A stretch of 64,000 nt of DNA from a virus. Lineage: Duplodnaviria > Caudoviricetes. How positions within the stretch are numbered: the stretch's first letter is position 1; each line of letters opens with the position of its first letter. Below, one piece after another: positions 1-64,000 of the stretch. The stretch spans positions 1-64,000 of the IMG/VR virus record IMGVR_UViG_3300020036_009452; one strand, written 5' to 3'. Under the pieces are notes generated by a model. It did no database searches. It had not been told where the DNA came from and saw only the letters and a list, made by a program, of their open reading frames with translations. The translations under genes were made by a program, and so were the position numbers.

Positions 1-14
1 GACTTGTAAAGAAA

Positions 15-73
15 ATCCCGCTAGCTAACCTACAGTTCTACTAAATAGTAGTCTGATGAGAGGCTGGCGGGAT
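15..73 (+). other. Long imperfect RNA hairpin upstream of the ribozyme
   Basis: ATCCCGCTAGC (15-25) pairs with GCTGGCGGGAT (63-73); inner hairpin CTACT-AAAT-AGTAG. Confidence 0.55.
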
Positions 74-87
74 ACTACCCATTGTAA

Positions 88-148
88 ACTCGTCTGAGCG
101 AGTATAAATAGATTTTTAAGCTTAGAGCGTCCAATTATTGGGGTAAAT
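88..148 (+). ncRNA. Pistol self-cleaving ribozyme
   Basis: P1 ACTCG/CGAGT; loop TCTGAG pseudoknots with CTTAGA (121-126); conserved TAAATAG, TTAAG and GCG; P2 ATTT/AAAT; P3 TCCAA/TTGGG; G143-U144 cleavage dinucleotide. Matches the known pistol consensus element by element. Confidence 0.9.
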
Positions 149-149
149 A

Positions 150-239
150 GAATAATAGTGGAGGGAATCTGGTGTAGAGCGCGGCGTATGTACGAACTAG
201 CACACCACTGTTATTCACATCCCAGTGCCTGAACGGGAT
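150..239 (+). promoter_or_regulatory. Structured 5' leader of the first CDS
   Basis: GAATAATAGTGG (150-161) pairs with CCACTGTTATTC (205-216); second hairpin ATCCC (219-223)/GGGAT (235-239). Confidence 0.5.
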
Positions 240-269
240 TCATAGAAGGCAATATTCAAAATTAATAAA

Positions 270-938
270 ATGACACACCTTAAGTTCAACGATGAACTCT
301 TATTAGTGGATGTAAAGAAAGAGGAAGATGATTACTTCCACTGCACAGTTTGGAAGCTCGATGCCAACGGCAATGCAGAACCAAATCCAGCTAGGGAGAT
401 CTACCAAAAAGACGTATTCAAACGCCTCCAAAGGGCATACCGCGTGCACACAGCAGGCACCTTTATGACCCTCAATGGAAATGTTGTTGTGTCTCCAGAG
501 TGGGAACGTTCGTGGTTTGCAACACCTACTGGTGAGTTTCTCCGGTTTTTGTCACATGATGAGCAGGAAAGGCTGCTGTGGGATTGTCCACAGCTTATTT
601 ATAAAGCCGATCGCCCAGAGTTTGAACTCCCTGTAATGTGGGAGCTTATTCACGAAACACCAGAAACACGATATTTTGTGAGATCTCGTAAACGAGGCAA
701 TCCTACATTCCTGAAACTGCCCATAATTGGAGCCGGTGAAGGGGACGCACTATACACCGTGATCGGAGCTAATGTTGCTCTAAACCATCCAGGCCCAGCC
801 TTTGAAAATTACTACGATCTAGTTCTTGACAAAATAGGTGTGATGATGAATTTCAACGAAATGATGGCTGAGATCCCAAATGATCTGGTAGCCTCATACA
901 TCGTAAACCAAAGACAAGAAGGTAAACAGTCCAAGTAG
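270..938 (+). CDS. Hypothetical protein (222 aa)
   Basis: ORF with AT-rich leader; TAG stop. Confidence 0.75.
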   Translation: MTHLKFNDELLLVDVKKEEDDYFHCTVWKLDANGNAEPNPAREIYQKDVFKRLQRAYRVHTAGTFMTLNGNVVVSPEWERSWFATPTGEFLRFLSHDEQERLLWDCPQLIYKADRPEFELPVMWELIHETPETRYFVRSRKRGNPTFLKLPIIGAGEGDALYTVIGANVALNHPGPAFENYYDLVLDKIGVMMNFNEMMAEIPNDLVASYIVNQRQEGKQSK

Positions 939-958
939 ATATCTCACCCATGATGATA

Positions 959-1016
959 GGCCGCAACTAGAGTAGAATAGCACGTAAAATGTTACTAACT
1001 ATTTGATGTTGCGGCC
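959..1016 (+). other. Intergenic stem-loop
   Basis: GGCCGCAAC (959-967)/GTTGCGGCC (1008-1016), perfect 9-bp stem enclosing further pairing. Confidence 0.55.
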
Positions 1017-1034
1017 ACCTTAAATTCTCCCAAA

Positions 1035-1226
1035 ATGAGTAAAAAAATTATTTTGATAAGCGTCCTCTTGCTTTTCGGACTTCTGTTAGAATTTATTGCT
1101 GACGACTTATGCGAAGAAGTGATGGGAAGAACACTGCCCATTTATATGAAGCTTCTATATACTGTTCAAGGGTTAATTCTTGCTCTTGCAATAGAGTTAT
1201 ATAGGAGCTGGCGAAAAGAACAATAA
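1035..1226 (+). CDS. Small membrane protein (63 aa)
   Basis: Two hydrophobic segments; AT-rich leader. Confidence 0.65.
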   Translation: MSKKIILISVLLLFGLLLEFIADDLCEEVMGRTLPIYMKLLYTVQGLILALAIELYRSWRKEQ

Positions 1227-1336
1227 TACTCACACGCAAGAGTAATAAGAAACTTCAACCATATTTTTTTGGTTTTAGGAGCAGACGTAATGTTAGCTCC
1301 TATTTTTCAATCTAAAAACTTTAATCCACACACAGA

Positions 1337-1579
1337 ATGAAAAAGCGTATCATTTTCCTATTTGCATTTACCCTGATCGTCCTTGCTTTCTGGCAATTTG
1401 ACGAGTATCAATATAGGCAAGAGCGTGATAACTCGGTTTATTTGGCGGTCGTCGCTAATAGACCAGACCACGAATTCAAAATCACCCTGTCAGCAGGATA
1501 CAAGCCGTGGGACCTTGTTCTAGAAAAATACCGAGGAAAGCCCACTTGGCTCCAAATACGGGAGATAATTGAAAAGTAA
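1337..1579 (+). CDS. Small membrane-anchored protein (80 aa)
   Basis: MKKR followed by a hydrophobic N-terminus; TCTAA leader. Confidence 0.65.
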   Translation: MKKRIIFLFAFTLIVLAFWQFDEYQYRQERDNSVYLAVVANRPDHEFKITLSAGYKPWDLVLEKYRGKPTWLQIREIIEK

Positions 1580-1600
1580 TTGTGATAGCGGTCATAGCAT

Positions 1601-1627
1601 GGGGTGCTGCCAAATTGGTGGTGCCCC
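1601..1627 (+). terminator. G.U-rich hairpin (terminator or processing site)
   Basis: GGGGTGCTGCC-AAATT-GGTGGTGCCCC, 11 bp with G.U pairs that work only on the + strand. Confidence 0.5.
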
Positions 1628-1668
1628 TTGACCATTTAAAATTATCTAGTTTCTAAAATTCAAAACGC

Positions 1669-2013
1669 ATGACTCTACAACAATTGGCAGCCGAGCTGCC
1701 ACCACTACCAGAACCAAGCCTCATTGGTCTTTTGGACTTGGCTTCAAGTCGCATAGACGAAGAGGGCCAAGTGAAACAGCCACAAACCATCATCAATGAA
1801 GCGCACCGTATTGTGCGTTATCAAAAATGGCTCAAACATCGGCTCGAAACCATGGCTTTGAATGCGGCCTGGAAAAAGCTGATGAACGAAAAACTCGACT
1901 CACGCACCCAGCGTAATTCCCGAACCAAGAAGGCCCGCTACAAGGGGCGTAAATCCACCGCGAAGAATCATGTGAAACACACTATGCAGTTTGTTGTTGC
2001 TCCTATGCTTTAG
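1669..2013 (+). CDS. Hypothetical protein with basic C-terminus (114 aa)
   Basis: ORF with TCTAA leader; TAG stop. Confidence 0.65.
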   Translation: MTLQQLAAELPPLPEPSLIGLLDLASSRIDEEGQVKQPQTIINEAHRIVRYQKWLKHRLETMALNAAWKKLMNEKLDSRTQRNSRTKKARYKGRKSTAKNHVKHTMQFVVAPML

Positions 2014-2164
2014 TTGCACACAACCGACTGCCCCGCCCGACATGCCTCTGATAACATATACACCGAGGGATTCAACCGGCGAACCAAAATTGATTGAAAG
2101 ACCGCAACTAACCAACTTCGTGAGGAGTTCTGGCAATGTATACGGCAATCCACTGGCACTTTAG
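1970..2164 (+). CDS. Putative small lipoprotein; TGA at codon 2 if started at ATG 1970
   Basis: ATG-TGA-AAC reads M(W)NTLCSLLLLLCFSCTQPTAPPDMP, a lipobox-like signal; an alternative TTG start lies a few codons later. Confidence 0.35.
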
Positions 2165-2314
2165 ATGAGAAAATATGCACCTGTTATGCAGCTGTGTATT
2201 ACACTTATCCAGAAAGGCCCTTATTTGACTTCTAAGCCACTTTCTAGTGGCAGTAGTCCTCTCCCACACCTAACCCATGAAATGCGCTCTAAGGCCCATT
2301 TTTATGCGTTTGGA

Positions 2315-2382
2315 GGCACTATGGCATTGGGCCAAACTCCCCCTGAACAGAGAATTAGTAGGTTCGACTCCTACTGGTGCCA
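2315..2382 (+). tRNA. tRNA-like element 1 (degenerate D and anticodon arms; possible GAA/Phe loop)
   Basis: Acceptor GGCACTA/TGGTGCC plus discriminator A; T-arm GTAGG-TTCGACT-CCTAC; anticodon stem TCCCC/GAGAA pairs only 3 of 5. Confidence 0.55.
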
Positions 2383-2432
2383 CTTGATGAAAAATTTAGT
2401 GACTAGGACTGATGAAATATTAGTTCTATTCT

Positions 2433-2509
2433 GATTCTGTAGCTCAATGGTAGAGCACCCAAGAACCGTTTGGCACGGGAGGTTGCAGGTTCGAGCCCTG
2501 TCAGAATCA
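2433..2509 (+). tRNA. tRNA-like element 2 (expanded, non-canonical anticodon arm; identity unclear)
   Basis: Acceptor GATTCTG/CAGAATC; D-arm GCTC-AATGGTA-GAGC; T-arm GCAGG-TTCGAGC-CCTGT; region between D-arm and variable loop is 22 nt rather than 17. Confidence 0.7.
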
Positions 2510-2535
2510 CATTTTCTAACTAAAACCATATAATT

Positions 2536-2919
2536 ATGGCCGCACAACTTCCATTTTTCTCAACGTGCCCCTTGATTCAAGCAGATATGACTGCTAAATA
2601 TCAGAAACGGGTCACCAATCGTCTCTCCAAAGGTAAAGACATCTCCCTTGTGGAGATCGTCAAAATCAAGGAAGCTCTCTTGACTGAGGCAAACAAGGCC
2701 ATGCAAGATCGAAATGATCGCAGGGCAAAAGCAATCACCCAACAAACCCGCCAGGCAGAATTGGCCGTCAAACGGCTGGCCGAAGCCCCATTCAAAGCTG
2801 AAAAACTCAAAGCTCGGGCTGAACGCAGAGCTGCAAATCGTGCAGCACGTGCTGCTATCAGCCTTGCAAAGAAATATCAAAAACAGTTCAAACATCAACA
2901 AACTCAAGTTGTACTATGA
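2536..2919 (+). CDS. Basic, Ala/Lys-rich helical protein (127 aa)
   Basis: TCTAA leader; ends TGA in an ATGA overlap with the next start. Confidence 0.75.
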   Translation: MAAQLPFFSTCPLIQADMTAKYQKRVTNRLSKGKDISLVEIVKIKEALLTEANKAMQDRNDRRAKAITQQTRQAELAVKRLAEAPFKAEKLKARAERRAANRAARAAISLAKKYQKQFKHQQTQVVL

Positions 2920-3407
2920 AAAGCTTACTCACATTTGCATTGATGTTTACTTTGTTAAATGTCACGATTTCACAGTCTCTCTCCTTCACAGTTGACGTAA
3001 AAATTACAGGTAGTGAGGCAAAAGAACTGGCAGCTATCCGCCAGCTGTATCGATTGCCTGTTGACCAACGCACTAATAATGCGATTGCTTACCCGGCTAA
3101 AATCGAAAACCCATTGTTCACTGTGAACACCGTGACCGGGGAAGTAGATTTGAAAATCTATAATCAGCAAATATCCGAACCCAAAGTTCTGGGGGAGGCT
3201 TACGATCGGGCTACTGGAACCCACAAGTTCTGGTATACCTATGGAACCTGCGAAGAACAGCCAGAATACGAAATACTGTTGTACGAACGACAAGGAGAAA
3301 CTTACATCTCGGTCACTCATTGTGGAGAAAAGACCCTAGTGATGGGGAACTTCTACCTAGCCAAAATATTTGATCCATGGCAACCGAGGCAGACGTATTC
3401 GCAGTAG
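2916..3407 (+). CDS. Putative secreted protein (163 aa)
   Basis: Signal-peptide-like MKSLLTFALMFTLLNVTISQS. Confidence 0.7.
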   Translation: MKSLLTFALMFTLLNVTISQSLSFTVDVKITGSEAKELAAIRQLYRLPVDQRTNNAIAYPAKIENPLFTVNTVTGEVDLKIYNQQISEPKVLGEAYDRATGTHKFWYTYGTCEEQPEYEILLYERQGETYISVTHCGEKTLVMGNFYLAKIFDPWQPRQTYSQ

Positions 3408-3622
3408 CTATCCTATTGATACTGTTTTTGCTCGGTGGGCTGTTGCCATATCATTTGTACCGGCGGAAAACACGACAGTACATGGAAAATACGATAGCTT
3501 CGGGGTCGAGAGCTCCGAAAGATCATTTTGAGAACCAAAAGAACAGGGGGAAGGTTTCCTTCCTCCTAATTCTAATTGGACTATTTGTGGGCTATGCCGT
3601 ATGGCGATTCTTCACTAACTAA
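3377..3622 (+). CDS. Small two-TM membrane protein (81 aa)
   Basis: Two hydrophobic stretches. Confidence 0.6.
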   Translation: MATEADVFAVAILLILFLLGGLLPYHLYRRKTRQYMENTIASGSRAPKDHFENQKNRGKVSFLLILIGLFVGYAVWRFFTN

Positions 3623-3631
3623 AAAAATCAC

Positions 3632-4465
3632 ATGCTTACAACAATTGCGATTATTTACGTCACTTGTTTGATTCTGGTCTTTCCTATAGCATTTGTCACA
3701 GACACACTAGTGATGGGGCCAGAGTTGACACCCATCAATCGTTTTACCCGGCTTAAGGATGCCTGGAAGAATACGGAAATCTTTAACGATACTATCGAAT
3801 CCTTTCAAGTTGGCAAACCACGTGAAATTTTCCTGTACTGGTTTGTATTGGGGCCTTTTACTCTCCTCATTTCAATTTTCGCACTATTTTGGGAGCTTTG
3901 TAAACCTCATAAGTATATTAAAGTCCCATATGTGATAAAGGAGTCCTTGGCATATCCCTATAAAGTCACAAAAAAAGGCATAACCCTTTGGGCACAAAAA
4001 CTGGAAATCAACCTCATCAACCTCAATTATGTCCGACTAATTGGTAATAAGGGGTATCTGGAGCGCGACATAAATATCTTTTGGATTCTTGAAGCCTGCA
4101 TAGAATATTACCCAGCGCCTAACATTGTAGCCTTCTGGAATAAATTGGTCCGCGTCCCTTTGGACGAAATGATCGGTTTATACTACACGAACCGAGTAGA
4201 AATTGTTGAACGCATGCCTGGTAATTTGCGCATGCATTTCTCCAACATGTTACGCTCTACCAAAACACGTGAAGGCGCCAAAATATCAGGCACCTTAGAT
4301 TATTACCTGCATTATGTTCAGCAGATCATTATAGATTACCCTGACGCAATGCATTGGAATCACCCGTATCTAAAGATCAAGTATGCCTTGATAAATGAAA
4401 AGACAAAGGTCATACAAAAAATCGAAGCTGCTTATGAAAAAGAAGAGCATAAAGGAAACAATTGA
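3632..4465 (+). CDS. Membrane-anchored hypothetical protein (277 aa)
   Basis: N-terminal hydrophobic segments; TGA stop. Confidence 0.7.
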   Translation: MLTTIAIIYVTCLILVFPIAFVTDTLVMGPELTPINRFTRLKDAWKNTEIFNDTIESFQVGKPREIFLYWFVLGPFTLLISIFALFWELCKPHKYIKVPYVIKESLAYPYKVTKKGITLWAQKLEINLINLNYVRLIGNKGYLERDINIFWILEACIEYYPAPNIVAFWNKLVRVPLDEMIGLYYTNRVEIVERMPGNLRMHFSNMLRSTKTREGAKISGTLDYYLHYVQQIIIDYPDAMHWNHPYLKIKYALINEKTKVIQKIEAAYEKEEHKGNN

Positions 4466-4793
4466 AGATGACGCCTATGTGTTGATAGGCTGCCACAGCA
4501 CTTTCACGGTTATTGGTGCACTTGTTTTACTCAAAACAATGGGTAATTCATCTGCCGTACTGATTTGGAATTCGATTCATTACTGGCTAGCTCATGAAGT
4601 ACTACCAGATTACGATCAATTGCAGCGAAAATTCTACGCTGCTGAGGGTAACCAGAATGACAAATTCTGGTGTTGGACTACAGACGACCGATTGATAGAA
4701 ACTAGTTGGTCTAATCCAAAGTCGTTTTATGCGCCAGATTATGATGCAGCAATTGACTATTCGGATAAGGTGCTGGGAATTGCTCCCAAATAG
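4395..4793 (+). CDS. Hypothetical protein (start uncertain)
   Basis: ORF track; TAG stop. Confidence 0.55.
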   Translation: MKRQRSYKKSKLLMKKKSIKETIEDDAYVLIGCHSTFTVIGALVLLKTMGNSSAVLIWNSIHYWLAHEVLPDYDQLQRKFYAAEGNQNDKFWCWTTDDRLIETSWSNPKSFYAPDYDAAIDYSDKVLGIAPK

Positions 4794-5194
4794 ACATACC
4801 AATCCCCTAGCCCATTAAAAGGCTAATTGTCGCTAGACCGTGTTTCATAATAAAGATTTGTTTGACTGGCAGTGCTATAAAACCCACTGTAGAAGGAGAA
4901 CTGCTTTATCGTAATGCAGCTGAACGACACGATTGGATACGTACTAGGAGAGTTTGATGACATTACAGTCAACCTCTTCTACAGATCACCAGAAATTTAT
5001 GTTCTTTATTTAGTTTTATTGGTATCGGAGAAAATCCCTATTACAGGGCAATCCGACTTCTAAGCCACCTCGTGTTAGATTATTCAAGTCTACTGCTTGG
5101 CTGATCCAGGAGTACTCTCTTCCTGGCCAATATACAAAGATACAAAATTTCTTGGCTCATTGCACAAAACACTTATCACTAACTTGACAAAGTA

Positions 5195-5641
5195 ATGCTC
5201 TTCTCCATATCATTCCTTCAAAGTTGGGCACAACAACAGGATTTTCCGCTCGTAAAAGAGGCAGAAAAGAATATAAAGTACAATCGATTTCGTCTTGTGC
5301 TCTCAGTCCTGTATGTTATTGCCCACCGCAAAGCCGCCAAAGACGTACGTGACGTCCTGAAAGAAACACGCAAAAACCTATTACCGGTGCCAAGCGCCAT
5401 GTCTGACTTCCTGGACTTCCTCACGGAATTTCATCAGGCCGTCTTCCGGGCGCCAGCACATCTATTTTTAACTTACGAAAGCCTTCTACCACAGGAGGCC
5501 GAACCACATTTTGTCACAGTCCTAACTGAATACATGATTTTCTCACAGCCTACAGGTAAAGATGACTATTTGTCGCTACTGTCGGCTTTGAAAGAACTGG
5601 CTCGGTTAGGAGCCATTAATTTCACACATGATACTGACTGA
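5195..5641 (+). CDS. Hypothetical protein (148 aa)
   Basis: ORF; TGA stop (readthrough would span the whole next gene). Confidence 0.65.
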   Translation: MLFSISFLQSWAQQQDFPLVKEAEKNIKYNRFRLVLSVLYVIAHRKAAKDVRDVLKETRKNLLPVPSAMSDFLDFLTEFHQAVFRAPAHLFLTYESLLPQEAEPHFVTVLTEYMIFSQPTGKDDYLSLLSALKELARLGAINFTHDTD

Positions 5642-5897
5642 GTTACATCAAGCCCTGCTGCTTGCCGGCGGCTTAATCTTAATGATGATCCTTCTCATCG
5701 CCTTCCGCCCAAAACGGAAACCCATAAACCTGCGCCACAAGGCCAAGGCCCAGGCAGAAACCAGACTCCAAGGAATCTTGGATTTGCCTGAATCTGAGGC
5801 TGTTGCGGCCTTGCGGGCGATCCGCGATACCTACCAGGAAAAACTGCGCCTCATCCAGTTAATGGAAAACGATGAGGCTTTCCAAAAAATACTTTAA
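5628..5897 (+). CDS. Small membrane protein (89 aa)
   Basis: N-terminal TM segment followed by a basic patch. Confidence 0.65.
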   Translation: MILTELHQALLLAGGLILMMILLIAFRPKRKPINLRHKAKAQAETRLQGILDLPESEAVAALRAIRDTYQEKLRLIQLMENDEAFQKIL

Positions 5898-5916
5898 TCG
5901 ACCCAGGGACAACAAG

Positions 5917-6002
5917 ACATCCATAAAGATGGGTGTTGGACATCTGATTCTACACTAGTATCCCAACGCTCAATCCCTGTAAGAGGGGGGTAGTAAGTGT
6001 AG
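5917..6002 (+). promoter_or_regulatory. Structured leader of the GH73 gene with alternative pairings
   Basis: ACATCCAT/ATGGGTGT hairpin competes with GGGTGTTGG (5931-39)/CCAACGCTC (5963-71); CTACACT/AGTGTAG stem (5950-6002). Confidence 0.4.
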
Positions 6003-6027
6003 AGTTTTCATTCTAAATTATTCAAAC

Positions 6028-6801
6028 ATGAGTCAAATTAAAATTATTCCCGCGGCGCCAACAAAATCGCCACCCACTTTTTTTCAAGCTTTCACGGCCG
6101 CATTTGCGATTTTCTCAAAAGTACGCGGCTTTGAACGGACATCGCTCTACGCGCTGACCTTCATCTTGCTGGCCTCCTTTATGGGAGTGGGTGCCTGGGT
6201 GGGCACTTTTACAGCCCACCCCAAAACCATAATCATCCCGGTGGAAAAGATCAAGGGGGTGGAAAAAATCCCTGAGGTCATGGCAGCCCCAGTGGAATCC
6301 ATTTTCATTGCCCCGCCCGACGATGTAAACCCGCCAGATCCAGCACCTGCAATCAATGTTGACAAGTTCAACCCAAAGGCGTATATTGCCAAATTCAAAA
6401 ATGCAGCTCAACAAGGGATGCGGAAATATGGTGTGCCGGCGAGCATCAGTCTTGCACAAGGGCTGATTGAAAGCCGTGCGGGTACCAGCAAACTGGCCGT
6501 GAGCAACAACAACCACTTTGGGATGAAGTGTTTTGCGCGAAATTGTCGTAAAGGTCACTGTACCAATCATACCGACGATACTCACAAGGATTTCTTCCTA
6601 AAATTTAAAAATGCCTCCCTAAGCTGGGAAGCCCATGGGAAGCTAATCTCGACTGGTAGGTATGCCAAGCTCAAGAAATATGGCCGCGATTACAGGCGAT
6701 GGGCAACAGGCTTAAAAGCCGCAGGATATGCCACAGACCCTACCTATGCCCAAAAACTCATCGGCGTTATTGAGCGATACAAACTATATCAATACGACTG
6801 A
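6028..6801 (+). CDS. Membrane-anchored GH73 glucosaminidase/muramidase (FlgJ-like)
   Basis: PASISLAQGLIES, NNHFGMKC, GYATDPTYAQKLIGVIERYKLYQYD motifs; N-terminal TM segment; TGA stop at the family-typical C-terminus. Confidence 0.9.
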   Translation: MSQIKIIPAAPTKSPPTFFQAFTAAFAIFSKVRGFERTSLYALTFILLASFMGVGAWVGTFTAHPKTIIIPVEKIKGVEKIPEVMAAPVESIFIAPPDDVNPPDPAPAINVDKFNPKAYIAKFKNAAQQGMRKYGVPASISLAQGLIESRAGTSKLAVSNNNHFGMKCFARNCRKGHCTNHTDDTHKDFFLKFKNASLSWEAHGKLISTGRYAKLKKYGRDYRRWATGLKAAGYATDPTYAQKLIGVIERYKLYQYD

Positions 6802-6819
6802 ATGATTAGCCCACCCCCT

Positions 6820-6861
6820 AGTGTGATGGTCGCAGGGGAGGTTCGACTCCTCCCCACACTT
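6820..6861 (+). ncRNA. tRNA-like minihelix (acceptor stem plus T-arm only)
   Basis: AGTGTG/CACACT stem; T-arm GGAGG-TTCGACT-CCTCC; only about 11 nt where the D and anticodon arms would be. Confidence 0.45.
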
Positions 6862-6875
6862 CTAACAAATTAAAT

Positions 6876-7226
6876 ATGCGTAAACTAATTCTCTTTTTTC
6901 TCCTGCCGACAGTTTGCTTGGCTCAAGGAATCCGAAATCCCTCATACAACCGCTACGAGATGCGTGTTGTGTGTAAGGGGAAAATCATCCGAGAAGGTAT
7001 ATTGGAAAGTGGTGCTTGTATAGAAAACATGCAAGTATTCCAAGAGGTAGAGGTTTTCTACCGTGTGATTTTTAAGCGGTGTGACACCGAAAATCCTGAG
7101 AAACCAATCATGGAGACCCTGCCAATTGTTAAAAACACTCCATTACCGAATGGCTGGAAAATGGTCAAGGTTCCGCCTAACGTTATTCAAAATTTACCAT
7201 TACAAATCTGCCCGCAGAGGGTATAA
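6876..7226 (+). CDS. Putative secreted protein (116 aa)
   Basis: Signal peptide MRKLILFFLLPTVCLAQ. Confidence 0.65.
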   Translation: MRKLILFFLLPTVCLAQGIRNPSYNRYEMRVVCKGKIIREGILESGACIENMQVFQEVEVFYRVIFKRCDTENPEKPIMETLPIVKNTPLPNGWKMVKVPPNVIQNLPLQICPQRV

Positions 7227-7239
7227 AAAAAAACTTAAC

Positions 7240-8265
7240 ATGGATTTACACGACATCCGCATAGAATTGAATAAACAATTCTTCCAAGCGGAGAAACCAA
7301 TTGACGCAATCCTTCTTGCAATTCATCGCAAGAAAAATTGTATTCTCTACGGCCCACCAGGGCACGCCAAAAGTCAACTCGTCGAAACAGCCCTCAAGTT
7401 GTTGTTGGGGGAGGAAGCCTTTTATGAAGAGGTGTACCAGACAAACGGTGGACTGGAAATGCCCACCAGTCCATTTATTGGTACTCTGGACATCAAAAAG
7501 TACCAGGAAACCGGCCAGGAGGTGTACAACTTAGAGGATACGGTGTACTTGGCCAATAGATTTGCCATCATCGAGGAAGGGCTGGACATGCCAGCGTATG
7601 CGATGGAAACCATGAAACAACCACTCATGAGCGGCACAATTTGTGTGAATGGCAAATGTCATAAAAACAGATTGGAAACCTTATTCATCTGTACCAACCA
7701 TAATCCTATGGCGTGGGCAGGTGATTCGGATTCATTGAAAGCCGCTATTGCACGATTCCCGCACCGCGCTCCGGTAATGTGGGCAGACTATTCCCTTAAT
7801 ACCTGGGTGAATTTCTTCCAATTCAAAGGCACCCCTGATGACTACGCTGCACAGATTGTGGCTAAATGCCATTCCATGGGGTACAAAGTGTCGCCCCGAA
7901 CAGCCGTACAGTTCCAAGAGCTCCTCGCTATGGGAGGGGTTGCTGCTCTAGAATACTATGACGATATGGCAGAACATCCCGCGGTGTACAAGGCTCTTGT
8001 GGCTCTTTCGGCATCCATTCCTTTTTTCAAGGAACTCGCCGCTATTGAAAGCTTGGTTGAGTCAGCAGCAACTGCAGTTGGACGTAACGATCCAGCAGCT
8101 GCAGGGAAAATCGGCATCGCCAAAAAAGCCATAAAGGATCTTAAGGGTATTCCAAAAGATACGTCATTCACTGACAGGCTGCGTACTGCCACCCTGGCCC
8201 TTTCGACTCTGACTGAGGCTGTGGAACAAGCGGCTGCAAAGCAAGTTAACTCACCAGTATTATGA
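7240..8265 (+). CDS. MoxR/RavA-like AAA+ ATPase
   Basis: Walker A LYGPPGHAKS, Walker B AIIEEG; start moved to ATG 7240 after an A-rich leader; ATGA overlap with the VWA gene. Confidence 0.85.
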   Translation: MDLHDIRIELNKQFFQAEKPIDAILLAIHRKKNCILYGPPGHAKSQLVETALKLLLGEEAFYEEVYQTNGGLEMPTSPFIGTLDIKKYQETGQEVYNLEDTVYLANRFAIIEEGLDMPAYAMETMKQPLMSGTICVNGKCHKNRLETLFICTNHNPMAWAGDSDSLKAAIARFPHRAPVMWADYSLNTWVNFFQFKGTPDDYAAQIVAKCHSMGYKVSPRTAVQFQELLAMGGVAALEYYDDMAEHPAVYKALVALSASIPFFKELAAIESLVESAATAVGRNDPAAAGKIGIAKKAIKDLKGIPKDTSFTDRLRTATLALSTLTEAVEQAAAKQVNSPVL

Positions 8266-9428
8266 ATTTAGCTTACGAAATCGATCCTCAACTGGGTGCA
8301 GAAATCCATACGGATCTCAGAAAGGCCGGGTTCTACGATAACACCGCTATACAAAACTGTATAGCTATGGCAACGCAGTTAACCAAGTCTAATTCACCAG
8401 CTACCATCATTAAAGAACTAGCGCCTGCAAAGTATGAAGACGCAAATTTTGCAATGGATTTACTTGAAGTTGCATCTGAATTACCAAGTGCCACTGTCCC
8501 AACGTTAGCCAAAGCCCTTGCTAAAGCTTACTTGGTACAACAGCTGAATGAACAGGCTGGAAGGAAGGGGCTTGGGAAAGAAGAATTGAAGGAATTATTG
8601 GAAGAAGAGCTTGAAAAAGCGGAAGCCACACGCTCAAAGGGCTCAGGAACAAAGAAGGACCCAAGATACCTAGATGAGTATTTTCGGGGAGAGCCGCTTG
8701 CCCCAGATTGGGATGAGTTAAAGCGGGGGGATTTGCCTGAAATGGTTATCAAGAGCAGTACGTTGGCCTTCGCTAACAAGAAGGTAACAACAGAAACAGT
8801 TGAAGGTAAGCCAAAGACAAGCTTAGTCATCAGGAGAATCCGATCAATTCGCGAAATCCAAAATGTAACTTTGAAAGAAAGGTTACTACCACCTGATGTT
8901 TTTGCCCTCAAACTTGCACAGAAGCAACTGCTTGGGGCCTTTCCTAAAAAGGCTGTGTCCATTCCCAAGACCTTAATTGTGCTTTTAGACGACTCAGGTT
9001 CTATGAACCAAGACTACAAAATAGCTTTAATTATAAAGATATTTGAAGCCTTATTCAAACCGATCCTTAAGGGAGATTTGCGACTGTTAGTTGCTCCATT
9101 TGAACACAATTTAGGAGCCTTCATGGAAATTAGTAATTCTGTACAAATTGAGAACTTCAAAAACACCATCACTGCTGGTTCAGGTGGCTGGACGTATCTC
9201 AATCACTTTCTACCTGGATTAATTGAGAATATAAAGAAAGGCGAGGTGAACAAACTTCCTGTCCCCACAGATACTCAGGTGTTGATAATAAACGACGGTG
9301 AGGATAACCCAAACATGACGCAATCTGATATTCCGGTTAACGCCATTGCACTTGCCCACCATCCCAACACGGAATTACGAGAGCTTTGCCGCAACAGTGG
9401 CGGAGAGTATATGCTTTTAAGACAATGA
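8262..9428 (+). CDS. VWA-domain protein (ViaA-like partner of MoxR)
   Basis: MIDAS LIVLLDDSGSM and LIINDGE; adjacent to the MoxR ATPase. Confidence 0.85.
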   Translation: MNLAYEIDPQLGAEIHTDLRKAGFYDNTAIQNCIAMATQLTKSNSPATIIKELAPAKYEDANFAMDLLEVASELPSATVPTLAKALAKAYLVQQLNEQAGRKGLGKEELKELLEEELEKAEATRSKGSGTKKDPRYLDEYFRGEPLAPDWDELKRGDLPEMVIKSSTLAFANKKVTTETVEGKPKTSLVIRRIRSIREIQNVTLKERLLPPDVFALKLAQKQLLGAFPKKAVSIPKTLIVLLDDSGSMNQDYKIALIIKIFEALFKPILKGDLRLLVAPFEHNLGAFMEISNSVQIENFKNTITAGSGGWTYLNHFLPGLIENIKKGEVNKLPVPTDTQVLIINDGEDNPNMTQSDIPVNAIALAHHPNTELRELCRNSGGEYMLLRQ

Positions 9429-9446
9429 TTGAGGACAATGATTGAG
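9421..9446 (+). repeat. Perfect 13-nt tandem duplication GACAATGATTGAG x2
   Basis: Copies at 9421-9433 and 9434-9446 span the VWA stop and the next start. Confidence 0.85.
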
Positions 9447-10493
9447 TTACACTCCTATATGAACGCGTTTGACGATAACAAGTTGCGTCCTGGATTTAGA
9501 GATCCCGAGGGTAATTTGTGGGTATTTTCCCACACAAAACCCAGAGACTTCTTCATATTAGTGCCCACAGAGAAGGTCGTCAGTAAACATTTCAAACCCA
9601 AAACATCAACAATTTATCTGACACTGGCTGATAACCAGTGTGCCCATCGCTACAATAATGTAAGTGGCGGTGATTTCAACTATGATTTTTTAACGTTAAA
9701 ACAACATATTTGTACAATGAAAAAAACACTCAATATCACCCATGAACAACTGGGCCTGTCGGCTCAAGCGAATCTCCAAGAAGTTTTGGAAATTCTCGGA
9801 CGGGAAAAGGCTGGAACCTTGAAGGAAGAGGACAAGGCTTACACCACCCTAGAGAAGTGGCCGGCAATCTCGCAGGCCTATGGTGACCTGCTCCTTAAGG
9901 AGGCGATCTCTGCCTTGCCTTTCGAGGGCGAGGTTGGCATCACAGACGACAACCGGAAAGATCTCAATGAAGCGGTAGCCATGCTCCAAACGGAGCCAAC
10001 CTCGGAATTGGCAATTTCAGTCCTCACTGAGGCTGGATTAACCTATGTCGTATCCCCGCCAGCTTCCGAGGAAGCTCTCCAAAGCGTTGTAACAAACACC
10101 GCTGCTGACGATGCCGCTGTGGAAGATGCCCCCCAGACCGAGGCGCCTGCAACCGATACACCAGCATTGGATGTGCCCCCTGCTGCTGGGGAACCAGAAC
10201 CATCTACCCAGCCGGAGGAATCATCTCCCCTCCCAGAAGCCCCCAAATCAACTGTGCCGGCGATTGCAAGCACCGGAGTCCAAAAAGGCTTAGCCGCGAC
10301 TGTGGCCGCAAACAAAGAGGTACTTAACAATGTGCGCACGATTCGCGAACAGGTCGGCAAACTTGCTGACACCGTAAACACGTTGACCGACTCCGCCATC
10401 GAAGCCGCAATGGCAGCAAGCGAAGCCGCTCAAGCCAGCCTCGAAGCCGCCAACACAGCCGTCCCAGTTGAGGACGCCATCATCGCCGAGTAA
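9438..10493 (+). CDS. Hypothetical protein with acidic Pro/Ala-rich linker and C-terminal coiled coil
   Basis: ORF from ATG 9438; possible internal start at 9717 with an AT-rich leader. Confidence 0.7.
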   Translation: MIELHSYMNAFDDNKLRPGFRDPEGNLWVFSHTKPRDFFILVPTEKVVSKHFKPKTSTIYLTLADNQCAHRYNNVSGGDFNYDFLTLKQHICTMKKTLNITHEQLGLSAQANLQEVLEILGREKAGTLKEEDKAYTTLEKWPAISQAYGDLLLKEAISALPFEGEVGITDDNRKDLNEAVAMLQTEPTSELAISVLTEAGLTYVVSPPASEEALQSVVTNTAADDAAVEDAPQTEAPATDTPALDVPPAAGEPEPSTQPEESSPLPEAPKSTVPAIASTGVQKGLAATVAANKEVLNNVRTIREQVGKLADTVNTLTDSAIEAAMAASEAAQASLEAANTAVPVEDAIIAE

Positions 10494-10516
10494 TTGAAGA
10501 CTTTATTGTTAACCTT

Positions 10517-10544
10517 GGGGGAGGCATAGAGCCCTCCCCCTTTT
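10517..10544 (+). terminator. Intrinsic terminator
   Basis: GGGGGAGG...CCTCCCCC followed by TTTT. Confidence 0.7.
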
Positions 10545-10554
10545 CAACAAAAAC

Positions 10555-11184
10555 ATGCAAAAAATAACCACCCGCTGGGGAACCGCCCAGATAATGGCCG
10601 CCGGAGAAGAGTGGACACTCCCCGCAGCCGCAAGAGTTGGCATCGGTACAAGTCCGTACTTGGCATTGCGGTGCACTCGAAAAGACCATCAAGGGAATGT
10701 CGTGGAAAAGCAGATCTCTGCCCGGGCGATGAACGAGGAATTGGAGTTGTTCCAACGCACAACCAATGCCAAGGACAGCGAATACTGCGCTACCGGCGAA
10801 GTTTGGATTGACCCGGACACAGGAATCGTTTGGTTGACGGACATTGAATTCCATAAAACGACTTATGCTCAAGTTGTCGAAACCAAAATTCGCATCGGTG
10901 GAGTTGTGAAGACTGAACAGTCTTTACAAATCATCCATATGCAAACAGTCAAATTGCGGATCCACCGCGATGGCCGCTTGCATTATGCCAACCAGTCCGC
11001 AGCACTCTCAATATCAGCCGAAACCCTAAAGTCCCAAATTGCTGTTGGACTGAAAAGCACAATCCGGGCTGACATCAAATGCGACGGGCGCACGATCCTA
11101 CCCAGAGTCGCCCTCATGGAGGGGGAACAAATCCTGAACCAGATGAACGCGTTCCTTGTTGCCAAACCCAAGCCGATACTATGA
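10555..11184 (+). CDS. Hypothetical protein (209 aa)
   Basis: Ends TGA in an ATGA overlap. Confidence 0.7.
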   Translation: MQKITTRWGTAQIMAAGEEWTLPAAARVGIGTSPYLALRCTRKDHQGNVVEKQISARAMNEELELFQRTTNAKDSEYCATGEVWIDPDTGIVWLTDIEFHKTTYAQVVETKIRIGGVVKTEQSLQIIHMQTVKLRIHRDGRLHYANQSAALSISAETLKSQIAVGLKSTIRADIKCDGRTILPRVALMEGEQILNQMNAFLVAKPKPIL

Positions 11185-11597
11185 GGAAATTGATATCCGG
11201 GCCCATCCGCTTAGAAGTCACTGCTCAGCGATTTGTATTGGCGGGGGACATTAGAATTTCAGACAATCAGATCGCAGGGTTGACTGCCCCTGCTAAGGAG
11301 GAGCTTACCCAATACATCCAAAACTATGTAGCCAGGCAATTCGTTACGCCGGGAATTCGCGTAATTAGGATGAACTTGGAGTCCTCTTCTAAGGGAGAGT
11401 ACTTCGGAAAGATTATTCTGGGCATTGAAGCAGACACGTTATCTCCGGTGATGCTTATCAGTATGCAAATCAGTTTAATTAGAACCTTGAAACATGTACG
11501 TTCTAAACTTGCTATGGCGTCTGGCGCTTCTTTCAGTCGTCGCCATTTTACTTTTTGGAAGCGTCGTTCCGGGCGAGTCCAAATTACAACGGTTTGA
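11181..11597 (+). CDS. Hypothetical protein (138 aa)
   Basis: Start reassigned to ATG 11181 (ATGA overlap); TGA stop. Confidence 0.55.
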   Translation: MRKLISGPIRLEVTAQRFVLAGDIRISDNQIAGLTAPAKEELTQYIQNYVARQFVTPGIRVIRMNLESSSKGEYFGKIILGIEADTLSPVMLISMQISLIRTLKHVRSKLAMASGASFSRRHFTFWKRRSGRVQITTV

Positions 11598-12018
11598 CGA
11601 AAAGGTTGCTGCAGAAATTCGATGGTTTGCTCTCCTTGATTCAGCGGGCTTTGAGTTCCCAAGGATCATAACTGCCCAAATGATTTTAGAGACAGGAGAT
11701 TTCTCATCCGAGATTTACCACGATAATAATAATTATTTTGGGATGAAATATCGGAAAACGAACGATTTCACTTCTGGAGCTCAACACGGACACGCTAATT
11801 ATGCTAATGTGTACCAGTCTTTGAAAGACTATCGCAGGTATCAACGTATGATCTTACGGTTAGCCCGCAAACAAGGTTACATAATCAAGAGCGAAGAAGA
11901 TTATTTGTGGCTATTGGAACATTTACCGCACTGTAAGAATTGCAGGTACGCAGAAGATCTCCAGTATACAAATAAATTACGGAGCTTATTGAAAGAACTA
12001 CCGTCTTGGCCGGCCTAG
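11494..12018 (+). CDS. Second glucosaminidase/muramidase-like protein with N-terminal TM segment
   Basis: AQMILETG...NNNYFGMK...YLWLLEHL...YAEDLQY motif set. Confidence 0.75.
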   Translation: MYVLNLLWRLALLSVVAILLFGSVVPGESKLQRFDEKVAAEIRWFALLDSAGFEFPRIITAQMILETGDFSSEIYHDNNNYFGMKYRKTNDFTSGAQHGHANYANVYQSLKDYRRYQRMILRLARKQGYIIKSEEDYLWLLEHLPHCKNCRYAEDLQYTNKLRSLLKELPSWPA

Positions 12019-12034
12019 GCTGGGGTGGTATTGA

Positions 12035-12200
12035 ACCCTACGGGGTAATTAGGCTTCTCCCCTGTGTAGTGGGGCCACTGACGCGCGTACCTTCGCGAAG
12101 ACTCGAAGTTCTGTGGGCCTGGCTGTGAAAGTGGCTGGGTCTGTGGTGATTGGGTAAGTAGTAAGGGCTGAATTCGGTCTTATTGCATGGGGGAGTTTTT
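12035..12200 (+). ncRNA. Candidate structured ncRNA (multibranch, G.U-rich)
   Basis: cUACGg tetraloop hairpin (12035-46); 13-bp closing stem 12057-69/12183-95; 12-bp GAAA-capped stem 12115-42; hairpin 12163-81; U-tract follows. Confidence 0.6.
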
Positions 12201-12222
12201 GTTCAACTCTAAACTTTAACAT

Positions 12223-13563
12223 ATGCCAATTATTTTAGTATTAACAGTAGTGGCTATTGCCATCACAATGCTGTTGATGTACGCACATTACAAAATGCAA
12301 ATGCGGGCCAACGCTGAACATCAGGCTGTGGTCGAAGAGACCTTGATCGTGCAGCACGAACAAAACAACCAATTGAAGGCCTTGGTTGATAAACTTGGAC
12401 CCCGCTACCTGACTGCACAAGGCTCGGCAATCTCTGGAATGCTAAAAACCGGAATGTGGAACAAACTGGCGGTAAGGGGGGCGGCTGGAAAGGCCTTGGA
12501 AGAGTTTTTGTTTTACTTCTTAGACAAGGTACAGGGTGCTATTTTGGAGGAATTGATTCACGATGGTACGCCCAGCATGTTCCAGGAAGATCCCGATCAA
12601 CACTTTTTCAAAATTTCAGGTACAGAAGGCGAAACCGATGTGGTGGTGCTCCAATTTACCGTGACGAAAATCCCACTAACTGAAATCGAAGAGGCTGACA
12701 AGGCCGCTCCATTCAGTAGGGACAAAACTTCGGTAGCTGTTATCAACAGCCTGACGATTTATACGCCACAGGAGTGCCAGGGTGAGTGCCCCATTAACAC
12801 AATCACGACAGCAAACGATGTTGTCAAAGATTGTGTAACACCGGTGCGCCGAGTCCTGCGGACCCCAGAGGCAACATTAGCCTACACCACCTTTGTGCCT
12901 CAAAATGGAAACTGGCGTTACTGCTCGATGCCTAAGGAAGTCCCAACGCCACAGATCTTGAGCCTTTCGTACCCAAGCCTACAAATTCGCGGGGAGAGAA
13001 CCCGCATGACTATCACAAAGCTTATCAAAGCTTTGCGGGAGTCTTGGACTACGGGCGAAGTTGTTAGGGTAGCTTTTCTCGGTGAACCTGGAACAGGTAA
13101 ATCACGACTCCTTAGGATTCTCGCAGGAGTTGCGCAAGAATGTGATATGCGCGTTTCCATAATCAACGTCGGAACTTTGAAAGATGTTTTGGACAATGGC
13201 GGGTTTGACCAAATCCCAGCCGGCAAGAACGGAACTTTAGTAATCGTCGATGAAGCGCAGTCTGTTCCTATAGCACAGCTTGCTGACCTCAACCAGAAGA
13301 TGGAGGGGGTAATCAAGAACGCAAATATATCATTTGCCATTGCCGCCAACGGTGAATTGGATCCTGCGACTCTTCGCAGCGGCCGAATCGATTTGGCCCT
13401 AATGCTGGGAGCTTTAAGTGAAGACGACACTGCGGCCTTGTACGCGGCCGTAAAATCGGAAAACCCGGGCCTCCATTGGAGCCCATTGCCGGACAAAGCG
13501 AGTTTGACTCTTGCCCAAATTTATGGCCTAGGCCGCAAGAAGCAATTCTCTGAATTGTTGTAG
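12223..13563 (+). CDS. Membrane-anchored AAA+ ATPase
   Basis: N-terminal TM segment; FLGEPGTGKS, VIVDEAQ, PATLRSGRIDL (arginine finger). Confidence 0.8.
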   Translation: MPIILVLTVVAIAITMLLMYAHYKMQMRANAEHQAVVEETLIVQHEQNNQLKALVDKLGPRYLTAQGSAISGMLKTGMWNKLAVRGAAGKALEEFLFYFLDKVQGAILEELIHDGTPSMFQEDPDQHFFKISGTEGETDVVVLQFTVTKIPLTEIEEADKAAPFSRDKTSVAVINSLTIYTPQECQGECPINTITTANDVVKDCVTPVRRVLRTPEATLAYTTFVPQNGNWRYCSMPKEVPTPQILSLSYPSLQIRGERTRMTITKLIKALRESWTTGEVVRVAFLGEPGTGKSRLLRILAGVAQECDMRVSIINVGTLKDVLDNGGFDQIPAGKNGTLVIVDEAQSVPIAQLADLNQKMEGVIKNANISFAIAANGELDPATLRSGRIDLALMLGALSEDDTAALYAAVKSENPGLHWSPLPDKASLTLAQIYGLGRKKQFSELL

Positions 13564-13571
13564 TATTTAGG

Positions 13572-13607
13572 GGGTGCACTCAGATTATCGGGTGCACCCT
13601 AGTTTTT
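13572..13607 (+). terminator. Intrinsic terminator-like hairpin
   Basis: GGGTGCACTC/GGGTGCACCC followed by TAGTTTTTT. Confidence 0.7.
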
Positions 13608-13616
13608 TCTAAATTT

Positions 13617-14291
13617 ATGATTTTAAACGAAGGAGACCACATAGATCTGGGCGGGAAGGTGCGGACTGATCGGACTAAATCCCGAGGCGGTTATGATTAC
13701 ACATTCCCAGCGGCTGCATCCTTTTTCATTGACTATGGTGTATTAACACGCTTCAACGTAGCCGATGATTGGGTAGAACTTGTGCGGCCTGAATATATAA
13801 ATGATGTACTAAAGCTTCCATTATCTTTTGAACCTCTTGGAATAGGACGCCTCGGGATACGTAGCTTTGTACCCCCATTATCGTTACCTTTCGACCATCC
13901 TGGCTGTATAACAGAGTTGTCAAGCAATTTTATGTGTATGCACCGACGTACTAACACAAAATGCCGACTAAGACTGGATGTAAATTTCGATATAAATGGC
14001 GTCTATACGCTAACTCCAGTTGATGGCGGAGAAGCAAGAAGCTTCACAAGCCATGAATGGACTCGACAAAATCTAGCCGAGCACCTCGAACTTCAAAAGG
14101 GCAGTGTTCCAATGGGCCGTGCTATCGTTCGAGGATTTGTGTTGGAAACTAGGGGCAGAAAAGAATTTAAGTCCTCGCAAGCATACTCGAGGATTAACAC
14201 ACCGAGAAGTCTGGATAAGGTGAGTATAGTTACTGCTCACCCAGATTTAAGTTTGAACTTTTTTCCGGCTCACTTAATCATACCTATATGA
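13617..14291 (+). CDS. Hypothetical protein (224 aa)
   Basis: Ends TGA in an ATGA overlap; in-frame TAG two codons later. Confidence 0.7.
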   Translation: MILNEGDHIDLGGKVRTDRTKSRGGYDYTFPAAASFFIDYGVLTRFNVADDWVELVRPEYINDVLKLPLSFEPLGIGRLGIRSFVPPLSLPFDHPGCITELSSNFMCMHRRTNTKCRLRLDVNFDINGVYTLTPVDGGEARSFTSHEWTRQNLAEHLELQKGSVPMGRAIVRGFVLETRGRKEFKSSQAYSRINTPRSLDKVSIVTAHPDLSLNFFPAHLIIPI

Positions 14292-14806
14292 GACTAGAAG
14301 TCAAACAACTATCAGATTCAGGAAATCAACTCGTTCGGAATTTTACTCTGGAAGATGTTATTCTTGATTGGGGATACGAGTTAACCCCTGGGAGACCTTC
14401 CCCCGCAATTAAACTCTACACAGGCGAAAATAATAACCCTTACTATTTGATAGGGGTCCATAATATAGAAACAATTTGCGGAACAATAAAGACACTGCTC
14501 ACAAACAAGGCAGAGAGTTTAACCTTGCCAATTGACATATTTGATCCAGTTCTACCAACACACGATCCATGTAGCTGGGGCCTGAAAAGCTACCTAGCTA
14601 CTTTGAATGTAGTGCATTACCAAAATACCCAAGCCTTCCAGATATTCAGTACCAAAGAGCGCCAACAGTTAATATTGGGTTCTATAGAACCAATAAAGGG
14701 CCGAAACGCAAAAGAGGTATCAAGACACTGGCGGGCGCGGCTCCCAATCACGCAAACCAACATTTCAAAAAAAATATTTTTCGATGAAATACTTGCTAAT
14801 ATGTAG
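14288..14806 (+). CDS. Hypothetical protein (172 aa)
   Basis: ORF track; TAG stop. Confidence 0.7.
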   Translation: MRLEVKQLSDSGNQLVRNFTLEDVILDWGYELTPGRPSPAIKLYTGENNNPYYLIGVHNIETICGTIKTLLTNKAESLTLPIDIFDPVLPTHDPCSWGLKSYLATLNVVHYQNTQAFQIFSTKERQQLILGSIEPIKGRNAKEVSRHWRARLPITQTNISKKIFFDEILANM

Positions 14807-15197
14807 TACATTTTGTATCTTTGCATGCGGCGATCCCGCTGATAAAGAATACGTCCTCCCAGAGAGGCCTCTTTCCCAAGACTCCATCCCGACAATTGAA
14901 ATTGGCGCTAGTGTGGAAGAATTGAGTGAAATCACTGTTCAACTGCCGAAATTAACGGACAAACATTGTCCAACGGCTGTTTTCAATATTGAAGTGCATA
15001 TTGCGGATGATACCGTCAGCAACTACAGCATTAAATATGTATGCGGTGGAACAGCTAAAACTATCCCAAAGGCGCAGTACATTCAACCCAACGACACCAA
15101 GATCAAAATTGCGCGCCGCTTAGGCCTGCAGCCCCATCAAATCCTAAACCGTGAACCACTAAAAGTAGGGGAAAAAATCAATGCGAAAGTTAACTAG
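14784..15197 (+). CDS. Putative lipoprotein with C-terminal LysM-like domain
   Basis: Lipobox CIFA-CGD; YIQPNDTKIKIARRLGLQPHQILNREPLKVGEKI resembles LysM. Confidence 0.6.
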   Translation: MKYLLICSTFCIFACGDPADKEYVLPERPLSQDSIPTIEIGASVEELSEITVQLPKLTDKHCPTAVFNIEVHIADDTVSNYSIKYVCGGTAKTIPKAQYIQPNDTKIKIARRLGLQPHQILNREPLKVGEKINAKVN

Positions 15198-15642
15198 GGC
15201 CCAATATACCCGTTTTCTGTATTACGGAGAAGGTGAATCCTTTTACGATGAACCGGTTGAAGATTCATTGGAATCTCTTCCACAGGTATCAAAACGCGAA
15301 CGGAAGCGTTTGAAGAAAGCAGAATTCCGCCAATGGGTTGAAACGAGGTATTACACCTCTGTGCGTGCCCGGCATAGTTTAGAAATGGATTGGCGTGACA
15401 TGGTTCGCACCTTGTGCTACGTTGACCTATTTAATCACCCGTTCGAGCTACAGAAGGCTCGTAAACTAATTCAGTATGGTCGTAGAAAACTCGGTCATCG
15501 AGAAATTCCTGGGTCAAGACCTTTCCGCGTGGAAAAATACTCGATTCCCGTACCCCAACAAAGTTGGGAAGAAATACGGCGAAATCGAGAATTTTCTCAA
15601 GCTTTCTTTAATGGTACAGCAGAACTCCGCCGCATCCTATGA
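15181..15642 (+). CDS. Hypothetical Arg-rich protein (153 aa; +7 aa if TGA is read through)
   Basis: ORF track. Confidence 0.65.
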   Translation: MRKLTRAQYTRFLYYGEGESFYDEPVEDSLESLPQVSKRERKRLKKAEFRQWVETRYYTSVRARHSLEMDWRDMVRTLCYVDLFNHPFELQKARKLIQYGRRKLGHREIPGSRPFRVEKYSIPVPQQSWEEIRRNREFSQAFFNGTAELRRIL

Positions 15643-15747
15643 AAATGGGAAGTTGGTTTTTAGCTTCTGTTATTACCATCACCACATGGGTAACGTTGTG
15701 GTAACTGCATCAAGTTGGCCGCAAGGTAAAAAGAAAATAATTCGATT

Positions 15748-16302
15748 ATGTTTCCAGGAACTGAAAAAAAGATATTCATCTTAGAGCCGTCGAGCATGGC
15801 TCACATAGCGCAAGTGCACCGATTGAAGCAATTATTTTTACAGGAAGAGTGGAAGGTGGAAAAATTACAGCCCTCCACTAAACTATACAGCACTAACGCA
15901 ATAATTTTAGTCCCTGATACAGCGGGCTTGAATTGCAACGTTTCATACGTAAAAAGTGCGTTTATCCCTACTATCCCCGCGCAAGATGCGGGTGTAGAGT
16001 ATTGGCGGTTAAACCTAATGCACTACTATGTCAAGAAGCGCATACCCATTTTAGGCATTGGAACCTCCGCATGTCTTATCTTTGGGGAGTTGTGCGGTAA
16101 TTTGATTTACGGTAGGGATGGCCTCTCATTTGGGGCTCCAAGAAAAGATAGAGTAATAGACTCCGGGAATGATTGGTTTATTGGTAAAAATTGTGCCGGT
16201 ATGCAAACCTTCCAAGTCGACGAAAACCTTAGCATGTTTGCTGAGGCGTTATTACCAAAAGCACCAGACGGTGATAGCGCAATGGTACCGGTGCTAGTCT
16301 AA
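15748..16302 (+). CDS. Class I glutamine amidotransferase/peptidase C26-like protein, probably inactive
   Basis: KKRIPILGIGTSACLIFGELCGNL resembles PILGICRG..LL...GG.L, with the catalytic Cys replaced by Gly. Confidence 0.45.
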   Translation: MFPGTEKKIFILEPSSMAHIAQVHRLKQLFLQEEWKVEKLQPSTKLYSTNAIILVPDTAGLNCNVSYVKSAFIPTIPAQDAGVEYWRLNLMHYYVKKRIPILGIGTSACLIFGELCGNLIYGRDGLSFGAPRKDRVIDSGNDWFIGKNCAGMQTFQVDENLSMFAEALLPKAPDGDSAMVPVLV

Positions 16303-16303
16303 C

Positions 16304-16600
16304 ATGAATAAATCAATTGCTGCCTACGTTAGAGATCGTTGCTGAGTACTGCGACGTAAATCTGATAAGCAGGCACTGAACGTGTCGTATACGGTAGAGG
16401 GCTTGAAATGGTCTACAAATAAACTAGGAAAGGCCCTCTTTTTTAAAAAAGCCATCATCACAAATGGCAAGATAGTTGGGGATTTATCCCCTTCTCCAGA
16501 AGTGTACTATGAACTGTTTGATCCAATCGAGCATTACAATCTTACGCTTCAACGCGCCGAACTGAGGTGTCTAGATAAAGCTTTACGGCTTTGCTACTAG
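16304..16600 (+). CDS. Hypothetical protein, first clearly TGA-recoded gene (1 TGA)
   Basis: ATG 16304 directly after the previous stop; in-frame TGA 16343-45 joins it to ORF 16382-16600. Confidence 0.6.
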
Positions 16601-16656
16601 GCAGGCAGCTAATCCGGGACCTCGAAGACCGGTTTGTTTACATTAAATAATAGATT

Positions 16657-17268
16657 TTGAAAACTTTTTTATACAGGCTGGGGGCAATTGTAGTTGCCGT
16701 GACATTCACAGCCATGTTGCTGACTACATCTAAACTCGAGACAAAAGTCGAGCGGATGGGCGTAGAGCAACACCAACTGAATCAAACGAACGACTCACTC
16801 AAAAATCGACTTGATACCCTACAGGGAGAAGTTGAACGATTGCGTGAAACCCATCCTTATCAATCACGTAAGTGAAAGAATAGGAAAACGGGACTTTGCA
16901 CCCAGGGAAACTTCTTCGGATTTATATTGTACACACCGGTAGATACTACAATAAGCGACGACTTTGCTGTTGTGCTGTCTACATATCAAGGCCCGAAGGC
17001 TAAGGTAAACAGTGTGCGCAGGCATTCTAATCCTGATTCTCGCCACTACCATGGGAAAGCTATTGATTTAGCTTGAGATGATGAATTAATTGCCTTTCTT
17101 ATTTCCCAAGAAGGTAAAAGTTGGCTACAAGCGCATGGGATTACTCTCTACATAGAGGGTTTGCCAGGAAGTCGTAGGGTAAGGGAGTATCTCCAAAACC
17201 CTGAGGCGGCACCTTATTGTTTCTTCAATTCGGAAGCAACTGGCGATCACATACACTTAAATATCTAA
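16657..17268 (+). CDS. Membrane-anchored peptidase M15-family endolysin (2 TGA=Trp)
   Basis: TM segment and coiled coil, TGA 16873-75, then SRHYHGKAIDLA-(TGA 17074-76)-DD...DHIHL Zn-peptidase motifs; TAA 17266-68. Confidence 0.8.
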
Positions 17269-17275
17269 GGGGTTA

Positions 17276-17295
17276 GGGGGAAGTAAAATTCCCCC
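17276..17295 (+). terminator. Hairpin after the endolysin gene
   Basis: GGGGGAA-GTAAAA-TTCCCCC. Confidence 0.5.
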
Positions 17296-17308
17296 TCTCT
17301 TCTAATTT

Positions 17309-17593
17309 ATGCAACACATATTTGAGTTACTACTATCCGCTGCAGCGGGAGCTGTAGCTACAAAGAGCATTGACTTTCTCCCAGCATTAATGAGATTGTT
17401 TCAAGGTCTCCAAGAAGCTCCAGTTGTACGCAGCAATGCCTCTACCCCCACAGAACCAACCAACAGTTTGCAAACAGAACCGACCTCATTTAAACGAACA
17501 AAAAATGGATACACTGCAACCTTCACATTTGTGGAAGGTCCATCACGGGGTACTGACCCCATGCACAGGTCTTGAGATAACAAAAGCCCTTAG
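17309..17593 (+). CDS. Small hypothetical protein
   Basis: TCTAA leader; TGA 17573-75 or TAG 17591-93; overlaps the polA start. Confidence 0.45.
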
Positions 17594-19397
17594 AGATTGA
17601 GAGGGGCCAATTGCCCTTGATACAGAGACTTCTGGAGGATTGAACAATATCCTTGACAGAAAAGTCATTCTATTACAGTTTGGAAACGCAGAAACACAAT
17701 ACTTGGTAGATACAAGACACAAAGACCCAACAAGGCTTTTGCAGGTTCTGGCGGATAAAATCATTATCGGCCACAATTTGAAATTTGACTACCAAGTCAT
17801 AAAGGACAATTACGGGGTAGAACTTGTACGTGTTTTCGACACAATGCTCGCTACTCAGATTCTTGAGTGTGGAAAGAGTCCTCTATCTAAAAAAGGTTGG
17901 TTTGGTCTTGAGGGTGTGTGCAATCGCTATTTAGATGTACATCTTTATGGAGCACAAGGAACACTGTTTAGACCCCCTATAACGAAAGAAATCCGTAAAT
18001 CCTTCCTAAATGTAGGAAACGATCCCTTCTCTATTTCTCAGTTATTATATGCTGCACTAGACGTGGAAGCCGTTTTTCGGCTCTACAAACCGTTACGACT
18101 TAAGTTAGCTTCTTCCGAACTAGAAGCAACGAACTCCCTAGAGGGAGAATTCATGTTCGTACTAGCAGATATGGAATTGGCGGGTATTTGGTTAAACCAA
18201 ACTCAATGGCTGGCTAACTATAGGGAGACTTTGCGGACAACGGAAACTCTCCGTAACGAACTCTTCGCAGTCCATGCAATAAATTGGGATAGCTGGCAAC
18301 AGGTTCTCCCCGTAATGAAGTCCTATAATGTTGACGTGTCAATCATAGATAAGGAAACTGGGGATATAAAGGAATCTGTTTCCAGGCAGGTACTGCAAAA
18401 ACAGGTTGGGGTCAATCCTATTCTGAGCACGTATCTTACCTACAAACAATTCAAAAAGGAAACTTCAACGTATGGTGAAGGATTCCTAAAGTATGTAAAC
18501 CCAATTTCTGGACGGGTGCACAGCTCATTTATGCAAATTATGCGTACTGGCCGCACATCGTCCACTAATCCAAACATCCAGAATATCAAAAGAGGAGCGG
18601 TATACCGTTCGGCTTTCCAAGCTGATGAGGGAGACGTATTTGTAGCTGCCGATTTTTCCAATATTGAGGCTAGAATTCTGGCGGATAAATGTGGAGATCC
18701 AGCTTTCAGAGCGGCTTTTGAAAATGACGGAGATTATCACCTGGCCACCGCTAGAATAGCTTTTGATAATCCGCTCCTTACAAAGGATTCAGAGGAGCGT
18801 TCATTAGCGAAGAACATAAACTTCTCAATTGCCTATGGAGGAGGAGCTGGTACATTATACGAAAAATACCGCGTGCCCTTAAGAAGAGGTAGAGAATTGA
18901 TCGATAGGGTATATAAGGGTTTTCCCAAGTTGAGAGAGTACTTCGACAAACAAGGGGCATTCGCTAAGGAGCATGGTTATGTGATAGCTAATGAAATTAC
19001 AAAGCGTCGAAGCTATATCCCCTTCTTTGAAGAATATAAAAATTATAAAGCACACATTGAGTATTTTCGTGCTAGAGGCTGAGACCCACACCCACACATT
19101 GTGGCAAAGTTTCGCGTTATGGACGGGAAGATTCAAAGGTGGGCACAAAATATTCCTATTCAAGCTACCGCCGCAGATGTTGCCAAGCAAGCTGGTATTA
19201 ACTTGAGGCATCGTTCAAAAAAGATTGGGTTTCTACTTGTTCTATTTGTACACGATGAGTATGTGTTGCAATGTGCTGATTGGAAGAAAAAAGCAACCAG
19301 TTTGGCTCTAGAAAGATCTTGCGCGGAAGCTGTGGATAAATTTCTAACCATAAAGGTCCCCGCGGAGGCCTCTATTTCTCCGCACTGATCGAAATAA
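17505..19397 (+). CDS. polA: Family A DNA polymerase with 3'-5' exonuclease (630 aa, 3 TGA=Trp)
   Basis: IALDTET, GHNLKFD, YAALDV, TGRTSS.PNIQNI, DFSNIEARILA, AKNINFSIAYGG, NIPIQATAAD, VHDE; TGA at 17598, 19080, 19386; C-terminus ISPH(W)SK-TAA directly abuts the next ATG. Confidence 0.95.
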
Positions 19398-20495
19398 ATG
19401 TCGATAGAAGCAACAGTTCTTTATCTCCTAGCTTTAGCCCTGCTAGGTGTTGTGGCGTATTTTGGCTACAAAAAGGCTATGAAAGACCCAGAAAATGCAG
19501 GCCTTGAGCCCGGTGTAGTTCTGGTGAAGTCTTTCATCAAGTATTCATTAACTTACTTTATCGTATTTCAGGCTTCCGCTATGTTGGCAGAAGCAGCTTT
19601 ACTTGGGTCTGTACAGGAGAAAAACATGAACGTAGCTGCTAGAATGGGCAGTCACATGGCAATGGCACTTGTTGGTGCTTTTGCTGCATTTGCAATGACA
19701 AAGTATTTTGGTAGTTTTATTTCAGTTCTTATTACAAGACGGTCACCGGGCGTATGGTTAGGTTTGGTGACTTCATCTCTTTGTCTGAGTGTGGTGAGTT
19801 TGGCTTTAACAGTCGGTTCGCCTATTTACAACCTGTTCGCTATGGCAAATTCCTTACACCAAGGAGCTGAATTAGAAACTTGGTGGGCAAGCATAGCCCG
19901 CAGCCAAAAGTACTATGAGTATGTTCTAGCGGTAAATAACTTTCCGCCCGACTATGCGCCATTCGATAGTCTACACTCAGGTGTCGTAACATCTATAGGC
20001 TTAACAGCCTTCCACCTACTTCTCACTCTCTGGGAGATACTGACGGTTCTTATGATTAGCCTGACGAATCAGAGTATCAATCATGCTATCCTAGGTAATC
20101 TCTTCGACCTTGTACCTCCTGCGCAAGCAGATAAAGATAAGGATAAAGGTGGAAAAGATAAGGACAAGGACAAGGACAAAGACAAGGATAAGGATAAAGA
20201 TAAGGATGCGAAGAAAGCATCTGATCTCTTGCAGAAAATGTTACTGTTTGCTGGTCTCAGTGAAGAGCATGCTAAACAGTTCAGCGATAAGCTGCTACCG
20301 TATATTCACGACAGGGATTATAGCGCTGCACAAACTAAACGCTTAGCCGAAGCGATGGATTTGATGCATCGTATGGAGCTTCCCACAGCGAAAAACGAGG
20401 CCACCAAGAAGAAGTTGCGCGAAGAATTGGCTGAGAAGGTTCTAACCTGGACCGATAAGGCCTATACCCTGCCTGGGCCATCAAAAAAGGCGTAG
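19398..20495 (+). CDS. Multi-pass membrane protein with Asp-Lys repeat
   Basis: About five hydrophobic helices, then a (DK)n tract. Confidence 0.75.
   Translation: MSIEATVLYLLALALLGVVAYFGYKKAMKDPENAGLEPGVVLVKSFIKYSLTYFIVFQASAMLAEAALLGSVQEKNMNVAARMGSHMAMALVGAFAAFAMTKYFGSFISVLITRRSPGVWLGLVTSSLCLSVVSLALTVGSPIYNLFAMANSLHQGAELETWWASIARSQKYYEYVLAVNNFPPDYAPFDSLHSGVVTSIGLTAFHLLLTLWEILTVLMISLTNQSINHAILGNLFDLVPPAQADKDKDKGGKDKDKDKDKDKDKDKDKDAKKASDLLQKMLLFAGLSEEHAKQFSDKLLPYIHDRDYSAAQTKRLAEAMDLMHRMELPTAKNEATKKKLREELAEKVLTWTDKAYTLPGPSKKA
20130..20207 (+). repeat. (DK)n low-complexity coding repeat
   Basis: GAT/GAC-AAA/AAG codon repeats with synonymous variation. Confidence 0.85.
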
Positions 20496-20527
20496 GCTGG
20501 GAAGGATTAAGTTGTGAGTGGTGTGGA

Positions 20528-21205
20528 TTGACCGAAAACGTCGAATTGATCCACACCTACTCACGGCCCCCTTGGTTGCAAGGACACAAGAATCATTGTC
20601 GAACTTGTGGAGAGTTAAAATGGCTCGGCCAAGTAGACAGGGGAGAAATGATCTGTGAGACTTGTTATCAACTCAAGTACGAGAAAGGTGTGCGGTTAAT
20701 GTATGCCTGTAAGGGGTGCATAAAACACATTCCTCTCAGCCTCTGTTGTAGTGAATGCGAAAAGACAGTTACTGCATATTCTTCTGGTACTCTCCTTTGT
20801 GAAGATTGTGAGCTAAAACAGCGATTTACTATTGTTTCAACAAAAGTCACAAATTGTGTCTCTTGTGGAACATTAGACCATGTAAACGCAGAGGGAATTT
20901 GTGTAAACTGTTACATTAGTAAGAATAAACCAAAGCGGTGTCGAGGGTGTTCTAAACCGACAATCCTTGGGACAGCTTATTGTGACGAGTGTATAACACT
21001 CAGGAGAGAAGCCACAGGAAATACTGCTAAACGCAAACAATGTTTTGGGTGCAGTGCAGACTTTTTCCCTGGTTCAACACGTGAGACGTTCTGCTACACA
21101 TGCAGACGAAATTTAGAATTAGGGATATGCACCAATTGTAGTATTGAAACTGCTACGCAGGATCAACACGGTTGGTGTGCAAAATGTGCGTCTAATGAAC
21201 GATAA
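20528..21205 (+). CDS. Cys-rich multi zinc-ribbon protein
   Basis: More than 12 CxxC pairs in 225 aa; TTG start uncertain. Confidence 0.7.
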   Translation: MTENVELIHTYSRPPWLQGHKNHCRTCGELKWLGQVDRGEMICETCYQLKYEKGVRLMYACKGCIKHIPLSLCCSECEKTVTAYSSGTLLCEDCELKQRFTIVSTKVTNCVSCGTLDHVNAEGICVNCYISKNKPKRCRGCSKPTILGTAYCDECITLRREATGNTAKRKQCFGCSADFFPGSTRETFCYTCRRNLELGICTNCSIETATQDQHGWCAKCASNER

Positions 21206-22388
21206 GAGAACCGAAATGCAAGAGGAGGCTCTCAATGCTTGGCTTAGCGCCGGCAAATGAGGGACCATCCTGATTTATACAGGAGGAGGCAAGACACGGT
21301 GCGGGGTAGCCGCCTACAAGGAAATGGGAACTCCCAAAACTCTTGTGGTTACCCCCCGTGTGCCCATCCTTAATCAGTGAAAGGAAGTATTAGGTGTTGC
21401 GCCTAATATTACGTACATGTGCCTGAAAAGTGCGTATCTACATGCTGGAGATTATGATCTAGTTATTGTGGATGAAGTGCACAGAGCCTTATCTAAGGAG
21501 TATAGGCGCATGTTTAGGAGTGTTACAACAAAGGCCTTAATGTGCCTAACAGCAACACTCCCAGAGAACGAGGAATACGTAACGTTTCTAAATTCCATCG
21601 CTCCAGTTGTTTATGAAAAGAACCTAGTTGAGGCTATGGAAACAGGCATGGCCCCAAAGGTTACTATATATAATTTACCAGTTCCATTGAGTCGAGAGAT
21701 CGCTGGTAAATACAAAGTTTTTGATGGAAAATTTACCCAAAATCTGATAAAGCTTACACGCTTTAGAGCAGAGCGCCCAGAACTTCGGGTGTACAGTTCA
21801 GTCTTTGATTTAGCCCAAGCTGCTACGAAACGTCCTTTTGATAAGGAAGTTCAAGCCGCATGCACGGGCTATTGGAGCAGCATGACATTACGTAAGTACT
21901 TAGTTTATTCTAATCCAGCCAAGATAAAATTCATAGCTGATATTATAAATAAGTATGATAGTAGTTACAAATGAATTGTATTTACAAAAACGACAGATTT
22001 TGCGACAAAAATTGCGAAACATCTACCTAATAGTGCGGTTTATCATTCAAAGCAGCGCAAGGACGAAAGAGAACAAACCCTTATAGATTTTGAAAAAGGG
22101 AAGTTTCGCATTCTTGTTGCTGTAGACGCACTAAATGAAGGTTTAAATATATCAAGAGTTTTCGGAGCCATTTGTGCTTCGGGGGTTTCAACAGCTTTAA
22201 CCAATTTTCAACAATTGGGTAGGATTAATCGTCCAGAAGAGGGCAAGAGACCTATATTCTTCAACTTGTACACAGAAAATACTGTGGAACGAGCTTGGAT
22301 TGATAAAAAATTAAAAAATCTAGACTCAACATGGCTAAAAACTTTGGCCGATTTAAACCTACCTCCGCTCGCCTTGCACAGTATCTAA
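21195..22388 (+). CDS. Superfamily 2 DEAD/DEAH-box helicase (397 aa, 3 TGA=Trp)
   Basis: QEEALNAW, TGGGKT, LNQ(W), IVDEVH, LTAT, K(W)IVFT, LNEGLNI, QQLGRINR; TGA at 21258, 21378, 21972. Confidence 0.92.
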
Positions 22389-23512
22389 GGCTGCATGGAG
22401 CGTTGTTACCATCGGACGCTGACTCTTTTAAACAGGGTGCCATGTATGAGGACCATTGTGTCTTTTGTCGTAGCGCCCACGATCACAACTATGTCTTCAT
22501 AATGTCAAGTACCGGAGGCAACACAGAGCCTGTGCGCGTTGAAGGACTATATAGTTGTGACGCTTGTGATAATCAGATACAAGCTCAACTGTACACGCGG
22601 CCACATCAAGGCGCTCAAGATCTTTTTGGAGAGATTGATGCTTTCATTTATGAAGGGCGTTTCCCAGCTCTTACTCATTTACACTACGAACATCTTGATC
22701 CAACGGTAGAAACCAGTCCGCCCCAACACATTAGATGTATTTTCTGCAAGGGACCGACCCGCGACGCAACAGATCCATATGTTGATTTATCTAACACAAA
22801 GCCTTTCTACGAAACTATTGAAGTTCCAATGGGATGCCATCCAGAAGGATTAGATGGGGGAAAGGTCAGGGTCTGCTTAGCCTGCGTAACAAAAATTAGT
22901 AATTCTAATGGGTTTAAGACTCTGGATGAGCATTTGGATTCTTTTTGCACATATACAGAGTGCGCCAGATGTGGTGCAAGCTACCGCATAATCCATCCAG
23001 AAATTGATATGCGCGTGGCCGAAGGATCGGTAGATCAGCATATGTGTGGGCCCTGTACTTACAATCATCTGGTAAGCTCAGAAGTTGTTACTTACGCAGG
23101 ACTAACACTCAGTGACATTTATAAAGGATGCCGAGTATTTGATGACCGCTCTAGAACCTACTGGGAAGAAAATATAACCATAAAAAGGTTTAGCGAGCAA
23201 CACTGTGCTTTTTGTAAGGAAGAAATTATTATTGATATCACGATCCTTCCAGAGTACATAGTAGATAAGTTCCTAACCCCAGGTGGTGATTTTATATGTG
23301 GATTATGCGGCAGACGCTCTGTCCCGCCTTATCTTGTAATTTCCCAAGGGAGTTACAAGATTCGAGTCTACATAGAAAAAAGTGACAAGATGAGCTTAAT
23401 AACTTGGGGGCCAAATGATCGCTTAATAAGTGAGCAATTGAATCTCTCCAGTGATGCAGCCGCAAAACAATTACTAAACCTTCTCCCTGAACCGGGGTTA
23501 TTCAATGGGTAA
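22331..23512 (+). CDS. Cys-rich multi zinc-finger protein (393 aa)
   Basis: About eight CxxC pairs. Confidence 0.7.
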   Translation: MAKNFGRFKPTSARLAQYLRLHGALLPSDADSFKQGAMYEDHCVFCRSAHDHNYVFIMSSTGGNTEPVRVEGLYSCDACDNQIQAQLYTRPHQGAQDLFGEIDAFIYEGRFPALTHLHYEHLDPTVETSPPQHIRCIFCKGPTRDATDPYVDLSNTKPFYETIEVPMGCHPEGLDGGKVRVCLACVTKISNSNGFKTLDEHLDSFCTYTECARCGASYRIIHPEIDMRVAEGSVDQHMCGPCTYNHLVSSEVVTYAGLTLSDIYKGCRVFDDRSRTYWEENITIKRFSEQHCAFCKEEIIIDITILPEYIVDKFLTPGGDFICGLCGRRSVPPYLVISQGSYKIRVYIEKSDKMSLITWGPNDRLISEQLNLSSDAAAKQLLNLLPEPGLFNG

Positions 23513-23744
23513 AATACTATTTTCTGTGCATTTTAAGGAAGGAGACTTTCATGCAATAGTGACTGTGATTACACTCCCAAATGAGCGATTTGTACTTTAT
23601 TACAAATTAATGCAGGATGGGCATGTTCTCGAAAGAACTACCGTAAGAATTGATGCTTCTGAGATACCAACTGTTTTACGCCAAAGATATGCACATTTTC
23701 TAAAACACGCAAACTGGGAATCTGATGCCAACAGAGAACTCTAA
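23505..23744 (+). CDS. Hypothetical protein (79 aa)
   Basis: Overlapping operon-like arrangement. Confidence 0.6.
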   Translation: MGKILFSVHFKEGDFHAIVTVITLPNERFVLYYKLMQDGHVLERTTVRIDASEIPTVLRQRYAHFLKHANWESDANREL

Positions 23745-23979
23745 ACGATTTATATGCGAAATACACATAGCCTCTCAAAACAGAGGAGTGGGTAAATTAT
23801 CGCTTTTTCGTACCCGGAAGCGTAAAGGTGAAACAGTCCAACGTTTTGGCGCGCATATTCGAGCTCAAACATCAGGAGGCACTTTTCATAAGCGGCATTC
23901 TTTTGGTCCTTTTGATACGGTGTTTGAAGTTCTTTCCTCCGCTCTACTCTTCTGGCACTCTAATCCTCGAGCTAAATAA
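23725..23979 (+). CDS. Hypothetical protein (84 aa)
   Basis: Overlapping operon-like arrangement. Confidence 0.55.
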   Translation: MPTENSKRFICEIHIASQNRGVGKLSLFRTRKRKGETVQRFGAHIRAQTSGGTFHKRHSFGPFDTVFEVLSSALLFWHSNPRAK

Positions 23980-23980
23980 T

Positions 23981-24241
23981 ATGTTAGAATTAATTTACCT
24001 AGGTTACGAGAAACCATGGCCGGGAGAGCCGGCAGGGGATAAGCAAATTCGCCTTATTCTCGCCGTACATCTCCAAACTGGAGAAGAACCCTTCCATGCA
24101 GTACTTACTGAGCAAGGAGGAGAAGTGCATGATTCATCTGAGATAGTAGAACAGCAAAAATCCTACAGTCTGGTCCTACTTTTAAAGAATATGATTCGGT
24201 TTATATACCGAAATTATCAAAATGTTGAATTAGTGCGATGA
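23981..24241 (+). CDS. Hypothetical protein (86 aa); TGA end ambiguous
   Basis: ATG 23981 after TAA; ends in an ATGA overlap inside the recoded block. Confidence 0.55.
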   Translation: MLELIYLGYEKPWPGEPAGDKQIRLILAVHLQTGEEPFHAVLTEQGGEVHDSSEIVEQQKSYSLVLLLKNMIRFIYRNYQNVELVR

Positions 24242-24744
24242 AGTATAAAGTCCTCCTTAGCCTACCCCACAACTATACAAAACTGTCGTTTTGGAAAGAC
24301 CCTGTACGTAATCTCTATTTCTTCGAGATACACTACATGCGTGGTGGCACCTCCTTTTTGCTAATACGTTCAATCACGTACGAAGATTATTATCATTGTC
24401 TGTGGGATGGAACGTCTGTAGTAGCTGACGTGGAAGACAAATTCACAAATGTCTCCCTTGCACCCCAATTTGCAGTGCATCCGCCTACTTACTCTAAACA
24501 TGTATTAAACTATGTCTCAGTTACCATTAACTCTCAGTATTTTCAAGCACTTGAATACAGAACAGATATCTCTAGACTTGTACGCAACTATGTGATTCCT
24601 AAACACGGGGGAGCTGACTTTTCAAGATATTACAAAAAGCTCGATAACAAGCGAAATAATCTCCCGAAATCTTTTGACCGAAGAAATGCAGTTGTCCAGT
24701 GCTGGGCAAATTTTTCTTTCAAATTGCCTGTCCCCCCTTCCTAA
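24238..24744 (+). CDS. Hypothetical protein (168 aa)
   Basis: ORF track; TAA stop. Confidence 0.65.
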   Translation: MKYKVLLSLPHNYTKLSFWKDPVRNLYFFEIHYMRGGTSFLLIRSITYEDYYHCLWDGTSVVADVEDKFTNVSLAPQFAVHPPTYSKHVLNYVSVTINSQYFQALEYRTDISRLVRNYVIPKHGGADFSRYYKKLDNKRNNLPKSFDRRNAVVQCWANFSFKLPVPPS

Positions 24745-25072
24745 CGAAACTATTCCGTACACGGCGGGCTTTGAAGCCTTCTGGAAAACTTTTCCTGCGT
24801 CCGACAAATGAAATAGGTTTGGGGAAACCCGGAAGCTAAGACTCAATAAGAAAGAAACTTTTGCCCAGTATCTAGCAGCCTTAGAAAAAGGAGTAACAGA
24901 ACAGACCTTATTACACGCATTACAGACAGAGGTAAAGAACAAGCGGGAATCTCCCGCATTATCTAATCCTTTTAAATATATGAAGGCTAGTGTTAATTGG
25001 CTTAAAGATGAAGAGTATCTTAATGTATCATATGAAACAGTAGTATTAGAACCAGACAGCGGACTATTATAA
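24686..25072 (+). CDS. Putative replication-initiation/helicase-loader-like protein (1 TGA=Trp), missed by the ORF track
   Basis: FEAFWKTFPASDK(W)NRFGETRKLRLNK...YMKASVNWL; TGA 24809-11; TAATG overlap with dnaB. Confidence 0.65.
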
Positions 25073-26070
25073 TGGAGTATAGACATATTGATTATGGTAT
25101 AGATTCAACTATAGAATATATACGAAAACGAAAAAGCGGGGAAATAAAATCTCTAAAGACTTCATTTAAAAAGCTTAATAACGCTTTAATGGGAGGAATA
25201 GACTGAGGAAGAATAATGACAATAGGCGGGCAATCAGGTTCTGGTAAATCTACAATACTAGAACAATTCAAGAAGGATTTCATAGACTTGAATGACCCAG
25301 ACTTTGAGATCCTATCATTTGAGTTTGAGATGCTAATCGAGGATCAATTATCTAGGTATTTAGCGTCACTAGGTAAGTATACTATTAAGGATATTTACTC
25401 AGCGACTAGTCCTTTAGATGATGCCGCTTTTGAGGAAGTGCAGGAAGCATTGAATAAGAGAAGGGGAGTTCCAGTATACTATGTAGATAATCCTGGTACC
25501 CCATATGAAATAAAAGAGACTATTTTGGAATTTATTCAAAATAGAAAGCTTTTGGAGCGTAACTTAGGGTTGGTAATAACTATCGACCACATTCTTTTAA
25601 CAAAGGGAAGAAGTGGGGAGAATGAGAAAGAAATCATTGACACATTAATGGATGTGTTAAATGAAATCAAAAAATACTGCGCACACATAGGTCTGCGCTG
25701 TCTCATACTGGGATTGAGCCAGTTAAATAGGGATATTGAAAGAATGGAACGAGTTGAGAATCCACTCTATCATTTCCCCAACAGGAACGACTTGTTTGCT
25801 GCTTCGTCTGTTTATCACACTTCCGACTATGTATTAATATCCCATAGACCGGCAACAGTGAATGGAATGAAGCGAATCATAAATGGTGTAGAGAAGGGAT
25901 ATGGACCGCCTAGAACGGAATTCCCGGACGGCTGGCCGCTTGTCTACCCAAAAGATCCAACTCGCGATATGGTGTATTGGCATTTGATAAAAGAGCGGTT
26001 TGGAAAGCCGGGAGTAATTGCCCTAGCAGAGGATTTTAAACATTATAAATTAGAAGAAGTAACAGTTTAA
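25072..26070 (+). CDS. dnaB: DnaB-like replicative helicase (332 aa, 1 TGA=Trp)
   Basis: LMGGID(W)GRIMTIGGQSGSGKST, FEFEM, ITIDH, LSQLNR, IKERFG; TGA 25204-06. Confidence 0.92.
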
Positions 26071-26071
26071 T

Positions 26072-26731
26072 ATGAACTTAGTACAAATTACAGGATTACC
26101 CGCAACAGGGAAAACAACTGGGGCAAGATTCTTGAACCCAGATACTACCTACTATATTGATGCCGATGGAAAAGGCTTGTCTTGAAAGGGGTGGAAAAAC
26201 AGTTATAATGTAGAGAAGAAAAACTATGCAAAAACTGCTGACCCAACCACCATATATAAGGTAGTAAAGGCCGTAAGTGAGACTCGGCCAGACATCAACT
26301 GCATTGTAATTGATACTATCAATGCTATGATGACAACGGAAGAAATGGCAATCCTCGAGTCCCCTTCTAGGGATAAATGGGCGGATTTAGCCGTGGACGT
26401 ATGAAATTTATATAAACTTATCAGGGAAATAAAACGCGATGATTTTGTTGTGTTTGTCTTAGCCCACTGTGAAACGTATGATGTAAATGGTATTACTCAT
26501 TATCGTACGATGGTAAACGGAAAGAAATTGTCTAAAATCAATTTGAATGCTTTTCTTTCTTACAACCTTTACACAAAAGTGGGAGCTGGTCCCGATGGGA
26601 ATTTTTCATATGATCTCATTACTAAAAGTGATGGGACGAATGAAGCCCGTTCAGTGATGGACGTGTTTCCTAATAAAATTGAGAATAATTTAGAAAATGT
26701 GAGAACTGCTGTAATCGCAGCAGAAAATTAA
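26072..26731 (+). CDS. AAA-family ATPase (Sak4-like recombination ATPase; 2 TGA=Trp)
   Basis: GLPATGKTT, GLS(W)KGW, IVIDT, LAVDV(W); TGA at 26183, 26402. Confidence 0.8.
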
Positions 26732-26752
26732 CAGTTTAAAAGCACAGACAGT

Positions 26753-27346
26753 ATGATACAAGCAAAGTTATTTCTGGATAGTGGTACATCAACCGGCGGG
26801 TCTAAGATTCCAGTTGGAATTCACCAAGGCACGGTAGTGTTTAGCGGGTTGACCACAGACCAGAACTGAACTGACATTCTCTTCACCGAACCAACCACGG
26901 GAAGAACAATTCACAAAAGATTATTCGCGCCAACAGGCAATCGACCGAAGGAAGGAGAGACTGTCCTGGACGCAAAGAATAGGGAACAGAGCAATAGGTT
27001 AGGACAATTGTCCAACCTGCTACTAGCCATAGTGGGATCAGAGGTAGTAGAGACTTTTGAAGCCTCAGATTATACAGAGTTTGTGGCGAAAGCCTCGGCA
27101 CTGTTGAACCAGTATAAAAACGTACCGGTTAATTTGAAGGTAGTTCCAGACTACAAGGAGAAAATGTATTCCGATCTCCCCGACTTTGGAAGTTACGTGG
27201 AGAAGCATGAGGTCGGAAGTGAAACACGCCTAAAATTTTCGGCGAAAGAAACTGCGGCAATCTCGGAAATGGAGCAAAATATTGCTACGAAGCTGAAAAG
27301 CGGAGAAGGCGGTATGTCGTCAGAGGATCTTCAATCTTTGGTCTAA
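26753..27346 (+). CDS. Putative ssDNA-binding protein (197 aa, 1 TGA=Trp)
   Basis: Follows the Sak4-like ATPase; acidic C-tail SSEDLQSLV; TGA 26867-69. Confidence 0.55.
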
Positions 27347-27416
27347 CAGATTTAATGGGATTACAAACTCTCCGTAGATAAGGTAATCCTTGCCCGTGGG
27401 GGCGCTATCTTTTCAC

Positions 27417-27450
27417 AGGGGCGGTGGGCTACAATCTACCGCCCCTTTTT
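27417..27450 (+). terminator. Intrinsic terminator
   Basis: AGGGGCGGTGG/CTACCGCCCCT followed by TTTTT. Confidence 0.7.
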
Positions 27451-27459
27451 TATACTCTT

Positions 27460-27729
27460 ATGGTAACACTAGATGAATATGTGGTAACCCCAGGCGCACT
27501 AGATGCTCTCCTAAATGCCGAACCCAATATATTAAACACAATAGGCATTGCATGTTACTCAGCCACTTTCACAAATCCGAAGGGTGAGGTTAATCAAATA
27601 AAGCGAGGATACATAGCCTACAATCCTATTTTTTACTTAGAGGTACGTAGTCAAATAGACTGTTTCCTAATCGCACACTTTAAAGCCCAAAAAGTCTTGT
27701 CTGTCACCATTCACCATGATAAAAGCTAG
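27460..27729 (+). CDS. Hypothetical protein (89 aa)
   Basis: Start moved to ATG 27460, downstream of the hairpin. Confidence 0.6.
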   Translation: MVTLDEYVVTPGALDALLNAEPNILNTIGIACYSATFTNPKGEVNQIKRGYIAYNPIFYLEVRSQIDCFLIAHFKAQKVLSVTIHHDKS

Positions 27730-28678
27730 CGAACACACCGGAACCCTAGATAGAGCTCTAACGATCTCTGCATTTGAGTATTACTTACGTGCAGATGTCC
27801 AGATAGGTGGAAAGACTTATCGTAACCCTCTTAGGGATGACAAGAATCCCAGCTGTGCTTTTTGATTGGGGCAGAATGATTTAATCTTCATAGATTTTGC
27901 GACTGGGAAGCGCTATACGATTGTCGAGTTTGTGAAGACCAAATTTGGGCTTAACTACTCAGATGCCGTTGCGCGCATAAGAAAGGACTCGATTTACTTT
28001 AAGTCCAAAGAAATCCAGGTGTCAGATAAAGAAGCTGTCACTTTCACATTTACAGCCCAGAATATGGCAGAAGCCATGCACTACTGGGACAAGTATAAAA
28101 TCCCACAGAACATCGCAGAGAAATACGCATTCTATGTCAAAAATCTCTACAGGAACGAAGTATTTATTGGGAGAAGTAGCAAAACCAATCCAATTTTTGT
28201 ATACAAGTTCCAAAGTGGGCACATGAAGATCTACCGTCCTCTGAGTCCTGATCGGATGAAGAAATGAGGCGGTAATGCAACCGCTGAGGATATTGGTGGA
28301 TTATTTCAGCTACCCAGGAGAGGCAAGCTGCTGTTCATCACTTCATCTATTAAAGATATAATGGTATTAAAACAACATGGGTTTAATGCTATTTGCTTTA
28401 GCGGAGAAGGAACTGGGACAACCGCTGCAACATTTGAAGTGGTACGTCCATATGTCAAAGGGTTGCAAAAGCGATTTGAGCATGTGGTGTTGTTCCTTGA
28501 TGGGGATGAAGCGGGCATAAATTTTACCCGCATACTATCCCAGAAATTACGCGTGAAATCTATTAATCTAGATGCCAAGTGCAAAGACATCTCGGATTAT
28601 CAAAAAATAAACGGTATATATCGTACCAAAAAAATCATAAAGAAAAAGCTAAGCAAATGTTTCAAGTTTCCCGTTTAA
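27716..28678 (+). CDS. DNA primase, DnaG/TOPRIM type (320 aa, 2 TGA=Trp)
   Basis: NPLRDDKNPSCAF(W), FIDF, KIYRP...K(W)GGN, ITSSIKD, GEG, LFLDGDEAG, CKDISD; TGA at 27863, 28265. Confidence 0.9.
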
Positions 28679-29007
28679 ATGTCATCCTTGCGTGCGTGCT
28701 CTCAGCTCTGCTAGCAATGGCCGCCCCAATCATTGTGCATAAAATAGCACAAAATTTAGAGAACACAATTAACGCATCACAGACGCGTTACAAGATTAAC
28801 ATAACAGAATTCGCCAGTGACAGCACAGTAATGACATTCACTACATACATGCAGACCCTGAATCGCCCCGAAGCTGAGAAAGAATTCAAACGGCAATGCT
28901 TTACAGTTTGCGACGAAGTGGAGTGCCCCGATAGCATAATTTTCACGCTTGTAGCGGAAACACCCACGACATTAAATGTCCTTATGGACTCAACCATCCG
29001 AAAGTAA
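28657..29007 (+). CDS. Membrane-anchored hypothetical protein
   Basis: ATG 28657; N-terminal TM segment; TAATG overlap with ung. Confidence 0.6.
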   Translation: MFQVSRLNVILACVLSALLAMAAPIIVHKIAQNLENTINASQTRYKINITEFASDSTVMTFTTYMQTLNRPEAEKEFKRQCFTVCDEVECPDSIIFTLVAETPTTLNVLMDSTIRK

Positions 29008-29705
29008 TGAAGCATGACAATATGATTCCATTTGTGGGAGAATCCTGGTTATTACCTTTAGGAAAGGCTTTCGACTATGTGAAAACAGATGTCATCCCAT
29101 ACCTAAAGGAAGAAAGGGAAAGATTAGAATTAGAAAACCTAGACAATCCGTCAAAGAAAGCTAAGACTATTTATCCCTCTACACTATCCAATGTTTTCAG
29201 GGCTTTCAAAGAAACACCCTATCCAACGGTAAGAGTAGTTATAATTGGGCAAGATCCCTATCACGATGGATCTGCCACCGGCTGCGCATTTGACAATGCA
29301 AAAACTAAGAAACCTTCCCCGTCTTTACGAAACATTCTCAAAGAGATAGGAAAGGAATTTGGGAAATCCGCAGCCGATGACAATGTGTTGAGTTACTTGG
29401 AGCACCTTCCTTCACAGGGGGTGCTCCTCCTTAACACTGCCCTAACAGTTGAAAGCGCCAGTCGTGGGTCACATCTTGAAATCTGGCGTCCATTTACTGA
29501 GGAAGTAATAAAGGCACTAAACAAAACTCCAGACATAGTTTGGGTTTTATGGGGAGGAAAAGCTCATAAATTCAAAGAGCTTATAAATCCAAGACACAAA
29601 ATTGTTATGGGCGCACATCCTTCTCCTTTTTCATACCATCTGTTTAAGGATCAAGGGCACTTTTCTAAAATAAACGTTCATTTAAAAAATAAGATCCGAT
29701 GGTAA
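29007..29705 (+). CDS. ung: Uracil-DNA glycosylase, family 1
   Basis: IIGQDPYH, PSLRNI, QGVLLLN, WGGKA, GAHPSP. Confidence 0.95.
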   Translation: MKHDNMIPFVGESWLLPLGKAFDYVKTDVIPYLKEERERLELENLDNPSKKAKTIYPSTLSNVFRAFKETPYPTVRVVIIGQDPYHDGSATGCAFDNAKTKKPSPSLRNILKEIGKEFGKSAADDNVLSYLEHLPSQGVLLLNTALTVESASRGSHLEIWRPFTEEVIKALNKTPDIVWVLWGGKAHKFKELINPRHKIVMGAHPSPFSYHLFKDQGHFSKINVHLKNKIRW

Positions 29706-30469
29706 TCACAGACGAGGCCACAAGGAAGGCCTTACCAAATCTCCAAGAACTCTTTTTTAACTTAAAGCCAAACGTGTCCGGTGTTTTTAACGACGGCCGT
29801 TTCGCCAAAGAGCATGAAAAGAGTGTTCACATTAACCCCGTAAAAGCTGTAAAGCTGTCAGAAAACAAAGGTGACCTGTTCACAGCGTTGCGCAAAGAAG
29901 GCTATGCAGTTCCCGAATTTGCACCCGCCGAACTTTTTGAAGAAAAAGGAGTGTTCGCCATTGACGTGCTGCAAGAGAAGTTTCCACTGTCTGACCCAGA
30001 CCTTGAAACATTGTTCACTTGCAAGAACAAGATGACGACTATTGAAGACTTGGCCGAGCTGTTGCAGTTGCTGGGAACTGGGATGTCACCTGGCGGTGCC
30101 TTCTTTAATTTACCCAAGGGATACCAGTCTGCAGTTGTTTCAACAATCCCAAACGCCCGAGGCACTAACCTCAACTTGGGCACCACTACCACAAACAATG
30201 GGATTCTATCCCAGACTCTTCCATCGTCCCTGGGGGCAGACCGGCGTGCCGAAGCCCTGGAATTGGCCCGTAATGTAGTCGATGAGTTGAACCTCGATTA
30301 TGCCCACGTCACAATTGCTCTGTGCGAAGAGACGATGCTGGTAATCGATGTTGAAACATCACTGCGACGCCAAGATTGTGTCGCTTTGCGGTCTTACATT
30401 GACCATCTGATGAAGGCCCAAGCAAGAAAAAATAATCCACTGCAAAATGCAAGAAGAACCAAAAGGTAG
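29699..30469 (+). CDS. ATP-grasp-like (RimK-like) protein, possibly degenerate
   Basis: ENKGDLFTALRKEGYAVP, ALELARNVVDELNLDYAHV, LVIDVET. Confidence 0.45.
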   Translation: MVITDEATRKALPNLQELFFNLKPNVSGVFNDGRFAKEHEKSVHINPVKAVKLSENKGDLFTALRKEGYAVPEFAPAELFEEKGVFAIDVLQEKFPLSDPDLETLFTCKNKMTTIEDLAELLQLLGTGMSPGGAFFNLPKGYQSAVVSTIPNARGTNLNLGTTTTNNGILSQTLPSSLGADRRAEALELARNVVDELNLDYAHVTIALCEETMLVIDVETSLRRQDCVALRSYIDHLMKAQARKNNPLQNARRTKR

Positions 30470-30812
30470 AAATCCACTAGAGAATTACGCCTGAGTTAAG
30501 TTACGGTCCGCTGGTATACAGTTTGATTACGAAAGAGTAGTCGAGCTGTTACCAGCGTTTTTGTATAACGGGCTCATTATAGAAAAAGGGAAGAGAGGCT
30601 TATCTGCTAGATCCCCAAACTTTGAAAACATCGAATATAAACCGGACTTTATGGGGGTAGACTGGGTGATAGAAACAAAAGGATTGAGACGCCCAGACTT
30701 TGATTTACGTTGAAAGCTATTTAAACACAAAGTCAAGAGTAAGAAAATGTTATTGCTAATGCCAGGCAATATGAAACAAGTAGATGAATGTATAGAATTA
30801 CTAAAATTATGA
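30447..30812 (+). CDS. Holliday-junction resolvase-like PD-(D/E)xK endonuclease (2 TGA=Trp; end at TGA 30812 or TAG 30920), missed by the ORF track
   Basis: YKPDF...WVIETKG...DFDLR(W)KLFK; TGA at 30492, 30711. Confidence 0.8.
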
Positions 30813-30816
30813 ACTA

Positions 30817-31857
30817 ATGGAAAACGAGATGCCGGATCCTATAGAGCAATACTACAGCTCGCGAAGAATTTCAAACAGCCTGCTAAAAAGCATACAAAAT
30901 CCAAGAGCAGCAAAGCTTAGGCGAGATTTCCCTGAATTATATGAGAAGAATTCAACATCTTTAAAAATAGGCTCAGCAGTTGACTGTTTACTAACTGACC
31001 CAAAAGCCTGGATTAAAAAATTTAGAGTCTTAACGGTAAATAAACCTTACGGCTTCATGGGAAGTTTTGTTGAAGGATTACCAAAAGGTATTACGAAAGA
31101 AAGCCCAAGTGAGGATTTTGAAGGGGCCTATTGGCTCTCAGGATATAAGATGTCACTGGATTGGGTTGTGAATCGTTTTTGAAATACTCCAGATGCAGTT
31201 GAGTACTATTACAGCCAGCAAGATCTTCATGGGATAACTGTTCTCTCTAGAGATGAATATGAGTCCGTATTGAAAGCAGTTGAGCTTATTAACATTTCCC
31301 CATTTACAAAACCATACTTCACTTGTGAGCATAGCTTTGAAGAGTTGATGCACCAAGTTCCTATTTACTTTGAACTAGAGGGGCAGGAATTCAAGGCGCT
31401 TCTCGATGGGATTCGTATAAATCATAAAGACGAAACTATTGAGCCATTTGATTTAAAAACTATAGGCAAGTCAGTATTCGACTTTCCACAAAGTTATGTG
31501 GACTACGGGTACTACACACAGGCTGCCTTGTATGATTATGCAATTAGGACACCAAACAGTCCTGTGTTCGCATACATAGACCAGGGGTACAGGGTTAAAG
31601 ACTTCACTTTTATAGTAGTTGAAACCAAGACCTCATCTACAAATCCGGCAATAATCTACACCACTACCCAGAAAGAGCGTAATTGCGGGTTTGAGGGAGG
31701 TGTAGTTAATAATAAATACTACAAGGGCATTTATCAGCTCCTTGATGATTACTTGTGGCACGAGTCCACAGACCAATGAACCTATCCCAAAGAAGTCTTT
31801 CAAAATTTAGGTAAAATTACATTGGACGTTTTTAAATACAATGAAACACACAATTAG
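30817..31857 (+). CDS. PD-(D/E)xK exonuclease (346 aa, 2 TGA=Trp)
   Basis: ISNSLL, IGSAVD, FKALLDGI, PFDLKT, YYTQAALY; NRF(W) 31180 and DQ(W)TYP 31777. Confidence 0.85.
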
Positions 31858-32392
31858 CGCATTATTTCTCTCCCCGCTCCTTGAACTAAAGAAGGAAGCG
31901 CCGCTAAATATATACGATCCGGCCTACTATTTAGACACTTATTCGGGGGACGTACACAGGGAGGAATACCGCAACTGAACAGCAGGAGATTTCGTTCTTC
32001 TGGAATATAACAGTAATCTGCCAGAGAGCTTGATTGAATACTTTCAAAAGCGCTCGACTTTTGTAGAGATGTACGACCCGCAGAAGGGGAAACGTATCTT
32101 TGTATTCAGACTACCGCAGGAGGTTAAAAAGTCTTACACTGCCAAAGTTTTGGCGGGCAAGTACTCAGAAGCAGACAGACAGGTCGTGGACAAGTATTTT
32201 CCAAACGATCCTAGCCACCCACTTTATGGAAACCGGTTGGTGTTCGATAAGGGTGAACAATGGCGAAACTATTGGGACGCGCGAGGCGTCGTAATACCGG
32301 AAAACGCAGAGGTCTATTCAAAGCCACAGGCAAAAAATGAACAGTATGGATATGTTAAACCAAATTCAGGGGACGATGGCGAACTTGCTTAA
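31841..32392 (+). CDS. Hypothetical protein (183 aa, 1 TGA=Trp)
   Basis: ATG 31841; TGA 31976-78 in frame with ORF 32030-32392. Confidence 0.7.
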
Positions 32393-32807
32393 CGCTGGAG
32401 TTGAAAAGTTAAAGTTCTTAAATCGAATACTGGATCCTGAGCGCATTGCGCAAATTAGCCAAACCCACACTCGAAGGGAAGAGGCTTTGCTAGCCTTAGG
32501 TTTAGAGGAAAAAGACCTCATAGTTATTGAGGAAGAAAAAGCGGGGAAACGCGAATTTATTCGCCGGGCAATTGCTCGTTCTAACCCCTCATTCGGAAGA
32601 TTCCTAACCGAGGCTTATGTACATTACGAGACAACAAAAAACCCAAAAGCGCAATCGCGCATTAGCAAGGTTGACAGCCTTGAAAAGCTACAACAAGAAT
32701 TGAACACATGAAATCCCGAAACGTTAAAAGCGGAGGACCTATTGTCCGCCTGTGTTCAACTCTACTTGCTGCATCGGAAACTGCCCAAAACTAAGCCAGA
32801 ACCTTAA
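32346..32807 (+). CDS. Hypothetical protein (1 probable TGA=Trp)
   Basis: Readthrough of TGA 32709-11 gives NT(W)NPETLKAEDLLSACVQLYLLHRKLPKTKPEP-TAA. Confidence 0.6.
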
Positions 32808-32895
32808 GACCTCATTAGTCTCATGCCACCTCTGGATTTAGAATGTAAAAAGAAGTCAACGTACTTTGGCAGTTAGAAAGCGCTACAAAAAGAAA

Positions 32896-32932
32896 GCCCC
32901 CTTCCTGGATCGCTCCGGGTTGGGGGTTTTTT
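32896..32932 (+). terminator. Intrinsic terminator closing the replication block
   Basis: GCCCCC...GGGGGT followed by TTTTTATTTT. Confidence 0.7.
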
Positions 32933-32971
32933 ATTTTAAATTTTACCTGTTCACCATAAATTTACACACAC

Positions 32972-33943
32972 ATGAATCTTTTTAAAGCTTTCCTATTACT
33001 CCTTGCAGGATTCTTCACAGTCGTCACGTTTCAACGATGCGCCACTGATCCACAACTCTCTGGCCCAGCTGCCTACCTCCCATACTTGGGGCTTTTGGCA
33101 ATCCTGGGAGTGGTTGTTTACTTCCGAAAGCGTTTGGCAAGGTGGTTAAAAGCCACACCAATCCTATTAGTGCTGTTCACGACCAGCTGTGACTTTGTAG
33201 CTTCCGACAAGATCGGGGTTTGGGTTAAGAACTATGGAAAGACAGTCGATGATTACCAGCTAATACTGGGGAAATTCCCTGTTGACTGGTCTTACTCGAC
33301 TTGGACCCTTGAATACCCCGGTACTAACTTTCCAGTCCAAATTGACCCGATACAAATGTACTGTAAGGATGGGGTTGGCGTGTTTGTCGACCCAAGCGTT
33401 CTTTGCGCTCTTATCAAGAGTGACGAGGCGTGCCGAAAGTACGCCTCTCAATTTACTGCTTATCGCGATGGTCCCGCATTTCAAGAAGCGATTGCGCAGA
33501 CAATCTTCAAAGAGACCATTGCGGCCTGCCGCCAAGTTGTGCAAAACACAGTGTCTGATTCATTATTGGGAAACCGAGGAAGATACTACACAATGATGGA
33601 GGTTGACTTAGGGCAGAAATTAGTTTCGGTCTATGGCGTATGGTTGAAGCAATTTTCTGTGGAAATCAGTGTCGACCCAACTCTGCAGCAGGCTATCAAT
33701 GGGAGATTGAATGAACAAGAGAAGACGAAAAAGACCCTAGCCTCGGTTGAAAACGAAAAGGCGGAGATTAAGTTGATGGAACTGAGAAAAGTGAAAATTG
33801 ATCTTGAAAGTCAAGCCTATTCACCACAATTCCTGCGGAAGTTGGAACTTGACTATTCGTACAATGCCTGGATGGCTCTTGCCAACTCACCCAACAAGGT
33901 CTTTGTGGGCGGCACCCCAACGAAATTTCTAATTAATCCTTAG
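32972..33943 (+). CDS. SPFH/Band-7 domain membrane protein
   Basis: N-terminal TM segments; CKDGVGVFVDPSV core; coiled-coil tail; W...NKVFVGG C-terminus. Confidence 0.75.
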   Translation: MNLFKAFLLLLAGFFTVVTFQRCATDPQLSGPAAYLPYLGLLAILGVVVYFRKRLARWLKATPILLVLFTTSCDFVASDKIGVWVKNYGKTVDDYQLILGKFPVDWSYSTWTLEYPGTNFPVQIDPIQMYCKDGVGVFVDPSVLCALIKSDEACRKYASQFTAYRDGPAFQEAIAQTIFKETIAACRQVVQNTVSDSLLGNRGRYYTMMEVDLGQKLVSVYGVWLKQFSVEISVDPTLQQAINGRLNEQEKTKKTLASVENEKAEIKLMELRKVKIDLESQAYSPQFLRKLELDYSYNAWMALANSPNKVFVGGTPTKFLINP

Positions 33944-33968
33944 TCAATCATCTGTTAGCAGGTAAATC

Positions 33969-33996
33969 GGTGGCTCTAGTAAAGTCTGGGGCCACC
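33969..33996 (+). terminator. Intergenic hairpin
   Basis: GGTGGCTCTAG/CTGGGGCCACC. Confidence 0.5.
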
Positions 33997-34010
33997 GAAC
34001 ATTTTAATTT

Positions 34011-34316
34011 ATGGAAAACTCATCTACAATTTTAAACTGGAACATAGCTGCCCCTGCTAAGTCAGTAAGTGAGCAGCTACAAAAACAAGTAGACTACGCT
34101 AAAGGCCTTTTCATGGCCTGGAGAAAACGTAACCCAGAAGCGTCAAACATTTTGGTTTTCAAACATGTTCTACAAGGATACCTCGTTCGAGTCCTTCTTA
34201 GTGAAGGGCAGTTTGAGGTGGCCTTTGACAGGTTGGATGCCTTTTGGGAAGAATACACCATGGATTACATCTCGATTTGGGAAAAAGAATATCAATCTAA
34301 GCATGAACTTATTTAG
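34011..34316 (+). CDS. Hypothetical protein (101 aa)
   Basis: ORF track; TAG stop. Confidence 0.65.
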   Translation: MENSSTILNWNIAAPAKSVSEQLQKQVDYAKGLFMAWRKRNPEASNILVFKHVLQGYLVRVLLSEGQFEVAFDRLDAFWEEYTMDYISIWEKEYQSKHELI

Positions 34317-34698
34317 AGATCTATTGACAAATTTACGTTTGGGGAAGAAAAAGGATTACCCCAAATACACAGCGCACTTTTTGAAACACTTGAATCATTC
34401 AATGACTGAACTTGTACTCCGTGAAGAAGCTTTTCTCTTACATCAAATCCTGTGTAATGAAAAAGTGCTGTTGGAAATCCAGCACATCTCGCGGCGTGTT
34501 TCAGTTGTCACAATCGAAAAATATGAAGAGTCGACTGATTTACTTCGTAATATTCAATCTAGCAATCTTAGGGGGGATGTTTTACATGCTCTACGGGGGG
34601 ATGAATCCCTCGATCTACTTCATACTGGTACTCATACTCATTGTGGAATTCTATTTCATGAAAGAGTTGCGATACTTTATCCGGTATGGACGATTTAG
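34303..34698 (+). CDS. Hypothetical protein with C-terminal hydrophobic segment
   Basis: Start reassigned to ATG 34303. Confidence 0.55.
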   Translation: MNLFRDLLTNLRLGKKKDYPKYTAHFLKHLNHSMTELVLREEAFLLHQILCNEKVLLEIQHISRRVSVVTIEKYEESTDLLRNIQSSNLRGDVLHALRGDESLDLLHTGTHTHCGILFHERVAILYPVWTI

Positions 34699-34782
34699 CC
34701 CCCCTAAGATTTGAAGTGTGATAGGCTCCCTCGCTGCAAAAGTGCGGTGGGGGAGATTTTTATTTCATCTAAAACTCAAACA

Positions 34783-35724
34783 ATGAAAAAAGTTGTCGAT
34801 TTACCACCTAATTTTCTAACATCCGCCCCCGGAACTTCTATTATAGAGGGAATCCTGGAAGAGCAAATTCAAGAAGAGCCAGTTGAAGAGAAGGAATCCG
34901 AAGTGATTGAGGCGGCCGGCCGAGTCGAAGTGCGTTATCAAGTGGAGTATATTAGTTTAGACCCCACAGTAGCGCCCCCGCAAACTAAATACGGCAAGGA
35001 AGCTTTCGACGCAGCAGGTACATTTAATGAACTTCCAGAAACTTACAAAGCTACAGATGAAAATGGAGCTAAGTGGTTCATAAAGAAGATTACACCCCGC
35101 TCACACACTGAGACTTTTGGCGATACGGATTTAGTAATCCATACAATCCGTATTGAGCTCGTGCCAGTGGAACCTTCAAAGCGCCCTGCTGATATAGATG
35201 CCAATTCATACAATGTCTATTTTTTCAAGGTGCTCCCCACTGACCACCCGGCGCAACGCAACGAACTACCCGATTTATACGGCAAAGCAGCTTATGATGA
35301 GTGGGCTGCAGACATCAGTGCCGGCAAGGCTGTCGGGTCCAGAATTGTTGACAGTATGGGGGTTGTTTGGGTAGTAATGCGGGCTGTGATTCGCCGAGAG
35401 GTAGGGCCTTATGAGAAGCGTATCGATGTGGATTTGTTCCCTTTTGTCCCCGGTTTGGATGAACCCACCCAACATATAGACACCGAAGGACCAGCTGAGG
35501 AAATTGATGTGCGCGCCCATGCCCAAGCATTATTTTGCAGGGCGATGCTGGAAGCAAAGATTGAAGGGGGCCTGAAAAGGGCAATCTGGACCTTATTTGT
35601 CGATTCCTTCACACCTGAACAACTTGTGACAGCGCGCAAAGAAATTCTCACCGCTATTCAAACCGAAGAAGCGGACTTGCATAGCCGGAAAAGTAAACTC
35701 CTAAACTTAGAATTTCCAAGATGA
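34783..35724 (+). CDS. Acidic hypothetical protein
   Basis: Start at ATG 34783 after hairpin 34726-55 and a TCTAA leader; ends TGA in an ATGA overlap. Confidence 0.7.
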   Translation: MKKVVDLPPNFLTSAPGTSIIEGILEEQIQEEPVEEKESEVIEAAGRVEVRYQVEYISLDPTVAPPQTKYGKEAFDAAGTFNELPETYKATDENGAKWFIKKITPRSHTETFGDTDLVIHTIRIELVPVEPSKRPADIDANSYNVYFFKVLPTDHPAQRNELPDLYGKAAYDEWAADISAGKAVGSRIVDSMGVVWVVMRAVIRREVGPYEKRIDVDLFPFVPGLDEPTQHIDTEGPAEEIDVRAHAQALFCRAMLEAKIEGGLKRAIWTLFVDSFTPEQLVTARKEILTAIQTEEADLHSRKSKLLNLEFPR

Positions 35725-36227
35725 ACCCATACGAATTTGCTTTCTTTTGCCTACACGCCTTCGCGGCTAATCCCAGACAGGGAATCAATGACCCCGGCTG
35801 GATTGATACTCTCTGGGCATTTACCTTCATTGGGGCACACTACGAATTGATTGCAGTACTTTGGCGGCTTGCCTGGCGACGCTCAAAGCGTAAGAAGACA
35901 TCTCCAACGGTACTTCCTGAACCCGACGAACCGTCCGAACCCGATGAGCGGGAAATTGTACACAAGGTTCGCCTTATCTACCGGTACCCACCAGACAAAG
36001 CCCCAAAACATTCAGTCTGGCTTGCTGAATACTGCGATAGGGACAGCTTTATAAAATTTAAAGCCGACGAACGTTTACGAGATAATATCTTTAGTTTCCG
36101 GGGAATCAACTGGTACATTGGGAGTAGTTACGAAAGTGGCTGCAAAGGCCCTGGTGGAAAGACCCGTTTACTAGTTGTAATGATGATTCCAATGCCCGAT
36201 CAAGTTCATCTTTTAAATACTCTGTAA
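35721..36227 (+). CDS. Membrane-anchored hypothetical protein (168 aa)
   Basis: N-terminal hydrophobic segment; TAATG overlap. Confidence 0.65.
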   Translation: MNPYEFAFFCLHAFAANPRQGINDPGWIDTLWAFTFIGAHYELIAVLWRLAWRRSKRKKTSPTVLPEPDEPSEPDEREIVHKVRLIYRYPPDKAPKHSVWLAEYCDRDSFIKFKADERLRDNIFSFRGINWYIGSSYESGCKGPGGKTRLLVVMMIPMPDQVHLLNTL

Positions 36228-36778
36228 TGCTTCAACAACAAATATTGGATTACGTTCGCACCCGTCCATGGGCTCCTGCACTCTGTATCGCACTCTGTTT
36301 GCTGCTAACCTCTATGGCTCTGGTTGTTGGTGTTGAACATGGTAAACAACTAGCCAATGCCAAGTTGGAATTAGAGCCATTGCCGGACAGCATCCCTGCC
36401 AAATGGAATCGCCTTTACATTTTAAAGGACACCACAAGAGAAGAGCCCATTTACATAGGGATCATGGACATGAATAAAGACCGTGATTATCAGCCTATCT
36501 TTGATGCGCTTAAAGCTCAACCTAACTGTAAGCTGGATTGGCTTGAGCGAAACACTGCCGATGAAATGTACGTTCAATACCTGCGGGCGCACGCTGGTTA
36601 CTTCGACATGCGTTGGGAAACCGTATTTTGCGTAGATCCTGTAACAAAAGACACCTTTGGTCTTAGTTTGGATTGGTCAGAACATGTGCAGCACCAAAGC
36701 AATCAGGGCGATTTAGAGGCCTTCAACAGGCTTCTTGATGTTATGGAAATGTTGAACTACAAAACGGTTGACCATTAA
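36227..36778 (+). CDS. Membrane-anchored hypothetical protein (183 aa)
   Basis: N-terminal TM segment. Confidence 0.65.
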   Translation: MLQQQILDYVRTRPWAPALCIALCLLLTSMALVVGVEHGKQLANAKLELEPLPDSIPAKWNRLYILKDTTREEPIYIGIMDMNKDRDYQPIFDALKAQPNCKLDWLERNTADEMYVQYLRAHAGYFDMRWETVFCVDPVTKDTFGLSLDWSEHVQHQSNQGDLEAFNRLLDVMEMLNYKTVDH

Positions 36779-36805
36779 TCCCCACCGCCTTTGTTTAAAT
36801 TGAAA

Positions 36806-36836
36806 GCCCCTCCTCACCGTCATGGTGGGAAGGGGC
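36806..36836. terminator. Bidirectional terminator between convergent blocks
   Basis: GCCCCTCCTCACC-GTCAT-GGTGGGAAGGGGC with A/T-rich flanks on both sides. Confidence 0.7.
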
Positions 36837-36852
36837 CTAAATTTTTCTGCGA

Positions 36853-39800
36853 TTACGGTCTTACTGGAAATATTCCGAATAAATGTTCACTGCTTTCTGA
36901 ATCATTAGAAAGTAAATCTCCTATCTGCATGGAGCCGGCTAAACCAGGAATAGCACGGCCAACAGTTTTCAATCCTTTTGGCCAACCTTGTTGATCGGTT
37001 TCACCTGTTACACCCTCTGTTAGTAAATCAAAGAATGCAAGGGCTGTTTTACCCATTTTATCAAGAGCTACAATTGGTTTCATAGCAGTATCCCATAAGT
37101 CAGCAGGGTTAGCACCACGAGTTAAGTCCATGATGGTTCTTTCTATGGAGCGCCCGACGTATGACTTCTCTTCGTCGTCATCTAGGCTAAGATGGAATAT
37201 AGCTGATAACAGTAAGAACCAAAGGAAGGTATTAGTAAGTCCAGCTAGAGCTCTTGCACGGTGACCCTTTAGAGTATTCTCGCCCAGATTTTCCTCTGTT
37301 AGATATTGTTTACCCTTACCAGACATCGCTGCAAATATGGAGCTAGTGAGGACTCTTAATTGGCCTTCCATAACTTCTGAGTGCCACTGATATACGGGCA
37401 TCCCATCAGGACGTTCACCCTTTAGTACGTATTTACCTACTGTAATATCTTTATAGGGAGAAGCAAATAGAACCTTTAAATACTGGTAAAAGTATTTATG
37501 GAACTGCATGATGAAATCACCAAGCACACTAACTTCCATTGCAGTCTTCTCTTCTGTCCTATAAGAACCATTCAGCTTCTCATAAGCGCGCTTTAGGGAT
37601 TTTATCTCAAGAGCAGTTAACTCCTTTAGTGGAACAAAAGAGCCATCAGCTAATTGTGTTACACCGCGTTCCCCTACAGTCCAGTTTCCTTTATTATCAT
37701 AGGCATCCCATAGGGTAGTTTCTTTACCAGTCGCGTCTTTTATCTTTATAGATTTCATAAGACCGGCCAACTGCCAGAGGGCACCTAGGTTCTCACCTAT
37801 TTGATAGAACAAGAAGGCATTGGATGTAGCGGATAACTTTATACTCTGCGATAACAAGCGATCGTTATTCACCGCATATGGGTAGTTATCTGGTAGCCAG
37901 TCTAGATTCTTAGCTATGTTCCATAGTTTAGACTCGTCTTCTTTACCAAACATCTTAGCTTTCATGTAATCCCTAACAGCTACACGCCCGCCATCCAAAT
38001 TGATAGTTTCAAAAGATTCAGGAGGAACGCCTATAATATAGGAGAGGGCTGAATTTACCCAACCTCTAGTAGCCTGTGTGGAATTGGCTGCAGCGATCAT
38101 AAGAGCATTTCTTACAGGCGACCACACTTTAAAAGACATTACAGAATAAGTTACACTACTCTTTATAAATCTAAGTAGTCGGTCTTGTGAGACCACAATG
38201 GGCGTCCCTTCGGGGATGTCCGTAAGTTTTTCTGTGAGTTTATTGGCTTTCAGAGTTATCTTCTTAGCTGTGAGACTATCACTATCTTGTTTACCGGTAA
38301 CCTGCAGAGTGATTTGATTATCTAACCACTGCACAAGTTTGCCGTAGCGCTGTTCTCCAACCTCATTCTTTTCTTCTTGTAGACCATTGTAAACGCCTAA
38401 AGCCACATCGTAAACGGGGTCTAGTTGTTCCTTGGTCTTTAAGGAAGTCATAAAGAACTTAAAGGCGGTTTCTACATTCCAGCTATGGTTAGCTTCTGTC
38501 ACTACATCTGAACCGCTGTGTTTGAAATATCTAAGGGGGATACCAGAGTCTTCTGTTACATAATTATCCTCTAAGAAATTAGTAAGGCTTCTCTTTAGAT
38601 TAGCGCCAACTACAGTCTTTAATCCGAAAACATTACTAGCAAAGTTTTCTTCTTCTCTTATTTCCGCTACGGGTTTAGGAACCCTAGGAAGAAAGTCTTC
38701 TGGAAGAGTTGGAGGAATGCCTAGCTTCTCATACCTAAGAAGAGGAACAGAAGGATCGTTAAACTTGTAGCCTACGACAGCACTTGCAAACTTATTATAC
38801 TCTTTCTGCATGGTGGAGTAAACAAAGCTACGATATTCTTTCTGAGCGTTCGTAAGTGGTATTTCAACACCGTTCTCTAAATATGTATCCCTTAAGTTTA
38901 AATAGTGCCCAGGTCTTCCAATATCAGAAGACTCGCGCCACATAAACTTGAAGTGTTTCTGTGTAGTTTCATGTACATTTCTAGAAAGTATTCTGTGTGC
39001 AACTATACTACCAACGAACCATAAAGGTGAGAAAGTAGCAATCCCATAAACGTTGGCAATAGTAGCCCCTGCATTTACAACAGTCTTCCAAATACTCTTA
39101 TTCTCTGGGGAGAGGGCTGCTTTATACAGAGCGTCGTGTTCTTTCTCTGTTGTATTTAGAAAAGATTGAACGTTTCTCTTTGCATCCATTATGATTTTAT
39201 GGAGTGTCTGAACTTTAGGATTAGCAATATCGGAAAAGTTCTTAAATTTCCACAGTGATGACAGATCCTCAGTGTTGCTAGCAAGATCTGTTGCTGGGTC
39301 TTTTTCAAGTTCTAGTAATGCGTCACTATATTGTTTAGCTAGTGGGCGAATGTGCGGATCGTTCTGGATCTCACTCTTCGTTTTACCAGCATACAACATA
39401 GCTAGTTGATTCTGTAGATAAAGATGTTTCTCTTTTAGGGTTAGGTGACCCATCTTATCTTCAAAGCTTACTAGCGATTCAGCTGTTCCTTTATAATTAG
39501 AGGCAGCAAATAAACCCTTGGCTTGGAGTTGTTCGTAGACTTGTGGATGCTTTGCTTTATAGTAATCTGCTATAGTATATAGGTATGGCTGTAAGTCCAG
39601 TTCCATTGGAGTAGCCTTTCCCTGATGATCGATCTTTACTAATTTAATAGAGCGAAACTTCATCTCAGGAAATTTCTCCTTTAACATTATAGCACGGTAA
39701 GCCAGCTCTAGATAACCCTTTGAAAGTTTTGAGTCATTGATACCATACTTATCTCCAAAGTCCATTAAATATGGGCTACTCTTATCGCTAGTCAGATTAC

Positions 39801-41382
39801 CAGTTTTCCAGTCTAGTAGTGTCACTTCACCATTATAGTGCTGAAACAAACCGTCTGCTGTAGTCCCTAGCTTATTGCCTTCTCCATCTACTAGGAGATC
39901 AGATACTAAACTAATCTCAGGAGCAGCCTTGTCTTGCTTACTCTTTGGAATCCCTTGGGTGCCAGTTGTGTCTATAATTACACCAGCTTTATCAAGGAGC
40001 GATTGAAAATTATTAGAAAGACCAGCTAGTCTTGGGTGATTATCAAAAGAAATAAAAGGCTCTCCTAATTCCTTAGCGTAAACTAATCCTTGTTGTTTTA
40101 TTTTCTCCTTTTCTGTTGGAGAAGTTTCTAACCTATAGTAAATATAGGAGTGGATGAATTTACCTAAGACCCTACCAGCATTCATACGTTCTTCAAATGC
40201 CTTTGTAACTTCTGCAAAGGTAAGAGTTTGATCTCCGTATGTTATAGTCTCTGTAATGTCTTTAACATCGAGCTTATCAACATTCTTTCCACGCTGCTTA
40301 AAGAAACGCTTAGCTGCGCCTTCTGCTGGTGTGTCACTAAAGCGCTGGGCTTTGCGTGAAAACTCACCATAGACCTTATCGCCAATGAAGGCAGTCAGAC
40401 GTTTTGCTATATCATTTCCAGCCGTGTCTTGATAAAATGAAGAGGTATCAGAGGTTGTATATTTTGTATTAGCCCCCATTAACTCCCCCACGTAATCGCG
40501 AAACTCTTTCTTCTGTTTTGCAAACTTATTAGCAAGCATGTCATAAACATCATCTACCTTCTGAAAGGCTTCTGAAAGCTTTCGCCCCTCTTTACTAACA
40601 CTTACATTAGATCTAGAGAGTTCCAATATTGTAGAGTAGGCTGTTAGATTATTACTTAATCCTAAGAGATCTCGAACATATTGAAGGAAGTACCCAAGAT
40701 AGAGGGAAGCTGGATTCTTAGTCGCTAACTTTCCTAAATAAGAAGTAACTGCTTCCTCAGCATTGTTAGGAGTCTCACCTCGCTTTACAGCGCTCTTTAA
40801 TAGAAGTTGAAAAGTTTGTGGCTTTTCTATCCTGAGGGCGTGAACAAACGGGTGATAGTATTCATGGAATGGTGTGTCTTTTGTAGCGTACGCTAGATTT
40901 ACAGTAACAGGTGTTTGGGAATCTCCTGTGTACTTCCCTTTAAATTTAAGCTTTGGATCATTGACTATAGTGAAGCCAAAACCAAATCTAGATTCCAATC
41001 GCTTTAATACAGTTTCAAATTCATCGCGGATAGATGGAAACTCTACTCGTTGCGAAAGAGTCTCTATGTTTGAAGCTGGGAACAGAGTCATCGTCCCCTG
41101 ACTTGTTTCCACTATATCTCCAGAGAGTTTAGGATCTAAACCATTGAAACGAGTTCTAAACTTATCTATCATACTAGAATAGTCTAGCGACGTTCCTAGA
41201 AAATCTGCATACTTAGTTTTATAATAATTGGGATCTTCACCTACTAAAGCAGCTATCTTTTCCAGTACAGGATCAGAATTAGCTGCTATAGCTTGCTCAT
41301 TAAACTTTACAAGGGCCAAATCCTCACCAAAGTCTTGGACTAGCTTTTGCCACTCTGGGCTTTTTTTATTAGGACAAATCAT
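36853..41382 (-). CDS. Large virion/ejection protein with zincin-like HExxH and PD-(D/E)xK-like motifs (1509 aa)
   Basis: MICPN start; TPFHEYYHPF; GTTADGL...LLDWKTG; hydrophobic segments near the C-terminus. Confidence 0.8.
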   Translation of the reverse strand: MICPNKKSPEWQKLVQDFGEDLALVKFNEQAIAANSDPVLEKIAALVGEDPNYYKTKYADFLGTSLDYSSMIDKFRTRFNGLDPKLSGDIVETSQGTMTLFPASNIETLSQRVEFPSIRDEFETVLKRLESRFGFGFTIVNDPKLKFKGKYTGDSQTPVTVNLAYATKDTPFHEYYHPFVHALRIEKPQTFQLLLKSAVKRGETPNNAEEAVTSYLGKLATKNPASLYLGYFLQYVRDLLGLSNNLTAYSTILELSRSNVSVSKEGRKLSEAFQKVDDVYDMLANKFAKQKKEFRDYVGELMGANTKYTTSDTSSFYQDTAGNDIAKRLTAFIGDKVYGEFSRKAQRFSDTPAEGAAKRFFKQRGKNVDKLDVKDITETITYGDQTLTFAEVTKAFEERMNAGRVLGKFIHSYIYYRLETSPTEKEKIKQQGLVYAKELGEPFISFDNHPRLAGLSNNFQSLLDKAGVIIDTTGTQGIPKSKQDKAAPEISLVSDLLVDGEGNKLGTTADGLFQHYNGEVTLLDWKTGNLTSDKSSPYLMDFGDKYGINDSKLSKGYLELAYRAIMLKEKFPEMKFRSIKLVKIDHQGKATPMELDLQPYLYTIADYYKAKHPQVYEQLQAKGLFAASNYKGTAESLVSFEDKMGHLTLKEKHLYLQNQLAMLYAGKTKSEIQNDPHIRPLAKQYSDALLELEKDPATDLASNTEDLSSLWKFKNFSDIANPKVQTLHKIIMDAKRNVQSFLNTTEKEHDALYKAALSPENKSIWKTVVNAGATIANVYGIATFSPLWFVGSIVAHRILSRNVHETTQKHFKFMWRESSDIGRPGHYLNLRDTYLENGVEIPLTNAQKEYRSFVYSTMQKEYNKFASAVVGYKFNDPSVPLLRYEKLGIPPTLPEDFLPRVPKPVAEIREEENFASNVFGLKTVVGANLKRSLTNFLEDNYVTEDSGIPLRYFKHSGSDVVTEANHSWNVETAFKFFMTSLKTKEQLDPVYDVALGVYNGLQEEKNEVGEQRYGKLVQWLDNQITLQVTGKQDSDSLTAKKITLKANKLTEKLTDIPEGTPIVVSQDRLLRFIKSSVTYSVMSFKVWSPVRNALMIAAANSTQATRGWVNSALSYIIGVPPESFETINLDGGRVAVRDYMKAKMFGKEDESKLWNIAKNLDWLPDNYPYAVNNDRLLSQSIKLSATSNAFLFYQIGENLGALWQLAGLMKSIKIKDATGKETTLWDAYDNKGNWTVGERGVTQLADGSFVPLKELTALEIKSLKRAYEKLNGSYRTEEKTAMEVSVLGDFIMQFHKYFYQYLKVLFASPYKDITVGKYVLKGERPDGMPVYQWHSEVMEGQLRVLTSSIFAAMSGKGKQYLTEENLGENTLKGHRARALAGLTNTFLWFLLLSAIFHLSLDDDEEKSYVGRSIERTIMDLTRGANPADLWDTAMKPIVALDKMGKTALAFFDLLTEGVTGETDQQGWPKGLKTVGRAIPGLAGSMQIGDLLSNDSESSEHLFGIFPVRP

Positions 41383-44300
41383 TAGCAGTTCATTATTTTA
41401 GTGAAGATTGTGGTGAATTCTGGAATAGTGAGTGAGCGTGTTTCAATAGCATTGAAGACTTTAGAAGGAAAGGATTGGCAATACAGTGTATCTCCAATAG
41501 CACGTAGCACGTACATATAAGTATCTTCTTTTACGTATATAATGTCCCCAGCTTTCACATCGCTAAACTCGCGCCTAGCTGGCACTTGATGTTCTGCAAA
41601 AAGCTCATCATAAACAATATCGATATTTCCAATGGCTCTTGGAATATCTAGCTCTACACGCTTTTGTGCTTCTTCAAAGCGGCCATCTTCTTGAATAGTC
41701 TTTGGTAAGAACCTATCTGAGAATCCAGTCTTTGCATGTAATACCTTTGCCAAAGCTCGTCTGGCTGCTGGGAATGGAGTAAGGGATTCTAATATACTTG
41801 AGTCCACATATACATTTTTACTCAGGTCTAAAGAGTTTAGTAGTTTTACAGATAGATCGATACGTTTTGTTACTTCGGCAGAATCCATATCTGGAGTTAT
41901 GTCTGCTAGAGGCAGAACAACTGCTTCCGGTAGATCCTCCTTGGTAAGTAAGACAGCTCCTGTTTTCAAAGCTTGCTCACGAACATTCTTTATCACATCT
42001 ACAACAATAGTCGCACCTGTTCGTGCACTTGTGAATGAGCCTACAAATTTCTTTATGGCTGGTGCCTGTGTTAGATTCGATAGAGGGATGCTATGTGAAT
42101 ACTTTAGGTTGTATTTTCTTTCAGTAGCTCCTTTATTGACTGGGGCTACAGTTTGCACTGTATATACACGCAACTCTTCTCCAGAAGCATCCTGCCGATT
42201 AAAGGTTGCGATCTTATCTCCTTCCTCTAATATATAACCATCTAGCTTCTCAACTAGAGTATTATTGCGTAGATTAGAAACATTCACAATTCTTCCATCA
42301 AAGTTTTCTAAGACATCTAGACTTAGTGTGTTATCTAATTCTTCTAGAGCAAACTTGTAGTGGGGTGTCCCGCCTTTATCAGTCAGTTTTACATAGTAGG
42401 TGTGCGTGCTACCTGGAGTTTTCTTTAGCATGTAAACCTCCTCATTGTAAAGTCTAATGAACCTTGGGGCTGTTTCAGTGTAACTTTCAGCGAACTTTAA
42501 ATCGAAGTAGAATTTCTTATCATTAAGTACATCTACTCCATGATATATTTTCTGTGTGCCCCATGACACCTTCATCGTGCTTTGTACCAGGGGAGCGGTT
42601 TGTTTACGACGAACGAAGTCAGGCCTAGAGCGTAATAGTTGAAAAGTAAACGCGTCCTTCAATAAGAATAGATGCACACCACTCTTTGGATCGTCTTTTG
42701 GTATAACCGCCTCTAGTCTGGCGTCCTGTGCTGTAGAGTATGCTATTGCCCATTCGGGTGGGAATACTAGCGCCATGCCAGTACGTTCATAGTACATACC
42801 ATCATTAATCAGTGAGTACTTAAACAGGTCCTGCATGAGGCTTGCCCAAGAACGTCCAACTTCTGGAATAATAGTAGAGGAAACAGAAAGCTTCAAAAAG
42901 TCTTCCCTGATTTGTTCAAGTAATTCTTCGTCGCTTACCTTATCTCCAACCATCTTTAAAGATGTAAGACCATTAGCATCTAGAGAGGGCTCTATGGCAT
43001 TTAGGAATTCGTTCTCTGTGTCTGTTGCCATAGCTTTCATAAATACATTTAGGAACTCTTGTTTCCAAGCGTCCTTCCCGTAATATATTTTGTCGGCAGT
43101 TACATAGCGCGCGTCCTTTGGTACGGATGTGGTAAACTCAGCACCATTGAGCTCGAATGTTAAATCGGCGCTCAAGAACTTTATTAATTCTTTAGACACC
43201 TCATCTACTTTCTCTAACTGGTCAAATGCTGAGAAGATATTAGCATCTGTAATCAAACGTTTTACAAAGTTCTGTACGCTAGGATTATAAATGAAAAAGC
43301 TATTCTCCAAGATCCGTTTAAATAGTAGGAGAGCTCTATAAGCCGATAGTACGTGTGGAAGACGAAGAGGTGTTGCATTCTCAAACACAGAACTATTCGT
43401 AGGCTTTATCTTTCTGGAGATTGATCTACGGAGAACCTTATTTACAAAAGCGGACCTTATCTGATTATAGTAGTAATTAGAAAGTTCTGGTTTCTTCTCA
43501 TACTCCTTGATCTGTTGCTTCATCAGTTCTTCTGCTTCATCTACAGACTTCTCGGCTAATGCTTTATAGTCCTCAGATTCTCTAAAGGCTTCTTCTAGGA
43601 CAGTTCTTAAAACCTGCTTTAGTTCTGAACTCTTGTTAGGCGTGTCAGCAAACTGAGAGTAGCGTTCTATCTTTTCGATAACAGAATCTACTTTCCAGCG
43701 TTTGTTTGGCAGCCCCATGAGTACACTATAGATTTGAGATTGAGAGAATAACTCTTCTCCTAGAGGAATTAACTTCTCCATATTAGCAAGCACAATCAGA
43801 TTAGACACTAGAGTCTGTTCTTTTGTTGCTGTGCCTGTGTATATAGCGTCAAGAACTTTAGTATTTATACCCGCAGTAGCAAAGGCTTCTAGACCTTTAT
43901 TCTTGCGTAGACGCTTTATGATTTGGTCAGTTTCTTGAGGAACCAACTTTCTAATAGCGCTCTCGTAATCTTCTAAAGCGTACAGCTCATCTAGTTGAAG
44001 TTGGGCTATAGCTTTAATTTTCTCGGGAGTCCATCTACCACCTTCGTTTAAGCTCTCCATTATAGGAGTCTTAAATACTCTAGACACATTGTTTAATGAG
44101 AATCCCATACCTAGTAGCGCTAAGAAGGCATTAGCATTAGCGTTTGTTATTCCAAGTAAGTGCAGCTTCTGCATCTTAACGTTGTCAATAGCTAAGTTAA
44201 TGATGGTGTCGACGGTCTCAAAAACATTCTTAAGGTTAGAATCGAACCTTGAGAAGCCTGTTGCTTTTACGTTGTTAATCTTTATGTGTTGCTCCTCTTT

Positions 44301-44837
44301 TAATCTTACAGGCTCACGCTCATTAATACGAAAGCCTCCTTTTTGCACAAGACCTTCTGGAGAATTAACTTGATAGGCACGGAGAGCTTCTTCATACTCT
44401 GCACTACCCACAGTCATTACCTCTCCAGCAGGATTGATTAAACTACTTATTGGAGTTAGTTCAAAGAGGTAGGCGAGCATCTTACCAAAGTTAGCTGAAA
44501 TACCTGTTAGTGCAATCCCTGAGTAAGTGTTGTAGCGTATAGTTTCCTGTGTACTGTAGTCAGTTAATTGCCCAGCTGGATTAAGCACCACATCAATCTC
44601 TTTCTTTGTCAAAGGAGCAGCTAGTTCTTTGCCTTGTTTTTTAAGTTCAAGTTGAGCCCACAGTTCTGACAGTGATTCTTCCTTAGCACGTGCATCAAAG
44701 CGTTCAATAAGTTTTGTAGCTAATTCGGTAGGTGCCTCACCCTCAAGCAAGGCACCCAATCCGTTTTCGCTTACAAAAGTATTAAACTCCTCGAAACTCA
44801 TTTCTTTATCTAGAAAAGTTATTTTACAATTTAGCAT
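41382..44837 (-). CDS. Large virion protein, probable C-terminal part of a split virion RNA polymerase (1151 aa)
   Basis: YSGIALTGISAN and LAIDNVK...LGIT segments resemble, from memory, the region after the catalytic loop in crAss-like vRNAPs. Confidence 0.65.
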   Translation of the reverse strand: MLNCKITFLDKEMSFEEFNTFVSENGLGALLEGEAPTELATKLIERFDARAKEESLSELWAQLELKKQGKELAAPLTKKEIDVVLNPAGQLTDYSTQETIRYNTYSGIALTGISANFGKMLAYLFELTPISSLINPAGEVMTVGSAEYEEALRAYQVNSPEGLVQKGGFRINEREPVRLKEEQHIKINNVKATGFSRFDSNLKNVFETVDTIINLAIDNVKMQKLHLLGITNANANAFLALLGMGFSLNNVSRVFKTPIMESLNEGGRWTPEKIKAIAQLQLDELYALEDYESAIRKLVPQETDQIIKRLRKNKGLEAFATAGINTKVLDAIYTGTATKEQTLVSNLIVLANMEKLIPLGEELFSQSQIYSVLMGLPNKRWKVDSVIEKIERYSQFADTPNKSSELKQVLRTVLEEAFRESEDYKALAEKSVDEAEELMKQQIKEYEKKPELSNYYYNQIRSAFVNKVLRRSISRKIKPTNSSVFENATPLRLPHVLSAYRALLLFKRILENSFFIYNPSVQNFVKRLITDANIFSAFDQLEKVDEVSKELIKFLSADLTFELNGAEFTTSVPKDARYVTADKIYYGKDAWKQEFLNVFMKAMATDTENEFLNAIEPSLDANGLTSLKMVGDKVSDEELLEQIREDFLKLSVSSTIIPEVGRSWASLMQDLFKYSLINDGMYYERTGMALVFPPEWAIAYSTAQDARLEAVIPKDDPKSGVHLFLLKDAFTFQLLRSRPDFVRRKQTAPLVQSTMKVSWGTQKIYHGVDVLNDKKFYFDLKFAESYTETAPRFIRLYNEEVYMLKKTPGSTHTYYVKLTDKGGTPHYKFALEELDNTLSLDVLENFDGRIVNVSNLRNNTLVEKLDGYILEEGDKIATFNRQDASGEELRVYTVQTVAPVNKGATERKYNLKYSHSIPLSNLTQAPAIKKFVGSFTSARTGATIVVDVIKNVREQALKTGAVLLTKEDLPEAVVLPLADITPDMDSAEVTKRIDLSVKLLNSLDLSKNVYVDSSILESLTPFPAARRALAKVLHAKTGFSDRFLPKTIQEDGRFEEAQKRVELDIPRAIGNIDIVYDELFAEHQVPARREFSDVKAGDIIYVKEDTYMYVLRAIGDTLYCQSFPSKVFNAIETRSLTIPEFTTIFTKIMNC

Positions 44838-47800
44838 TTTATTTGAATTAATCCACTAGCAGCTAGCCGTTGATAAAAGTTTAGATTTTCTGGAGTTAAA
44901 AGCGTTGCTAACTCGGCTTCAACGTCAGATTTTACACGTAGTATATCGTCAAAAGAAATAGGTGTGAGAAGGTCAGCTCTGTTCTTGCGCTCTAATAGGT
45001 TAGATGCAAAGTTATGAACTATATCGTTTTTAGCAACTACTTCTGTTATAGTCGTTAGTTTCCTTAGCGTATCATTCATAGCTGACAATTGTTTATTCAA
45101 TAAACTACGTTCAGCATAAGAGGCTTCTGGAATCTGGGACGAGACCGTGGCAATCTGCTGAGTTAACAACACAATATGCTGGGTTAAATAATCTCGTAAC
45201 TTACTTCCATTCACCAGCACTGGTTCACCATTGCTATAACCGTAAACATCTCCTGGGTTCACAACAAGAGCATCGTCTTGTTTATGTGCCGGATTGATTT
45301 CCTTCAACATAGGATTTAAATCCAAAGTTTGTGGATCTCTGTTTGTTTCTTTACGTATTACAAATAAAGAGTCAAGATCATAGTCAGAACCATGATAGTA
45401 AACTATCAATGATGGAGCTATTATAACATTACCCGCAGCTCCTTCTGGTGAAGGATAGAAGCCTACAACTTTCATTGGTAGGAGTGAGTGATAGTTTGTA
45501 GTTGGAATACGGAACCCAACTAATCCTTTTGAGATGCCCACCTTATCACCAACAGTCATGTAGTCTTTGTATTCTTCGGGTAGTAAAACTTCGCAGTAAC
45601 CTTCTTCGTCTCTCCATTTTAAGTTCCTAAATTCGGTTGTCCCATCAGGATTTGTAACTTCTTGTTTTCCTAGGTCAGCTTGTAAAACTAACTTGGAACC
45701 TTTGAATCTAAATCCTGTAGTAGCCGAAGTTATCATCGAGCTTAAACTAGAAACAACACGATCAGCTATCAGAGGTAGATTAAATGAAACTCTGTCTTGC
45801 CCATTACGAGCTTTGAGTAGTTCATAAACATCTCGACCTCCTGGTAAGCCCTCCAAGTTGTCTTGGAGTTTATTTCTAATCATAGTCTCAGAGTTCTGCG
45901 TAAGTCCACCCTTTGGAGTCAACCGCATATCCCTAGCTACCTGCCTAACACCATTGTCTATAATTAACGCACTAGCTTGGTGTAGATCAAATATCTCATT
46001 ACTGTTTTGTCCATTTGTATTTTGCATGGCTGTACCTTGCGATGGATTACTCACAGATGTTTCAATATCACTAGCCGGGTTTAATTGGAAGCGGAGATTG
46101 TTATTGTTTATGCTTACAAGAGCCGCATCCGATATAGTAGTGGTATCAATTTCACCCGACTCCAAAAGCTTAGCGGCTTTAGAAGGCCCACCTATTTTCA
46201 CGCCAGAAGCAAATACCATTTGATCGGCTTTTGCGTCCCGCATGGCTTGTCTATAAGAAGCAAGGTGAGGAAATTTCTCTACTAGTTCGTCTGTTAGAAC
46301 CTTCACTGAATACTTTAGGGCTCTAGGAACTCCATTTTCTATGGAGTAATAAACTGGCTTTAACACTACGTCGGTTAACGAGTCAACACCGTAGGCTGCG
46401 GCAAGTCTTTCGTAGAACTCTGGTAGCATATAACCTTCGGCATCTGAGGCATCATAGGAAGCATCAATAGATGCAGCAATGGCGTCCTCTAGATCATCAG
46501 GTATAATTCTTTGTAAATCATCCACAACCAGCACATTAGATTCACCTGGTATTCCATGGGTAGGATCTACGAGTACTGTATCCCCAGTAGCTGTTGCTAT
46601 TTGGATACGTTTGGTTTGATCCTCTTTGCTTTTGTAGAAAGTTTCATCCCCGTAAACTATTTGAGACAAAGAATACTGATTGATTATGAAGTTGTAATAG
46701 AAGCTTTTTAGAACCCCTTCTATAATTTCATTACGCTGTGTGTGGTAAGCACCAATTTGATCTACCGTCATGTTCTTTGACCAAACAGGGAAAGCTCTTA
46801 AGCCCAGAACCCTAGCCGTTTTAGCTAAGCTATTGTCTGGAATTTTAACTCGTGCTTTTCTTTCTGCTGAGCTTAGAAAGGCTGGTAACAGTTCTTGAAC
46901 CTTAGTTTGGACATGTTCTTGAATCATCTTTAGTGCCGCAGCTTCCGTTAAGCTATCCACTGAACCTTCTAAACCAGGGAAGCGCCATTGTTTATGATTC
47001 TTAGCGTAAGTTGGATTGTCATCAACTAACTTAGGATCAGGACGATTCTTCTGGGCCCTTATAATGTTCTTTAAAGCGGCAGTAACTTGTTCTCCTTTTA
47101 ATAGATCAACTTCTACATTAGTAATAGTAGTCCTATTAGACGGGATGGGAAGAGACTGATAGTACTTAGAACGGCTAACTGCAAGTCTTGAGATAAAATT
47201 ACCAACAATATGTCGTTTTCTAAAGTCAGTTAGATTTTCTTTTCTAAGGTACTTAGCAAAGCGTTCGTTGCCTTTTTGCTTCCAAGAATCATGGTCATTA
47301 AAGGAATGGATTTTATTACCACCTTTGAAGAATATGTTATCCTGTAGGAATGGATCTTTAGTAGTAAGCTTGTCATTAGCTACTGAGAAAGAACTAAACT
47401 TCTTAAAGGGTTTACGTACAAGTGCATTTACCATTGCCCCAAGCAGGTCTGTCTGATAAGAAGCGTCTATCCAACCGAAAGCTTTCTTGCCGTCTCCTCG
47501 TGTATAGGAGTGTGTATCTCCTAATGTATAGTGAGAGTTTATCAGTTCTGTAAGATCATCTACAAAGCTTCCTTCATCAGCTAGGAGCGCTTCTCCACCT
47601 TTACTCAAATTGTATTCTTCTAAGGTCTGGTATTCTCCCTGATCGGATGCAAAAGTCATTTGTAGTTTTGGTAGTACCAGAGTTAGACGTTCGTAAGCTC
47701 TCTCAATACTAAGCGGAGAAGCATCAGTAATACGTTTCTTTAATCCGATGATCTTTAGGAATTCAACAAGTACAGCCCTTTGTTTTTCAATGGTATCTGC

Positions 47801-50800
47801 TTTTGTAGCATATAGATCATTTAAGAACTTGGTTGGTACTAACTCAGTAATTCCATCAGCGTTCAAGTTAGCTACGTGCTTATTAAAAGCAAAGCGCACG
47901 TTAGCTTCGTGAGTGCGTTTACCGCCACCCGTTTGAATAAGGTAGTTATAAACTTTATATATACCCAAATCCCAACGTTCAGTAAAAGCAATGGGCCTGT
48001 TCTTCCTAAGAGAAGAAACACTAGCAATAACACTTTTAAGGAAATCAAGATCTTCAAACAGATAGTAACCGTCACTTAACGCTTGGTAACTAACCTTAGC
48101 TTTGGTAGCAAGTCCAAACACAAAGTCGTGCGTAGAACCTTGTTGATGCTCTACAGCATATCTATCAGGAAACTGTTCAACATTCCTAAGAGTCACTTGT
48201 TCTGTGGATGATCCGTCTTTTGAGTATATAGCATATAATCCTTTGAAGGTTGCATCTTTATGGAATGTTACAGACTGAACTCTCTTTGGTGTATTTAAAC
48301 CTATTTCAATTTGATTCAGTAAGTCTAAAACGAACTTGCCTGTAGCTTGTTTAATGTTTGGTCTAGCCTTAAACCCTTGGAACTCTTTGAAGTTAGCTTT
48401 CAAAGCTTGTATTGCTTCGGCAAGAGAACTTCTAGGTATGGATGAGAAACGTTCTAGAAGCAATGAGTAGCTTCTATTTAGATCTGCGAAATCTAGTTCA
48501 CCGTTCTTCCAGTACTTTATTCCAATTAATCGCTGCTTTACAACACCTGTTAGTTTTAAACTAGGATCGATTAACATAGAGTCAAAAGTCTCAGACCGCA
48601 AACCCTCAAGCTCGCTATCTAGAGCTTCGATCTCTTCATCATTCTCTGGATCATTAGCAAGTCGTAAGTCATCTAAGCGTTCTTCCTTTTGTTGAATTTC
48701 TCGGAACTTATTCTCAGATAGTACTTTTAATACAGCACCTCTTGTTTGAGTTTGCCCAAAGTAGTATTCTACAATGTTCTTCCATAGAGCCCCATCTTTC
48801 AGAACCTTATCAATAGTGGCAACTAGTGCTCTATCTTCCAAGGTAACAGAGTCTTCACTACCCTTAAACCTACTAGTGTTATCGCGGAAATCTTTCATTC
48901 GATCCACGACAGCCTCTAGTATTTCTGAGAAACTTAGAATTCTTCCTGAACGGCGGGATTCTTGAATATCAGAGAAAGCAGTAAGTACAAAAGTTTTTAA
49001 GGCTTTGTATTCAGTGAAGTTGTCAAACTTACTTCTTATATTAATGGCTGCTCTTTCAACAGATGTTGGATCTTGCTTCTGATAATAGAAAGCTTTGTTC
49101 TCAACTAGATTGAAGAATTGCTCAATAGACTTTATATTATTATAAGTGAATCCGAGCAAACGTTTCAGCTTATTCCAAATGATGTCAAATATAGTTGGCT
49201 TTTTCGTTTGTACGAAACCTTCAAAGCTTTCAGCCAAGCGTTCTTCTAAACCTTCATTAGAAAGATTACCATAAGTTTCTTTAGCTAAGTTCAATACTTG
49301 TATCTGCTCTGCAGGAGTTAAATATTCCCAAAAGATTTTATGGAATAATTCATGGCGTACAACTCTAGAAGAAACTTTGCCGCTTGCCAAACGAGCAAAC
49401 GCCATTACTCCATCTTTATACAAACCCCACACTCTCTGACCTTGCGCATTAACAAGTTGACCATACTTCACTATTTGTGTTAGTTCATTAGGACGACCTT
49501 TTAATAATTGCTTAAAGAAGCCTAGAGGTGTTTGGCCTGTAAAGTTTTGTACATAATCAGTAATATCTGTATCTTCTAATTCTCTACCCAACTCTTCGCC
49601 TAAGAATCTTTTAGATCTTTCAAGGTGAATTTGTTTTAGCAAAGTCATGGCTCCTTGTAAAGGATCACTTTCATTTTCAGCAATAACTCTCTGTTGGAAA
49701 GCCTCATTACTAAGTAACGCATTTTCAAAGTCCTCTGCGGGAGCATCAGCTAGGCTTACTAAAGTCTCTAAGTATCCTGAGAACTCAGATGGGATAGCTA
49801 ACCGTTCTGCGTCGGCCACGGTAATAGTAGTCTTTGGGGCTTCTTGTTGACGCGCTAAAGCTCTTAACTCTGTAGTTATTGGAATAAGTTGGTCAAAGAT
49901 TTCATACAGATCTTCAAGTTCTGTGTAAGTGATTTGCTGTTTTAATCCAGCCTCAGTTGCTAATGTATTATAATACTTAACAATGTCTCTTAAGGTTTGT
50001 CTTGTATATGATTCATCAACTACAAAATCACTAACTAGTTCATAAAGTCTTTCATCAAAATCTTCTTTACCAAGAGCTTTTCCTGAGTAGTAATCGGTGC
50101 GAGCAAAGTCAGCTATCGTAAATATATCAGCTTCTGAGGAAGCATTTAATATCCTACTGATTATGGTGGCTCTAATAAAATCCCGAGACGCCACATTACC
50201 TGCGGATCTTCCTATGTCCTTTACATCCAGTGATGTAGCTACATCTTCTCGTATACGTTCTAAAGAAGAAGTTCTCTGCCCCACAACTTTCTTTAGGGCT
50301 CTAAACAAACTTACATTCCTAGTTACATATAGTTTGCTAGCTGCAAGATTGGCTTTGTACTTCTCAACCGCCTCTTCAAAAGTGTCAGCGGCCATTACTC
50401 TTGTAAACTCTGATATAGCGTCAGAAATAGTTTCATCAAGTTCTTCAAGCTCTTCAAGCTCTTCAAGAGTTTTTCCTTGCTCAATAGCCCTTTTTAATTT
50501 AGATAAGCTAGAAACTTTTCTAGGTTCAACCTCTTCAACCGTTTCTGTTGTTATATTAGGAGGCGATCCTACTATAAGTGCAGTGGGAGCAGCGCCAATA
50601 AAATTGGAGCCTAGTAATTCTAATGGAAGGGAAGACAGCGCTGTTTCTCTACTCACATCAAAACTCCTAGGAAGTGGTGTGCGTAACCCGAAACCTTCTG
50701 AAATATTACTGTAGTTTCCTTGTTTGTCTTTACCACGAACAAATAGATCTTCTAGATCTTCTAGAGTTATGGGGGACAAGTGTTTATCTCCCGGCGTCTC

Positions 50801-53800
50801 CAGTAAATCATTTACGAAATTAAAGCGCGAGGTGCCAACACGTGCTCTCTTTATCAGCGAGCCTCTATATACCATCAAACGATTGATGAGTTGCTCTTTA
50901 ATAAGTGGATTAAAAGCTAATCCTTTTTTACGTGTGAATTTGATGGGGCCTAATAGGCTAATACCTTTGGAATCCACCATTTCAAATGAGCCATCCTCAT
51001 AAGCTTTATAATCCCGAAGGATTAAGTTCTTACCATTAGGCGTAGTCACTATTAAGTTTTGACTACCTATCTCATCCATTAACAGTTGGGCCTCACCCCG
51101 ATAAGCCCGGCGCTCTCCTTTAGCTACATTTCCATGCACTAAGAAGTCTAATTCAGAAGCCAGTTCTAATAACTTAGTTGGAATCTTTTTCCCATCTACA
51201 TTTGGAAACAGGGCTTGTAAATGCTTTGCGTCAGTTAAAGTCAGCATCGCTGCTTCTCCAGCTACTAAAGCTTTATGAGTATTGGATAAGTGTGTTATAA
51301 ATTCATGAAACGGGTAGTACTTTTCGCCCGCAACCTCTACGGCTAAACCAGCCCTTAAATCCTTGTATCCACCAGGAAGTTTGGAAGCGGCTAGAGCTTT
51401 TTCAAAACTGGCAAGCGTCTTGATAAACTTATCTATGGGCTCCATATTTGTGGTCTTAGTATTTAAGACATTTGGAGTAAGATTTATGAACTGTGTTTTT
51501 ACTACTCGTCCAGTGGTTGTTCTTAATCCATGGATCAACATATATGGAGGACCAATCTTAGGCACCTCTCTTGTTGAACGCGCATCTGGGAACCAACGTT
51601 CCAAGTCTTTCTGCCCTTTAAATACGCCTACAGAAACATACTTTTCTGGATTTGCAAGGATGTCTTCATAGTTCTCTAACTTCTCATCAGCATTCGGTCC
51701 CCATAGATCATTTAAATACTTTCTTAGTATTGGCAGAACAGCTTGTGCTCCATCCTTAGAAGAAAAGGTCTCGGTAGTTTCGTTACCATACCTATATAGG
51801 ATTGGGCGACTACCAGGTTGTACCCAAACTTTAGGCCCCCTAACAGATCCTTTAAAAACATTATCCGTAGCGGTGGGTTTCACCTGCATGGTCTGCAAGC
51901 TACTTGAAGGTATTCGTACCTGCGCAAGAAAAGTAGCTTCTTCTTTGTCACCTATAACAGCAACACGCTCAAAGTAGTTTGGTTCGACCTCGCGCATCAA
52001 GACAACACGCCGAGCTGGCGATCCGTCTTTCTTTGGACTTTCGTCTACAGCCACGATGAGTTCATCTCCAGCTTTCATAGGCGCCATACCATCCACTTCT
52101 GGAATATGCGTAAATGCGCTATTAGTTGGGTGCATCATTAGGTGCGCTGATGGTGCGACTGGTTCATCTACCTCTATTGGAGGCAAGACGTCTTCCCAAC
52201 CAACCTCTACAACACCCTCTTCATTGTTCTCTAGTTTGGGTGTTATAATTGGTGGTTCAGCTTGATCGGTAAGTTTTTCTAGGGTAGCAATCTTGTTGTC
52301 TAAACTAGCTAGTACTTCGGTCTGTGTAACCTTGCTTTTTGGCTGAGGGACTATCTGTGGATCAACGATATGCTCTACCTGCTGTACGCCACTAATCTGG
52401 GCATAAAGTTTAGCTCTTGATAGTGCTGTGTACACCCATTGATTATAAACTTCAATGTTACTAAAGTTAGCGTGATCTGATGGAGAAATATCAACATATA
52501 CTTCATCGCGTACAATACCAGCCGCATCGGGAACTACAAGTACAAGGGCTCCTGGGAGTGCACTTTCATAAGTAGCTTTCTTCTGCTCGGAACCTACAAG
52601 GATAACTCGGGTTCTTCCGGGATTACTGCTTTGTGATAGACGAAACTTCTCAATGATAGTATTATTCTTTTCCGCAAAGGTGCCTAGAATATTTTCTAAT
52701 GATCCTTGTGGAGAAGAGGAGGACGCTGTGAAGTGTTCAGTGATTACTTCTTTACTCTTATAAAGATTCTGTAGATCTATGAGTTCTGAAATATCAGCCC
52801 TATAGGTAGATGATAGAGAAGTAATCTGCGTAAGCTTCTCTACAAACGCAAGGGAGGTTGGATTTTTTACTGCCCTTGTTCCTGATTCGTACTCAGCCTT
52901 TACATTAGCATCTCCACTATAATAATCCGTTTCTGTTTGTTGCATTGCTGCAAAGAACTCCAGATCTAGAGCTGGACGACCAACATTACCAGGAGTAACT
53001 TGGTTTGGATCATATAGTAATACGTACTTCGTTTTTACCTTAGCGGTCTTATTATAATTGGCTACAGCTCTTGAGAAATTACTAATCGCCTCAATAGATA
53101 AGCCACCAGCTTCGTCAACTATCAGCAGCTGCGCTTCGCCTATATCCCCAGCATTTAACATTGCAGTTAAAGCTTCAACTGTATTAGCACGTGTCTCGTC
53201 ACCAAGACTTTCTGCAATGTTCTGCGCGGCTAATGTATAAGGAGCCGCCGAATGTATATCTGTATTTTTTAAATCCAGAACTGCCTTTAGTATTTTAGAT
53301 ACAACCAAAGACTTACCAGCTCCTGCAGGTGAACGCAGGGCAGCTCCATCTGTATATAGATTGCTATCTGTTTTATTGTTAGAAACGAAAGCAGCTAATT
53401 CATATGCAACTCTAATTTGAGCCGAAGTCGGTGTAGGAAGTGTTGGATTAGCTTTAATGAAATTACGCAGCCTGGTTAGGAAAGTAACAGAACTAAATCC
53501 ATTACCAGTAGAGGCTTGGATTAACTTCAAGGTAGCTAACTGGGCTTGTAATTCTAGTAATGATTTTAATTGTTCCGAAGAAGTCCCCGCGCTATAATTA
53601 GCAAGATTAGCAATAAAAGTAACAACGTCATAGTTCTTATTAAATTCTACAAGGGGGCTAATGTTTTGCCCGGCCTCAGCGTTTAGCCGTTCCTTCGCTT
53701 CTAATATACGAAAGACTTCTAGGAAACCCCTAGATGGGGAAGCTAATATTTTCTCTAGAGATTCATCCGTTAGTCTAGGGCCAAGTCCTTGAGAGAAAAG

Positions 53801-56800
53801 AAGGTCAATGCCCTTAATAGCATTACGCGCTTTTTCTGTATAAGTTTCTATAAGCTGTTTTAATAGGACTGGTTCCTGGCGTAGGAGATCTTGAATACCC
53901 ATTGCGGCAAGCTCAGGATCTGTTGTAGACAGTTCTGCAAGCGCTTGTTTGCTATCTTCACCAAGCACATCCTGAAAAGGTAGTATGTTCTGGGCATAAA
54001 ACATATTCTCCTTAGTATTCTTCAAATCTTGGTTACGCAAGTTTGCTTCGACAAGTTGTTTTACCTGACGCAACTGCTGGATAAGATTAGCAGTTTCGCG
54101 TTTTATCTGCGTCCCCATATCACCTAGATCTGTTAGATCAATTTTATCCAACTTCTCTAAATAACTTAGCTGTTTATTCACAGCCTCTATTGCTGTGTAG
54201 TCCTCTGCAATGGTAGTGCCATTAAAAGCACTTACCTCTAAAATCCTTTTAGCTGCAAAGGTTAATTCTTTAGCTGCAAGTTTTCTGCTATCTTCTTCAC
54301 TATCTAGCGGTTCAAAGCCAGCTGCCTTTTCGATTTGCGCAAGGGTTTTCTTGGTGTCGGCAATAAGCGGCTCAGCAGCAGCCTGTTCACTTCTTAGCTG
54401 GTCAAAAGCATCAAGAAGATCAAGGAGTCCATCGCCAATTTCGTCTGGGTCCATCTCGCTTAAAACTTCGTATGGAATCCCTTCTGGTAGTTGTGCTTCT
54501 AAAGCCGCTTCTTTTTCTTTCAAAGAAGACTCTATATTTATTACGTGTTCCTTTAGAGTCTGAACTTCATCAGGATATAGGAATAAATCTTTTGCTTCTA
54601 CTTCTTTAACTATGTCAGATACAGAACTTATAATATCTTTTAAATCACCAGGACGATTTTTATTCAACCTTACAACAGCATTAATTGCATCAGCATAGAA
54701 ATGACTATTTGCAGTCTTTAGCTTTTGTTCCAGGTTCAGAGCTGTGGCCCTTTTATTAATATGCTTTGACACAGTACGAACATCGGCTCCCTCATCAAGA
54801 ACAAGTGTCTTAGCTGCATCTCTTTTAGTTTTCAGGCTATCAAAATTGTTTGCCCGGATAGCAGCTTGAAAAGCTTTGAATCCTTTACCTGGAGTAATAA
54901 GCTTTGTATAGAGTTCGCCTAGATCTTCTAGCGCAGCATCAATGTCCCTTTTTTGAGAAGTTAATTTTGCTACTTCCTTTTCCACTAAATGATCCTTGGT
55001 CATGTACCTAGATAGAATATCCAGATCATCGGTTTTAAATGCGTCTTGTATCTCTCTAACACGATCGGCACTTACTAGTGAAGCACTTAGATTTAGTTGT
55101 TTTTGTAAGTCCTCAGAAAGACGCTGTAGGCCCAGGATACGCCCACCCACAGAAGAAGCATATGTTTTAAGCCGCTTCAACTCCTCAGGATCATTTGTAA
55201 CTCCTAGGATTGAATTTGTTGTCTGTAGATAGTTGGCCTCTAGTTGTGTTATATGTTGCTTCCATATATCAAGCTGAGAGGTGAGTTCCTTAGGATCTGT
55301 AAAGCCAAGTTCTTGGGCCTGTTCAGGAGTAGCTTGTTTGAGGGTGTCTAGTTTTTGAAGCAACAATTCAGTAGTTCCAGATCGGAAAGCAGTCTGCGCT
55401 AAATTGTTTAACTTCTCTAGTTGTAATAACTGTAGACGATATTTATTAGCGTTCTCTTTACTAGCCTCTAGATCAAACAGATTATCTAATTCACCATGAT
55501 ACTTAACGTCAGCTGCAAAGGCTGCGGCTTTTACTTCGTCTTTCAATGGTAGACCGTCTTCCCCAAGTTCTAATTTCTCTGGCACTGTGTAAGCACCAGT
55601 CTCATCTGGTTGGAACTGATTGACTAGATTGTTGTATTGTACCTCATCTATGGACTGTACCTTACCATCCTGTTCGTGATTGTACTGAGCTGTACCATCT
55701 TCGGCAACATCTTTTGTGAGTTTACCTGAAACAGCTGGTGTCTTTTTCAAGAGATCATTTGAGAAGAAATCTGTGTAGGACTTGTTCATAGACTCAAGGG
55801 CCAGATCCCGCTGTTCACGGAAACTCTTAGCCTGAGCAAAAGGACCACTCTTTACAAGATCGGCACCTAGAGTCTGCACACCACCTATTAAACTACCTAA
55901 CCCTGCGGCCTTAACGCGCTCAGGATCAGAAAAGTCTAAAGCCACAGCGTCCTTAGCATAGGCTAATGCTGCGTCTGTAAAGGAAGCGTGCTCATTGAAT
56001 GCCTCATTTGTTTTCTGTATGGAGTATTGCAAGTTCTCTTCCAAGCCTTCTCCAAACATTTGAGACACGGTAGTCTTAGCAAATTGTCCAAAGGAATTAC
56101 CTTCGTCAAAGAGCAAACGCTCAACAGCGCTTAGCCCCTCTTTCTTACCTACAACTTTTCCAGTTCCTTTTTGAAGTTCAAGTCCTAATTCATTTATTCG
56201 GGTAGAGGCTACCTTAGGACCTACTATCGGACGTACTAGTTTAGTAAAGAAGTTATTTGTAACACCAGCTGTAGCGACGTTCAGCCAAAAGACATTAGAT
56301 AAGGATTGGCTAGCTTTATCTTCAATTTGAGCATCTGTTAATTCTACTTCGCCACGGCTCCGTGCGGCCTCTAGTTGACTCCGCACTTGGTCCCTAGAAT
56401 CTATAGCTTCAAGAGCTGACTCATTTACTGTTAGGAATGTGTTCAGTGTTAGTTCATCTAGATTACCCGCAATCTTTGCCAGGTTTTGAGAGTTAGCATT
56501 TAATAACACATCCTTGAAGGTGCGCCCCTTAGCTAGTTGATTTATAACCCTAGTACCTACTTGGGCTTTTCCTAATAGACCAGCTAGTCCGAATCCTTGG
56601 GTTAGAAAAGATAAGGTCTCCACATTAGCTGTAGCTAATTGGCCGGGGCTAGTTAATTGTGTTAGGAAGTCTTGTGAACTAAAGTCGGCTTCTTGGAAGT
56701 GCGGAAAATACTCATCCCCCCAGGCACTGACTGATTCGGCAAGATTCAATAAAGGATTGTTTTTAAATCCATCAGAAAACTTACCTCCGCTTACGGCCGA

Positions 56801-57094
56801 AGCTATTCCTTCACCTGTTGCCCACAAGCTGCCAATTACGGATGGAATCCCCGAAAGTGTTTTTACTCCAAGGTCTCCTAGGAAATTACCAAAAGCATTC
56901 AAGCGCCCCTGGTTCCCAAAGCGGACATTAGCCTGATTGGAATAATCTAGGAGGCCGGCATCATAGTAATTCCCCCCGATCAATCTTCCAAGAGAAGTAT
57001 CAGCACTGCCCACAGGGCTACCGCCGCCATCATAACGAGGGCGTGTGTAACTAGGAGTATTTACTGGGGATGATAATGAACTAATATCTGGCAT
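44831..57094 (-). CDS. Giant virion protein: SF1-helicase-like, zincin and virion RNA polymerase catalytic domains (4087 aa)
   Basis: SPAGAGKS, LIVDEAG, YDPNQ, YTALSRAK; RHELFH; GFRIPT...GSDYDLDSL DxDxD catalytic loop. Confidence 0.88.
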   Translation of the reverse strand: MPDISSLSSPVNTPSYTRPRYDGGGSPVGSADTSLGRLIGGNYYDAGLLDYSNQANVRFGNQGRLNAFGNFLGDLGVKTLSGIPSVIGSLWATGEGIASAVSGGKFSDGFKNNPLLNLAESVSAWGDEYFPHFQEADFSSQDFLTQLTSPGQLATANVETLSFLTQGFGLAGLLGKAQVGTRVINQLAKGRTFKDVLLNANSQNLAKIAGNLDELTLNTFLTVNESALEAIDSRDQVRSQLEAARSRGEVELTDAQIEDKASQSLSNVFWLNVATAGVTNNFFTKLVRPIVGPKVASTRINELGLELQKGTGKVVGKKEGLSAVERLLFDEGNSFGQFAKTTVSQMFGEGLEENLQYSIQKTNEAFNEHASFTDAALAYAKDAVALDFSDPERVKAAGLGSLIGGVQTLGADLVKSGPFAQAKSFREQRDLALESMNKSYTDFFSNDLLKKTPAVSGKLTKDVAEDGTAQYNHEQDGKVQSIDEVQYNNLVNQFQPDETGAYTVPEKLELGEDGLPLKDEVKAAAFAADVKYHGELDNLFDLEASKENANKYRLQLLQLEKLNNLAQTAFRSGTTELLLQKLDTLKQATPEQAQELGFTDPKELTSQLDIWKQHITQLEANYLQTTNSILGVTNDPEELKRLKTYASSVGGRILGLQRLSEDLQKQLNLSASLVSADRVREIQDAFKTDDLDILSRYMTKDHLVEKEVAKLTSQKRDIDAALEDLGELYTKLITPGKGFKAFQAAIRANNFDSLKTKRDAAKTLVLDEGADVRTVSKHINKRATALNLEQKLKTANSHFYADAINAVVRLNKNRPGDLKDIISSVSDIVKEVEAKDLFLYPDEVQTLKEHVINIESSLKEKEAALEAQLPEGIPYEVLSEMDPDEIGDGLLDLLDAFDQLRSEQAAAEPLIADTKKTLAQIEKAAGFEPLDSEEDSRKLAAKELTFAAKRILEVSAFNGTTIAEDYTAIEAVNKQLSYLEKLDKIDLTDLGDMGTQIKRETANLIQQLRQVKQLVEANLRNQDLKNTKENMFYAQNILPFQDVLGEDSKQALAELSTTDPELAAMGIQDLLRQEPVLLKQLIETYTEKARNAIKGIDLLFSQGLGPRLTDESLEKILASPSRGFLEVFRILEAKERLNAEAGQNISPLVEFNKNYDVVTFIANLANYSAGTSSEQLKSLLELQAQLATLKLIQASTGNGFSSVTFLTRLRNFIKANPTLPTPTSAQIRVAYELAAFVSNNKTDSNLYTDGAALRSPAGAGKSLVVSKILKAVLDLKNTDIHSAAPYTLAAQNIAESLGDETRANTVEALTAMLNAGDIGEAQLLIVDEAGGLSIEAISNFSRAVANYNKTAKVKTKYVLLYDPNQVTPGNVGRPALDLEFFAAMQQTETDYYSGDANVKAEYESGTRAVKNPTSLAFVEKLTQITSLSSTYRADISELIDLQNLYKSKEVITEHFTASSSSPQGSLENILGTFAEKNNTIIEKFRLSQSSNPGRTRVILVGSEQKKATYESALPGALVLVVPDAAGIVRDEVYVDISPSDHANFSNIEVYNQWVYTALSRAKLYAQISGVQQVEHIVDPQIVPQPKSKVTQTEVLASLDNKIATLEKLTDQAEPPIITPKLENNEEGVVEVGWEDVLPPIEVDEPVAPSAHLMMHPTNSAFTHIPEVDGMAPMKAGDELIVAVDESPKKDGSPARRVVLMREVEPNYFERVAVIGDKEEATFLAQVRIPSSSLQTMQVKPTATDNVFKGSVRGPKVWVQPGSRPILYRYGNETTETFSSKDGAQAVLPILRKYLNDLWGPNADEKLENYEDILANPEKYVSVGVFKGQKDLERWFPDARSTREVPKIGPPYMLIHGLRTTTGRVVKTQFINLTPNVLNTKTTNMEPIDKFIKTLASFEKALAASKLPGGYKDLRAGLAVEVAGEKYYPFHEFITHLSNTHKALVAGEAAMLTLTDAKHLQALFPNVDGKKIPTKLLELASELDFLVHGNVAKGERRAYRGEAQLLMDEIGSQNLIVTTPNGKNLILRDYKAYEDGSFEMVDSKGISLLGPIKFTRKKGLAFNPLIKEQLINRLMVYRGSLIKRARVGTSRFNFVNDLLETPGDKHLSPITLEDLEDLFVRGKDKQGNYSNISEGFGLRTPLPRSFDVSRETALSSLPLELLGSNFIGAAPTALIVGSPPNITTETVEEVEPRKVSSLSKLKRAIEQGKTLEELEELEELDETISDAISEFTRVMAADTFEEAVEKYKANLAASKLYVTRNVSLFRALKKVVGQRTSSLERIREDVATSLDVKDIGRSAGNVASRDFIRATIISRILNASSEADIFTIADFARTDYYSGKALGKEDFDERLYELVSDFVVDESYTRQTLRDIVKYYNTLATEAGLKQQITYTELEDLYEIFDQLIPITTELRALARQQEAPKTTITVADAERLAIPSEFSGYLETLVSLADAPAEDFENALLSNEAFQQRVIAENESDPLQGAMTLLKQIHLERSKRFLGEELGRELEDTDITDYVQNFTGQTPLGFFKQLLKGRPNELTQIVKYGQLVNAQGQRVWGLYKDGVMAFARLASGKVSSRVVRHELFHKIFWEYLTPAEQIQVLNLAKETYGNLSNEGLEERLAESFEGFVQTKKPTIFDIIWNKLKRLLGFTYNNIKSIEQFFNLVENKAFYYQKQDPTSVERAAINIRSKFDNFTEYKALKTFVLTAFSDIQESRRSGRILSFSEILEAVVDRMKDFRDNTSRFKGSEDSVTLEDRALVATIDKVLKDGALWKNIVEYYFGQTQTRGAVLKVLSENKFREIQQKEERLDDLRLANDPENDEEIEALDSELEGLRSETFDSMLIDPSLKLTGVVKQRLIGIKYWKNGELDFADLNRSYSLLLERFSSIPRSSLAEAIQALKANFKEFQGFKARPNIKQATGKFVLDLLNQIEIGLNTPKRVQSVTFHKDATFKGLYAIYSKDGSSTEQVTLRNVEQFPDRYAVEHQQGSTHDFVFGLATKAKVSYQALSDGYYLFEDLDFLKSVIASVSSLRKNRPIAFTERWDLGIYKVYNYLIQTGGGKRTHEANVRFAFNKHVANLNADGITELVPTKFLNDLYATKADTIEKQRAVLVEFLKIIGLKKRITDASPLSIERAYERLTLVLPKLQMTFASDQGEYQTLEEYNLSKGGEALLADEGSFVDDLTELINSHYTLGDTHSYTRGDGKKAFGWIDASYQTDLLGAMVNALVRKPFKKFSSFSVANDKLTTKDPFLQDNIFFKGGNKIHSFNDHDSWKQKGNERFAKYLRKENLTDFRKRHIVGNFISRLAVSRSKYYQSLPIPSNRTTITNVEVDLLKGEQVTAALKNIIRAQKNRPDPKLVDDNPTYAKNHKQWRFPGLEGSVDSLTEAAALKMIQEHVQTKVQELLPAFLSSAERKARVKIPDNSLAKTARVLGLRAFPVWSKNMTVDQIGAYHTQRNEIIEGVLKSFYYNFIINQYSLSQIVYGDETFYKSKEDQTKRIQIATATGDTVLVDPTHGIPGESNVLVVDDLQRIIPDDLEDAIAASIDASYDASDAEGYMLPEFYERLAAAYGVDSLTDVVLKPVYYSIENGVPRALKYSVKVLTDELVEKFPHLASYRQAMRDAKADQMVFASGVKIGGPSKAAKLLESGEIDTTTISDAALVSINNNNLRFQLNPASDIETSVSNPSQGTAMQNTNGQNSNEIFDLHQASALIIDNGVRQVARDMRLTPKGGLTQNSETMIRNKLQDNLEGLPGGRDVYELLKARNGQDRVSFNLPLIADRVVSSLSSMITSATTGFRFKGSKLVLQADLGKQEVTNPDGTTEFRNLKWRDEEGYCEVLLPEEYKDYMTVGDKVGISKGLVGFRIPTTNYHSLLPMKVVGFYPSPEGAAGNVIIAPSLIVYYHGSDYDLDSLFVIRKETNRDPQTLDLNPMLKEINPAHKQDDALVVNPGDVYGYSNGEPVLVNGSKLRDYLTQHIVLLTQQIATVSSQIPEASYAERSLLNKQLSAMNDTLRKLTTITEVVAKNDIVHNFASNLLERKNRADLLTPISFDDILRVKSDVEAELATLLTPENLNFYQRLAASGLIQIKC

Positions 57095-57098
57095 ATTA

Positions 57099-58976
57099 TT
57101 ATTGTGTTAAAAATTCTGCTTCGTAATTTGGTTTGGTCTTGCTTGGGAATAATTTCTTAACGGTCTCGTCATCAAACAACAACCTCTCTAAATCGTAAGG
57201 TTCAGCAATGCGTCCATTGATTGTTAATGGATCATCAAAGTTTACTTCCTTACCGTTATTGCGAGCTCCATAGAATATCCTAATAGGCTCCCCATTTTCA
57301 TAATGTGTAACCCCGACAAGTCCCACTTTTTTCCCTGTATTCTTATCGTTGATTTCAAAGTAATCACCCTGTTGTCTTCCATCTTTCATGTATCCAAAAG
57401 CTTTAGATACAATATCCTGATTAGCCCTAGCCATATTGGTTTGGGGACTAGCAACAAAATAAACTTTACCCTCTTTGTCAGGGTCTGGAAAAACAGTAGC
57501 GCCTGATGGGGCCTGCCCAGTAAAACCAAGTGATTTACCAATAGCGGGTACTCGAGTCTTCAATGGATTTTTTGGGTCTTTTAATTTCTTGGCCAAGTCA
57601 ATTTTATCGTCTAACTTTTCGATTTCAGTAACCTGCCCACCTCCATCCATCTCATACACACGGTATGATCCATTCATTAATCCAGGCAATAATCTATTGG
57701 ATTCCTCTTGCTGAGAACCAGTGGTTTTAAATGGATAATAATGAACTTTAGAATAGTTAGTGTCTACTCTTTTAGCATTATACATGTCGATTATCTGACC
57801 GTCTGTAGCTTTTGGATTACTTGCCTTGATAGAACGCAACATCTCTTTATTTACATTCACATCCTTGGTGCTCATAAGATATGCATATGTAGCTGGGAAA
57901 GATGATGAACGCGCATCTAAAATCGACGTGCCTGTTGTAGCTGTTAATGTTTTAGGAAGCTCTGGGTATGTGGGGGTTAGGGATCTGCCAACAGTAAGCT
58001 CAGCAGGAATCAAATCTCCTGCATCACTATCCAATTGATTCTTATAATCAATACGTTGTAAGGCATTGCGCTGCTCGATAGCCTTAAGAGCTTTATTGTG
58101 CGCAAACCTAAGATTCTCCTTAGCCTTCCAGTCCTCTTTGTAATCAAATATTTGACTGTTCTCAAGCATCCCACTGCGTGCAGGAATTACCTGTGAAGCA
58201 TACTGCTGGATAACATCTTGTGTTAATTTCTCTGGGTCTTGACCGCTGAGCTGCCCTAAGCTACTGATGTAGTTCTGATACTGAATATCGTTATTAAGTT
58301 TTCCAGCTCACCCGGCTGCAGCTTCATTTGGGTCAATCATTGTTTGTTTGACCTTCTTGAACTCATGGTAACCGTCTAGTGTTTTACCACCAGTAGGTAC
58401 AGAGATCTCTACAGTCTTTGGCTTTACCTTTCCCATGTACTCCTCAAATTCCTTATGGACATCATATGTCTTAGGAAGATTGAGTGGAGCAACCGAGGAA
58501 TAGCTGCGTGAGTTAGGATCAAACGTTGTGGGAGGGAGATTCTGATAATGCTTCTCAAGGAGATTCAATTGCAAAGAATCAATCTCTCCTTTACCTAAGC
58601 GTTCTCTTTCTCTTTTCAAGGAGTCTTCAACTATTGCACGATTACGTTCTAATGCACCAGCTTCTCCATTTGGAGAGAACAGATTATTTACGTCACTTCG
58701 TAACTTATACAATTCTTTTGTTGCTTGCGAGTAGTCACCACTATACTTATTAACAACGTCATCAACTTGCTTTCTCAAACCTTGTTCAAGTTCATTAGCT
58801 CTAGCTCGGTCTTGCGGCAAAGCATTGATGTACTTAGTTTTAATTTCTTCACTGGCTGCAAAGTTAACATTATATTGTTTCTGCGCAGCTTCTAGTGCCC
58901 TCCCAATAAACTCTACTGGGGGGACATATAAACTTCCTTTATAAGGAGTTCCTCTATAATATCTATTGATTGCCAT
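57099..58976 (-). CDS. Internal virion (cargo) protein, 625 aa (1 TGA=Trp)
   Basis: TGA 58308-10 followed by 46 open codons in frame with ORF 57099-58169. Confidence 0.7.
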
Positions 58977-61764
58977 TGGCTGCTGCGTAAATTCTTTGGT
59001 AAACTTCGGGATAAAGAGATTTCATTATGTTCAATTGTGCGTAGGTCTGTTTCCGCTGATTTAAAGCCTGGCCAAAGTTACCCAGTGAGTTGAAGGCTAC
59101 ATCAGTAGCTTGCTGATAAGCAGCTCTATTTTGAGCGTTTATATCATTAGTATAAACTGTCTGAGCAACATTATACCTACGTTGGCTAGCTACCCGATTC
59201 TCGTATTCAGTTAACGCGGCTTTATTCATCTGGTTGTACTGGCTTAGCGTTTGATTGTCTGCGTTCAGTTTAGAAGCTAACATACTATTAGCATAAGCTC
59301 TACGAGAATTAATTGAACCTGAGTTCAGGCCGCTTAGCGCCCCGTCATAGTTTCTCTGGTTTTGGTATAGAGCCTGGTTTGGATCGTAAGTATTCTTAGT
59401 GATGGCTGTTTCATCATAATATGGTTTCTCCTTTTCAGGACCACCCGATAGCTGAGCAAACTTAGAAAGCACTTCAACGCCCTGCAAGACATCGCCCATA
59501 ATCAAACCTCTTTTGTTCTGCCTGTCCTGCGCGTTAGGATTAGCCGTGTTAGCTACACCAGGGATTGTTGGCGTGGTAGCCGTAGTCCTCTTTATCTGTG
59601 GAGTGACCTGCCCGACACCAACGCTGGTAGATACCTGCCGTTGCAGCATATTCAGAGGCTCAACTGGAGACATAGTATACTTATCAGTGTTTTGATTTAC
59701 AAGTAGATCTAGGTAAGCATCTTTACCTGAGTAGGGCCCTGGGTAAGTTCCATTAGGTTGGGCTGCGGTTGGGGCTGCTGGATTAGGTTTACCTTGAGGC
59801 CCTCGTAGGCGAGGTTGAATTGTAGTCTGTGGAGCAGGCGCGGTGGCTCTAGGTTTCATAGCTAGATCCATGCCTGTTAACATATCATCTAATGTATTGT
59901 ATGGAGCATTATTAGCTTGCTCAGGAAAATACTGCTGTTTATGTGCAGCAATGTTATTTTCATTAGTTTGTTTCCACGCTGCGCCGCGTTGGTAGTCTAC
60001 TGGATAGTAAGCTCCGAAAGCATCACGACCTAAGAATTTGTCAGTTGAAGGATCATAATATATTCCTCGATTGATTCCCATTTGACTATTCTTTCCTTCT
60101 ACTAACATATAGACAGGATCGCCCATTTGACCACCTGCTGCAAAACCATTGCCACCTCCTCGCAGTCCCGCAGCACTTGCTTGGTTTTCTTGAGCACCGG
60201 CTAGGGAAGCCATGGCCCTTTGATTTATAGCAATTGTATTCTGGGATATTGGGTCGTATGGAGAATGCTTAAGACGAAGTTGGGCTTTTCCAGAGGCAGC
60301 CTCGATACGTTGAGCCAGCCTAGCATATGACTGCCCTGTTTTCTCATCAGCCAATCGATTGGAATAAACGAAGTTATCTTTAACTACTTCATTATGGTCT
60401 AACCGTACATTCTTAGTTGGATAGTAATTTCCATCAACTTGGTTTGGACTACCTTGAATTTGAACGGCGGAGTCAGAAAGTGCTATATCCCCTCCCATAG
60501 CACGTTCCCGGAAACGCTCTCTTGATTTACTATGTGACGCTGCTTCACGTTGTTTAGGTAATGCTACAGTCATGTTACCAAGTAATCCATTTATAACCAT
60601 TGAAGGTTGAATAACTGGCTGGGTTGTATTAGACACTTTTGGATTCGTGATGGTGGGCATATAAATAGGACCACCATTATTATAAGCACCAGGAGTTGCA
60701 GACATTACCATTTTCCGACGTTGCTGTTCGTCCCTATGTTTCTTTATTAATTCAGAAACAATACCAACACCTCCAGACGAAAGAACATTACCCCAATCTA
60801 CTTTATAGGGATCATCATTTGGATTAGCTTGATAGTTTCCAATACTTAAGAGTTGTTGTGCTGCATTTCCAGCTAACCCCAAAAGGGCCCCACCAGTGAA
60901 ATAATTTTTTGGTCCTGGAATACCTTTAGTTTTTGTTTTCATGTCTTCTTCATAAATTCTACCATATAATTCTAATGGTTTTCCTATTCCTCCACTATTA
61001 GCTAAATCTCATTTATCGTAGTAGCTAACATAGTTACCTTTCGCATCAACTCCTCTTGAAAGGGTATAGGTTCCCATTGTACCCATGGTTGGGGTTTCTT
61101 CGTAAGTTTCAAAAGGCTGAGTAAAATCAAAAGCCAACGTGGCTTTATCCCCCACATTATTTGGGGCTAATTCAAACATACTTTTCTTTACGGCTTCCGG
61201 GACATTCGTAAACTCATAATATAGTTTATTGGGATCTCCTTTTGTTGGACTTTGTGATGCTATTTTTAATGTATTATTTTGTTGTGGTTTCCCCAGATAC
61301 ATAGACCAAACATCTAGTCTATTATCCCGTCCTACGCGGTCTATATTACGATCGTCCGCAACTTTGTTCTCTACAACAGCCTCATAAAAACGAGATACTC
61401 CATTTTTATAAGTGTATGGACTAAAGTTCTTATTTAAGCGAGATAAAATTTCTTCTGGTCAAAACTGGCCTTGACGTCTTTCTCAATTAGTTCCGGTTTT
61501 ATCTAGTTGTGTTTGCAGTTCCCCATGTCCTACAGCCGAACGCATATTTGGAGCGCTATCTGTAATTGTAGGTTGGTAAACTCCATTCTGATTATACCTA
61601 TTTATGGCGGCTTCTGTCAAAGGTCCGTACACCCCATCTATCTTCCCTGTATATAAATTTCTACTTTTTAGATCGGCCTGTATAAGTTTTAATTGGGCAC
61701 GGTCTAACTTTGCGATTATACTTGGATCAATAGAAGGCCCTCCAGAAAGTTTTTCAGGTTTCAT
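58963..61764 (-). CDS. Virion protein with N-terminal peptidoglycan-binding domain, 933 aa (3 TGA=Trp)
   Basis: LIQADLKSRNLYTGKIDGVYGPLTEAAI (PG_binding_1-like); TGA at 61483, 61459, 61009 join three track ORFs in frame; YYDK(W)DL. Confidence 0.75.
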
Positions 61765-63998
61765 TATCTATTTCTGTTTTGTATTTGGGTACCTACGAGA
61801 TCTAATTTTATATTGTAATCTTCGCTAGGAAAATAAAAGAGTCTAACACCTAGATAATAATCTTTTAGGCGAGCACTTTCATAGAAAGGTTTATCGGGAT
61901 TGATATTTGAATTATTTACAGTCTTGTCTATATAACTATAGGGCACACTGGCTTTTGATTCTCAAGATGAATCCCATATTGGTGCATTAGGACTAATTGA
62001 TAAATCTCTTAGATTATTAATCCGCCACTGTTTATCAGTTTTTCTGACTAGGGATAAAGTATTAGTTATATCCGTAGCAAAGTCTTCAACTCGTACTAGG
62101 GGTAGTTCCCCAGAAATCTGGTTGCTATTATAGAACGTAGCCGCTGTGTAAGTGCTGTTCACTTGAGCGATCTCTTTTGTAGTAGCATCAAGAGCTGTTG
62201 CAAAAGCTGAATAACCTATCCCAGTGGTAGTCTTAATTTCCTTTGGGTTCTGAGAAGCAATAAAGTCTACTATATGGGGAAACTTTACTCCGTAATAAGT
62301 TTGGAAATTTGAGTTTCCATGCTTATAGATTTCAGAGTATCCGTTTTGGCTAAAGAGATTATTTGAATTAGCAAATAGAAAAGAAGGCAAGTAAGAGTGG
62401 TATGAGATCCAGTTCTGAGTTAGAAAAGAATATGACATAGTAAAAGACTTATTCTCAAAGAATGTTACGTTGTCAAAGTCTATACTTTGGACTGCTCCTG
62501 TTGGGGGATTGTAATAAAATGAGTGCCCGTTAAAGAACACTTTATCAGGAGTAACATAATAGAGAGGTTGGTCTGTTTCAGTTGGATTGTACACGAACTT
62601 TGTTTCCCACTGGGGTAACAACTTAAAGTCTCTCTTGTGAACTATAAGACGTTTAAATCTAGGATCATAGCTTGCTTTGTACCCAACACCTATTGGTGAA
62701 GTGTGCGAGATGTATGGAAACTTGTAATTCGTTAATCGCTCATACTGAGCTAGAAAGGATAATTCTCCGTTCTCTTGCCAGAAGTTACGTGTTCCTTTTA
62801 GGGATAAATCATTTAGTTCTCCTCCTAATAAGAAAGGATGCCCCGCGAATGAGTCTACATAGAAAGTACCGTACTCTGTCGATAAGCGTGATGTGAAGTG
62901 TGGCTGACCAGCAAAAGCTAGTTGAGTATTCTTTAACTCTATAGGTGGCACGCTAAAGATAGCACCAGTTCCTAAATACACATTTGCTAAGTCAGTCTGT
63001 AGCGTCTGTGTTTGGGTAGGAAGTAGGAAGATAGAACGAGTAGTAGTTACATACAGCTTATTGAAATTCATAAACATATCTGTAATTGGTCCTGATGTTC
63101 CTCCAATTGCATCTGTATAGTTGCTAGTTAGGATAATCCTATTGGCGTCCTCTAGAGTTTCATTGTTATCTGGTAGTGAGTGATAGACCGTGTGTGGCTT
63201 ATCTTCATTACACATATTACAATAAGGATACGCAAACTGTATTGGATAGTCATATGTAAGCCCGTCTAAGAAAGAAAAAGACTTATTGTATAAGTATCTC
63301 TCTGGATAGTATGCGAAAGCTTTGTCCCCACTTTTGTATTGCCGAATCTTCATGTACTTCCTAAGGTGCGTATGATTGTCCGCAAAAGTAGTTGGATTCA
63401 TATGCTGGAAGTATAGAAACTCTCGATTGGTCTTAGACCCGTGTCTAAAGTTATAATTCAATAACGTATCCTGAGTTGGGAAGGACAGGAAGTAACTATC
63501 ATAATCCATAGTTATAGAGCCTGTGTCTCCAGCTTCGGGTACGCCTGTTTGACGATAGTTGAAGTCAACCATTGATAAGCGACTAACTGCAGTGTCCCCA
63601 CCGTAAACAGTATATGTAGTACTAGGACTTCCTTCCCTAGATAAGCAGTTGCCAAAGCGTTTAAACTTTATCTCATACAGATTGCTAAATGTGTCTAAGT
63701 ACTGGTGGATCGCCCCGTAATACATCTTCCCGCGCCAAGCTCCTCCTGCAGTAGTAATGTCTGCTGACCCAGAGTTTAGTCTAATAATCTGATAGTTATT
63801 GTTTATACTGTTATTAGTAAACGTAGTATTTGATAATGGCTCATAGACTTCTACACCATCCTGTGCGCCGGCGTAAGATTTCTGTAGGAACAGATCCGTG
63901 CGCATGGTGTGGATAAGATTATTTTGTGCTGGGAGATTATACCTAGAGAAGTACCGAAACTGTGTGGTAGCATCTAGCGTGCCTATCCAATCTTGTTC
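61764..63998 (-). CDS. Tail/stabilisation (P22 gp10-like) protein, 5'-truncated by the window edge (1 TGA=Trp)
   Basis: Open to the window end; YDPRFKRL and TMSYS...WISYHSYLP segments; TGA 61962-64 joins it to ORF 61764-61946. Confidence 0.65.
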
Positions 63999-64000
63999 AG

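Follow-up and report, generated by a model that had tools for sequence, protein, structure and literature searches.

Block-wise use of TGA as terminator and as tryptophan codon in a crAss-like phage from activated sludge and wastewater

Two uses of TGA, split by gene block, are confirmed in a crAss-like phage: the codon serves as a terminator in some blocks and as a tryptophan codon in others. The window, i.e. the whole 64,000-nt stretch of DNA analysed here, is the first 64 kb of a phage genome of about 102 kb from activated-sludge and wastewater metagenomes, and for the block counts a composite covering 101.4 kb of the full genome was used. The phage is a member of the Crassvirales. Its capsid protein (MCP; phrog_11589, 6e-60), portal (phrog_6547, 9e-108) and terminase (TerL; phrog_6681, 3.5e-101) gave PHROG matches, Crass_capsid (PF23898) is present in the precomputed Pfam annotation, and these crAss-type genes keep a conserved order that is syntenic in relatives.

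Stop and sense TGA in separate gene blocks

As listed in Table 1, the genome falls into blocks with different TGA usage. Among the 22 genes of B2, 24 of the 70 Trp codons (34%) are TGA and 46 are TGG, compared with 0 of 135 being TGA in B1, B3 and B7 (Fisher test, p = 3e-13). Meanwhile, TGA ends 14 of the 60 genes in B1, B3 and B7 against 0 of the 47 in B2 and B4-B6 (p = 2e-4); the stops of B2 are 16 TAA and 6 TAG, with no clear TGA stop. The original prediction had given about 27 in-frame sense TGAs, and 29 were counted in the window, with 24 at 16304-32807 and 5 at 57099-64000, the two stretches that it had assigned to code 4. It had also taken 1-16.3 kb and 33-36.8 kb to use TGA as stop, which agrees with the absence of internal TGA there alongside 72 and 25 TGG codons, respectively.

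Table 1. Gene blocks and features. Codon columns give the phage and two relatives; w = TGA.
Feature	Position	Strand	Description	Sense TGAs (codon column)
B1	to 16302	+	accessory/early-type block, TGA = stop only; begins about 1.4 kb before the window	
Non-canonical tRNA-like gene	2433..2510	+	sole tRNA call in the genome; anticodon not UCA	
B2	16304..32807	+	replication/recombination block and possible lysin; TGA = Trp	
203-aa membrane-anchored protein	16657..17268	+	SxHxxGxAxD and HxH motifs	16873 (w/w/w), 17074 (w/w/w)
DNA polymerase A (PolA) with 3'-5' exonuclease	17505..19397	+		17598 (w/w/-), 19080 (w/W/W), 19386 (w/w/w)
SF2 helicase	21201..22388	+	ResIII and Helicase_C	21258 (w/W/W), 21378 (w/w/w), 21972 (w/W/w)
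186-aa conserved ORF	24512..25072	+	overlaps ORF 24238-24744	24593 (w/W/Y), 24809 (w/w/w)
DnaB-like helicase	25072..26070	+	DnaB_C 7e-16	25204 (w/w/w)
AAA_24 ATPase	26072..26731	+		26183 (w/-/W), 26402 (w/w/W)
Toprim primase	27716..28678	+	Toprim_2	27863 (w/w/w), 28265 (w/w/W)
Holliday-junction resolvase-like gene	30462..30920	+	phrog_190 6e-6	30492 (w/w/w), 30711 (w/w/w), 30810 (w/w/w)
PDDEXK-like nuclease	30817..31857	+		31180, 31777
B3	32972..36778	+	standard-code island; Band_7/SPFH gene and others	
B4	36853..57094	-	three giant virion-type genes (1509, 1151, 4087 aa); all end TAA	none
B5	57099..65987	-	tail-region genes; sense TGA 5 vs TGG 16	
625-aa protein	57099..58976	-		58310
933-aa protein	58963..61764	-		61485, 61461, 61011
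1407-aa gene, 3' part	61764..64000 (gene to 65987)	-		61964 (probable)
B7	outside the window		small-gene block, TGA = stop	

The 31 genes of B1 end in 12 TGA, 11 TAA and 8 TAG codons. Within the window its TGA stops lie at 2432, 2917, 4463, 5639, 6799, 8263, 9426, 11182, 11595, 14289 and 15640, and ATGA stop/start overlaps occur at 2916, 8262, 11181 and 14288. B3 contains one TGA stop (35722), again in an ATGA overlap, and the terminator-like hairpins listed as flanking it are at 32912-32927, 33967-33998 and 34726-34755. In the relative L019, the ortholog of 34011-34316 also ends with a TGA stop in an ATGA overlap. Opposite the TGA ends of B1 and B3, relatives carry TAA, TAG or the end of the protein, never TGG. 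For example, gene 13617-14291 has a TGA stop in this phage and in L013 but TAA in L015, the AAA gene uses TAG, TAA and TGA across the three genomes, and reading through 9426 would fuse two genes that L021 has in different frames. The original prediction had tied a uniform code 4 to homologs that extend past the early-gene TGAs; the read-through tails past these stops are not conserved in relatives. Two glucosaminidase-domain (lysin-like) genes of B1 follow the standard code, and their TGA stop is conserved. A weak hint of a standard-code host comes from TAnnTTTG motifs of Bacteroidetes type, which lie upstream of two genes.

In B2, Pfam domains continue across the TGAs of PolA, both helicases, AAA_24 and the Toprim primase; in the PolA gene both DNA_pol_A (1.7e-66) and DNA_pol_A_exo1 (1.5e-25) span them. 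The four motifs in which TGA had been proposed to stand at a family-typical Trp were all found, namely PILNQ-w-KEV in the helicase (21378), DFDLR-w-KLFK in the resolvase (30711), SPH-w-SK in PolA (19386) and MKK-w-GGN in the primase (28265). The 203-aa protein, both TGAs of which are kept in all three genomes, is possibly an M15-type lysin judging from its motifs; its Pfam match is weak (Peptidase_M15_2, E = 0.12) and its AlphaFold model is of poor quality. Where the 186-aa ORF overlaps its neighbour, substitutions hit third positions of the 186-aa frame. TGA 24239, inside B2, is ambiguous between stop and sense: it lies in an ATGA overlap, but homology with the L013 ortholog runs past it.

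Conservation and selection at the TGA codons

The B2 TGAs were aligned with relatives, as the original prediction had advised, and the 172 opposing cells held 90 TGA, 36 TGG, 21 gaps and 25 other residues, so that 126 match TGA or TGG. Among the conserved-Trp columns of B2, 12 are all-TGA, 23 all-TGG and 14 mixed. Hence 71% are homogeneous against 29% expected (chi2 = 54, p = 1.5e-12), while the A/G third positions of Lys, Glu and Gln are near random (31-34% homogeneous vs 26-27%). Judged from these columns, the choice between TGA and TGG at each Trp position is shown to be maintained by selection. A purine follows 27 of 31 sense TGAs and 24 of 46 B2 TGGs (p = 0.0015), and a purine after a stop codon is a context that favours tRNA suppression. 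It should be further pointed out that stop and sense TGAs cannot be told apart by their +4 base.

Late genes and switch points

The giant genes of B4 contain 46 TGG and no TGA in 6747 codons (P = 4e-9 at B2-level TGA usage). The original prediction was right in calling 36.9-57.1 kb free of TGA, and less so in treating it as a regime of its own. This late block fits better into the TGA = Trp regime, because TGA ends 0 of 25 late genes (against 12 of 31 in B1) and because TerL and tail-region genes of the same strand block carry sense TGAs. The giant genes occupy the place expected for crAss-like giant virion proteins, and the 1509-aa and 1151-aa products are without PHROG match. TGA makes up 0% of Trp codons in the giant genes and 4% in the virion block, with no TGA in MCP and portal, and across the clade the virion genes, portal and MCP among them, have hardly any. 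In the giant and major virion genes TGA is thus shown to be avoided, whether as sense codon or as stop; we propose that even modest termination would carry a high cost in high-copy virion genes and that TGA is absent from them for this reason.

For TerL, full-length homologs span the sense TGAs, and several relatives carry TGA at conserved Trp columns of this gene. Likewise, many full-length homologs (620-650 aa) of the 625-aa protein align across residues 1-621; at its TGA column they mostly have F, and also A, W, Y, I, L, M or V. A 978-aa homolog (P0015) of the 933-aa protein is a single chain that covers the three TGA sites and has W at two, and the sequence beyond the last TGA is conserved. 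TGA 61964 is probably sense, since reading on leads to a TAA end that overlaps the next start at 61764 and stopping would leave a 198-nt gap.

Both switches, 16302/16304 and 32807/32972, lie within the plus-strand block, and TGA-free and TGA-bearing genes are mixed on the minus strand. B1 and B2 are separated by 1 nt, which leaves no room for a promoter, and two relatives keep this boundary between their orthologs of 15796-16302 and 16304-16600. The nearest terminator-like hairpin upstream is at 13571-13600, and none was found between 13600 and 17276. Because the blocks abut in this way, genes with stop TGAs (14289, 15640) and genes with sense TGAs (16343, 16873) may share one mRNA. Reading through 14289 and 15640 would add just 2 and 7 codons, so that these two stops would do no harm in either state.

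Decoding models and published recoding

The original prediction had suggested searching the rest of the genome for decoding genes, and this yielded none: ARAGORN, including a permissive run, and Rfam detected no tRNA(UCA) in 101.4 of about 102.2 kb, and neither a release factor nor TrpRS turned up in the 101.4 kb. The 89-kb record has no match to PF00472, PF03462, PF00579 or PF00383, and no cytidine deaminase either. The tRNA-like gene is called 'Gly(ACC)' by ARAGORN with A at position 33, and matches the Rfam tRNA model at 53.6 bits with 16 nt, not 11, inside the anticodon arm. Its role as agent of a decoding switch is speculative, and equally speculative is that host RF2 is neutralised and host tRNA-Trp decodes UGA, possibly aided by the phage's own tmRNA.

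We favour, with moderate confidence, two translational regimes, in which the infected cell would shift from UGA termination to reading UGA as Trp. The glucosaminidase genes of B1 count against such a switch, because lysins are expected late. A constant leaky decoding is rather unlikely in our judgement. There, host tRNA-Trp or a weak suppressor would at all times insert Trp at a fraction of UGAs and the rest would end translation, with in-frame TGAs throttling low-copy enzymes and terminal TGAs ending most accessory chains. It would fit the lack of a detected suppressor tRNA, release factor or TrpRS, the direct contact of B1 and B2, and a TGA distribution that spares high-copy virion and giant genes and includes low-copy enzymes, TerL and tail genes; conserved TGA positions would also suit attenuators. 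However, several essential genes carry three TGAs, so their yield would fall as the cube of read-through efficiency, and natural UGA read-through amounts to a few per cent, a level at which almost no product would be made from them. Leakiness also fails to account for the confinement of TGA stops to B1, B3 and B7, and C, which after UGA gives the leakiest context, follows only 2 of 31 sense TGAs. We give a lower chance to a historical mosaic, in which the replication module came from a TGA = Trp lineage and the remainder from a standard-code one, with no present role. Identity among relatives is indeed far higher for B2 proteins (55-93%) than for B1 proteins (25-56%), and G+C content differs slightly between blocks. 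But the layout is present in relatives down to 48% protein identity and is hence old and maintained, TGA and TGG are position-specific while other synonymous A/G sites are saturated, and TerL and tail genes, which lie on the opposite strand, have sense TGAs too. Moreover, these genes must be translated, so a decoding mechanism would be needed anyway.

A uniform code 4, in which the host, or the cell at every stage of infection, would never terminate at UGA and the B1 and B3 'stops' are Trp codons near C-termini, seems very improbable. A downstream TAA or TAG does exist for every TGA-ended ORF, and some tails are very short (2, 2 and 7 codons), but the 8,667 codons of B1, B3 and B7 hold 135 TGG without one internal TGA, five of the TGA ends form ATGA overlaps, and the long tails (95, 110 and 355 codons) enter or fuse with the next gene. 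The alignment of the TGA ends with TAA, TAG or protein ends in relatives, never with TGG, and their unconserved tails speak against it as well, as do, weakly, the TAnnTTTG motifs. Artefact or decay, i.e. misread TGG, pseudogenes or TGA as selenocysteine or glycine, has a negligible probability and nothing in its favour beyond the presence of in-frame stops. The TGAs are not sequencing errors, because identical sequence was recovered in several independent assemblies from several samples, contigs from another run span TGA 16873 and 17598 with no difference, and the positions are conserved in relatives at 48-59% protein identity; the TGG misreading considered in the original prediction thus finds no match in these data. 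In addition, 12 TGA columns are common to three divergent genomes, and the frames are open and conserved beyond each TGA. Selenocysteine and glycine (table 25) were rejected, as residues opposite TGA are Trp or aromatic, with C once and G once among the 172 cells.

The layout had been called unusual. Block-wise dual coding in crAss-like phages is already published (Yutin et al. 2021, PMC7886860; Mgcod, Pfennig et al., 10.1101/2022.06.29.495998), and so is TGA within polymerase, helicase and TerL genes, the first in crAss-like phages of the same two studies. As in those cases, crAss capsid, portal and TerL genes accompany a genome that is part TGA = Trp and part standard-code, relatives have TGA or TGG opposite the TGAs, and a suppressor tRNA is often undetectable (present in only 3 of 17 code 11+4 genomes; Mgcod, 10.1101/2022.06.29.495998). 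The published recoding lies 'mostly in late phage genes', with replication and transcription genes unrecoded (PMC7886860; 10.1101/2022.06.29.495998), whereas here it is densest in the replication module and the major virion genes are TGA-free. The code switch in the Mgcod study coincides with a coding-strand switch (10.1101/2022.06.29.495998), unlike the switch points here (16303 and about 32.9 kb). In the Zeta crAss-like gut phage Lera, TGA = Trp interrupts TerL and helicase genes, as here, with Trp in homologs at the suppressed positions (PMC12386605). Lera encodes 26 tRNAs including Sup-TCA and Sup-CTA, and its recoded genes are mostly structural, with lysins and holin recoded (PMC12386605); our phage differs in that no suppressor was found in the searched sequence and in its standard-code glucosaminidase-type lysin genes. 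Table 4 bacteria (Mycoplasma, Spiroplasma) share TGA = Trp, but TGA never stops there, and 14 genes end in it here. What stands as unusual is that sense TGA is enriched in replication genes, that the code switches within one strand and that no suppressor tRNA could be detected.

The closest logic is that of the TGA-recoded Agate and Jade phages, whose 'lysis timer' places standard-code genes before suppression-dependent ones (Borges et al., 10.1101/2021.08.26.457843). In that study recoding affects replication genes 'variably' in some clades and most of them in Lak phages, structural and lysis regions 'in all cases' coincide with high alternative-code use, and Jade encodes tRNA-Sup, TrpRS and RF1 (10.1101/2021.08.26.457843). 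None of Jade's machinery was found in the 101.4 kb searched of our phage, and its lock would lie on replication and packaging genes. Under the two-regime model, the infected cell would first terminate efficiently at UGA, and the accessory genes would be made in that state; in a later state UGA would be efficiently read as Trp. Polymerase, helicases, primase, resolvase, terminase and tail proteins would be completable only in the second state, so that the TGAs would lock replication and packaging genes at the level of translation, and a developmental timer of this kind is plausible from the stop-codon usage.

Block-wise use of TGA along the genome

The source record comprises 89,427 bases, the window being its bases 1-64000. 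It is contained in a 102,154-base metagenome contig, identical across the whole overlap. A 101,675-base contig from another sample differs from the latter by four mismatches and a 718-bp insertion with an HNH endonuclease gene; the insertion, found in only one of these near-identical contigs, looks like a mobile homing element. The record is incomplete, as the long contigs extend it by about 2.3 kb to the left of window base 1 and by about 10 kb beyond its far end. The two long contigs overlap at their ends, pointing to a circular or permuted genome. Left of 36.8 kb genes lie on the + strand, and beyond 36.85 kb they lie on the - strand. PHROGs matches include a crAss-type major capsid protein, portal, TerL and a GroEL-like chaperonin, and the capsid is assigned to PF23898 Crass_capsid in the source's precomputed Pfam annotation. 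Short identical contigs were found in one activated-sludge run and one wastewater run, with small shares only; no RNA run was listed among those with phage sequence. Shortly before the starts of the genes at genome 81858-82886 and 94818-95189, TATCTTTG motifs occur on the - strand. We take them to be the Bacteroidetes-type TAnnTTTG -7 element, which hints at a Bacteroidota host.

TGA/TGG and stop codons were counted on a 101,424-base composite, using a curated whole-genome gene list plus one further sense TGA (in-frame, read as Trp) of block B2 added afterwards. The blocks differ far beyond chance both in sense TGA use (p = 3e-13) and in TGA stops (p = 2e-4). TGA ends 14/60 genes in the blocks where it is never sense, and 0/47 in those where it serves as a sense codon or is avoided. 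Five of the window's TGA stops lie in ATGA stop/start overlaps.

Block map of TGA use and other features. L004, L008, L010 and L012 are pieces of this phage's own genome; L013, L015, L019, L023, L026 and L027 are pieces of relatives' genomes.
Feature	Position	Genes	Internal TGA/TGG	Stop codons or remarks
B1, accessory	-1.4 to 16.3 kb, + strand	31	0/72	12 TGA, 11 TAA, 8 TAG
B2, replication	16304-32807	22	24/46	16 TAA, 6 TAG
B3, accessory	32972-36778	5	0/25	one TGA
B4, three giant genes	36853-57094	3	0/46 in 6747 codons	all TAA
B5, tail-region	57099-65987	3	5/16	no TGA
B6, virion and packaging	66-89.2 kb	19	3/70, two in TerL	no TGA
B7, accessory, small genes upstream of GroEL	outside record	24	0/38	one TGA
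AAA gene	12223-13563			TAG; TAA in L013; TGA in L015
Gene	13617-14291			TGA, also in L013; TAA in L015
Gene	15181-15642			TGA; TAA in both relatives
Gene	15796-16302			TAA; ortholog TGA in L013
Pistol self-cleaving ribozyme	88-148 (+)			Rfam RF02679, 63.3 bits, gathering score 34.5; just upstream of first window gene, 270-938
MoxR-type AAA ATPase and following gene	7240-9428			bpMoxR, 2.8e-6; second gene overlaps by ATGA, weak VWA matches
Overlapping long ORFs	23828-24364, 24238-24744, 24512-25072			kept in relatives
Divergent small genes	L010:129-620 (-), L010:842-1054 (+)			left end of genome
HNH endonuclease gene	L012:9005-9523			on the 718-bp insertion
GroEL-type chaperonin, full length	L004:10561-12165 (-), genome 87561-89165			phrog_5725, 7e-132; Cpn60_TCP1; immediately upstream of TerL; kept in all relatives compared
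tRNA-like element	2433-2510			anticodon ACC per ARAGORN
tRNA-like element	L008:295-359			29 bits; intergenic gap
tRNA-like element of a relative	L023:326-432			about 36 extra nt
tmRNA	L008:6072-6333 (- in window orientation), also L012:7860-8121			Rfam 76 bits; beyond record's end
Group I introns of relatives	L019:7031-7359; L026:10674-10930			one in AAA_24 gene, another splits capsid gene
TerL of relatives	L026:3363-6614; L027:768-5048			large in-frame insertions, 1083 and 1426 aa vs 748

Where the recoded block ends, B3 forms a standard-code island with terminator-like hairpins on both sides. Several observations speak against a simple picture: B1 and B2 are separated by a 1-nt gap, no terminator-like hairpin was found between 13600 and 17276, two glucosaminidase-domain genes lie within B1, and the TGA at 24239 is ambiguous. 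A sigma-70 promoter scan stayed at chance level (31 found vs 30.7 expected; 29 vs 35.4), and the TTCTAAA leader motif preceding several B1 starts was rejected as a block marker because it is not block-specific. B1 and B7, largely made up of small genes, run in opposite directions from a shared region at the genome's left end, which, judged by layout, would fit an early role. The divergent gene pair there has a common leader and first codons, TTTTAAAATTCTAAA.TCATGGGAATCACAAGCGAACA, and may represent a divergent early control region. Inside standard-code B1, the MoxR-type ATPase and the gene overlapping it resemble a MoxR-VWA pair.

Meaning and conservation of the TGA codons

As predicted originally, in-frame TGAs at 16.3-32.8 kb join fragments into full-length known enzymes. 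DNA polymerase A with 3'-5' exonuclease, an SF2 helicase, a DnaB-like helicase, an AAA_24 ATPase, a Toprim primase, a PDDEXK nuclease and a Holliday-junction resolvase-like gene, all in B2, become whole once TGA is sense, and the four Trp motifs first quoted for the helicase, resolvase, PolA and primase were all found at their TGAs. The source gene calls fragment PolA, helicases, TerL and tail proteins. The TGA sites of PolA fall outside the region aligned with PDB, and the 203-aa protein at 16657-17268 gave no match in a PDB search and an AlphaFold model too poor for fold search (mean pLDDT 54). The cascade of overlapping ORFs in B2 could reflect a programmed frameshift or genuinely overlapping genes; substitutions in the 24512-24744 overlap track the downstream ORF's frame.

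A DNA similarity search against 50,697 phage records returned zero matches, and a PolA scan of IMG/VR found relatives at 27-28% only, of no use here. The B2 protein at 19398-20495 was taken as anchor; its orthologs, at 59% and 48% identity, lie on long contigs, of which about 26 kb and 41 kb were compared with the phage. Gene order matches, and the B1/B2 boundary has the same position in each of the three genomes, with the ortholog of 15796-16302 on one side and that of 16304-16600 on the other. Some relatives carry group I introns, and the in-frame insertions in relatives' TerL are probably inteins.

These alignments bore out the proposed split, TGA being stop in B1/B3 and Trp in B2. Where a B1/B3 gene is ended by TGA, its orthologs stop at the matching alignment position, with interchangeable stop codons, and the sequence past these TGAs is not conserved in relatives. 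Of the cells opposite B2 TGAs in relatives, 90 are TGA and 36 are TGG; 21 are gaps and 25 are other residues. Since Cys and Gly occur only once each among these 25, reading TGA as selenocysteine or glycine was rejected. Sequencing error was rejected in view of the identical sequence in independent assemblies and of TGA columns common to divergent genomes, and pseudogenes in view of frames which are open and conserved past the TGAs. On the - strand, many full-length homologs (620-650 aa) of a 625-aa protein span its TGA; most have F at this site, while A, W, Y, I, L, M and V also occur. A 978-aa homolog spans all three TGAs of a 933-aa protein with W at two, and conservation continues past the last TGA. 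In seven relatives TGAs occur at conserved Trp columns of TerL; portal, capsid and adjoining virion genes are almost TGA-free.

B2 columns with Trp in all three genomes numbered 12 all-TGA, 23 all-TGG and 14 mixed, where random assortment would give 2.9, 11.2 and 34.9 (chi2 = 54, p = 1.5e-12). In the same alignments, control columns of Lys (AAA/AAG), Glu (GAA/GAG) and Gln (CAA/CAG) were 31-34% homogeneous against 26-27% expected. Such near-random columns indicate that synonymous A/G sites are saturated at this distance, yet the choice of TGA or TGG has been held. Judged from these alignments, TGA positions are kept by selection. At least one TGA is common to all three genomes in almost every replication gene. 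A purine follows 27/31 sense TGAs and 24/46 B2 TGGs (p = 0.0015); a purine next after a stop codon is a context favouring suppressor tRNAs over release factors. The base after TGA fails to separate stop TGAs from sense TGAs.

Search for a decoding agent

No tRNA-Trp(UCA), synthetase or release factor turned up in the regions searched. ARAGORN and Rfam, also at a permissive threshold, gave no UCA anticodon in 101.4 kb, and release-factor and class-I W/Y synthetase domains are missing from the 89-kb record, as is a cytidine-deaminase domain. The only tRNA-like gene called, at 2433-2510, has A at position 33 and 5 nt too many in its anticodon arm. Counting this one, the phage clade has three non-canonical tRNA-like elements, none with UCA. 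The second, D-arm-less with a poor acceptor stem, and the third, with its extra nucleotides, were rejected as suppressors for want of a convincing UCA anticodon. The relatives' fragments hold ordinary Met, Arg and Leu tRNAs and no suppressor tRNA.

The phage does encode a tmRNA, which ARAGORN calls too, predicting an unusually long tag; it sits among the small genes upstream of the GroEL-like gene. A study on RF1-deleted E. coli describes near-cognate reading and tmRNA rescue as resolving unassigned stop codons (PMC6207430). By analogy, a link of the tmRNA to UGA reprogramming is conceivable, if speculative.

Decoding states and relation to known phages

Two decoding states, rather than one leaky state, are argued for by genes with three TGAs, which need efficient Trp insertion, and by the distribution of TGA stops. 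If UGA terminated efficiently during late or replication translation, some of the 47 genes should end in TGA; if it were read through efficiently during translation of B1/B3/B7, one would expect other stop codons to have taken the place of their TGA ends. Several B1/B3/B7 tails (read-through stretches after a stop TGA) are long, with 95, 110 and 355 codons, and in one case read-through would join two genes. The absence of TGA stops from the 47 genes and these long tails favour the published model, in which standard-code genes would be expressed first and a UGA=Trp state would follow.

UGA might be read as Trp without a conventional suppressor tRNA, the conserved TGAs locking replication and packaging enzymes instead of lysis or virion genes; we consider this rather unlikely. 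Host RF2 could be disabled so that host tRNA-Trp reads UGA, or the odd tRNA with the expanded anticodon arm could read it, and the phage's own tmRNA would clear ribosomes stalled by read-through. If true, such a lock would turn the published 'lysis timer' around.

Block-wise use of two codes in crAss-like phages, TGA aligned with itself or TGG, missing suppressor tRNAs, and TGA inside polymerase, helicase and TerL genes have all been published (PMC7886860; 10.1101/2022.06.29.495998; 10.1101/2021.08.26.457843; PMC12386605). The layout, originally called unusual, is thus partly familiar: dual blocks and TGA in replication and TerL genes are known, while the replication bias and the same-strand switches differ. 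Here recoding is densest in the replication module, and capsid, portal and giant genes hold no TGA, whereas the literature bias is opposite. Unlike its published counterparts, this phage switches within one strand, has a standard-code island with hairpin borders and encodes no code-change machinery, and selection on its TGA positions has been demonstrated quantitatively. It is interesting to specialists, and not categorically new.

Standard pipelines mis-annotate dual-coded phages. With TGAs selected at fixed positions, recoded codons in replication and packaging genes rather than lysis or capsid genes, and the usual machinery (suppressor tRNA, RF1, TrpRS) missing, this phage gives a clean natural setting in which to ask why stop codons are recoded. 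It also adds activated sludge and wastewater to the gut samples as sources of opal-recoded crAss-like phages, and, if its host is found, a new route to UGA reprogramming could emerge from it.

Follow-up and report, generated by a model that had tools for sequence, protein, structure and literature searches.

A compact pistol ribozyme predicted in the non-structural gene block of a crAss-like phage

The pistol class of self-cleaving ribozymes was reportedly described by Weinberg et al. in 2015. The class is treated by Harris et al. (2015; PMC4604425), and the env25 pistol structure 5K7C is reviewed in PMC6154101. The class-defining feature is a 6-bp pseudoknot (PMC4604425; PMC6154101). In env25, purine-32, G33, G40, C41 and G42 are active-site and triple-forming residues adjacent to the G53-U54 cleavage site (PMC6154101; PMC4604425). 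The association of pistols with phages was already made in the founding papers of 2015 (PMC4604425). Each well-placed natural pistol is a possible test case for what the class does in nature.

Phages are known to process their RNA between cistrons. In the early mRNA of phage T7, hairpins between cistrons are processed by host RNase III; these are stable hairpins with internal loops, and they stay at the boundaries as protective ends of the products. Small ribozymes also flank genes in phages and prophages, as with the HHphage type, where they are found on the coding strand between or ahead of small genes of varying identity (Perreault et al. 2011, PMC3088659). In haloviruses HF1 and HF2, an early transcript whose 5' end was mapped was described in 2011 to have a hammerhead there, and clustered hammerheads are a precedent for the processing of long phage transcripts (PMC3088659). 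Division of phage transcripts is a role which has been proposed for phage ribozymes but never proven (PMC3088659; PMC6765202). The pistol class, its phage association and intercistronic phage ribozymes are thus all already published. What is new here is an unannotated pistol in a crAss-like phage. General knowledge of the class is left unchanged by this copy, and the additions are modest: the class occurs in crAss-like phages, where its location across from the packaging (portal/terminase) and structural block recurs; a pistol can be very compact; and both predicted cleavage products would be capped by stable hairpins.

The window analysed here is a stretch of 64,000 nucleotides, bases 1-64000 of a linear 89,427-bp IMG/VR record (G000) estimated to be 89% complete. 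The contig lacks terminal repeats, and its two ends do not overlap. Metagenome contigs were scanned for exact matches to its first and last 30 nt, and none was found; there is likewise no DNA match in 50,697 INPHARED phage records. The phage, which is uncultured, is crAss-like; one virion protein has a Crassvirus cargo protein 1 domain. From 270 to about 35.7 kb every gene is on the plus strand, which is also the strand of the pistol, and the large structural genes are on the minus strand. At the end of the contig, the minus strand also encodes the portal (82954-85362), the large terminase (85322-87568, split under code 11) and, adjoining the terminase gene, a GroEL-type chaperonin (87561-89165, or 3561-5165 of locus L003; Pfam Cpn60_TCP1, E 4.5e-66).

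The window was searched with cmscan against all 4227 families of Rfam 15, and the search was repeated on 1-3000 with permissive filters. Two gathering-level matches were found in the 64 kb: Pistol (RF02679) at exactly 88-148 on the plus strand, and a tRNA. At 63.3 bits, the pistol match scores almost double the gathering score of 34.5 bits, and its E-value over the 64 kb is 3.6e-9. It spans model positions 1-68 of 68 and is not truncated. The first-pass annotation had called a pistol at these positions from the letters alone and had proposed this very search; the call is borne out. No other Rfam family is present in the remaining 25 kb of the genome. The pistol is thus a single copy in this genome, and neither the sequences flanking it nor the hairpins described below have copies elsewhere in it. 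The second match is a tRNA-Gly(ACC) with a 16-nt insertion in the anticodon region (2433-2509, plus strand), found by both ARAGORN and Rfam. It is accompanied by a second tRNA-like element which is below threshold (2315-2382, plus strand; 24.9 bits). Both elements are on the same strand as the pistol, 2.2 kb downstream.

The 61 nt of the ribozyme contain every element of the class, and pairs were read by script. P1 (88-92 with 99-103) has five Watson-Crick pairs: A88-U103, C89-G102, U90-A101, C91-G100 and G92-C99. The P1 loop UCUGAG (93-98) pairs with CUUAGA (121-126) to form the pseudoknot. This has six base pairs, five of them Watson-Crick (U93-A126, C94-G125, U95-A124, A97-U122 and G98-C121) and one G96.U123 wobble. 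The covariance model cannot score this helix, so the pseudoknot is independent support for the pistol call. P2 (112-115 with 145-148) consists of four A-U pairs, A112-U148, U113-A147, U114-A146 and U115-A145; G111 and A149 are unpaired. P3 (131-134 with 138-141) consists of C131-G141, C132-G140, A133-U139 and A134-U138, closed by a UUA loop. The AAA-containing linker AUAAAUA (104-110) and the core segments UUAAG (116-120) and GCGU (127-130) match the consensus; the linker, UUAAG (A119, G120) and GCGU (G127, C128, G129) fall on upper-case consensus positions in the cmscan alignment. From our own alignment to the env25 sequence, we take A119, G120, G127, C128 and G129 to be the equivalents of env25 purine-32, G33, G40, C41 and G42. 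The junction G142 G143/U144 is located between the end of P3 (141) and the start of P2 (145). The cleavage site predicted in the first-pass annotation, between G143 and U144, is supported by the RF02679 model, and the structural description given there, including the G.U in the pseudoknot, is right throughout. Positions 88-148 should be annotated as a ribozyme.

The locus thus resembles the pistol class in its three stems, in the 6-bp pseudoknot between the P1 loop and the left P2-P3 junction, in the linker, core and G/U junction, and in its intergenic position in a phage, which is usual for pistols. It differs in being compact, with 61 nt against a consensus of 68 positions, in a P2 of only four pairs which are all A-U, and in a P3 of four pairs with a 3-nt loop. 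The host also differs, being a crAss-like phage and not a Firmicutes prophage. In a set of 41 viral pistols, P2 and P3 of this copy are both at the short end of the range, and its P3 is the second shortest of those measured. With both stems minimal, the predicted activity could be low or condition-dependent. The GGU junction is common in this set (31 of 41, the window's own counted in). Relative to the window's pistol, P1, the pseudoknot and P2 of the other viral pistols often change on both sides with pairing kept; it should be noted that the set was partly selected for pairing, so these two-sided changes mainly restate the published covariation. In the nested minimum-free-energy fold, UACCC at 76-80 pairs with GGGUA at 141-145, across the cleavage site. 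This pairing would mask the site; it may be a competing structure or may be due to chance.

The pistol lies between two strong hairpins. The upstream one (15-73, plus strand) is very stable at -28.8 kcal/mol (z -5.3), and is within about the top 0.15%, or the approximately 20 most stable, of the 70-nt windows of the genome. Its lower stem of 12 bp includes two G.U pairs and is followed by a 6x6 internal loop and a short upper stem-loop. It is not followed by a U tract and is not a terminator, and it matches no Rfam family at E up to 10. A nuclease or a protein might act on it at the border between cistrons. The downstream hairpin (150-216, plus strand) is long and imperfect, and begins six nucleotides past the predicted cleavage site. 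A stable hairpin here was part of the earlier description and it is real, with -21.5 kcal/mol and a z of -2.6 against shuffles. A small hairpin (219-239, plus strand) follows between it and the first open reading frame (ORF) in the minimum-free-energy folds of 1-275 and of 144-245; the 144-245 fold as a whole is modestly better than shuffles (z -1.8). Both large hairpins are weaker on the minus strand, where 15-73 has -22.2 kcal/mol and a z of -2.9 against shuffles and 150-216 has a z of -1.1. The plus-strand preference is partly due to G.U pairs. It fits a role at the RNA level, with transcription entering upstream of the pistol.

The symmetric internal loop of hairpin 15-73 contains CUGAUGAG. 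A hammerhead reading of this segment at 53-60 was considered and rejected. No hammerhead family matches at E up to 10 in 1-3000, and the region folds as a single long hairpin instead. By eye, the order of CUGANGA and GAAA is also wrong, as the GAAA at 11-14 precedes the strand which pairs with the bases after CUGAUGAG. A search for a further ribozyme, cut off by the start of the contig, likewise gave nothing at E up to 10.

The first long ORF downstream (270-938, plus strand, from the ORF list) encodes an orphan protein of 222 amino acids. Its start codon lies 122 nt past the end of the ribozyme. The protein belongs to no PHROG or Pfam family, and relatives of it, or of the ATPase encoded at 7081-8265, are absent from IMG/VR. 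Among 5.8 billion proteins, the only match is a truncated copy of itself; the contig encoding this copy starts at window position 287 and therefore adds nothing upstream. The window has only 87 nt of sequence ahead of the pistol, which thus sits at the assembly edge, and no promoter-like site was found in 1-87.

Some pistol loci encode homologues of genes at the end of this contig, as found by tblastn with the ORFs of this genome. A portal-protein search among pistol-bearing records identified six relatives (G001, G002, G009, G011, G015 and G033). In 6/6 of these the pistol is on the strand opposite the portal and 8-17 kb away, with the distance counted across the contig ends for G015 and G033. 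Joining the ends of our contig directly would put portal and pistol about 4.2 kb apart; this shortfall fits several kilobases missing between the contig ends. About two to seven ORFs on the same strand precede the pistol in the four relatives examined in detail. There are seven in G001, about two to three in G002, and six in G033, which is complete with a 114-bp terminal repeat; G011 is the fourth. The G033 pistol fills the gap between two ORFs, starting 49 nt past a stop codon and ending 14 nt before the next ATG, and the G011 pistol similarly fills a gap of 100 nt. In G002, too, the pistol is followed at once by a long hairpin. Beyond the ribozyme itself, no sequence conservation was found in the flanks among the relatives, the segment equivalent to 144-245 included, and tblastn found no neighbouring protein common to their pistol loci and that of the window. 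What recurs is therefore a kind of place and not a gene partnership, and the likeness in position may come from the type of region and not from a common function. In this phage, the pistol belongs to the part of the non-structural block which is made up of variable small genes.

The earlier placement of the pistol at the head of an early gene block is not supported, as the contig is 89% complete and starts 87 nt upstream, and the relatives have ORFs ahead of their pistols. The impression of a block start comes only from where the contig begins, 87 bases ahead of the pistol, and base 1 should be taken neither for the end of the genome nor for the start of an operon. In this lineage the pistol recurs near the start of the non-structural block but not as its first element.

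The reading which we hold to be probable is that a complete, compact pistol on the plus strand cuts a longer transcript at an internal boundary of a crAss-like phage block. The RNA would adopt the pistol fold, with P1, the pseudoknot, P2 and P3 all formed, and would cleave itself at G143/U144 by internal phosphoester transfer, a reaction which would depend on divalent cations. In the upstream product, the 3' terminus would be a 2',3'-cyclic phosphate, and the folded ribozyme body and hairpin 15-73 would lie close to it. For the downstream product, it is reasonable to expect an RNA with a 5'-OH six bases before hairpin 150-216, carrying ORF 270-938 and later genes. In bacteria, nucleases which depend on the 5' end enter poorly at a 5'-OH next to a stem, and 3' exonucleases are slowed by structure at the 3' end; we propose that the fates of the two RNA segments would thus be uncoupled. 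A polycistronic transcript would in this way be divided, and the stability and translation of neighbouring segments would no longer be coupled. We infer transcription through the locus, cleavage in vivo and the effect on RNA stability; the family, the anatomy, the strand and the context in relatives are observed.

This proposal is close to the systems described above. As in T7, RNA processing is proposed to occur between cistrons in the early region of a phage, with hairpins at the boundaries. Unlike in T7, the cut would be made by the RNA itself and would leave a 2',3'-cyclic phosphate and a 5'-OH, and hairpins 15-73 and 150-216 are at most candidate nuclease sites. The locus is like the gene-flanking ribozymes of phages and prophages, the HF1/HF2 hammerhead among them, in having a small ribozyme on the coding strand. 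As with the HHphage type, the small phage genes which it separates or precedes vary in identity, and the proposed role is to cut long phage transcripts into shorter units (PMC3088659). It differs in that the ribozyme is a pistol and not a hammerhead, and is a single copy and not an array. The structured leader before the ORF is also long, with 122 nt compared to 13 nt in HF1 and HF2.

Another reading develops that of the first-pass annotation: the pistol would be in a leader right behind the first promoter of the block, and the first early mRNA would owe its mature 5' end to the cleavage, as happens with the hammerhead in HF1 and HF2 (PMC3088659). Nothing recognisable precedes the pistol on the contig, and every gene beyond it has its orientation; with the ends directly joined, a divergent gap of approximately 310 nt would separate the last minus-strand ORF (start 89382) from ORF 270. 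However, the contig is incomplete, with neither terminal repeats nor overlap at its ends, and the portal distances in relatives suggest missing sequence between them. G001, G002, G011 and G033 all have same-strand ORFs before the pistol, the 87 nt upstream are without a promoter-like site, and the plus-strand preference of hairpin 15-73 suggests that transcription starts further upstream. We consider this reading unlikely, and an internal boundary more likely than a true 5' end of the first transcript. It is far less likely still that the match arose by chance or is a decayed, inactive relic. Minimal P2 and P3 stems would be expected of a relic, but the E-value holds over the whole window, the scored helices and the unscored pseudoknot are all intact, every conserved core base is that of the consensus, and a comparable position is occupied by a pistol in six related records.

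The ribozyme might also mature a non-coding RNA by trimming the 5' end of the structured segment 144-245, as may happen with the GOLLD RNA in one relative. This relative, G001 (L123, G001:C1), shares the portal and terminase. On its minus strand are a pistol (837-912) and a GOLLD 3' domain (94-475; RF02032, 197.9 bits), with no long ORF in the approximately 360 nt between them. Cleavage by the G001 pistol could determine where the GOLLD transcript begins. On the plus strand of G009 (L126, G009:C1:108000-113000), a GOLLD-like RNA (2025-2424) is located 280 nt upstream of the pistol (2704-2765); its score of 117.8 bits is below the cut-off of 150 (E 4.5e-31). Both GOLLD matches among 48 pistol-bearing records thus adjoin a pistol, and the 122 nt between the window's pistol and the first ATG are structured. 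The 89.4-kb record, however, gives no match to GOLLD (RF02032), whether at gathering level or at E up to 10, and in 1-3000 the tRNA region is the only other place with an Rfam match. The fold of 144-245 is only modestly better than shuffles, and its sequence is not conserved among the relatives. Adjacency of pistol and GOLLD is also rejected as a general rule: in a regular-expression search, a pistol-like motif was found in only 1 of 88 GOLLD-bearing viral loci, and that one (L019) is G001 itself. The pairing is therefore local to a few phages, and maturation of a non-coding RNA is very unlikely in the window. Cutting at an internal boundary is the reading we retain. In a wider version, a broad range of crAss-like phages would have the pistol as a conserved landmark in their proximal non-structural block, where it would act as an RNA-lifetime boundary and in some phages mature GOLLD. 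This is improbable; if true, the lineage would be a tractable natural system for learning what pistols are for.

The first-pass annotation regarded a ribozyme of this kind in a phage as uncommon. This does not hold, as the link between pistols and phages is published (PMC4604425) and many viral contigs have similar motifs. The pattern ATAAATA-N4-7-TTAAG-N6-GCGT, searched with no pairing requirement, matches more than 119 viral contigs in IMG/VR, which is a lower bound. At least 82 of the matches (at least 55 distinct) also have P1 and pseudoknot pairing. RF02679 is above threshold in 45 of 48 records tested, and 14 of those records have more than one pistol; G039 carries seven. G036 (L127, G036:C1:2500-10500) contains six above-threshold pistols and one hammerhead within 7 kb (202-6891, plus strand). 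The hammerhead is of type III and near threshold (42.6 bits against a cut-off of 48.5). Each of these ribozymes separates two small ORFs which run in the same direction, and most are 13-18 nt ahead of the following ATG; by its layout the region is a putative ribozyme-punctuated operon.

Context statistics were collected from 40 other distinct viral pistols with a locatable 3' end. The median placement is 72 nt past a same-strand stop codon and 36 nt before an ATG-initiated ORF on the same strand, and the next same-strand ATG is within 50 nt in 20 of 37. The distance of 122 nt in the window is longer than in most viral pistols. A downstream hairpin was considered as a general partner of viral pistols and rejected, as the downstream 70 nt are strongly structured (z below -2) in only 6 of 39 others; the structured leader of the window is therefore a minority form, one which G002 shares. 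Two unrelated-looking loci, L016 and L114, have the common motif GCAYGAAGTTTG followed by a hairpin just past the 3' end of the pistol. This may be another conserved RNA element.

What the first reader, a model, noticed from the sequence alone, without database searches (positions are those of the whole stretch)
16304..32807. DNA replication machinery itself is gated by TGA recoding
PolA (3 TGA), SF2 helicase (3), DnaB (1), primase (2), Sak4-like ATPase (2), SSB (1), resolvase (2) and exonuclease (2) are all truncated under code 11. In PolA the first TGA precedes the DTET exonuclease motif, and in DnaB it precedes Walker A. Recoding in phages is usually described as enriched in late structural and lysis genes. 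Here the switch must precede replication, so a decoding factor must be supplied early or delivered in the virion.
Basis: partly seen in the sequence, partly recalled or inferred. Interest (0 to 1): 0.82.

Follow-up and report, generated by a model that had tools for sequence, protein, structure and literature searches.

The report
Replication genes need a TGA-reading tRNA
A roughly 102-kb crAss-like phage writes its DNA-replication genes, but hardly any of its virion genes, with the stop codon TGA standing for tryptophan, which is the reverse of the published pattern, and the tRNA that probably reads TGA lies just outside the window.

Summary
PolA, SF2 helicase, DnaB-like helicase, Sak4-like ATPase, primase and a PDDEXK exonuclease are each cut by in-frame TGA under code 11. 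The codons are never TAG or TAA. The TGAs align with conserved Trp in relatives and are identical in an independent assembly. The SSB and resolvase labels could not be confirmed. The host is very unlikely to use code 4, because upstream genes on the same strand (270-16302) use TGA as a true stop. A code boundary at about 16304 is conserved in four related phages. The skew is inverted relative to the literature. TGA makes up 33% of Trp codons in the replication block, about 8% in virion genes and 0 of 46 in the three giant genes.

The window holds no suppressor tRNA. An identical 102-kb contig carries a conserved module 2.7 kb beyond the record's end: a 165-aa protein, a tmRNA and a tRNA(UCA). 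The tRNA's extra arm displays a Trp-like UCCAA loop.

Dependence of replication on this tRNA is well supported. Deliberate "gating" and its timing are inferred. This scan reported the same inverted pattern earlier in another, marine crAss-like phage (e1-3540611). I rate it a new variant of a known kind.

The parts
270..16302 (+). Upstream co-directional block written in the standard code. TGA is absent or acts as a stop at 2917-2919, 6799-6801, 8263-8265, 9426-9428 and 14289-14291.
   Evidence: Homologues in relatives end exactly at the TGAs at 6801, 8265 and 9428. The apparent 743-aa frame 8262-10493 corresponds to two separate proteins in relatives. ATGA stop/start overlaps occur at 2919, 8265 and 14291. 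Homologues in G001, G002 and G004 have no TGA inside the aligned regions.
16304..16600 (+). 98-aa ORF, the first gene past the code boundary, with a sense TGA at 16343-16345
   Evidence: A G004 homologue covers aa 1-98. The gene starts 1 nt after the stop of the preceding gene.
16657..17268 (+). 203-aa protein with a transmembrane segment, a coiled coil and M15-like peptidase motifs (lysis type). Sense TGAs at 16873-16875 and 17074-17076.
   Evidence: Homologues in G001-G005 span both TGAs. The H..D and HxH motifs and the N-terminal hydrophobic helix were read from the translation. Only weak spanin and holin PHROGs hits were found.
17424..19397 (+). Family A DNA polymerase with a 3'-5' exonuclease domain. 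Sense TGAs at 17598-17600, 19080-19082 and 19386-19388.
   Evidence: Pfam E 1.7e-66 and 1.5e-25. TGA columns are W in 8/14, 10/20 and 18/18 homologues. Relatives with 47% identity or more also carry 1-3 in-frame TGAs and never TAG or TAA.
19398..20495 (+). 365-aa conserved protein that is TGA-free here and in all four relatives
21144..22388 (+). SF2 helicase with sense TGAs at 21258-21260, 21378-21380 and 21972-21974
   Evidence: ResIII, DEAD and Helicase_C match. Homologues span aa 11-414.
23828..24364 (+). Small ORF whose TGA at 24239-24241 is probably a real stop, in an ATGA overlap with the start of gene 24238-24744
   Evidence: No homologue was found to decide the point.
25072..26070 (+). 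DnaB-like helicase with a sense TGA at 25204-25206, just upstream of Walker A
   Evidence: DnaB_C E 7e-16. The translation was checked. Homologues span aa 1-332.
26072..26731 (+). Sak4-like ATPase with sense TGAs at 26183-26185 and 26402-26404
   Evidence: phrog_2872 E 1.5e-38 over aa 3-215. AAA_24 matches.
26753..27346 (+). 197-aa conserved protein with a sense TGA at 26867-26869.
   Evidence: Full-length homologues occur in G001-G005. There is no Pfam or PHROGs match.
27716..28678 (+). DnaG-type primase with sense TGAs at 27863-27865 and 28265-28267
   Evidence: phrog_12622 E 2.9e-20 over aa 12-277. Toprim_2 matches.
29007..29705 (+). Uracil-DNA glycosylase family protein, TGA-free here; its homologues carry no TGA inside the aligned regions
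   Evidence: UDG E 2e-18..
30817..31857 (+). PDDEXK (exonuclease VIII-like) nuclease with sense TGAs at 31180-31182 and 31777-31779
   Evidence: phrog_412 E 2e-23. Homologues span aa 1-344.
31841..32807 (+). Two overlapping small conserved ORFs (183 and 156 aa), each with one sense TGA (31976-31978 and 32709-32711)
   Evidence: Homologues span both TGAs. No family match was found.
36853..57094 (-). Three giant genes (1509, 1151 and 4087 aa) with 0 TGA among 46 Trp codons. The 4087-aa protein has a DYDLD motif at aa 3904.
57099..64000 (-). Start of the virion gene block, which runs on to TerL beyond the window. TGA is rare: 8 TGA to 88 TGG over the whole block, once two TGAs upstream of the homologous region of one gene are set aside. 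Capsid and portal have none; TerL has 2.
2315..2510 (+). Two tRNA-like elements with abnormal anticodon arms. Neither has a UCA anticodon, so they are not the suppressor.

Best explanation
This is a crAss-like phage of about 102 kb that infects a standard-code host and uses TGA in two ways. In the first 16 kb of the + strand, TGA is a stop or is avoided, so those genes can be translated at once. From position 16304 onward, in the same tightly packed, co-directional gene array, a lysis-type peptidase and the core replisome genes carry TGA at conserved tryptophan positions. These genes are PolA, SF2 helicase, DnaB-like helicase, Sak4-like ATPase, primase and exonuclease. They yield only truncated fragments until a UGA-reading tRNA is present. 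That tRNA is phage-encoded. A tRNA(UCA) with a tRNA-Trp-type acceptor stem, G73 and an encoded CCA lies next to a tmRNA and a conserved 165-aa protein. This module sits in an almost TGA-free block of small genes upstream of the virion genes, about 2.7 kb beyond the end of the record. Once the tRNA accumulates and host TrpRS charges it, the replication proteins are made. The extra arm's UCCAA loop may help that charging. Virion genes are nearly TGA-free and so can be read under either code. The phage tmRNA plausibly frees ribosomes that run off the ends of host messages whose UGA stops are now read through. Four things are shown: TGA means Trp in these genes, TGA means stop upstream, the code boundary and the skew are conserved in relatives, and the tRNA(UCA) module is conserved. 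Five things are inferred: the host's code, charging with Trp, the timing of the tRNA relative to replication, the tmRNA's role, and whether the arrangement is a selected checkpoint.
For: TGA means Trp. The TGAs are not errors. TGA acts as a stop in upstream genes. In the replication block TGA is 19 of 57 Trp codons (33%). It is 8 of 142 in the virion and giant genes (Fisher p 1.4e-6). Codon composition is otherwise equal between the blocks. The same skew appears in G001, G002 and G004 (25-31% against 6-14%). The same boundary at the homologue of 16304/16657 appears in four relatives. In-frame TGA in PolA occurs only in the closest clade. The tRNA(UCA) lies at L118:6985-7083. Its anticodon loop is CUUCAAA. 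Its unconstrained minimum-energy fold is a cloverleaf followed by G73 and CCA. The L118 and L120 overlaps with the record have 0 mismatches over 22.8 kb. A tRNA(UCA) is found downstream of the 165-aa gene in 12 of 14 IMG/VR loci, and a tmRNA in 7 of them. In the alignment of the four long-arm tRNAs, 8 of 15 pairs keep pairing through changes on both sides. The acceptor matches the bacterial Trp identity set of G73, A1-U72, G3-C70, G4-C69 and G5-C68 (PMC9976931). The standard-code relative G005 has neither a tRNA(UCA) nor a tmRNA. In phi14:2, the only crAss-like phage with timed transcriptomics, the whole replicative module is the early class and is transcribed by the injected RNA polymerase. 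In 12 of 14 crAss-like genomes scanned for its middle-promoter motif, the motif lay at least once upstream of a tRNA gene (10.1101/2020.03.07.982082).
Against: There is no expression or timing data for this phage, and no RNA-holding sequencing run was listed. The host is unknown. The tRNA scores only 26.7 bits on the Rfam tRNA-Sec model, ARAGORN does not call it, and its T loop reads UGCAAGU instead of UUC.... A long extra arm with G73 is also the hallmark of serine identity, so Ser insertion is not excluded. Between relatives, TGA and TGG interchange freely: 33 TGA-to-TGG against 23 TGA-to-TGA. Four replication-block genes are TGA-free. TGA also occurs in TerL and a few virion genes. These last three points fit simple tolerance in low-copy proteins as well as they fit a designed gate. 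First TGAs tend to lie early in genes, but not significantly so (p 0.12).
Confidence: 0.7

Rival explanations
1. There is no gate. The suppressor tRNA is present throughout infection. The skew arises because TGG-to-TGA changes drift to moderate frequency wherever inefficient UGA decoding is cheap, that is in low-copy enzymes. They are purged from very long or very abundant virion proteins.
For: TGA is absent from capsid, portal and the three giant genes but present in low-copy TerL and a few other virion genes. TGA and TGG interchange between relatives. Several replication-block genes have no TGA. An earlier agent reached this reading for a gut crAss-like phage (e1-5664472; not checked here).
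Against: The upstream + strand genes are also unlikely to be abundant, yet they lack sense TGA in four relatives and use TGA as a stop. This gives a sharp, conserved boundary at 16304 with no intergenic gap. TGA sites are conserved as TGA more often than independence predicts (OR 3.9, p 3e-4), although that test pools related genomes. Sense TGAs are followed by a purine in 18 of 20 cases, against 19 of 38 for TGG (p 0.0035).
Confidence: 0.3
2. The host itself reads UGA as tryptophan (a native code-4 host), so nothing is gated.
For: In-frame TGA occurs in both gene blocks, and no release factor or TrpRS gene is found in the phage.
Against: TGA terminates at least three upstream genes exactly where homologues end, and it overlaps the next gene's ATG three times. 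TGA is only 29-34% of Trp codons, against the 80-90% reported for code-4 bacteria. The phage carries its own conserved tRNA(UCA). It encodes peptidoglycan hydrolases: Glucosaminidase and an M15-like peptidase. Wall-less Mollicutes would not need these. The capsid, portal and TerL are crAss-like, and crAss-like phages are known from Bacteroidota.
Confidence: 0.04
3. UGA is decoded, but as an amino acid other than tryptophan. The candidates are serine through the long extra arm and G73, glycine as in code 25, or selenocysteine.
For: The tRNA(UCA) has a long extra arm, a long D stem with a 4-nt loop, and G73. It gives a weak hit to the tRNA-Sec model, and ARAGORN labels its relatives SeC(tca). 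[quoted passage not shown]
Against: TGA columns are Trp in 86% of aligned orthologue positions, which is more conserved than the TGG columns at 61%. One TGA column is W in 18 of 18 homologues. Syntenic tRNAs in G004 and L132 are ordinary short-arm tRNAs whose 5' acceptor strand begins AGGGG and that carry G73, like the long-arm form. The tRNA-Sec score of 26.7 bits is far below the family cut-off of 47. The loop of the extra arm conserves UCCAA, the Trp anticodon-loop core.
Confidence: 0.08
4. The TGAs are assembly or sequencing errors, or the genes are decaying pseudogenes.
For: None found.
Against: There are 0 mismatches over 21.4 kb with an independent assembly from another sample, and 0 over 22.8 kb with a third contig. 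Only TGA interrupts frames, never TAG, TAA or a frameshift. The same genes carry TGA in relatives.
Confidence: 0.01

Closest known systems
TGA-to-Trp ('code 4') recoded crAss-like phages with block-wise dual coding (Yutin et al. 2021, PMC7886860; Borges et al., bioRxiv 10.1101/2021.08.26.457843; Mgcod, bioRxiv 10.1101/2022.06.29.495998)
   Same: The genome architecture is crAss-like. In-frame TGA sits at Trp positions. A phage suppressor tRNA(UCA) is present. One part of the genome can be read under both codes. The code change follows gene blocks.
   Different: The polarity is reversed. In those papers the recoded part is the late structural and lysis block, and replication and transcription genes are standard or dual-coded. 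Here the replication block is recoded and the virion block is nearly TGA-free. The boundary also lies inside one strand (at about 16304), not at the strand switch. No tmRNA is mentioned in those papers (0 occurrences).
Lak megaphages and Zeta crAss-like phages with recoded replication genes (Borges et al.; Yutin et al. 2021; Lera phage, PMC12386605)
   Same: Replication enzymes (polymerase, helicase) contain reassigned stop codons, so recoded replisome genes are not new in themselves.
   Different: In those phages the structural genes are recoded as much or more; most TGA genes of Lera are structural. Here capsid, portal and the giant proteins have none.
Cellulophaga phage phi14:2 temporal programme (bioRxiv 10.1101/2020.03.07.982082)
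   Same: There are two opposed gene blocks. The replicative module is on one strand. The giant virion RNA polymerase and capsid modules are on the other.
   Different: phi14:2 uses the standard code. Its timing (replicative module early, transcribed by the virion RNA polymerase) is used here only as an analogy. If it holds, the genes that need the suppressor here belong to the earliest transcription class.
Earlier notes of this scan: a marine crAss-like phage with UGA as Trp only in replication genes (e1-3540611), and two-anticodon suppressor tRNAs of TAG-recoded phages (e1-3777572, e1-5688504)
   Same: The first shows the same inverted module pattern. The others show the same tRNA design, an extra arm displaying the cognate anticodon, here CCA for Trp.
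   Different: They concern other genomes and were not checked by me. The tRNA design here is for UGA and Trp rather than UAG and Gln, and this case adds a linked tmRNA.

Membership tests
Stop-codon-recoded phage, TGA read as Trp | In-frame TGA inside conserved genes, aligned with Trp in homologues | tested here: met
   PolA TGA columns are W in 8/14, 10/20 and 18/18 homologues. TGA aligns to a Trp codon in 56 of 65 orthologue positions. Family matches run across the TGAs.
Stop-codon-recoded phage, TGA read as Trp | Phage-encoded suppressor tRNA with anticodon UCA | tested here: met
   None is in the window or the 89-kb record. One is present on the identical 102-kb contig at L118:6985-7083. 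It has a CUUCAAA loop, a cloverleaf minimum-energy fold, G73 and CCA. It is conserved at the syntenic place in 12 of 14 related loci.
Stop-codon-recoded phage, TGA read as Trp | Host uses the standard code | tested here: inconclusive
   The host is unknown. Indirect support: TGA is a stop in upstream genes, TGA is a minority Trp codon, and the phage has its own tRNA(UCA).
Published block pattern of recoded crAss-like phages | Recoded codons concentrated in late structural and lysis genes, with replication genes standard or dual-coded | tested here: not met
   TGA is 33% of Trp codons in the replication block, against about 8% in virion genes and 0% in the giant genes. Capsid and portal have 0 TGA. 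One lysis-type gene (16657-17268) is recoded.
Crassvirales (crAss-like phages) | crAss-type major capsid protein, portal and large terminase in one block | tested here: met
   Pfam Crass_capsid matches the 498-aa protein. phrog_11589, phrog_6547 and phrog_6681 match with E 6e-60 to 9e-108.
Crassvirales (crAss-like phages) | Giant virion protein with the DFDxD RNA polymerase motif | tested here: inconclusive
   The 4087-aa protein has DYDLD at aa 3904. It was not put to a family search; its two giant neighbours have no PHROGs match. Its fold was not tested.
Phage of a native code-4 host | TGA never terminates genes and is the dominant Trp codon | tested here: not met
   TGA stops occur at 6801, 8265 and 9428, where homologues end. 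TGA is 29-34% of Trp codons, against the 80-90% quoted for code-4 bacteria.
Code 25 (TGA read as Gly) phage of Gracilibacteria or Absconditabacteria | TGA aligned with Gly, and in-frame TGA in about 90% of genes | tested here: not met
   TGA columns are Trp. Most virion genes have no TGA. The 90% figure is.
tRNA-Sec | Score above the Rfam RF01852 cut-off, 8/5 acceptor/T geometry, and use at Sec or Cys positions | tested here: not met
   The score is 26.7 bits against a cut-off of 47. The 7/5 fold with G73-CCA is the minimum-energy structure. The decoded positions are Trp.
tmRNA | Match to Rfam RF00023 above the cut-off, with a tRNA-like domain and a tag reading frame | tested here: met
   L118:6072-6333 scores 76 bits against a cut-off of 47, E 1.6e-28. 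ARAGORN calls a tag frame here and in G002 and G003. SmpB dependence and function were not tested.

The most novel reading that the evidence does not exclude
A clade of crAss-like phages runs the code switch in reverse. A dedicated module of a 165-aa protein, a tmRNA and a tRNA(UCA) is switched on first. It turns UGA into Trp, and this releases a translational lock on the replisome and a lysis enzyme that share transcripts with immediately translatable genes. The tmRNA keeps ribosomes available while host UGA stops are being read through. The suppressor keeps its Trp identity because an extra arm shows TrpRS a mock CCA anticodon loop.
Probability: 0.2. Interest if true: 0.8.

Novelty: new variant of a known kind. 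Interest (0 to 1): 0.6.

Why it matters
The current model of stop-codon recoding in phages says that early and replication genes stay readable by the host, and that recoding holds back late structural and lysis genes. This clade is a clean counter-example. It has a conserved code boundary placed ahead of the replisome genes, and its virion genes are nearly free of recoded codons. So recoding is either used to time replication, or it simply accumulates wherever inefficient decoding is cheap. Both readings change how the phenomenon is interpreted, and they can be told apart by experiment.

There is a practical point as well. Gene callers that assign one code per strand block will mis-annotate such genomes. 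tRNA finders miss the long-arm suppressor: ARAGORN at default settings missed it here.

The linked tmRNA and the Trp-anticodon-like extra arm give concrete, testable ideas about two open questions. One is how a phage copes with genome-wide readthrough in its host. The other is how a suppressor with a changed anticodon still gets the right amino acid.

Tried and rejected
- **tRNA searches of the window and record.** Searches of the window and the 89-kb record (ARAGORN at several settings, Rfam) found only two tRNA-like elements, at 2315-2383 and 2433-2510. Both have abnormal anticodon arms and no UCA anticodon, so neither is the suppressor.
- **Code-change proteins.** Release factor (PF00472) and TrpRS-type synthetase (PF00579) searches of the record gave no match.
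- **Distant PolA homologues.** Alignment to solved PolA structures did not cover the TGA positions, so it was uninformative about the residue.
- **The 165-aa protein next to the tmRNA.** I tested whether it is SmpB or another known factor. There was no Pfam match and no PDB sequence match. The AlphaFold model is all-helical (pLDDT 75.5) and has no Foldseek PDB match at E 0.001 or better. Its function remains unknown.
- **SSB and resolvase labels.** No Pfam or PHROGs support was found.
- **Sequencing runs.** No RNA holder was listed. Only small shares (0.10 or less) appeared in activated-sludge and wastewater runs, and I did not lay reads on them, so I draw no conclusion on habitat or expression.
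- **The 102-kb contig.** It could not be searched whole, because the record is not held. Its last 730 bp were not seen, so terminal repeats were not checked.
- **Promoter and terminator scans.** Scans around the code boundary and the tRNA module gave no more promoter-like sites than shuffled sequence, and no terminator at 16302/16304.
- **Position of TGA within genes.** TGAs tend to sit earlier in genes than TGGs, but the difference is not significant (p 0.12).
- **tmRNA in G004.** None was detected, so the tmRNA is not universal in the clade.

Full report
**What the window is.** The window is bases 1-64000 of an 89,427-bp IMG/VR virus record that CheckV rates 89% complete. Its G+C content is 42%. 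Genes form two opposed blocks. The + strand block runs from about 270 to 36778. The - strand block runs from 36853 to the end of the record. The - block holds three giant genes (1509, 1151 and 4087 aa) followed by virion genes. The virion genes include a crAss-type capsid protein (Pfam Crass_capsid; phrog_11589), a portal and a large terminase. A JGI metagenome contig of 102,154 bp carries the same phage. Its overlaps with the record show 0 mismatches over 22.8 kb. It extends 2,259 bp before the start of the record and 10,468 bp beyond its end. I built a 101,424-bp composite from these pieces for whole-genome counts.

**Checking the observation.** Under code 11 the replication genes fall into pieces. 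Under code 4 they join, and every interruption is TGA.

- PolA at 17424-19397, with 3 TGAs.
- SF2 helicase at 21144-22388, with 3.
- DnaB-like helicase at 25072-26070, with 1.
- Sak4-like ATPase at 26072-26731, with 2.
- Primase at 27716-28678, with 2.
- PDDEXK exonuclease at 30817-31857, with 2.

The 'SSB' (26753-27346) and the 'resolvase' have no family match, so those names stand unverified. The gene at 16657-17268, with 2 TGAs, looks like a membrane-anchored M15-type peptidase, which is a lysis function. One TGA, at 24239-24241, is more likely a real stop in an ATGA overlap with the next gene.

**TGA means Trp, and the TGAs are real.** In an alignment of 21 PolA homologues, the three TGA columns are W in 8/14, 10/20 and 18/18 sequences. 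Several database entries end exactly one residue before the last one, which suggests that they carry the same TGA. In + strand orthologues from four related phages, this phage's TGA codons face a Trp codon in 56 of 65 aligned cases. Its TGG codons do so in 124 of 202. All but one of the TGA-bearing genes in 16304-32807 have full-length homologues spanning the TGA; the exception is 23828-24364, treated above. An independent assembly from another sample is identical over window 7640-29082. These results rule out errors, pseudogenes, and a reading as Gly or Sec.

**The host almost certainly uses the standard code.** In the first 16 kb of the same strand, TGA behaves as a stop. Homologues in relatives end exactly at the TGAs at 6799-6801, 8263-8265 and 9426-9428. 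The apparent 743-aa frame 8262-10493 corresponds to two separate proteins in relatives. At 2919, 8265 and 14291 the TGA overlaps the ATG of the next gene. TGA makes up only about 30% of Trp codons where it is used. The phage also encodes peptidoglycan hydrolases.

**The skew and the boundary.** TGA is 19 of 57 Trp codons in 16304-32807, against 8 of 142 in the virion and giant genes (OR 8.4, p 1.4e-6). It is 0 of 46 in the giant genes, and absent from capsid and portal. Ratios of other A- and G-ending codon pairs are the same in both blocks. Three of four relatives with whole records show the same skew, 25-31% against 6-14%. In-frame TGA in PolA is confined to the closest clade, at 47% identity or more.

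Gene by gene, all four relatives show the same switch point. Homologues of the genes upstream of 16304 have no TGA inside the aligned regions, apart from two cases in one genome. The homologues of 16304/16657 and of the replisome genes do. The boundary lies inside a packed, co-directional array. Gene 16304 starts one base after the previous stop, and no terminator-like site lies there.

**The decoding factor.** The window and the record contain no tRNA(UCA). On the 102-kb contig, about 2.7 kb beyond the end of the record, lies a 99-nt tRNA gene at L118:6985-7083. It sits on the virion-gene strand, in a block of small genes that is almost TGA-free.

- The tRNA has anticodon loop CUUCAAA, a 7-bp acceptor stem beginning AGGGG, discriminator G73 and an encoded CCA.
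- Its unconstrained minimum-energy fold is a cloverleaf with a long extra arm.
- About 650 nt upstream is a tmRNA (76 bits, E 1.6e-28).
- Upstream of that is a conserved 165-aa helical protein of unknown function.

Of 14 IMG/VR loci that encode this protein, 12 have a tRNA(UCA) downstream on the same strand, and 7 also have a tmRNA. Four long-arm versions align with compensatory changes in 8 of 15 pairs. In G004 and L132 the syntenic tRNA is a short-arm tRNA whose 5' acceptor strand begins AGGGG and that carries G73, like the long-arm form. The standard-code relative G005 has neither RNA. No release factor or TrpRS gene was found.

**How it most likely works.** The upstream + strand genes are translated at once under the host's code. 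The replisome genes and the M15-type peptidase cannot be completed until the phage tRNA(UCA) has accumulated and been charged. The virion genes can be read under either code.

In phage phi14:2 the entire replicative module is the early class and is transcribed by the injected RNA polymerase. In 12 of 14 crAss-like genomes scanned for its middle-promoter motif, that motif, which host-type RNA polymerase reads, lay at least once upstream of a tRNA gene. If that holds here, replisome messages would exist before they can be fully translated. I regard the dependence as well supported (0.7) and a selected timing function as open.

The main rival (0.3) is that TGA simply drifts up in low-copy proteins and is purged from abundant or very long ones. 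That fits TerL carrying two TGAs and the free TGA/TGG interchange between relatives. It fits poorly with the sharp, conserved boundary and the TGA stops upstream.

**Two further points on the module.** First, the extra arm of the long-arm tRNAs has stems that differ completely between lineages, but its loop keeps an invariant UCCAA core. In one lineage this forms an exact 5-bp stem with a 7-nt loop reading GUCCAAA, which copies a tRNA-Trp anticodon loop. The anticodon, G73 and the first acceptor pairs are the Trp identity elements (PMC9976931). The arm may therefore present a mock CCA anticodon to TrpRS. Earlier agents of this scan described the analogous design for UAG/Gln suppressors, and I tested it here only at the sequence level. 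Second, none of the recoding papers I read mentions a tmRNA. A plausible role is rescue of ribosomes that read through host UGA stops.

**Comparison with what is known.** TGA-to-Trp recoding, phage suppressor tRNAs and block-wise dual coding in crAss-like phages are established. Recoded replication genes have been seen in Lak and Zeta-group phages. [quoted passage not shown] This clade shows the opposite polarity, with the boundary inside one strand.

This scan has already reported the same inverted pattern in a marine crAss-like phage (e1-3540611) and TGA-rich replisome genes in a gut one (e1-5664464 and e1-5664472). The pattern is therefore recurrent rather than unique. I rate it a new variant of a known kind, with interest 0.6.

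Noticed in passing
L118:6985-7083 (outside the window, about 2.7 kb beyond the end of the record); also L122:5513-5610, L124:8222-8315, L125:7593-7686: The long extra arm of the tRNA(UCA) has stems that covary between lineages, but its loop keeps an invariant UCCAA core (ATTCCAACC, GTCCAAA, CTTCCAAAA). This copies a tRNA-Trp anticodon loop and may be an identity mimic for TrpRS.
   Followed up: partly
L118:6072-6333 and 6366-6898: The phage tmRNA is followed by an HNH-like zinc-ribbon ORF with 4 in-frame TGAs. After that comes an exact repeat of the tmRNA 3' end (AGGGTTCGACTCCCTTCATCTCCA). This looks like an intron or a mobile insertion at the tmRNA T arm.
   Followed up: no
L118:5523-6020: The 165-aa helical protein upstream of the tmRNA is more conserved than PolA (62-67% identity). 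Its invariant W36 is written TGA here; searches show a TGA shared with G002 and G003 in this small-gene block, consistent with that site. It has no known family or fold match.
   Followed up: partly
window 2315-2383 and 2433-2510: Two tRNA-like genes have good acceptor and T arms but abnormal anticodon arms: CCC, then 16 nt, then GGG, with no U33. Relatives carry tRNA-like genes with large insertions at the same spot (G003 38241-38331, G004 4136-4267, L118:8477-8583).
   Followed up: partly
window 88-148: A pistol self-cleaving ribozyme (Rfam RF02679, 63.3 bits against a cut-off of 34.5) lies near the head of the + strand block.
   Followed up: no
window 8262-10493: Two genes (388 and 351 aa) lie in the same frame, separated by TGA plus three codons. 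Once the suppressor is active, readthrough would fuse them into a 743-aa protein.
   Followed up: partly
L118:4879-5241 and record 87561-89165 (- strand): A GroES-like gene (Cpn10, E 6e-5) and a GroEL-like gene (Cpn60_TCP1, 534 aa) lie in the TGA-free block upstream of the terminase.
   Followed up: no
window 16304-32807: Sense TGAs are followed by A (11), G (7), T (2) and C (0). For TGG the counts are A 7, G 12, C 12 and T 7 (purine bias p 0.0035). TGA stops upstream are also mostly followed by A, so the meaning is unclear.
   Followed up: partly
window 19398-20495, 22331-23512, 29007-29705: Three genes inside the recoded block are TGA-free here, and their homologues in the four relatives carry no TGA inside the aligned regions. 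The reason is unknown.
   Followed up: no
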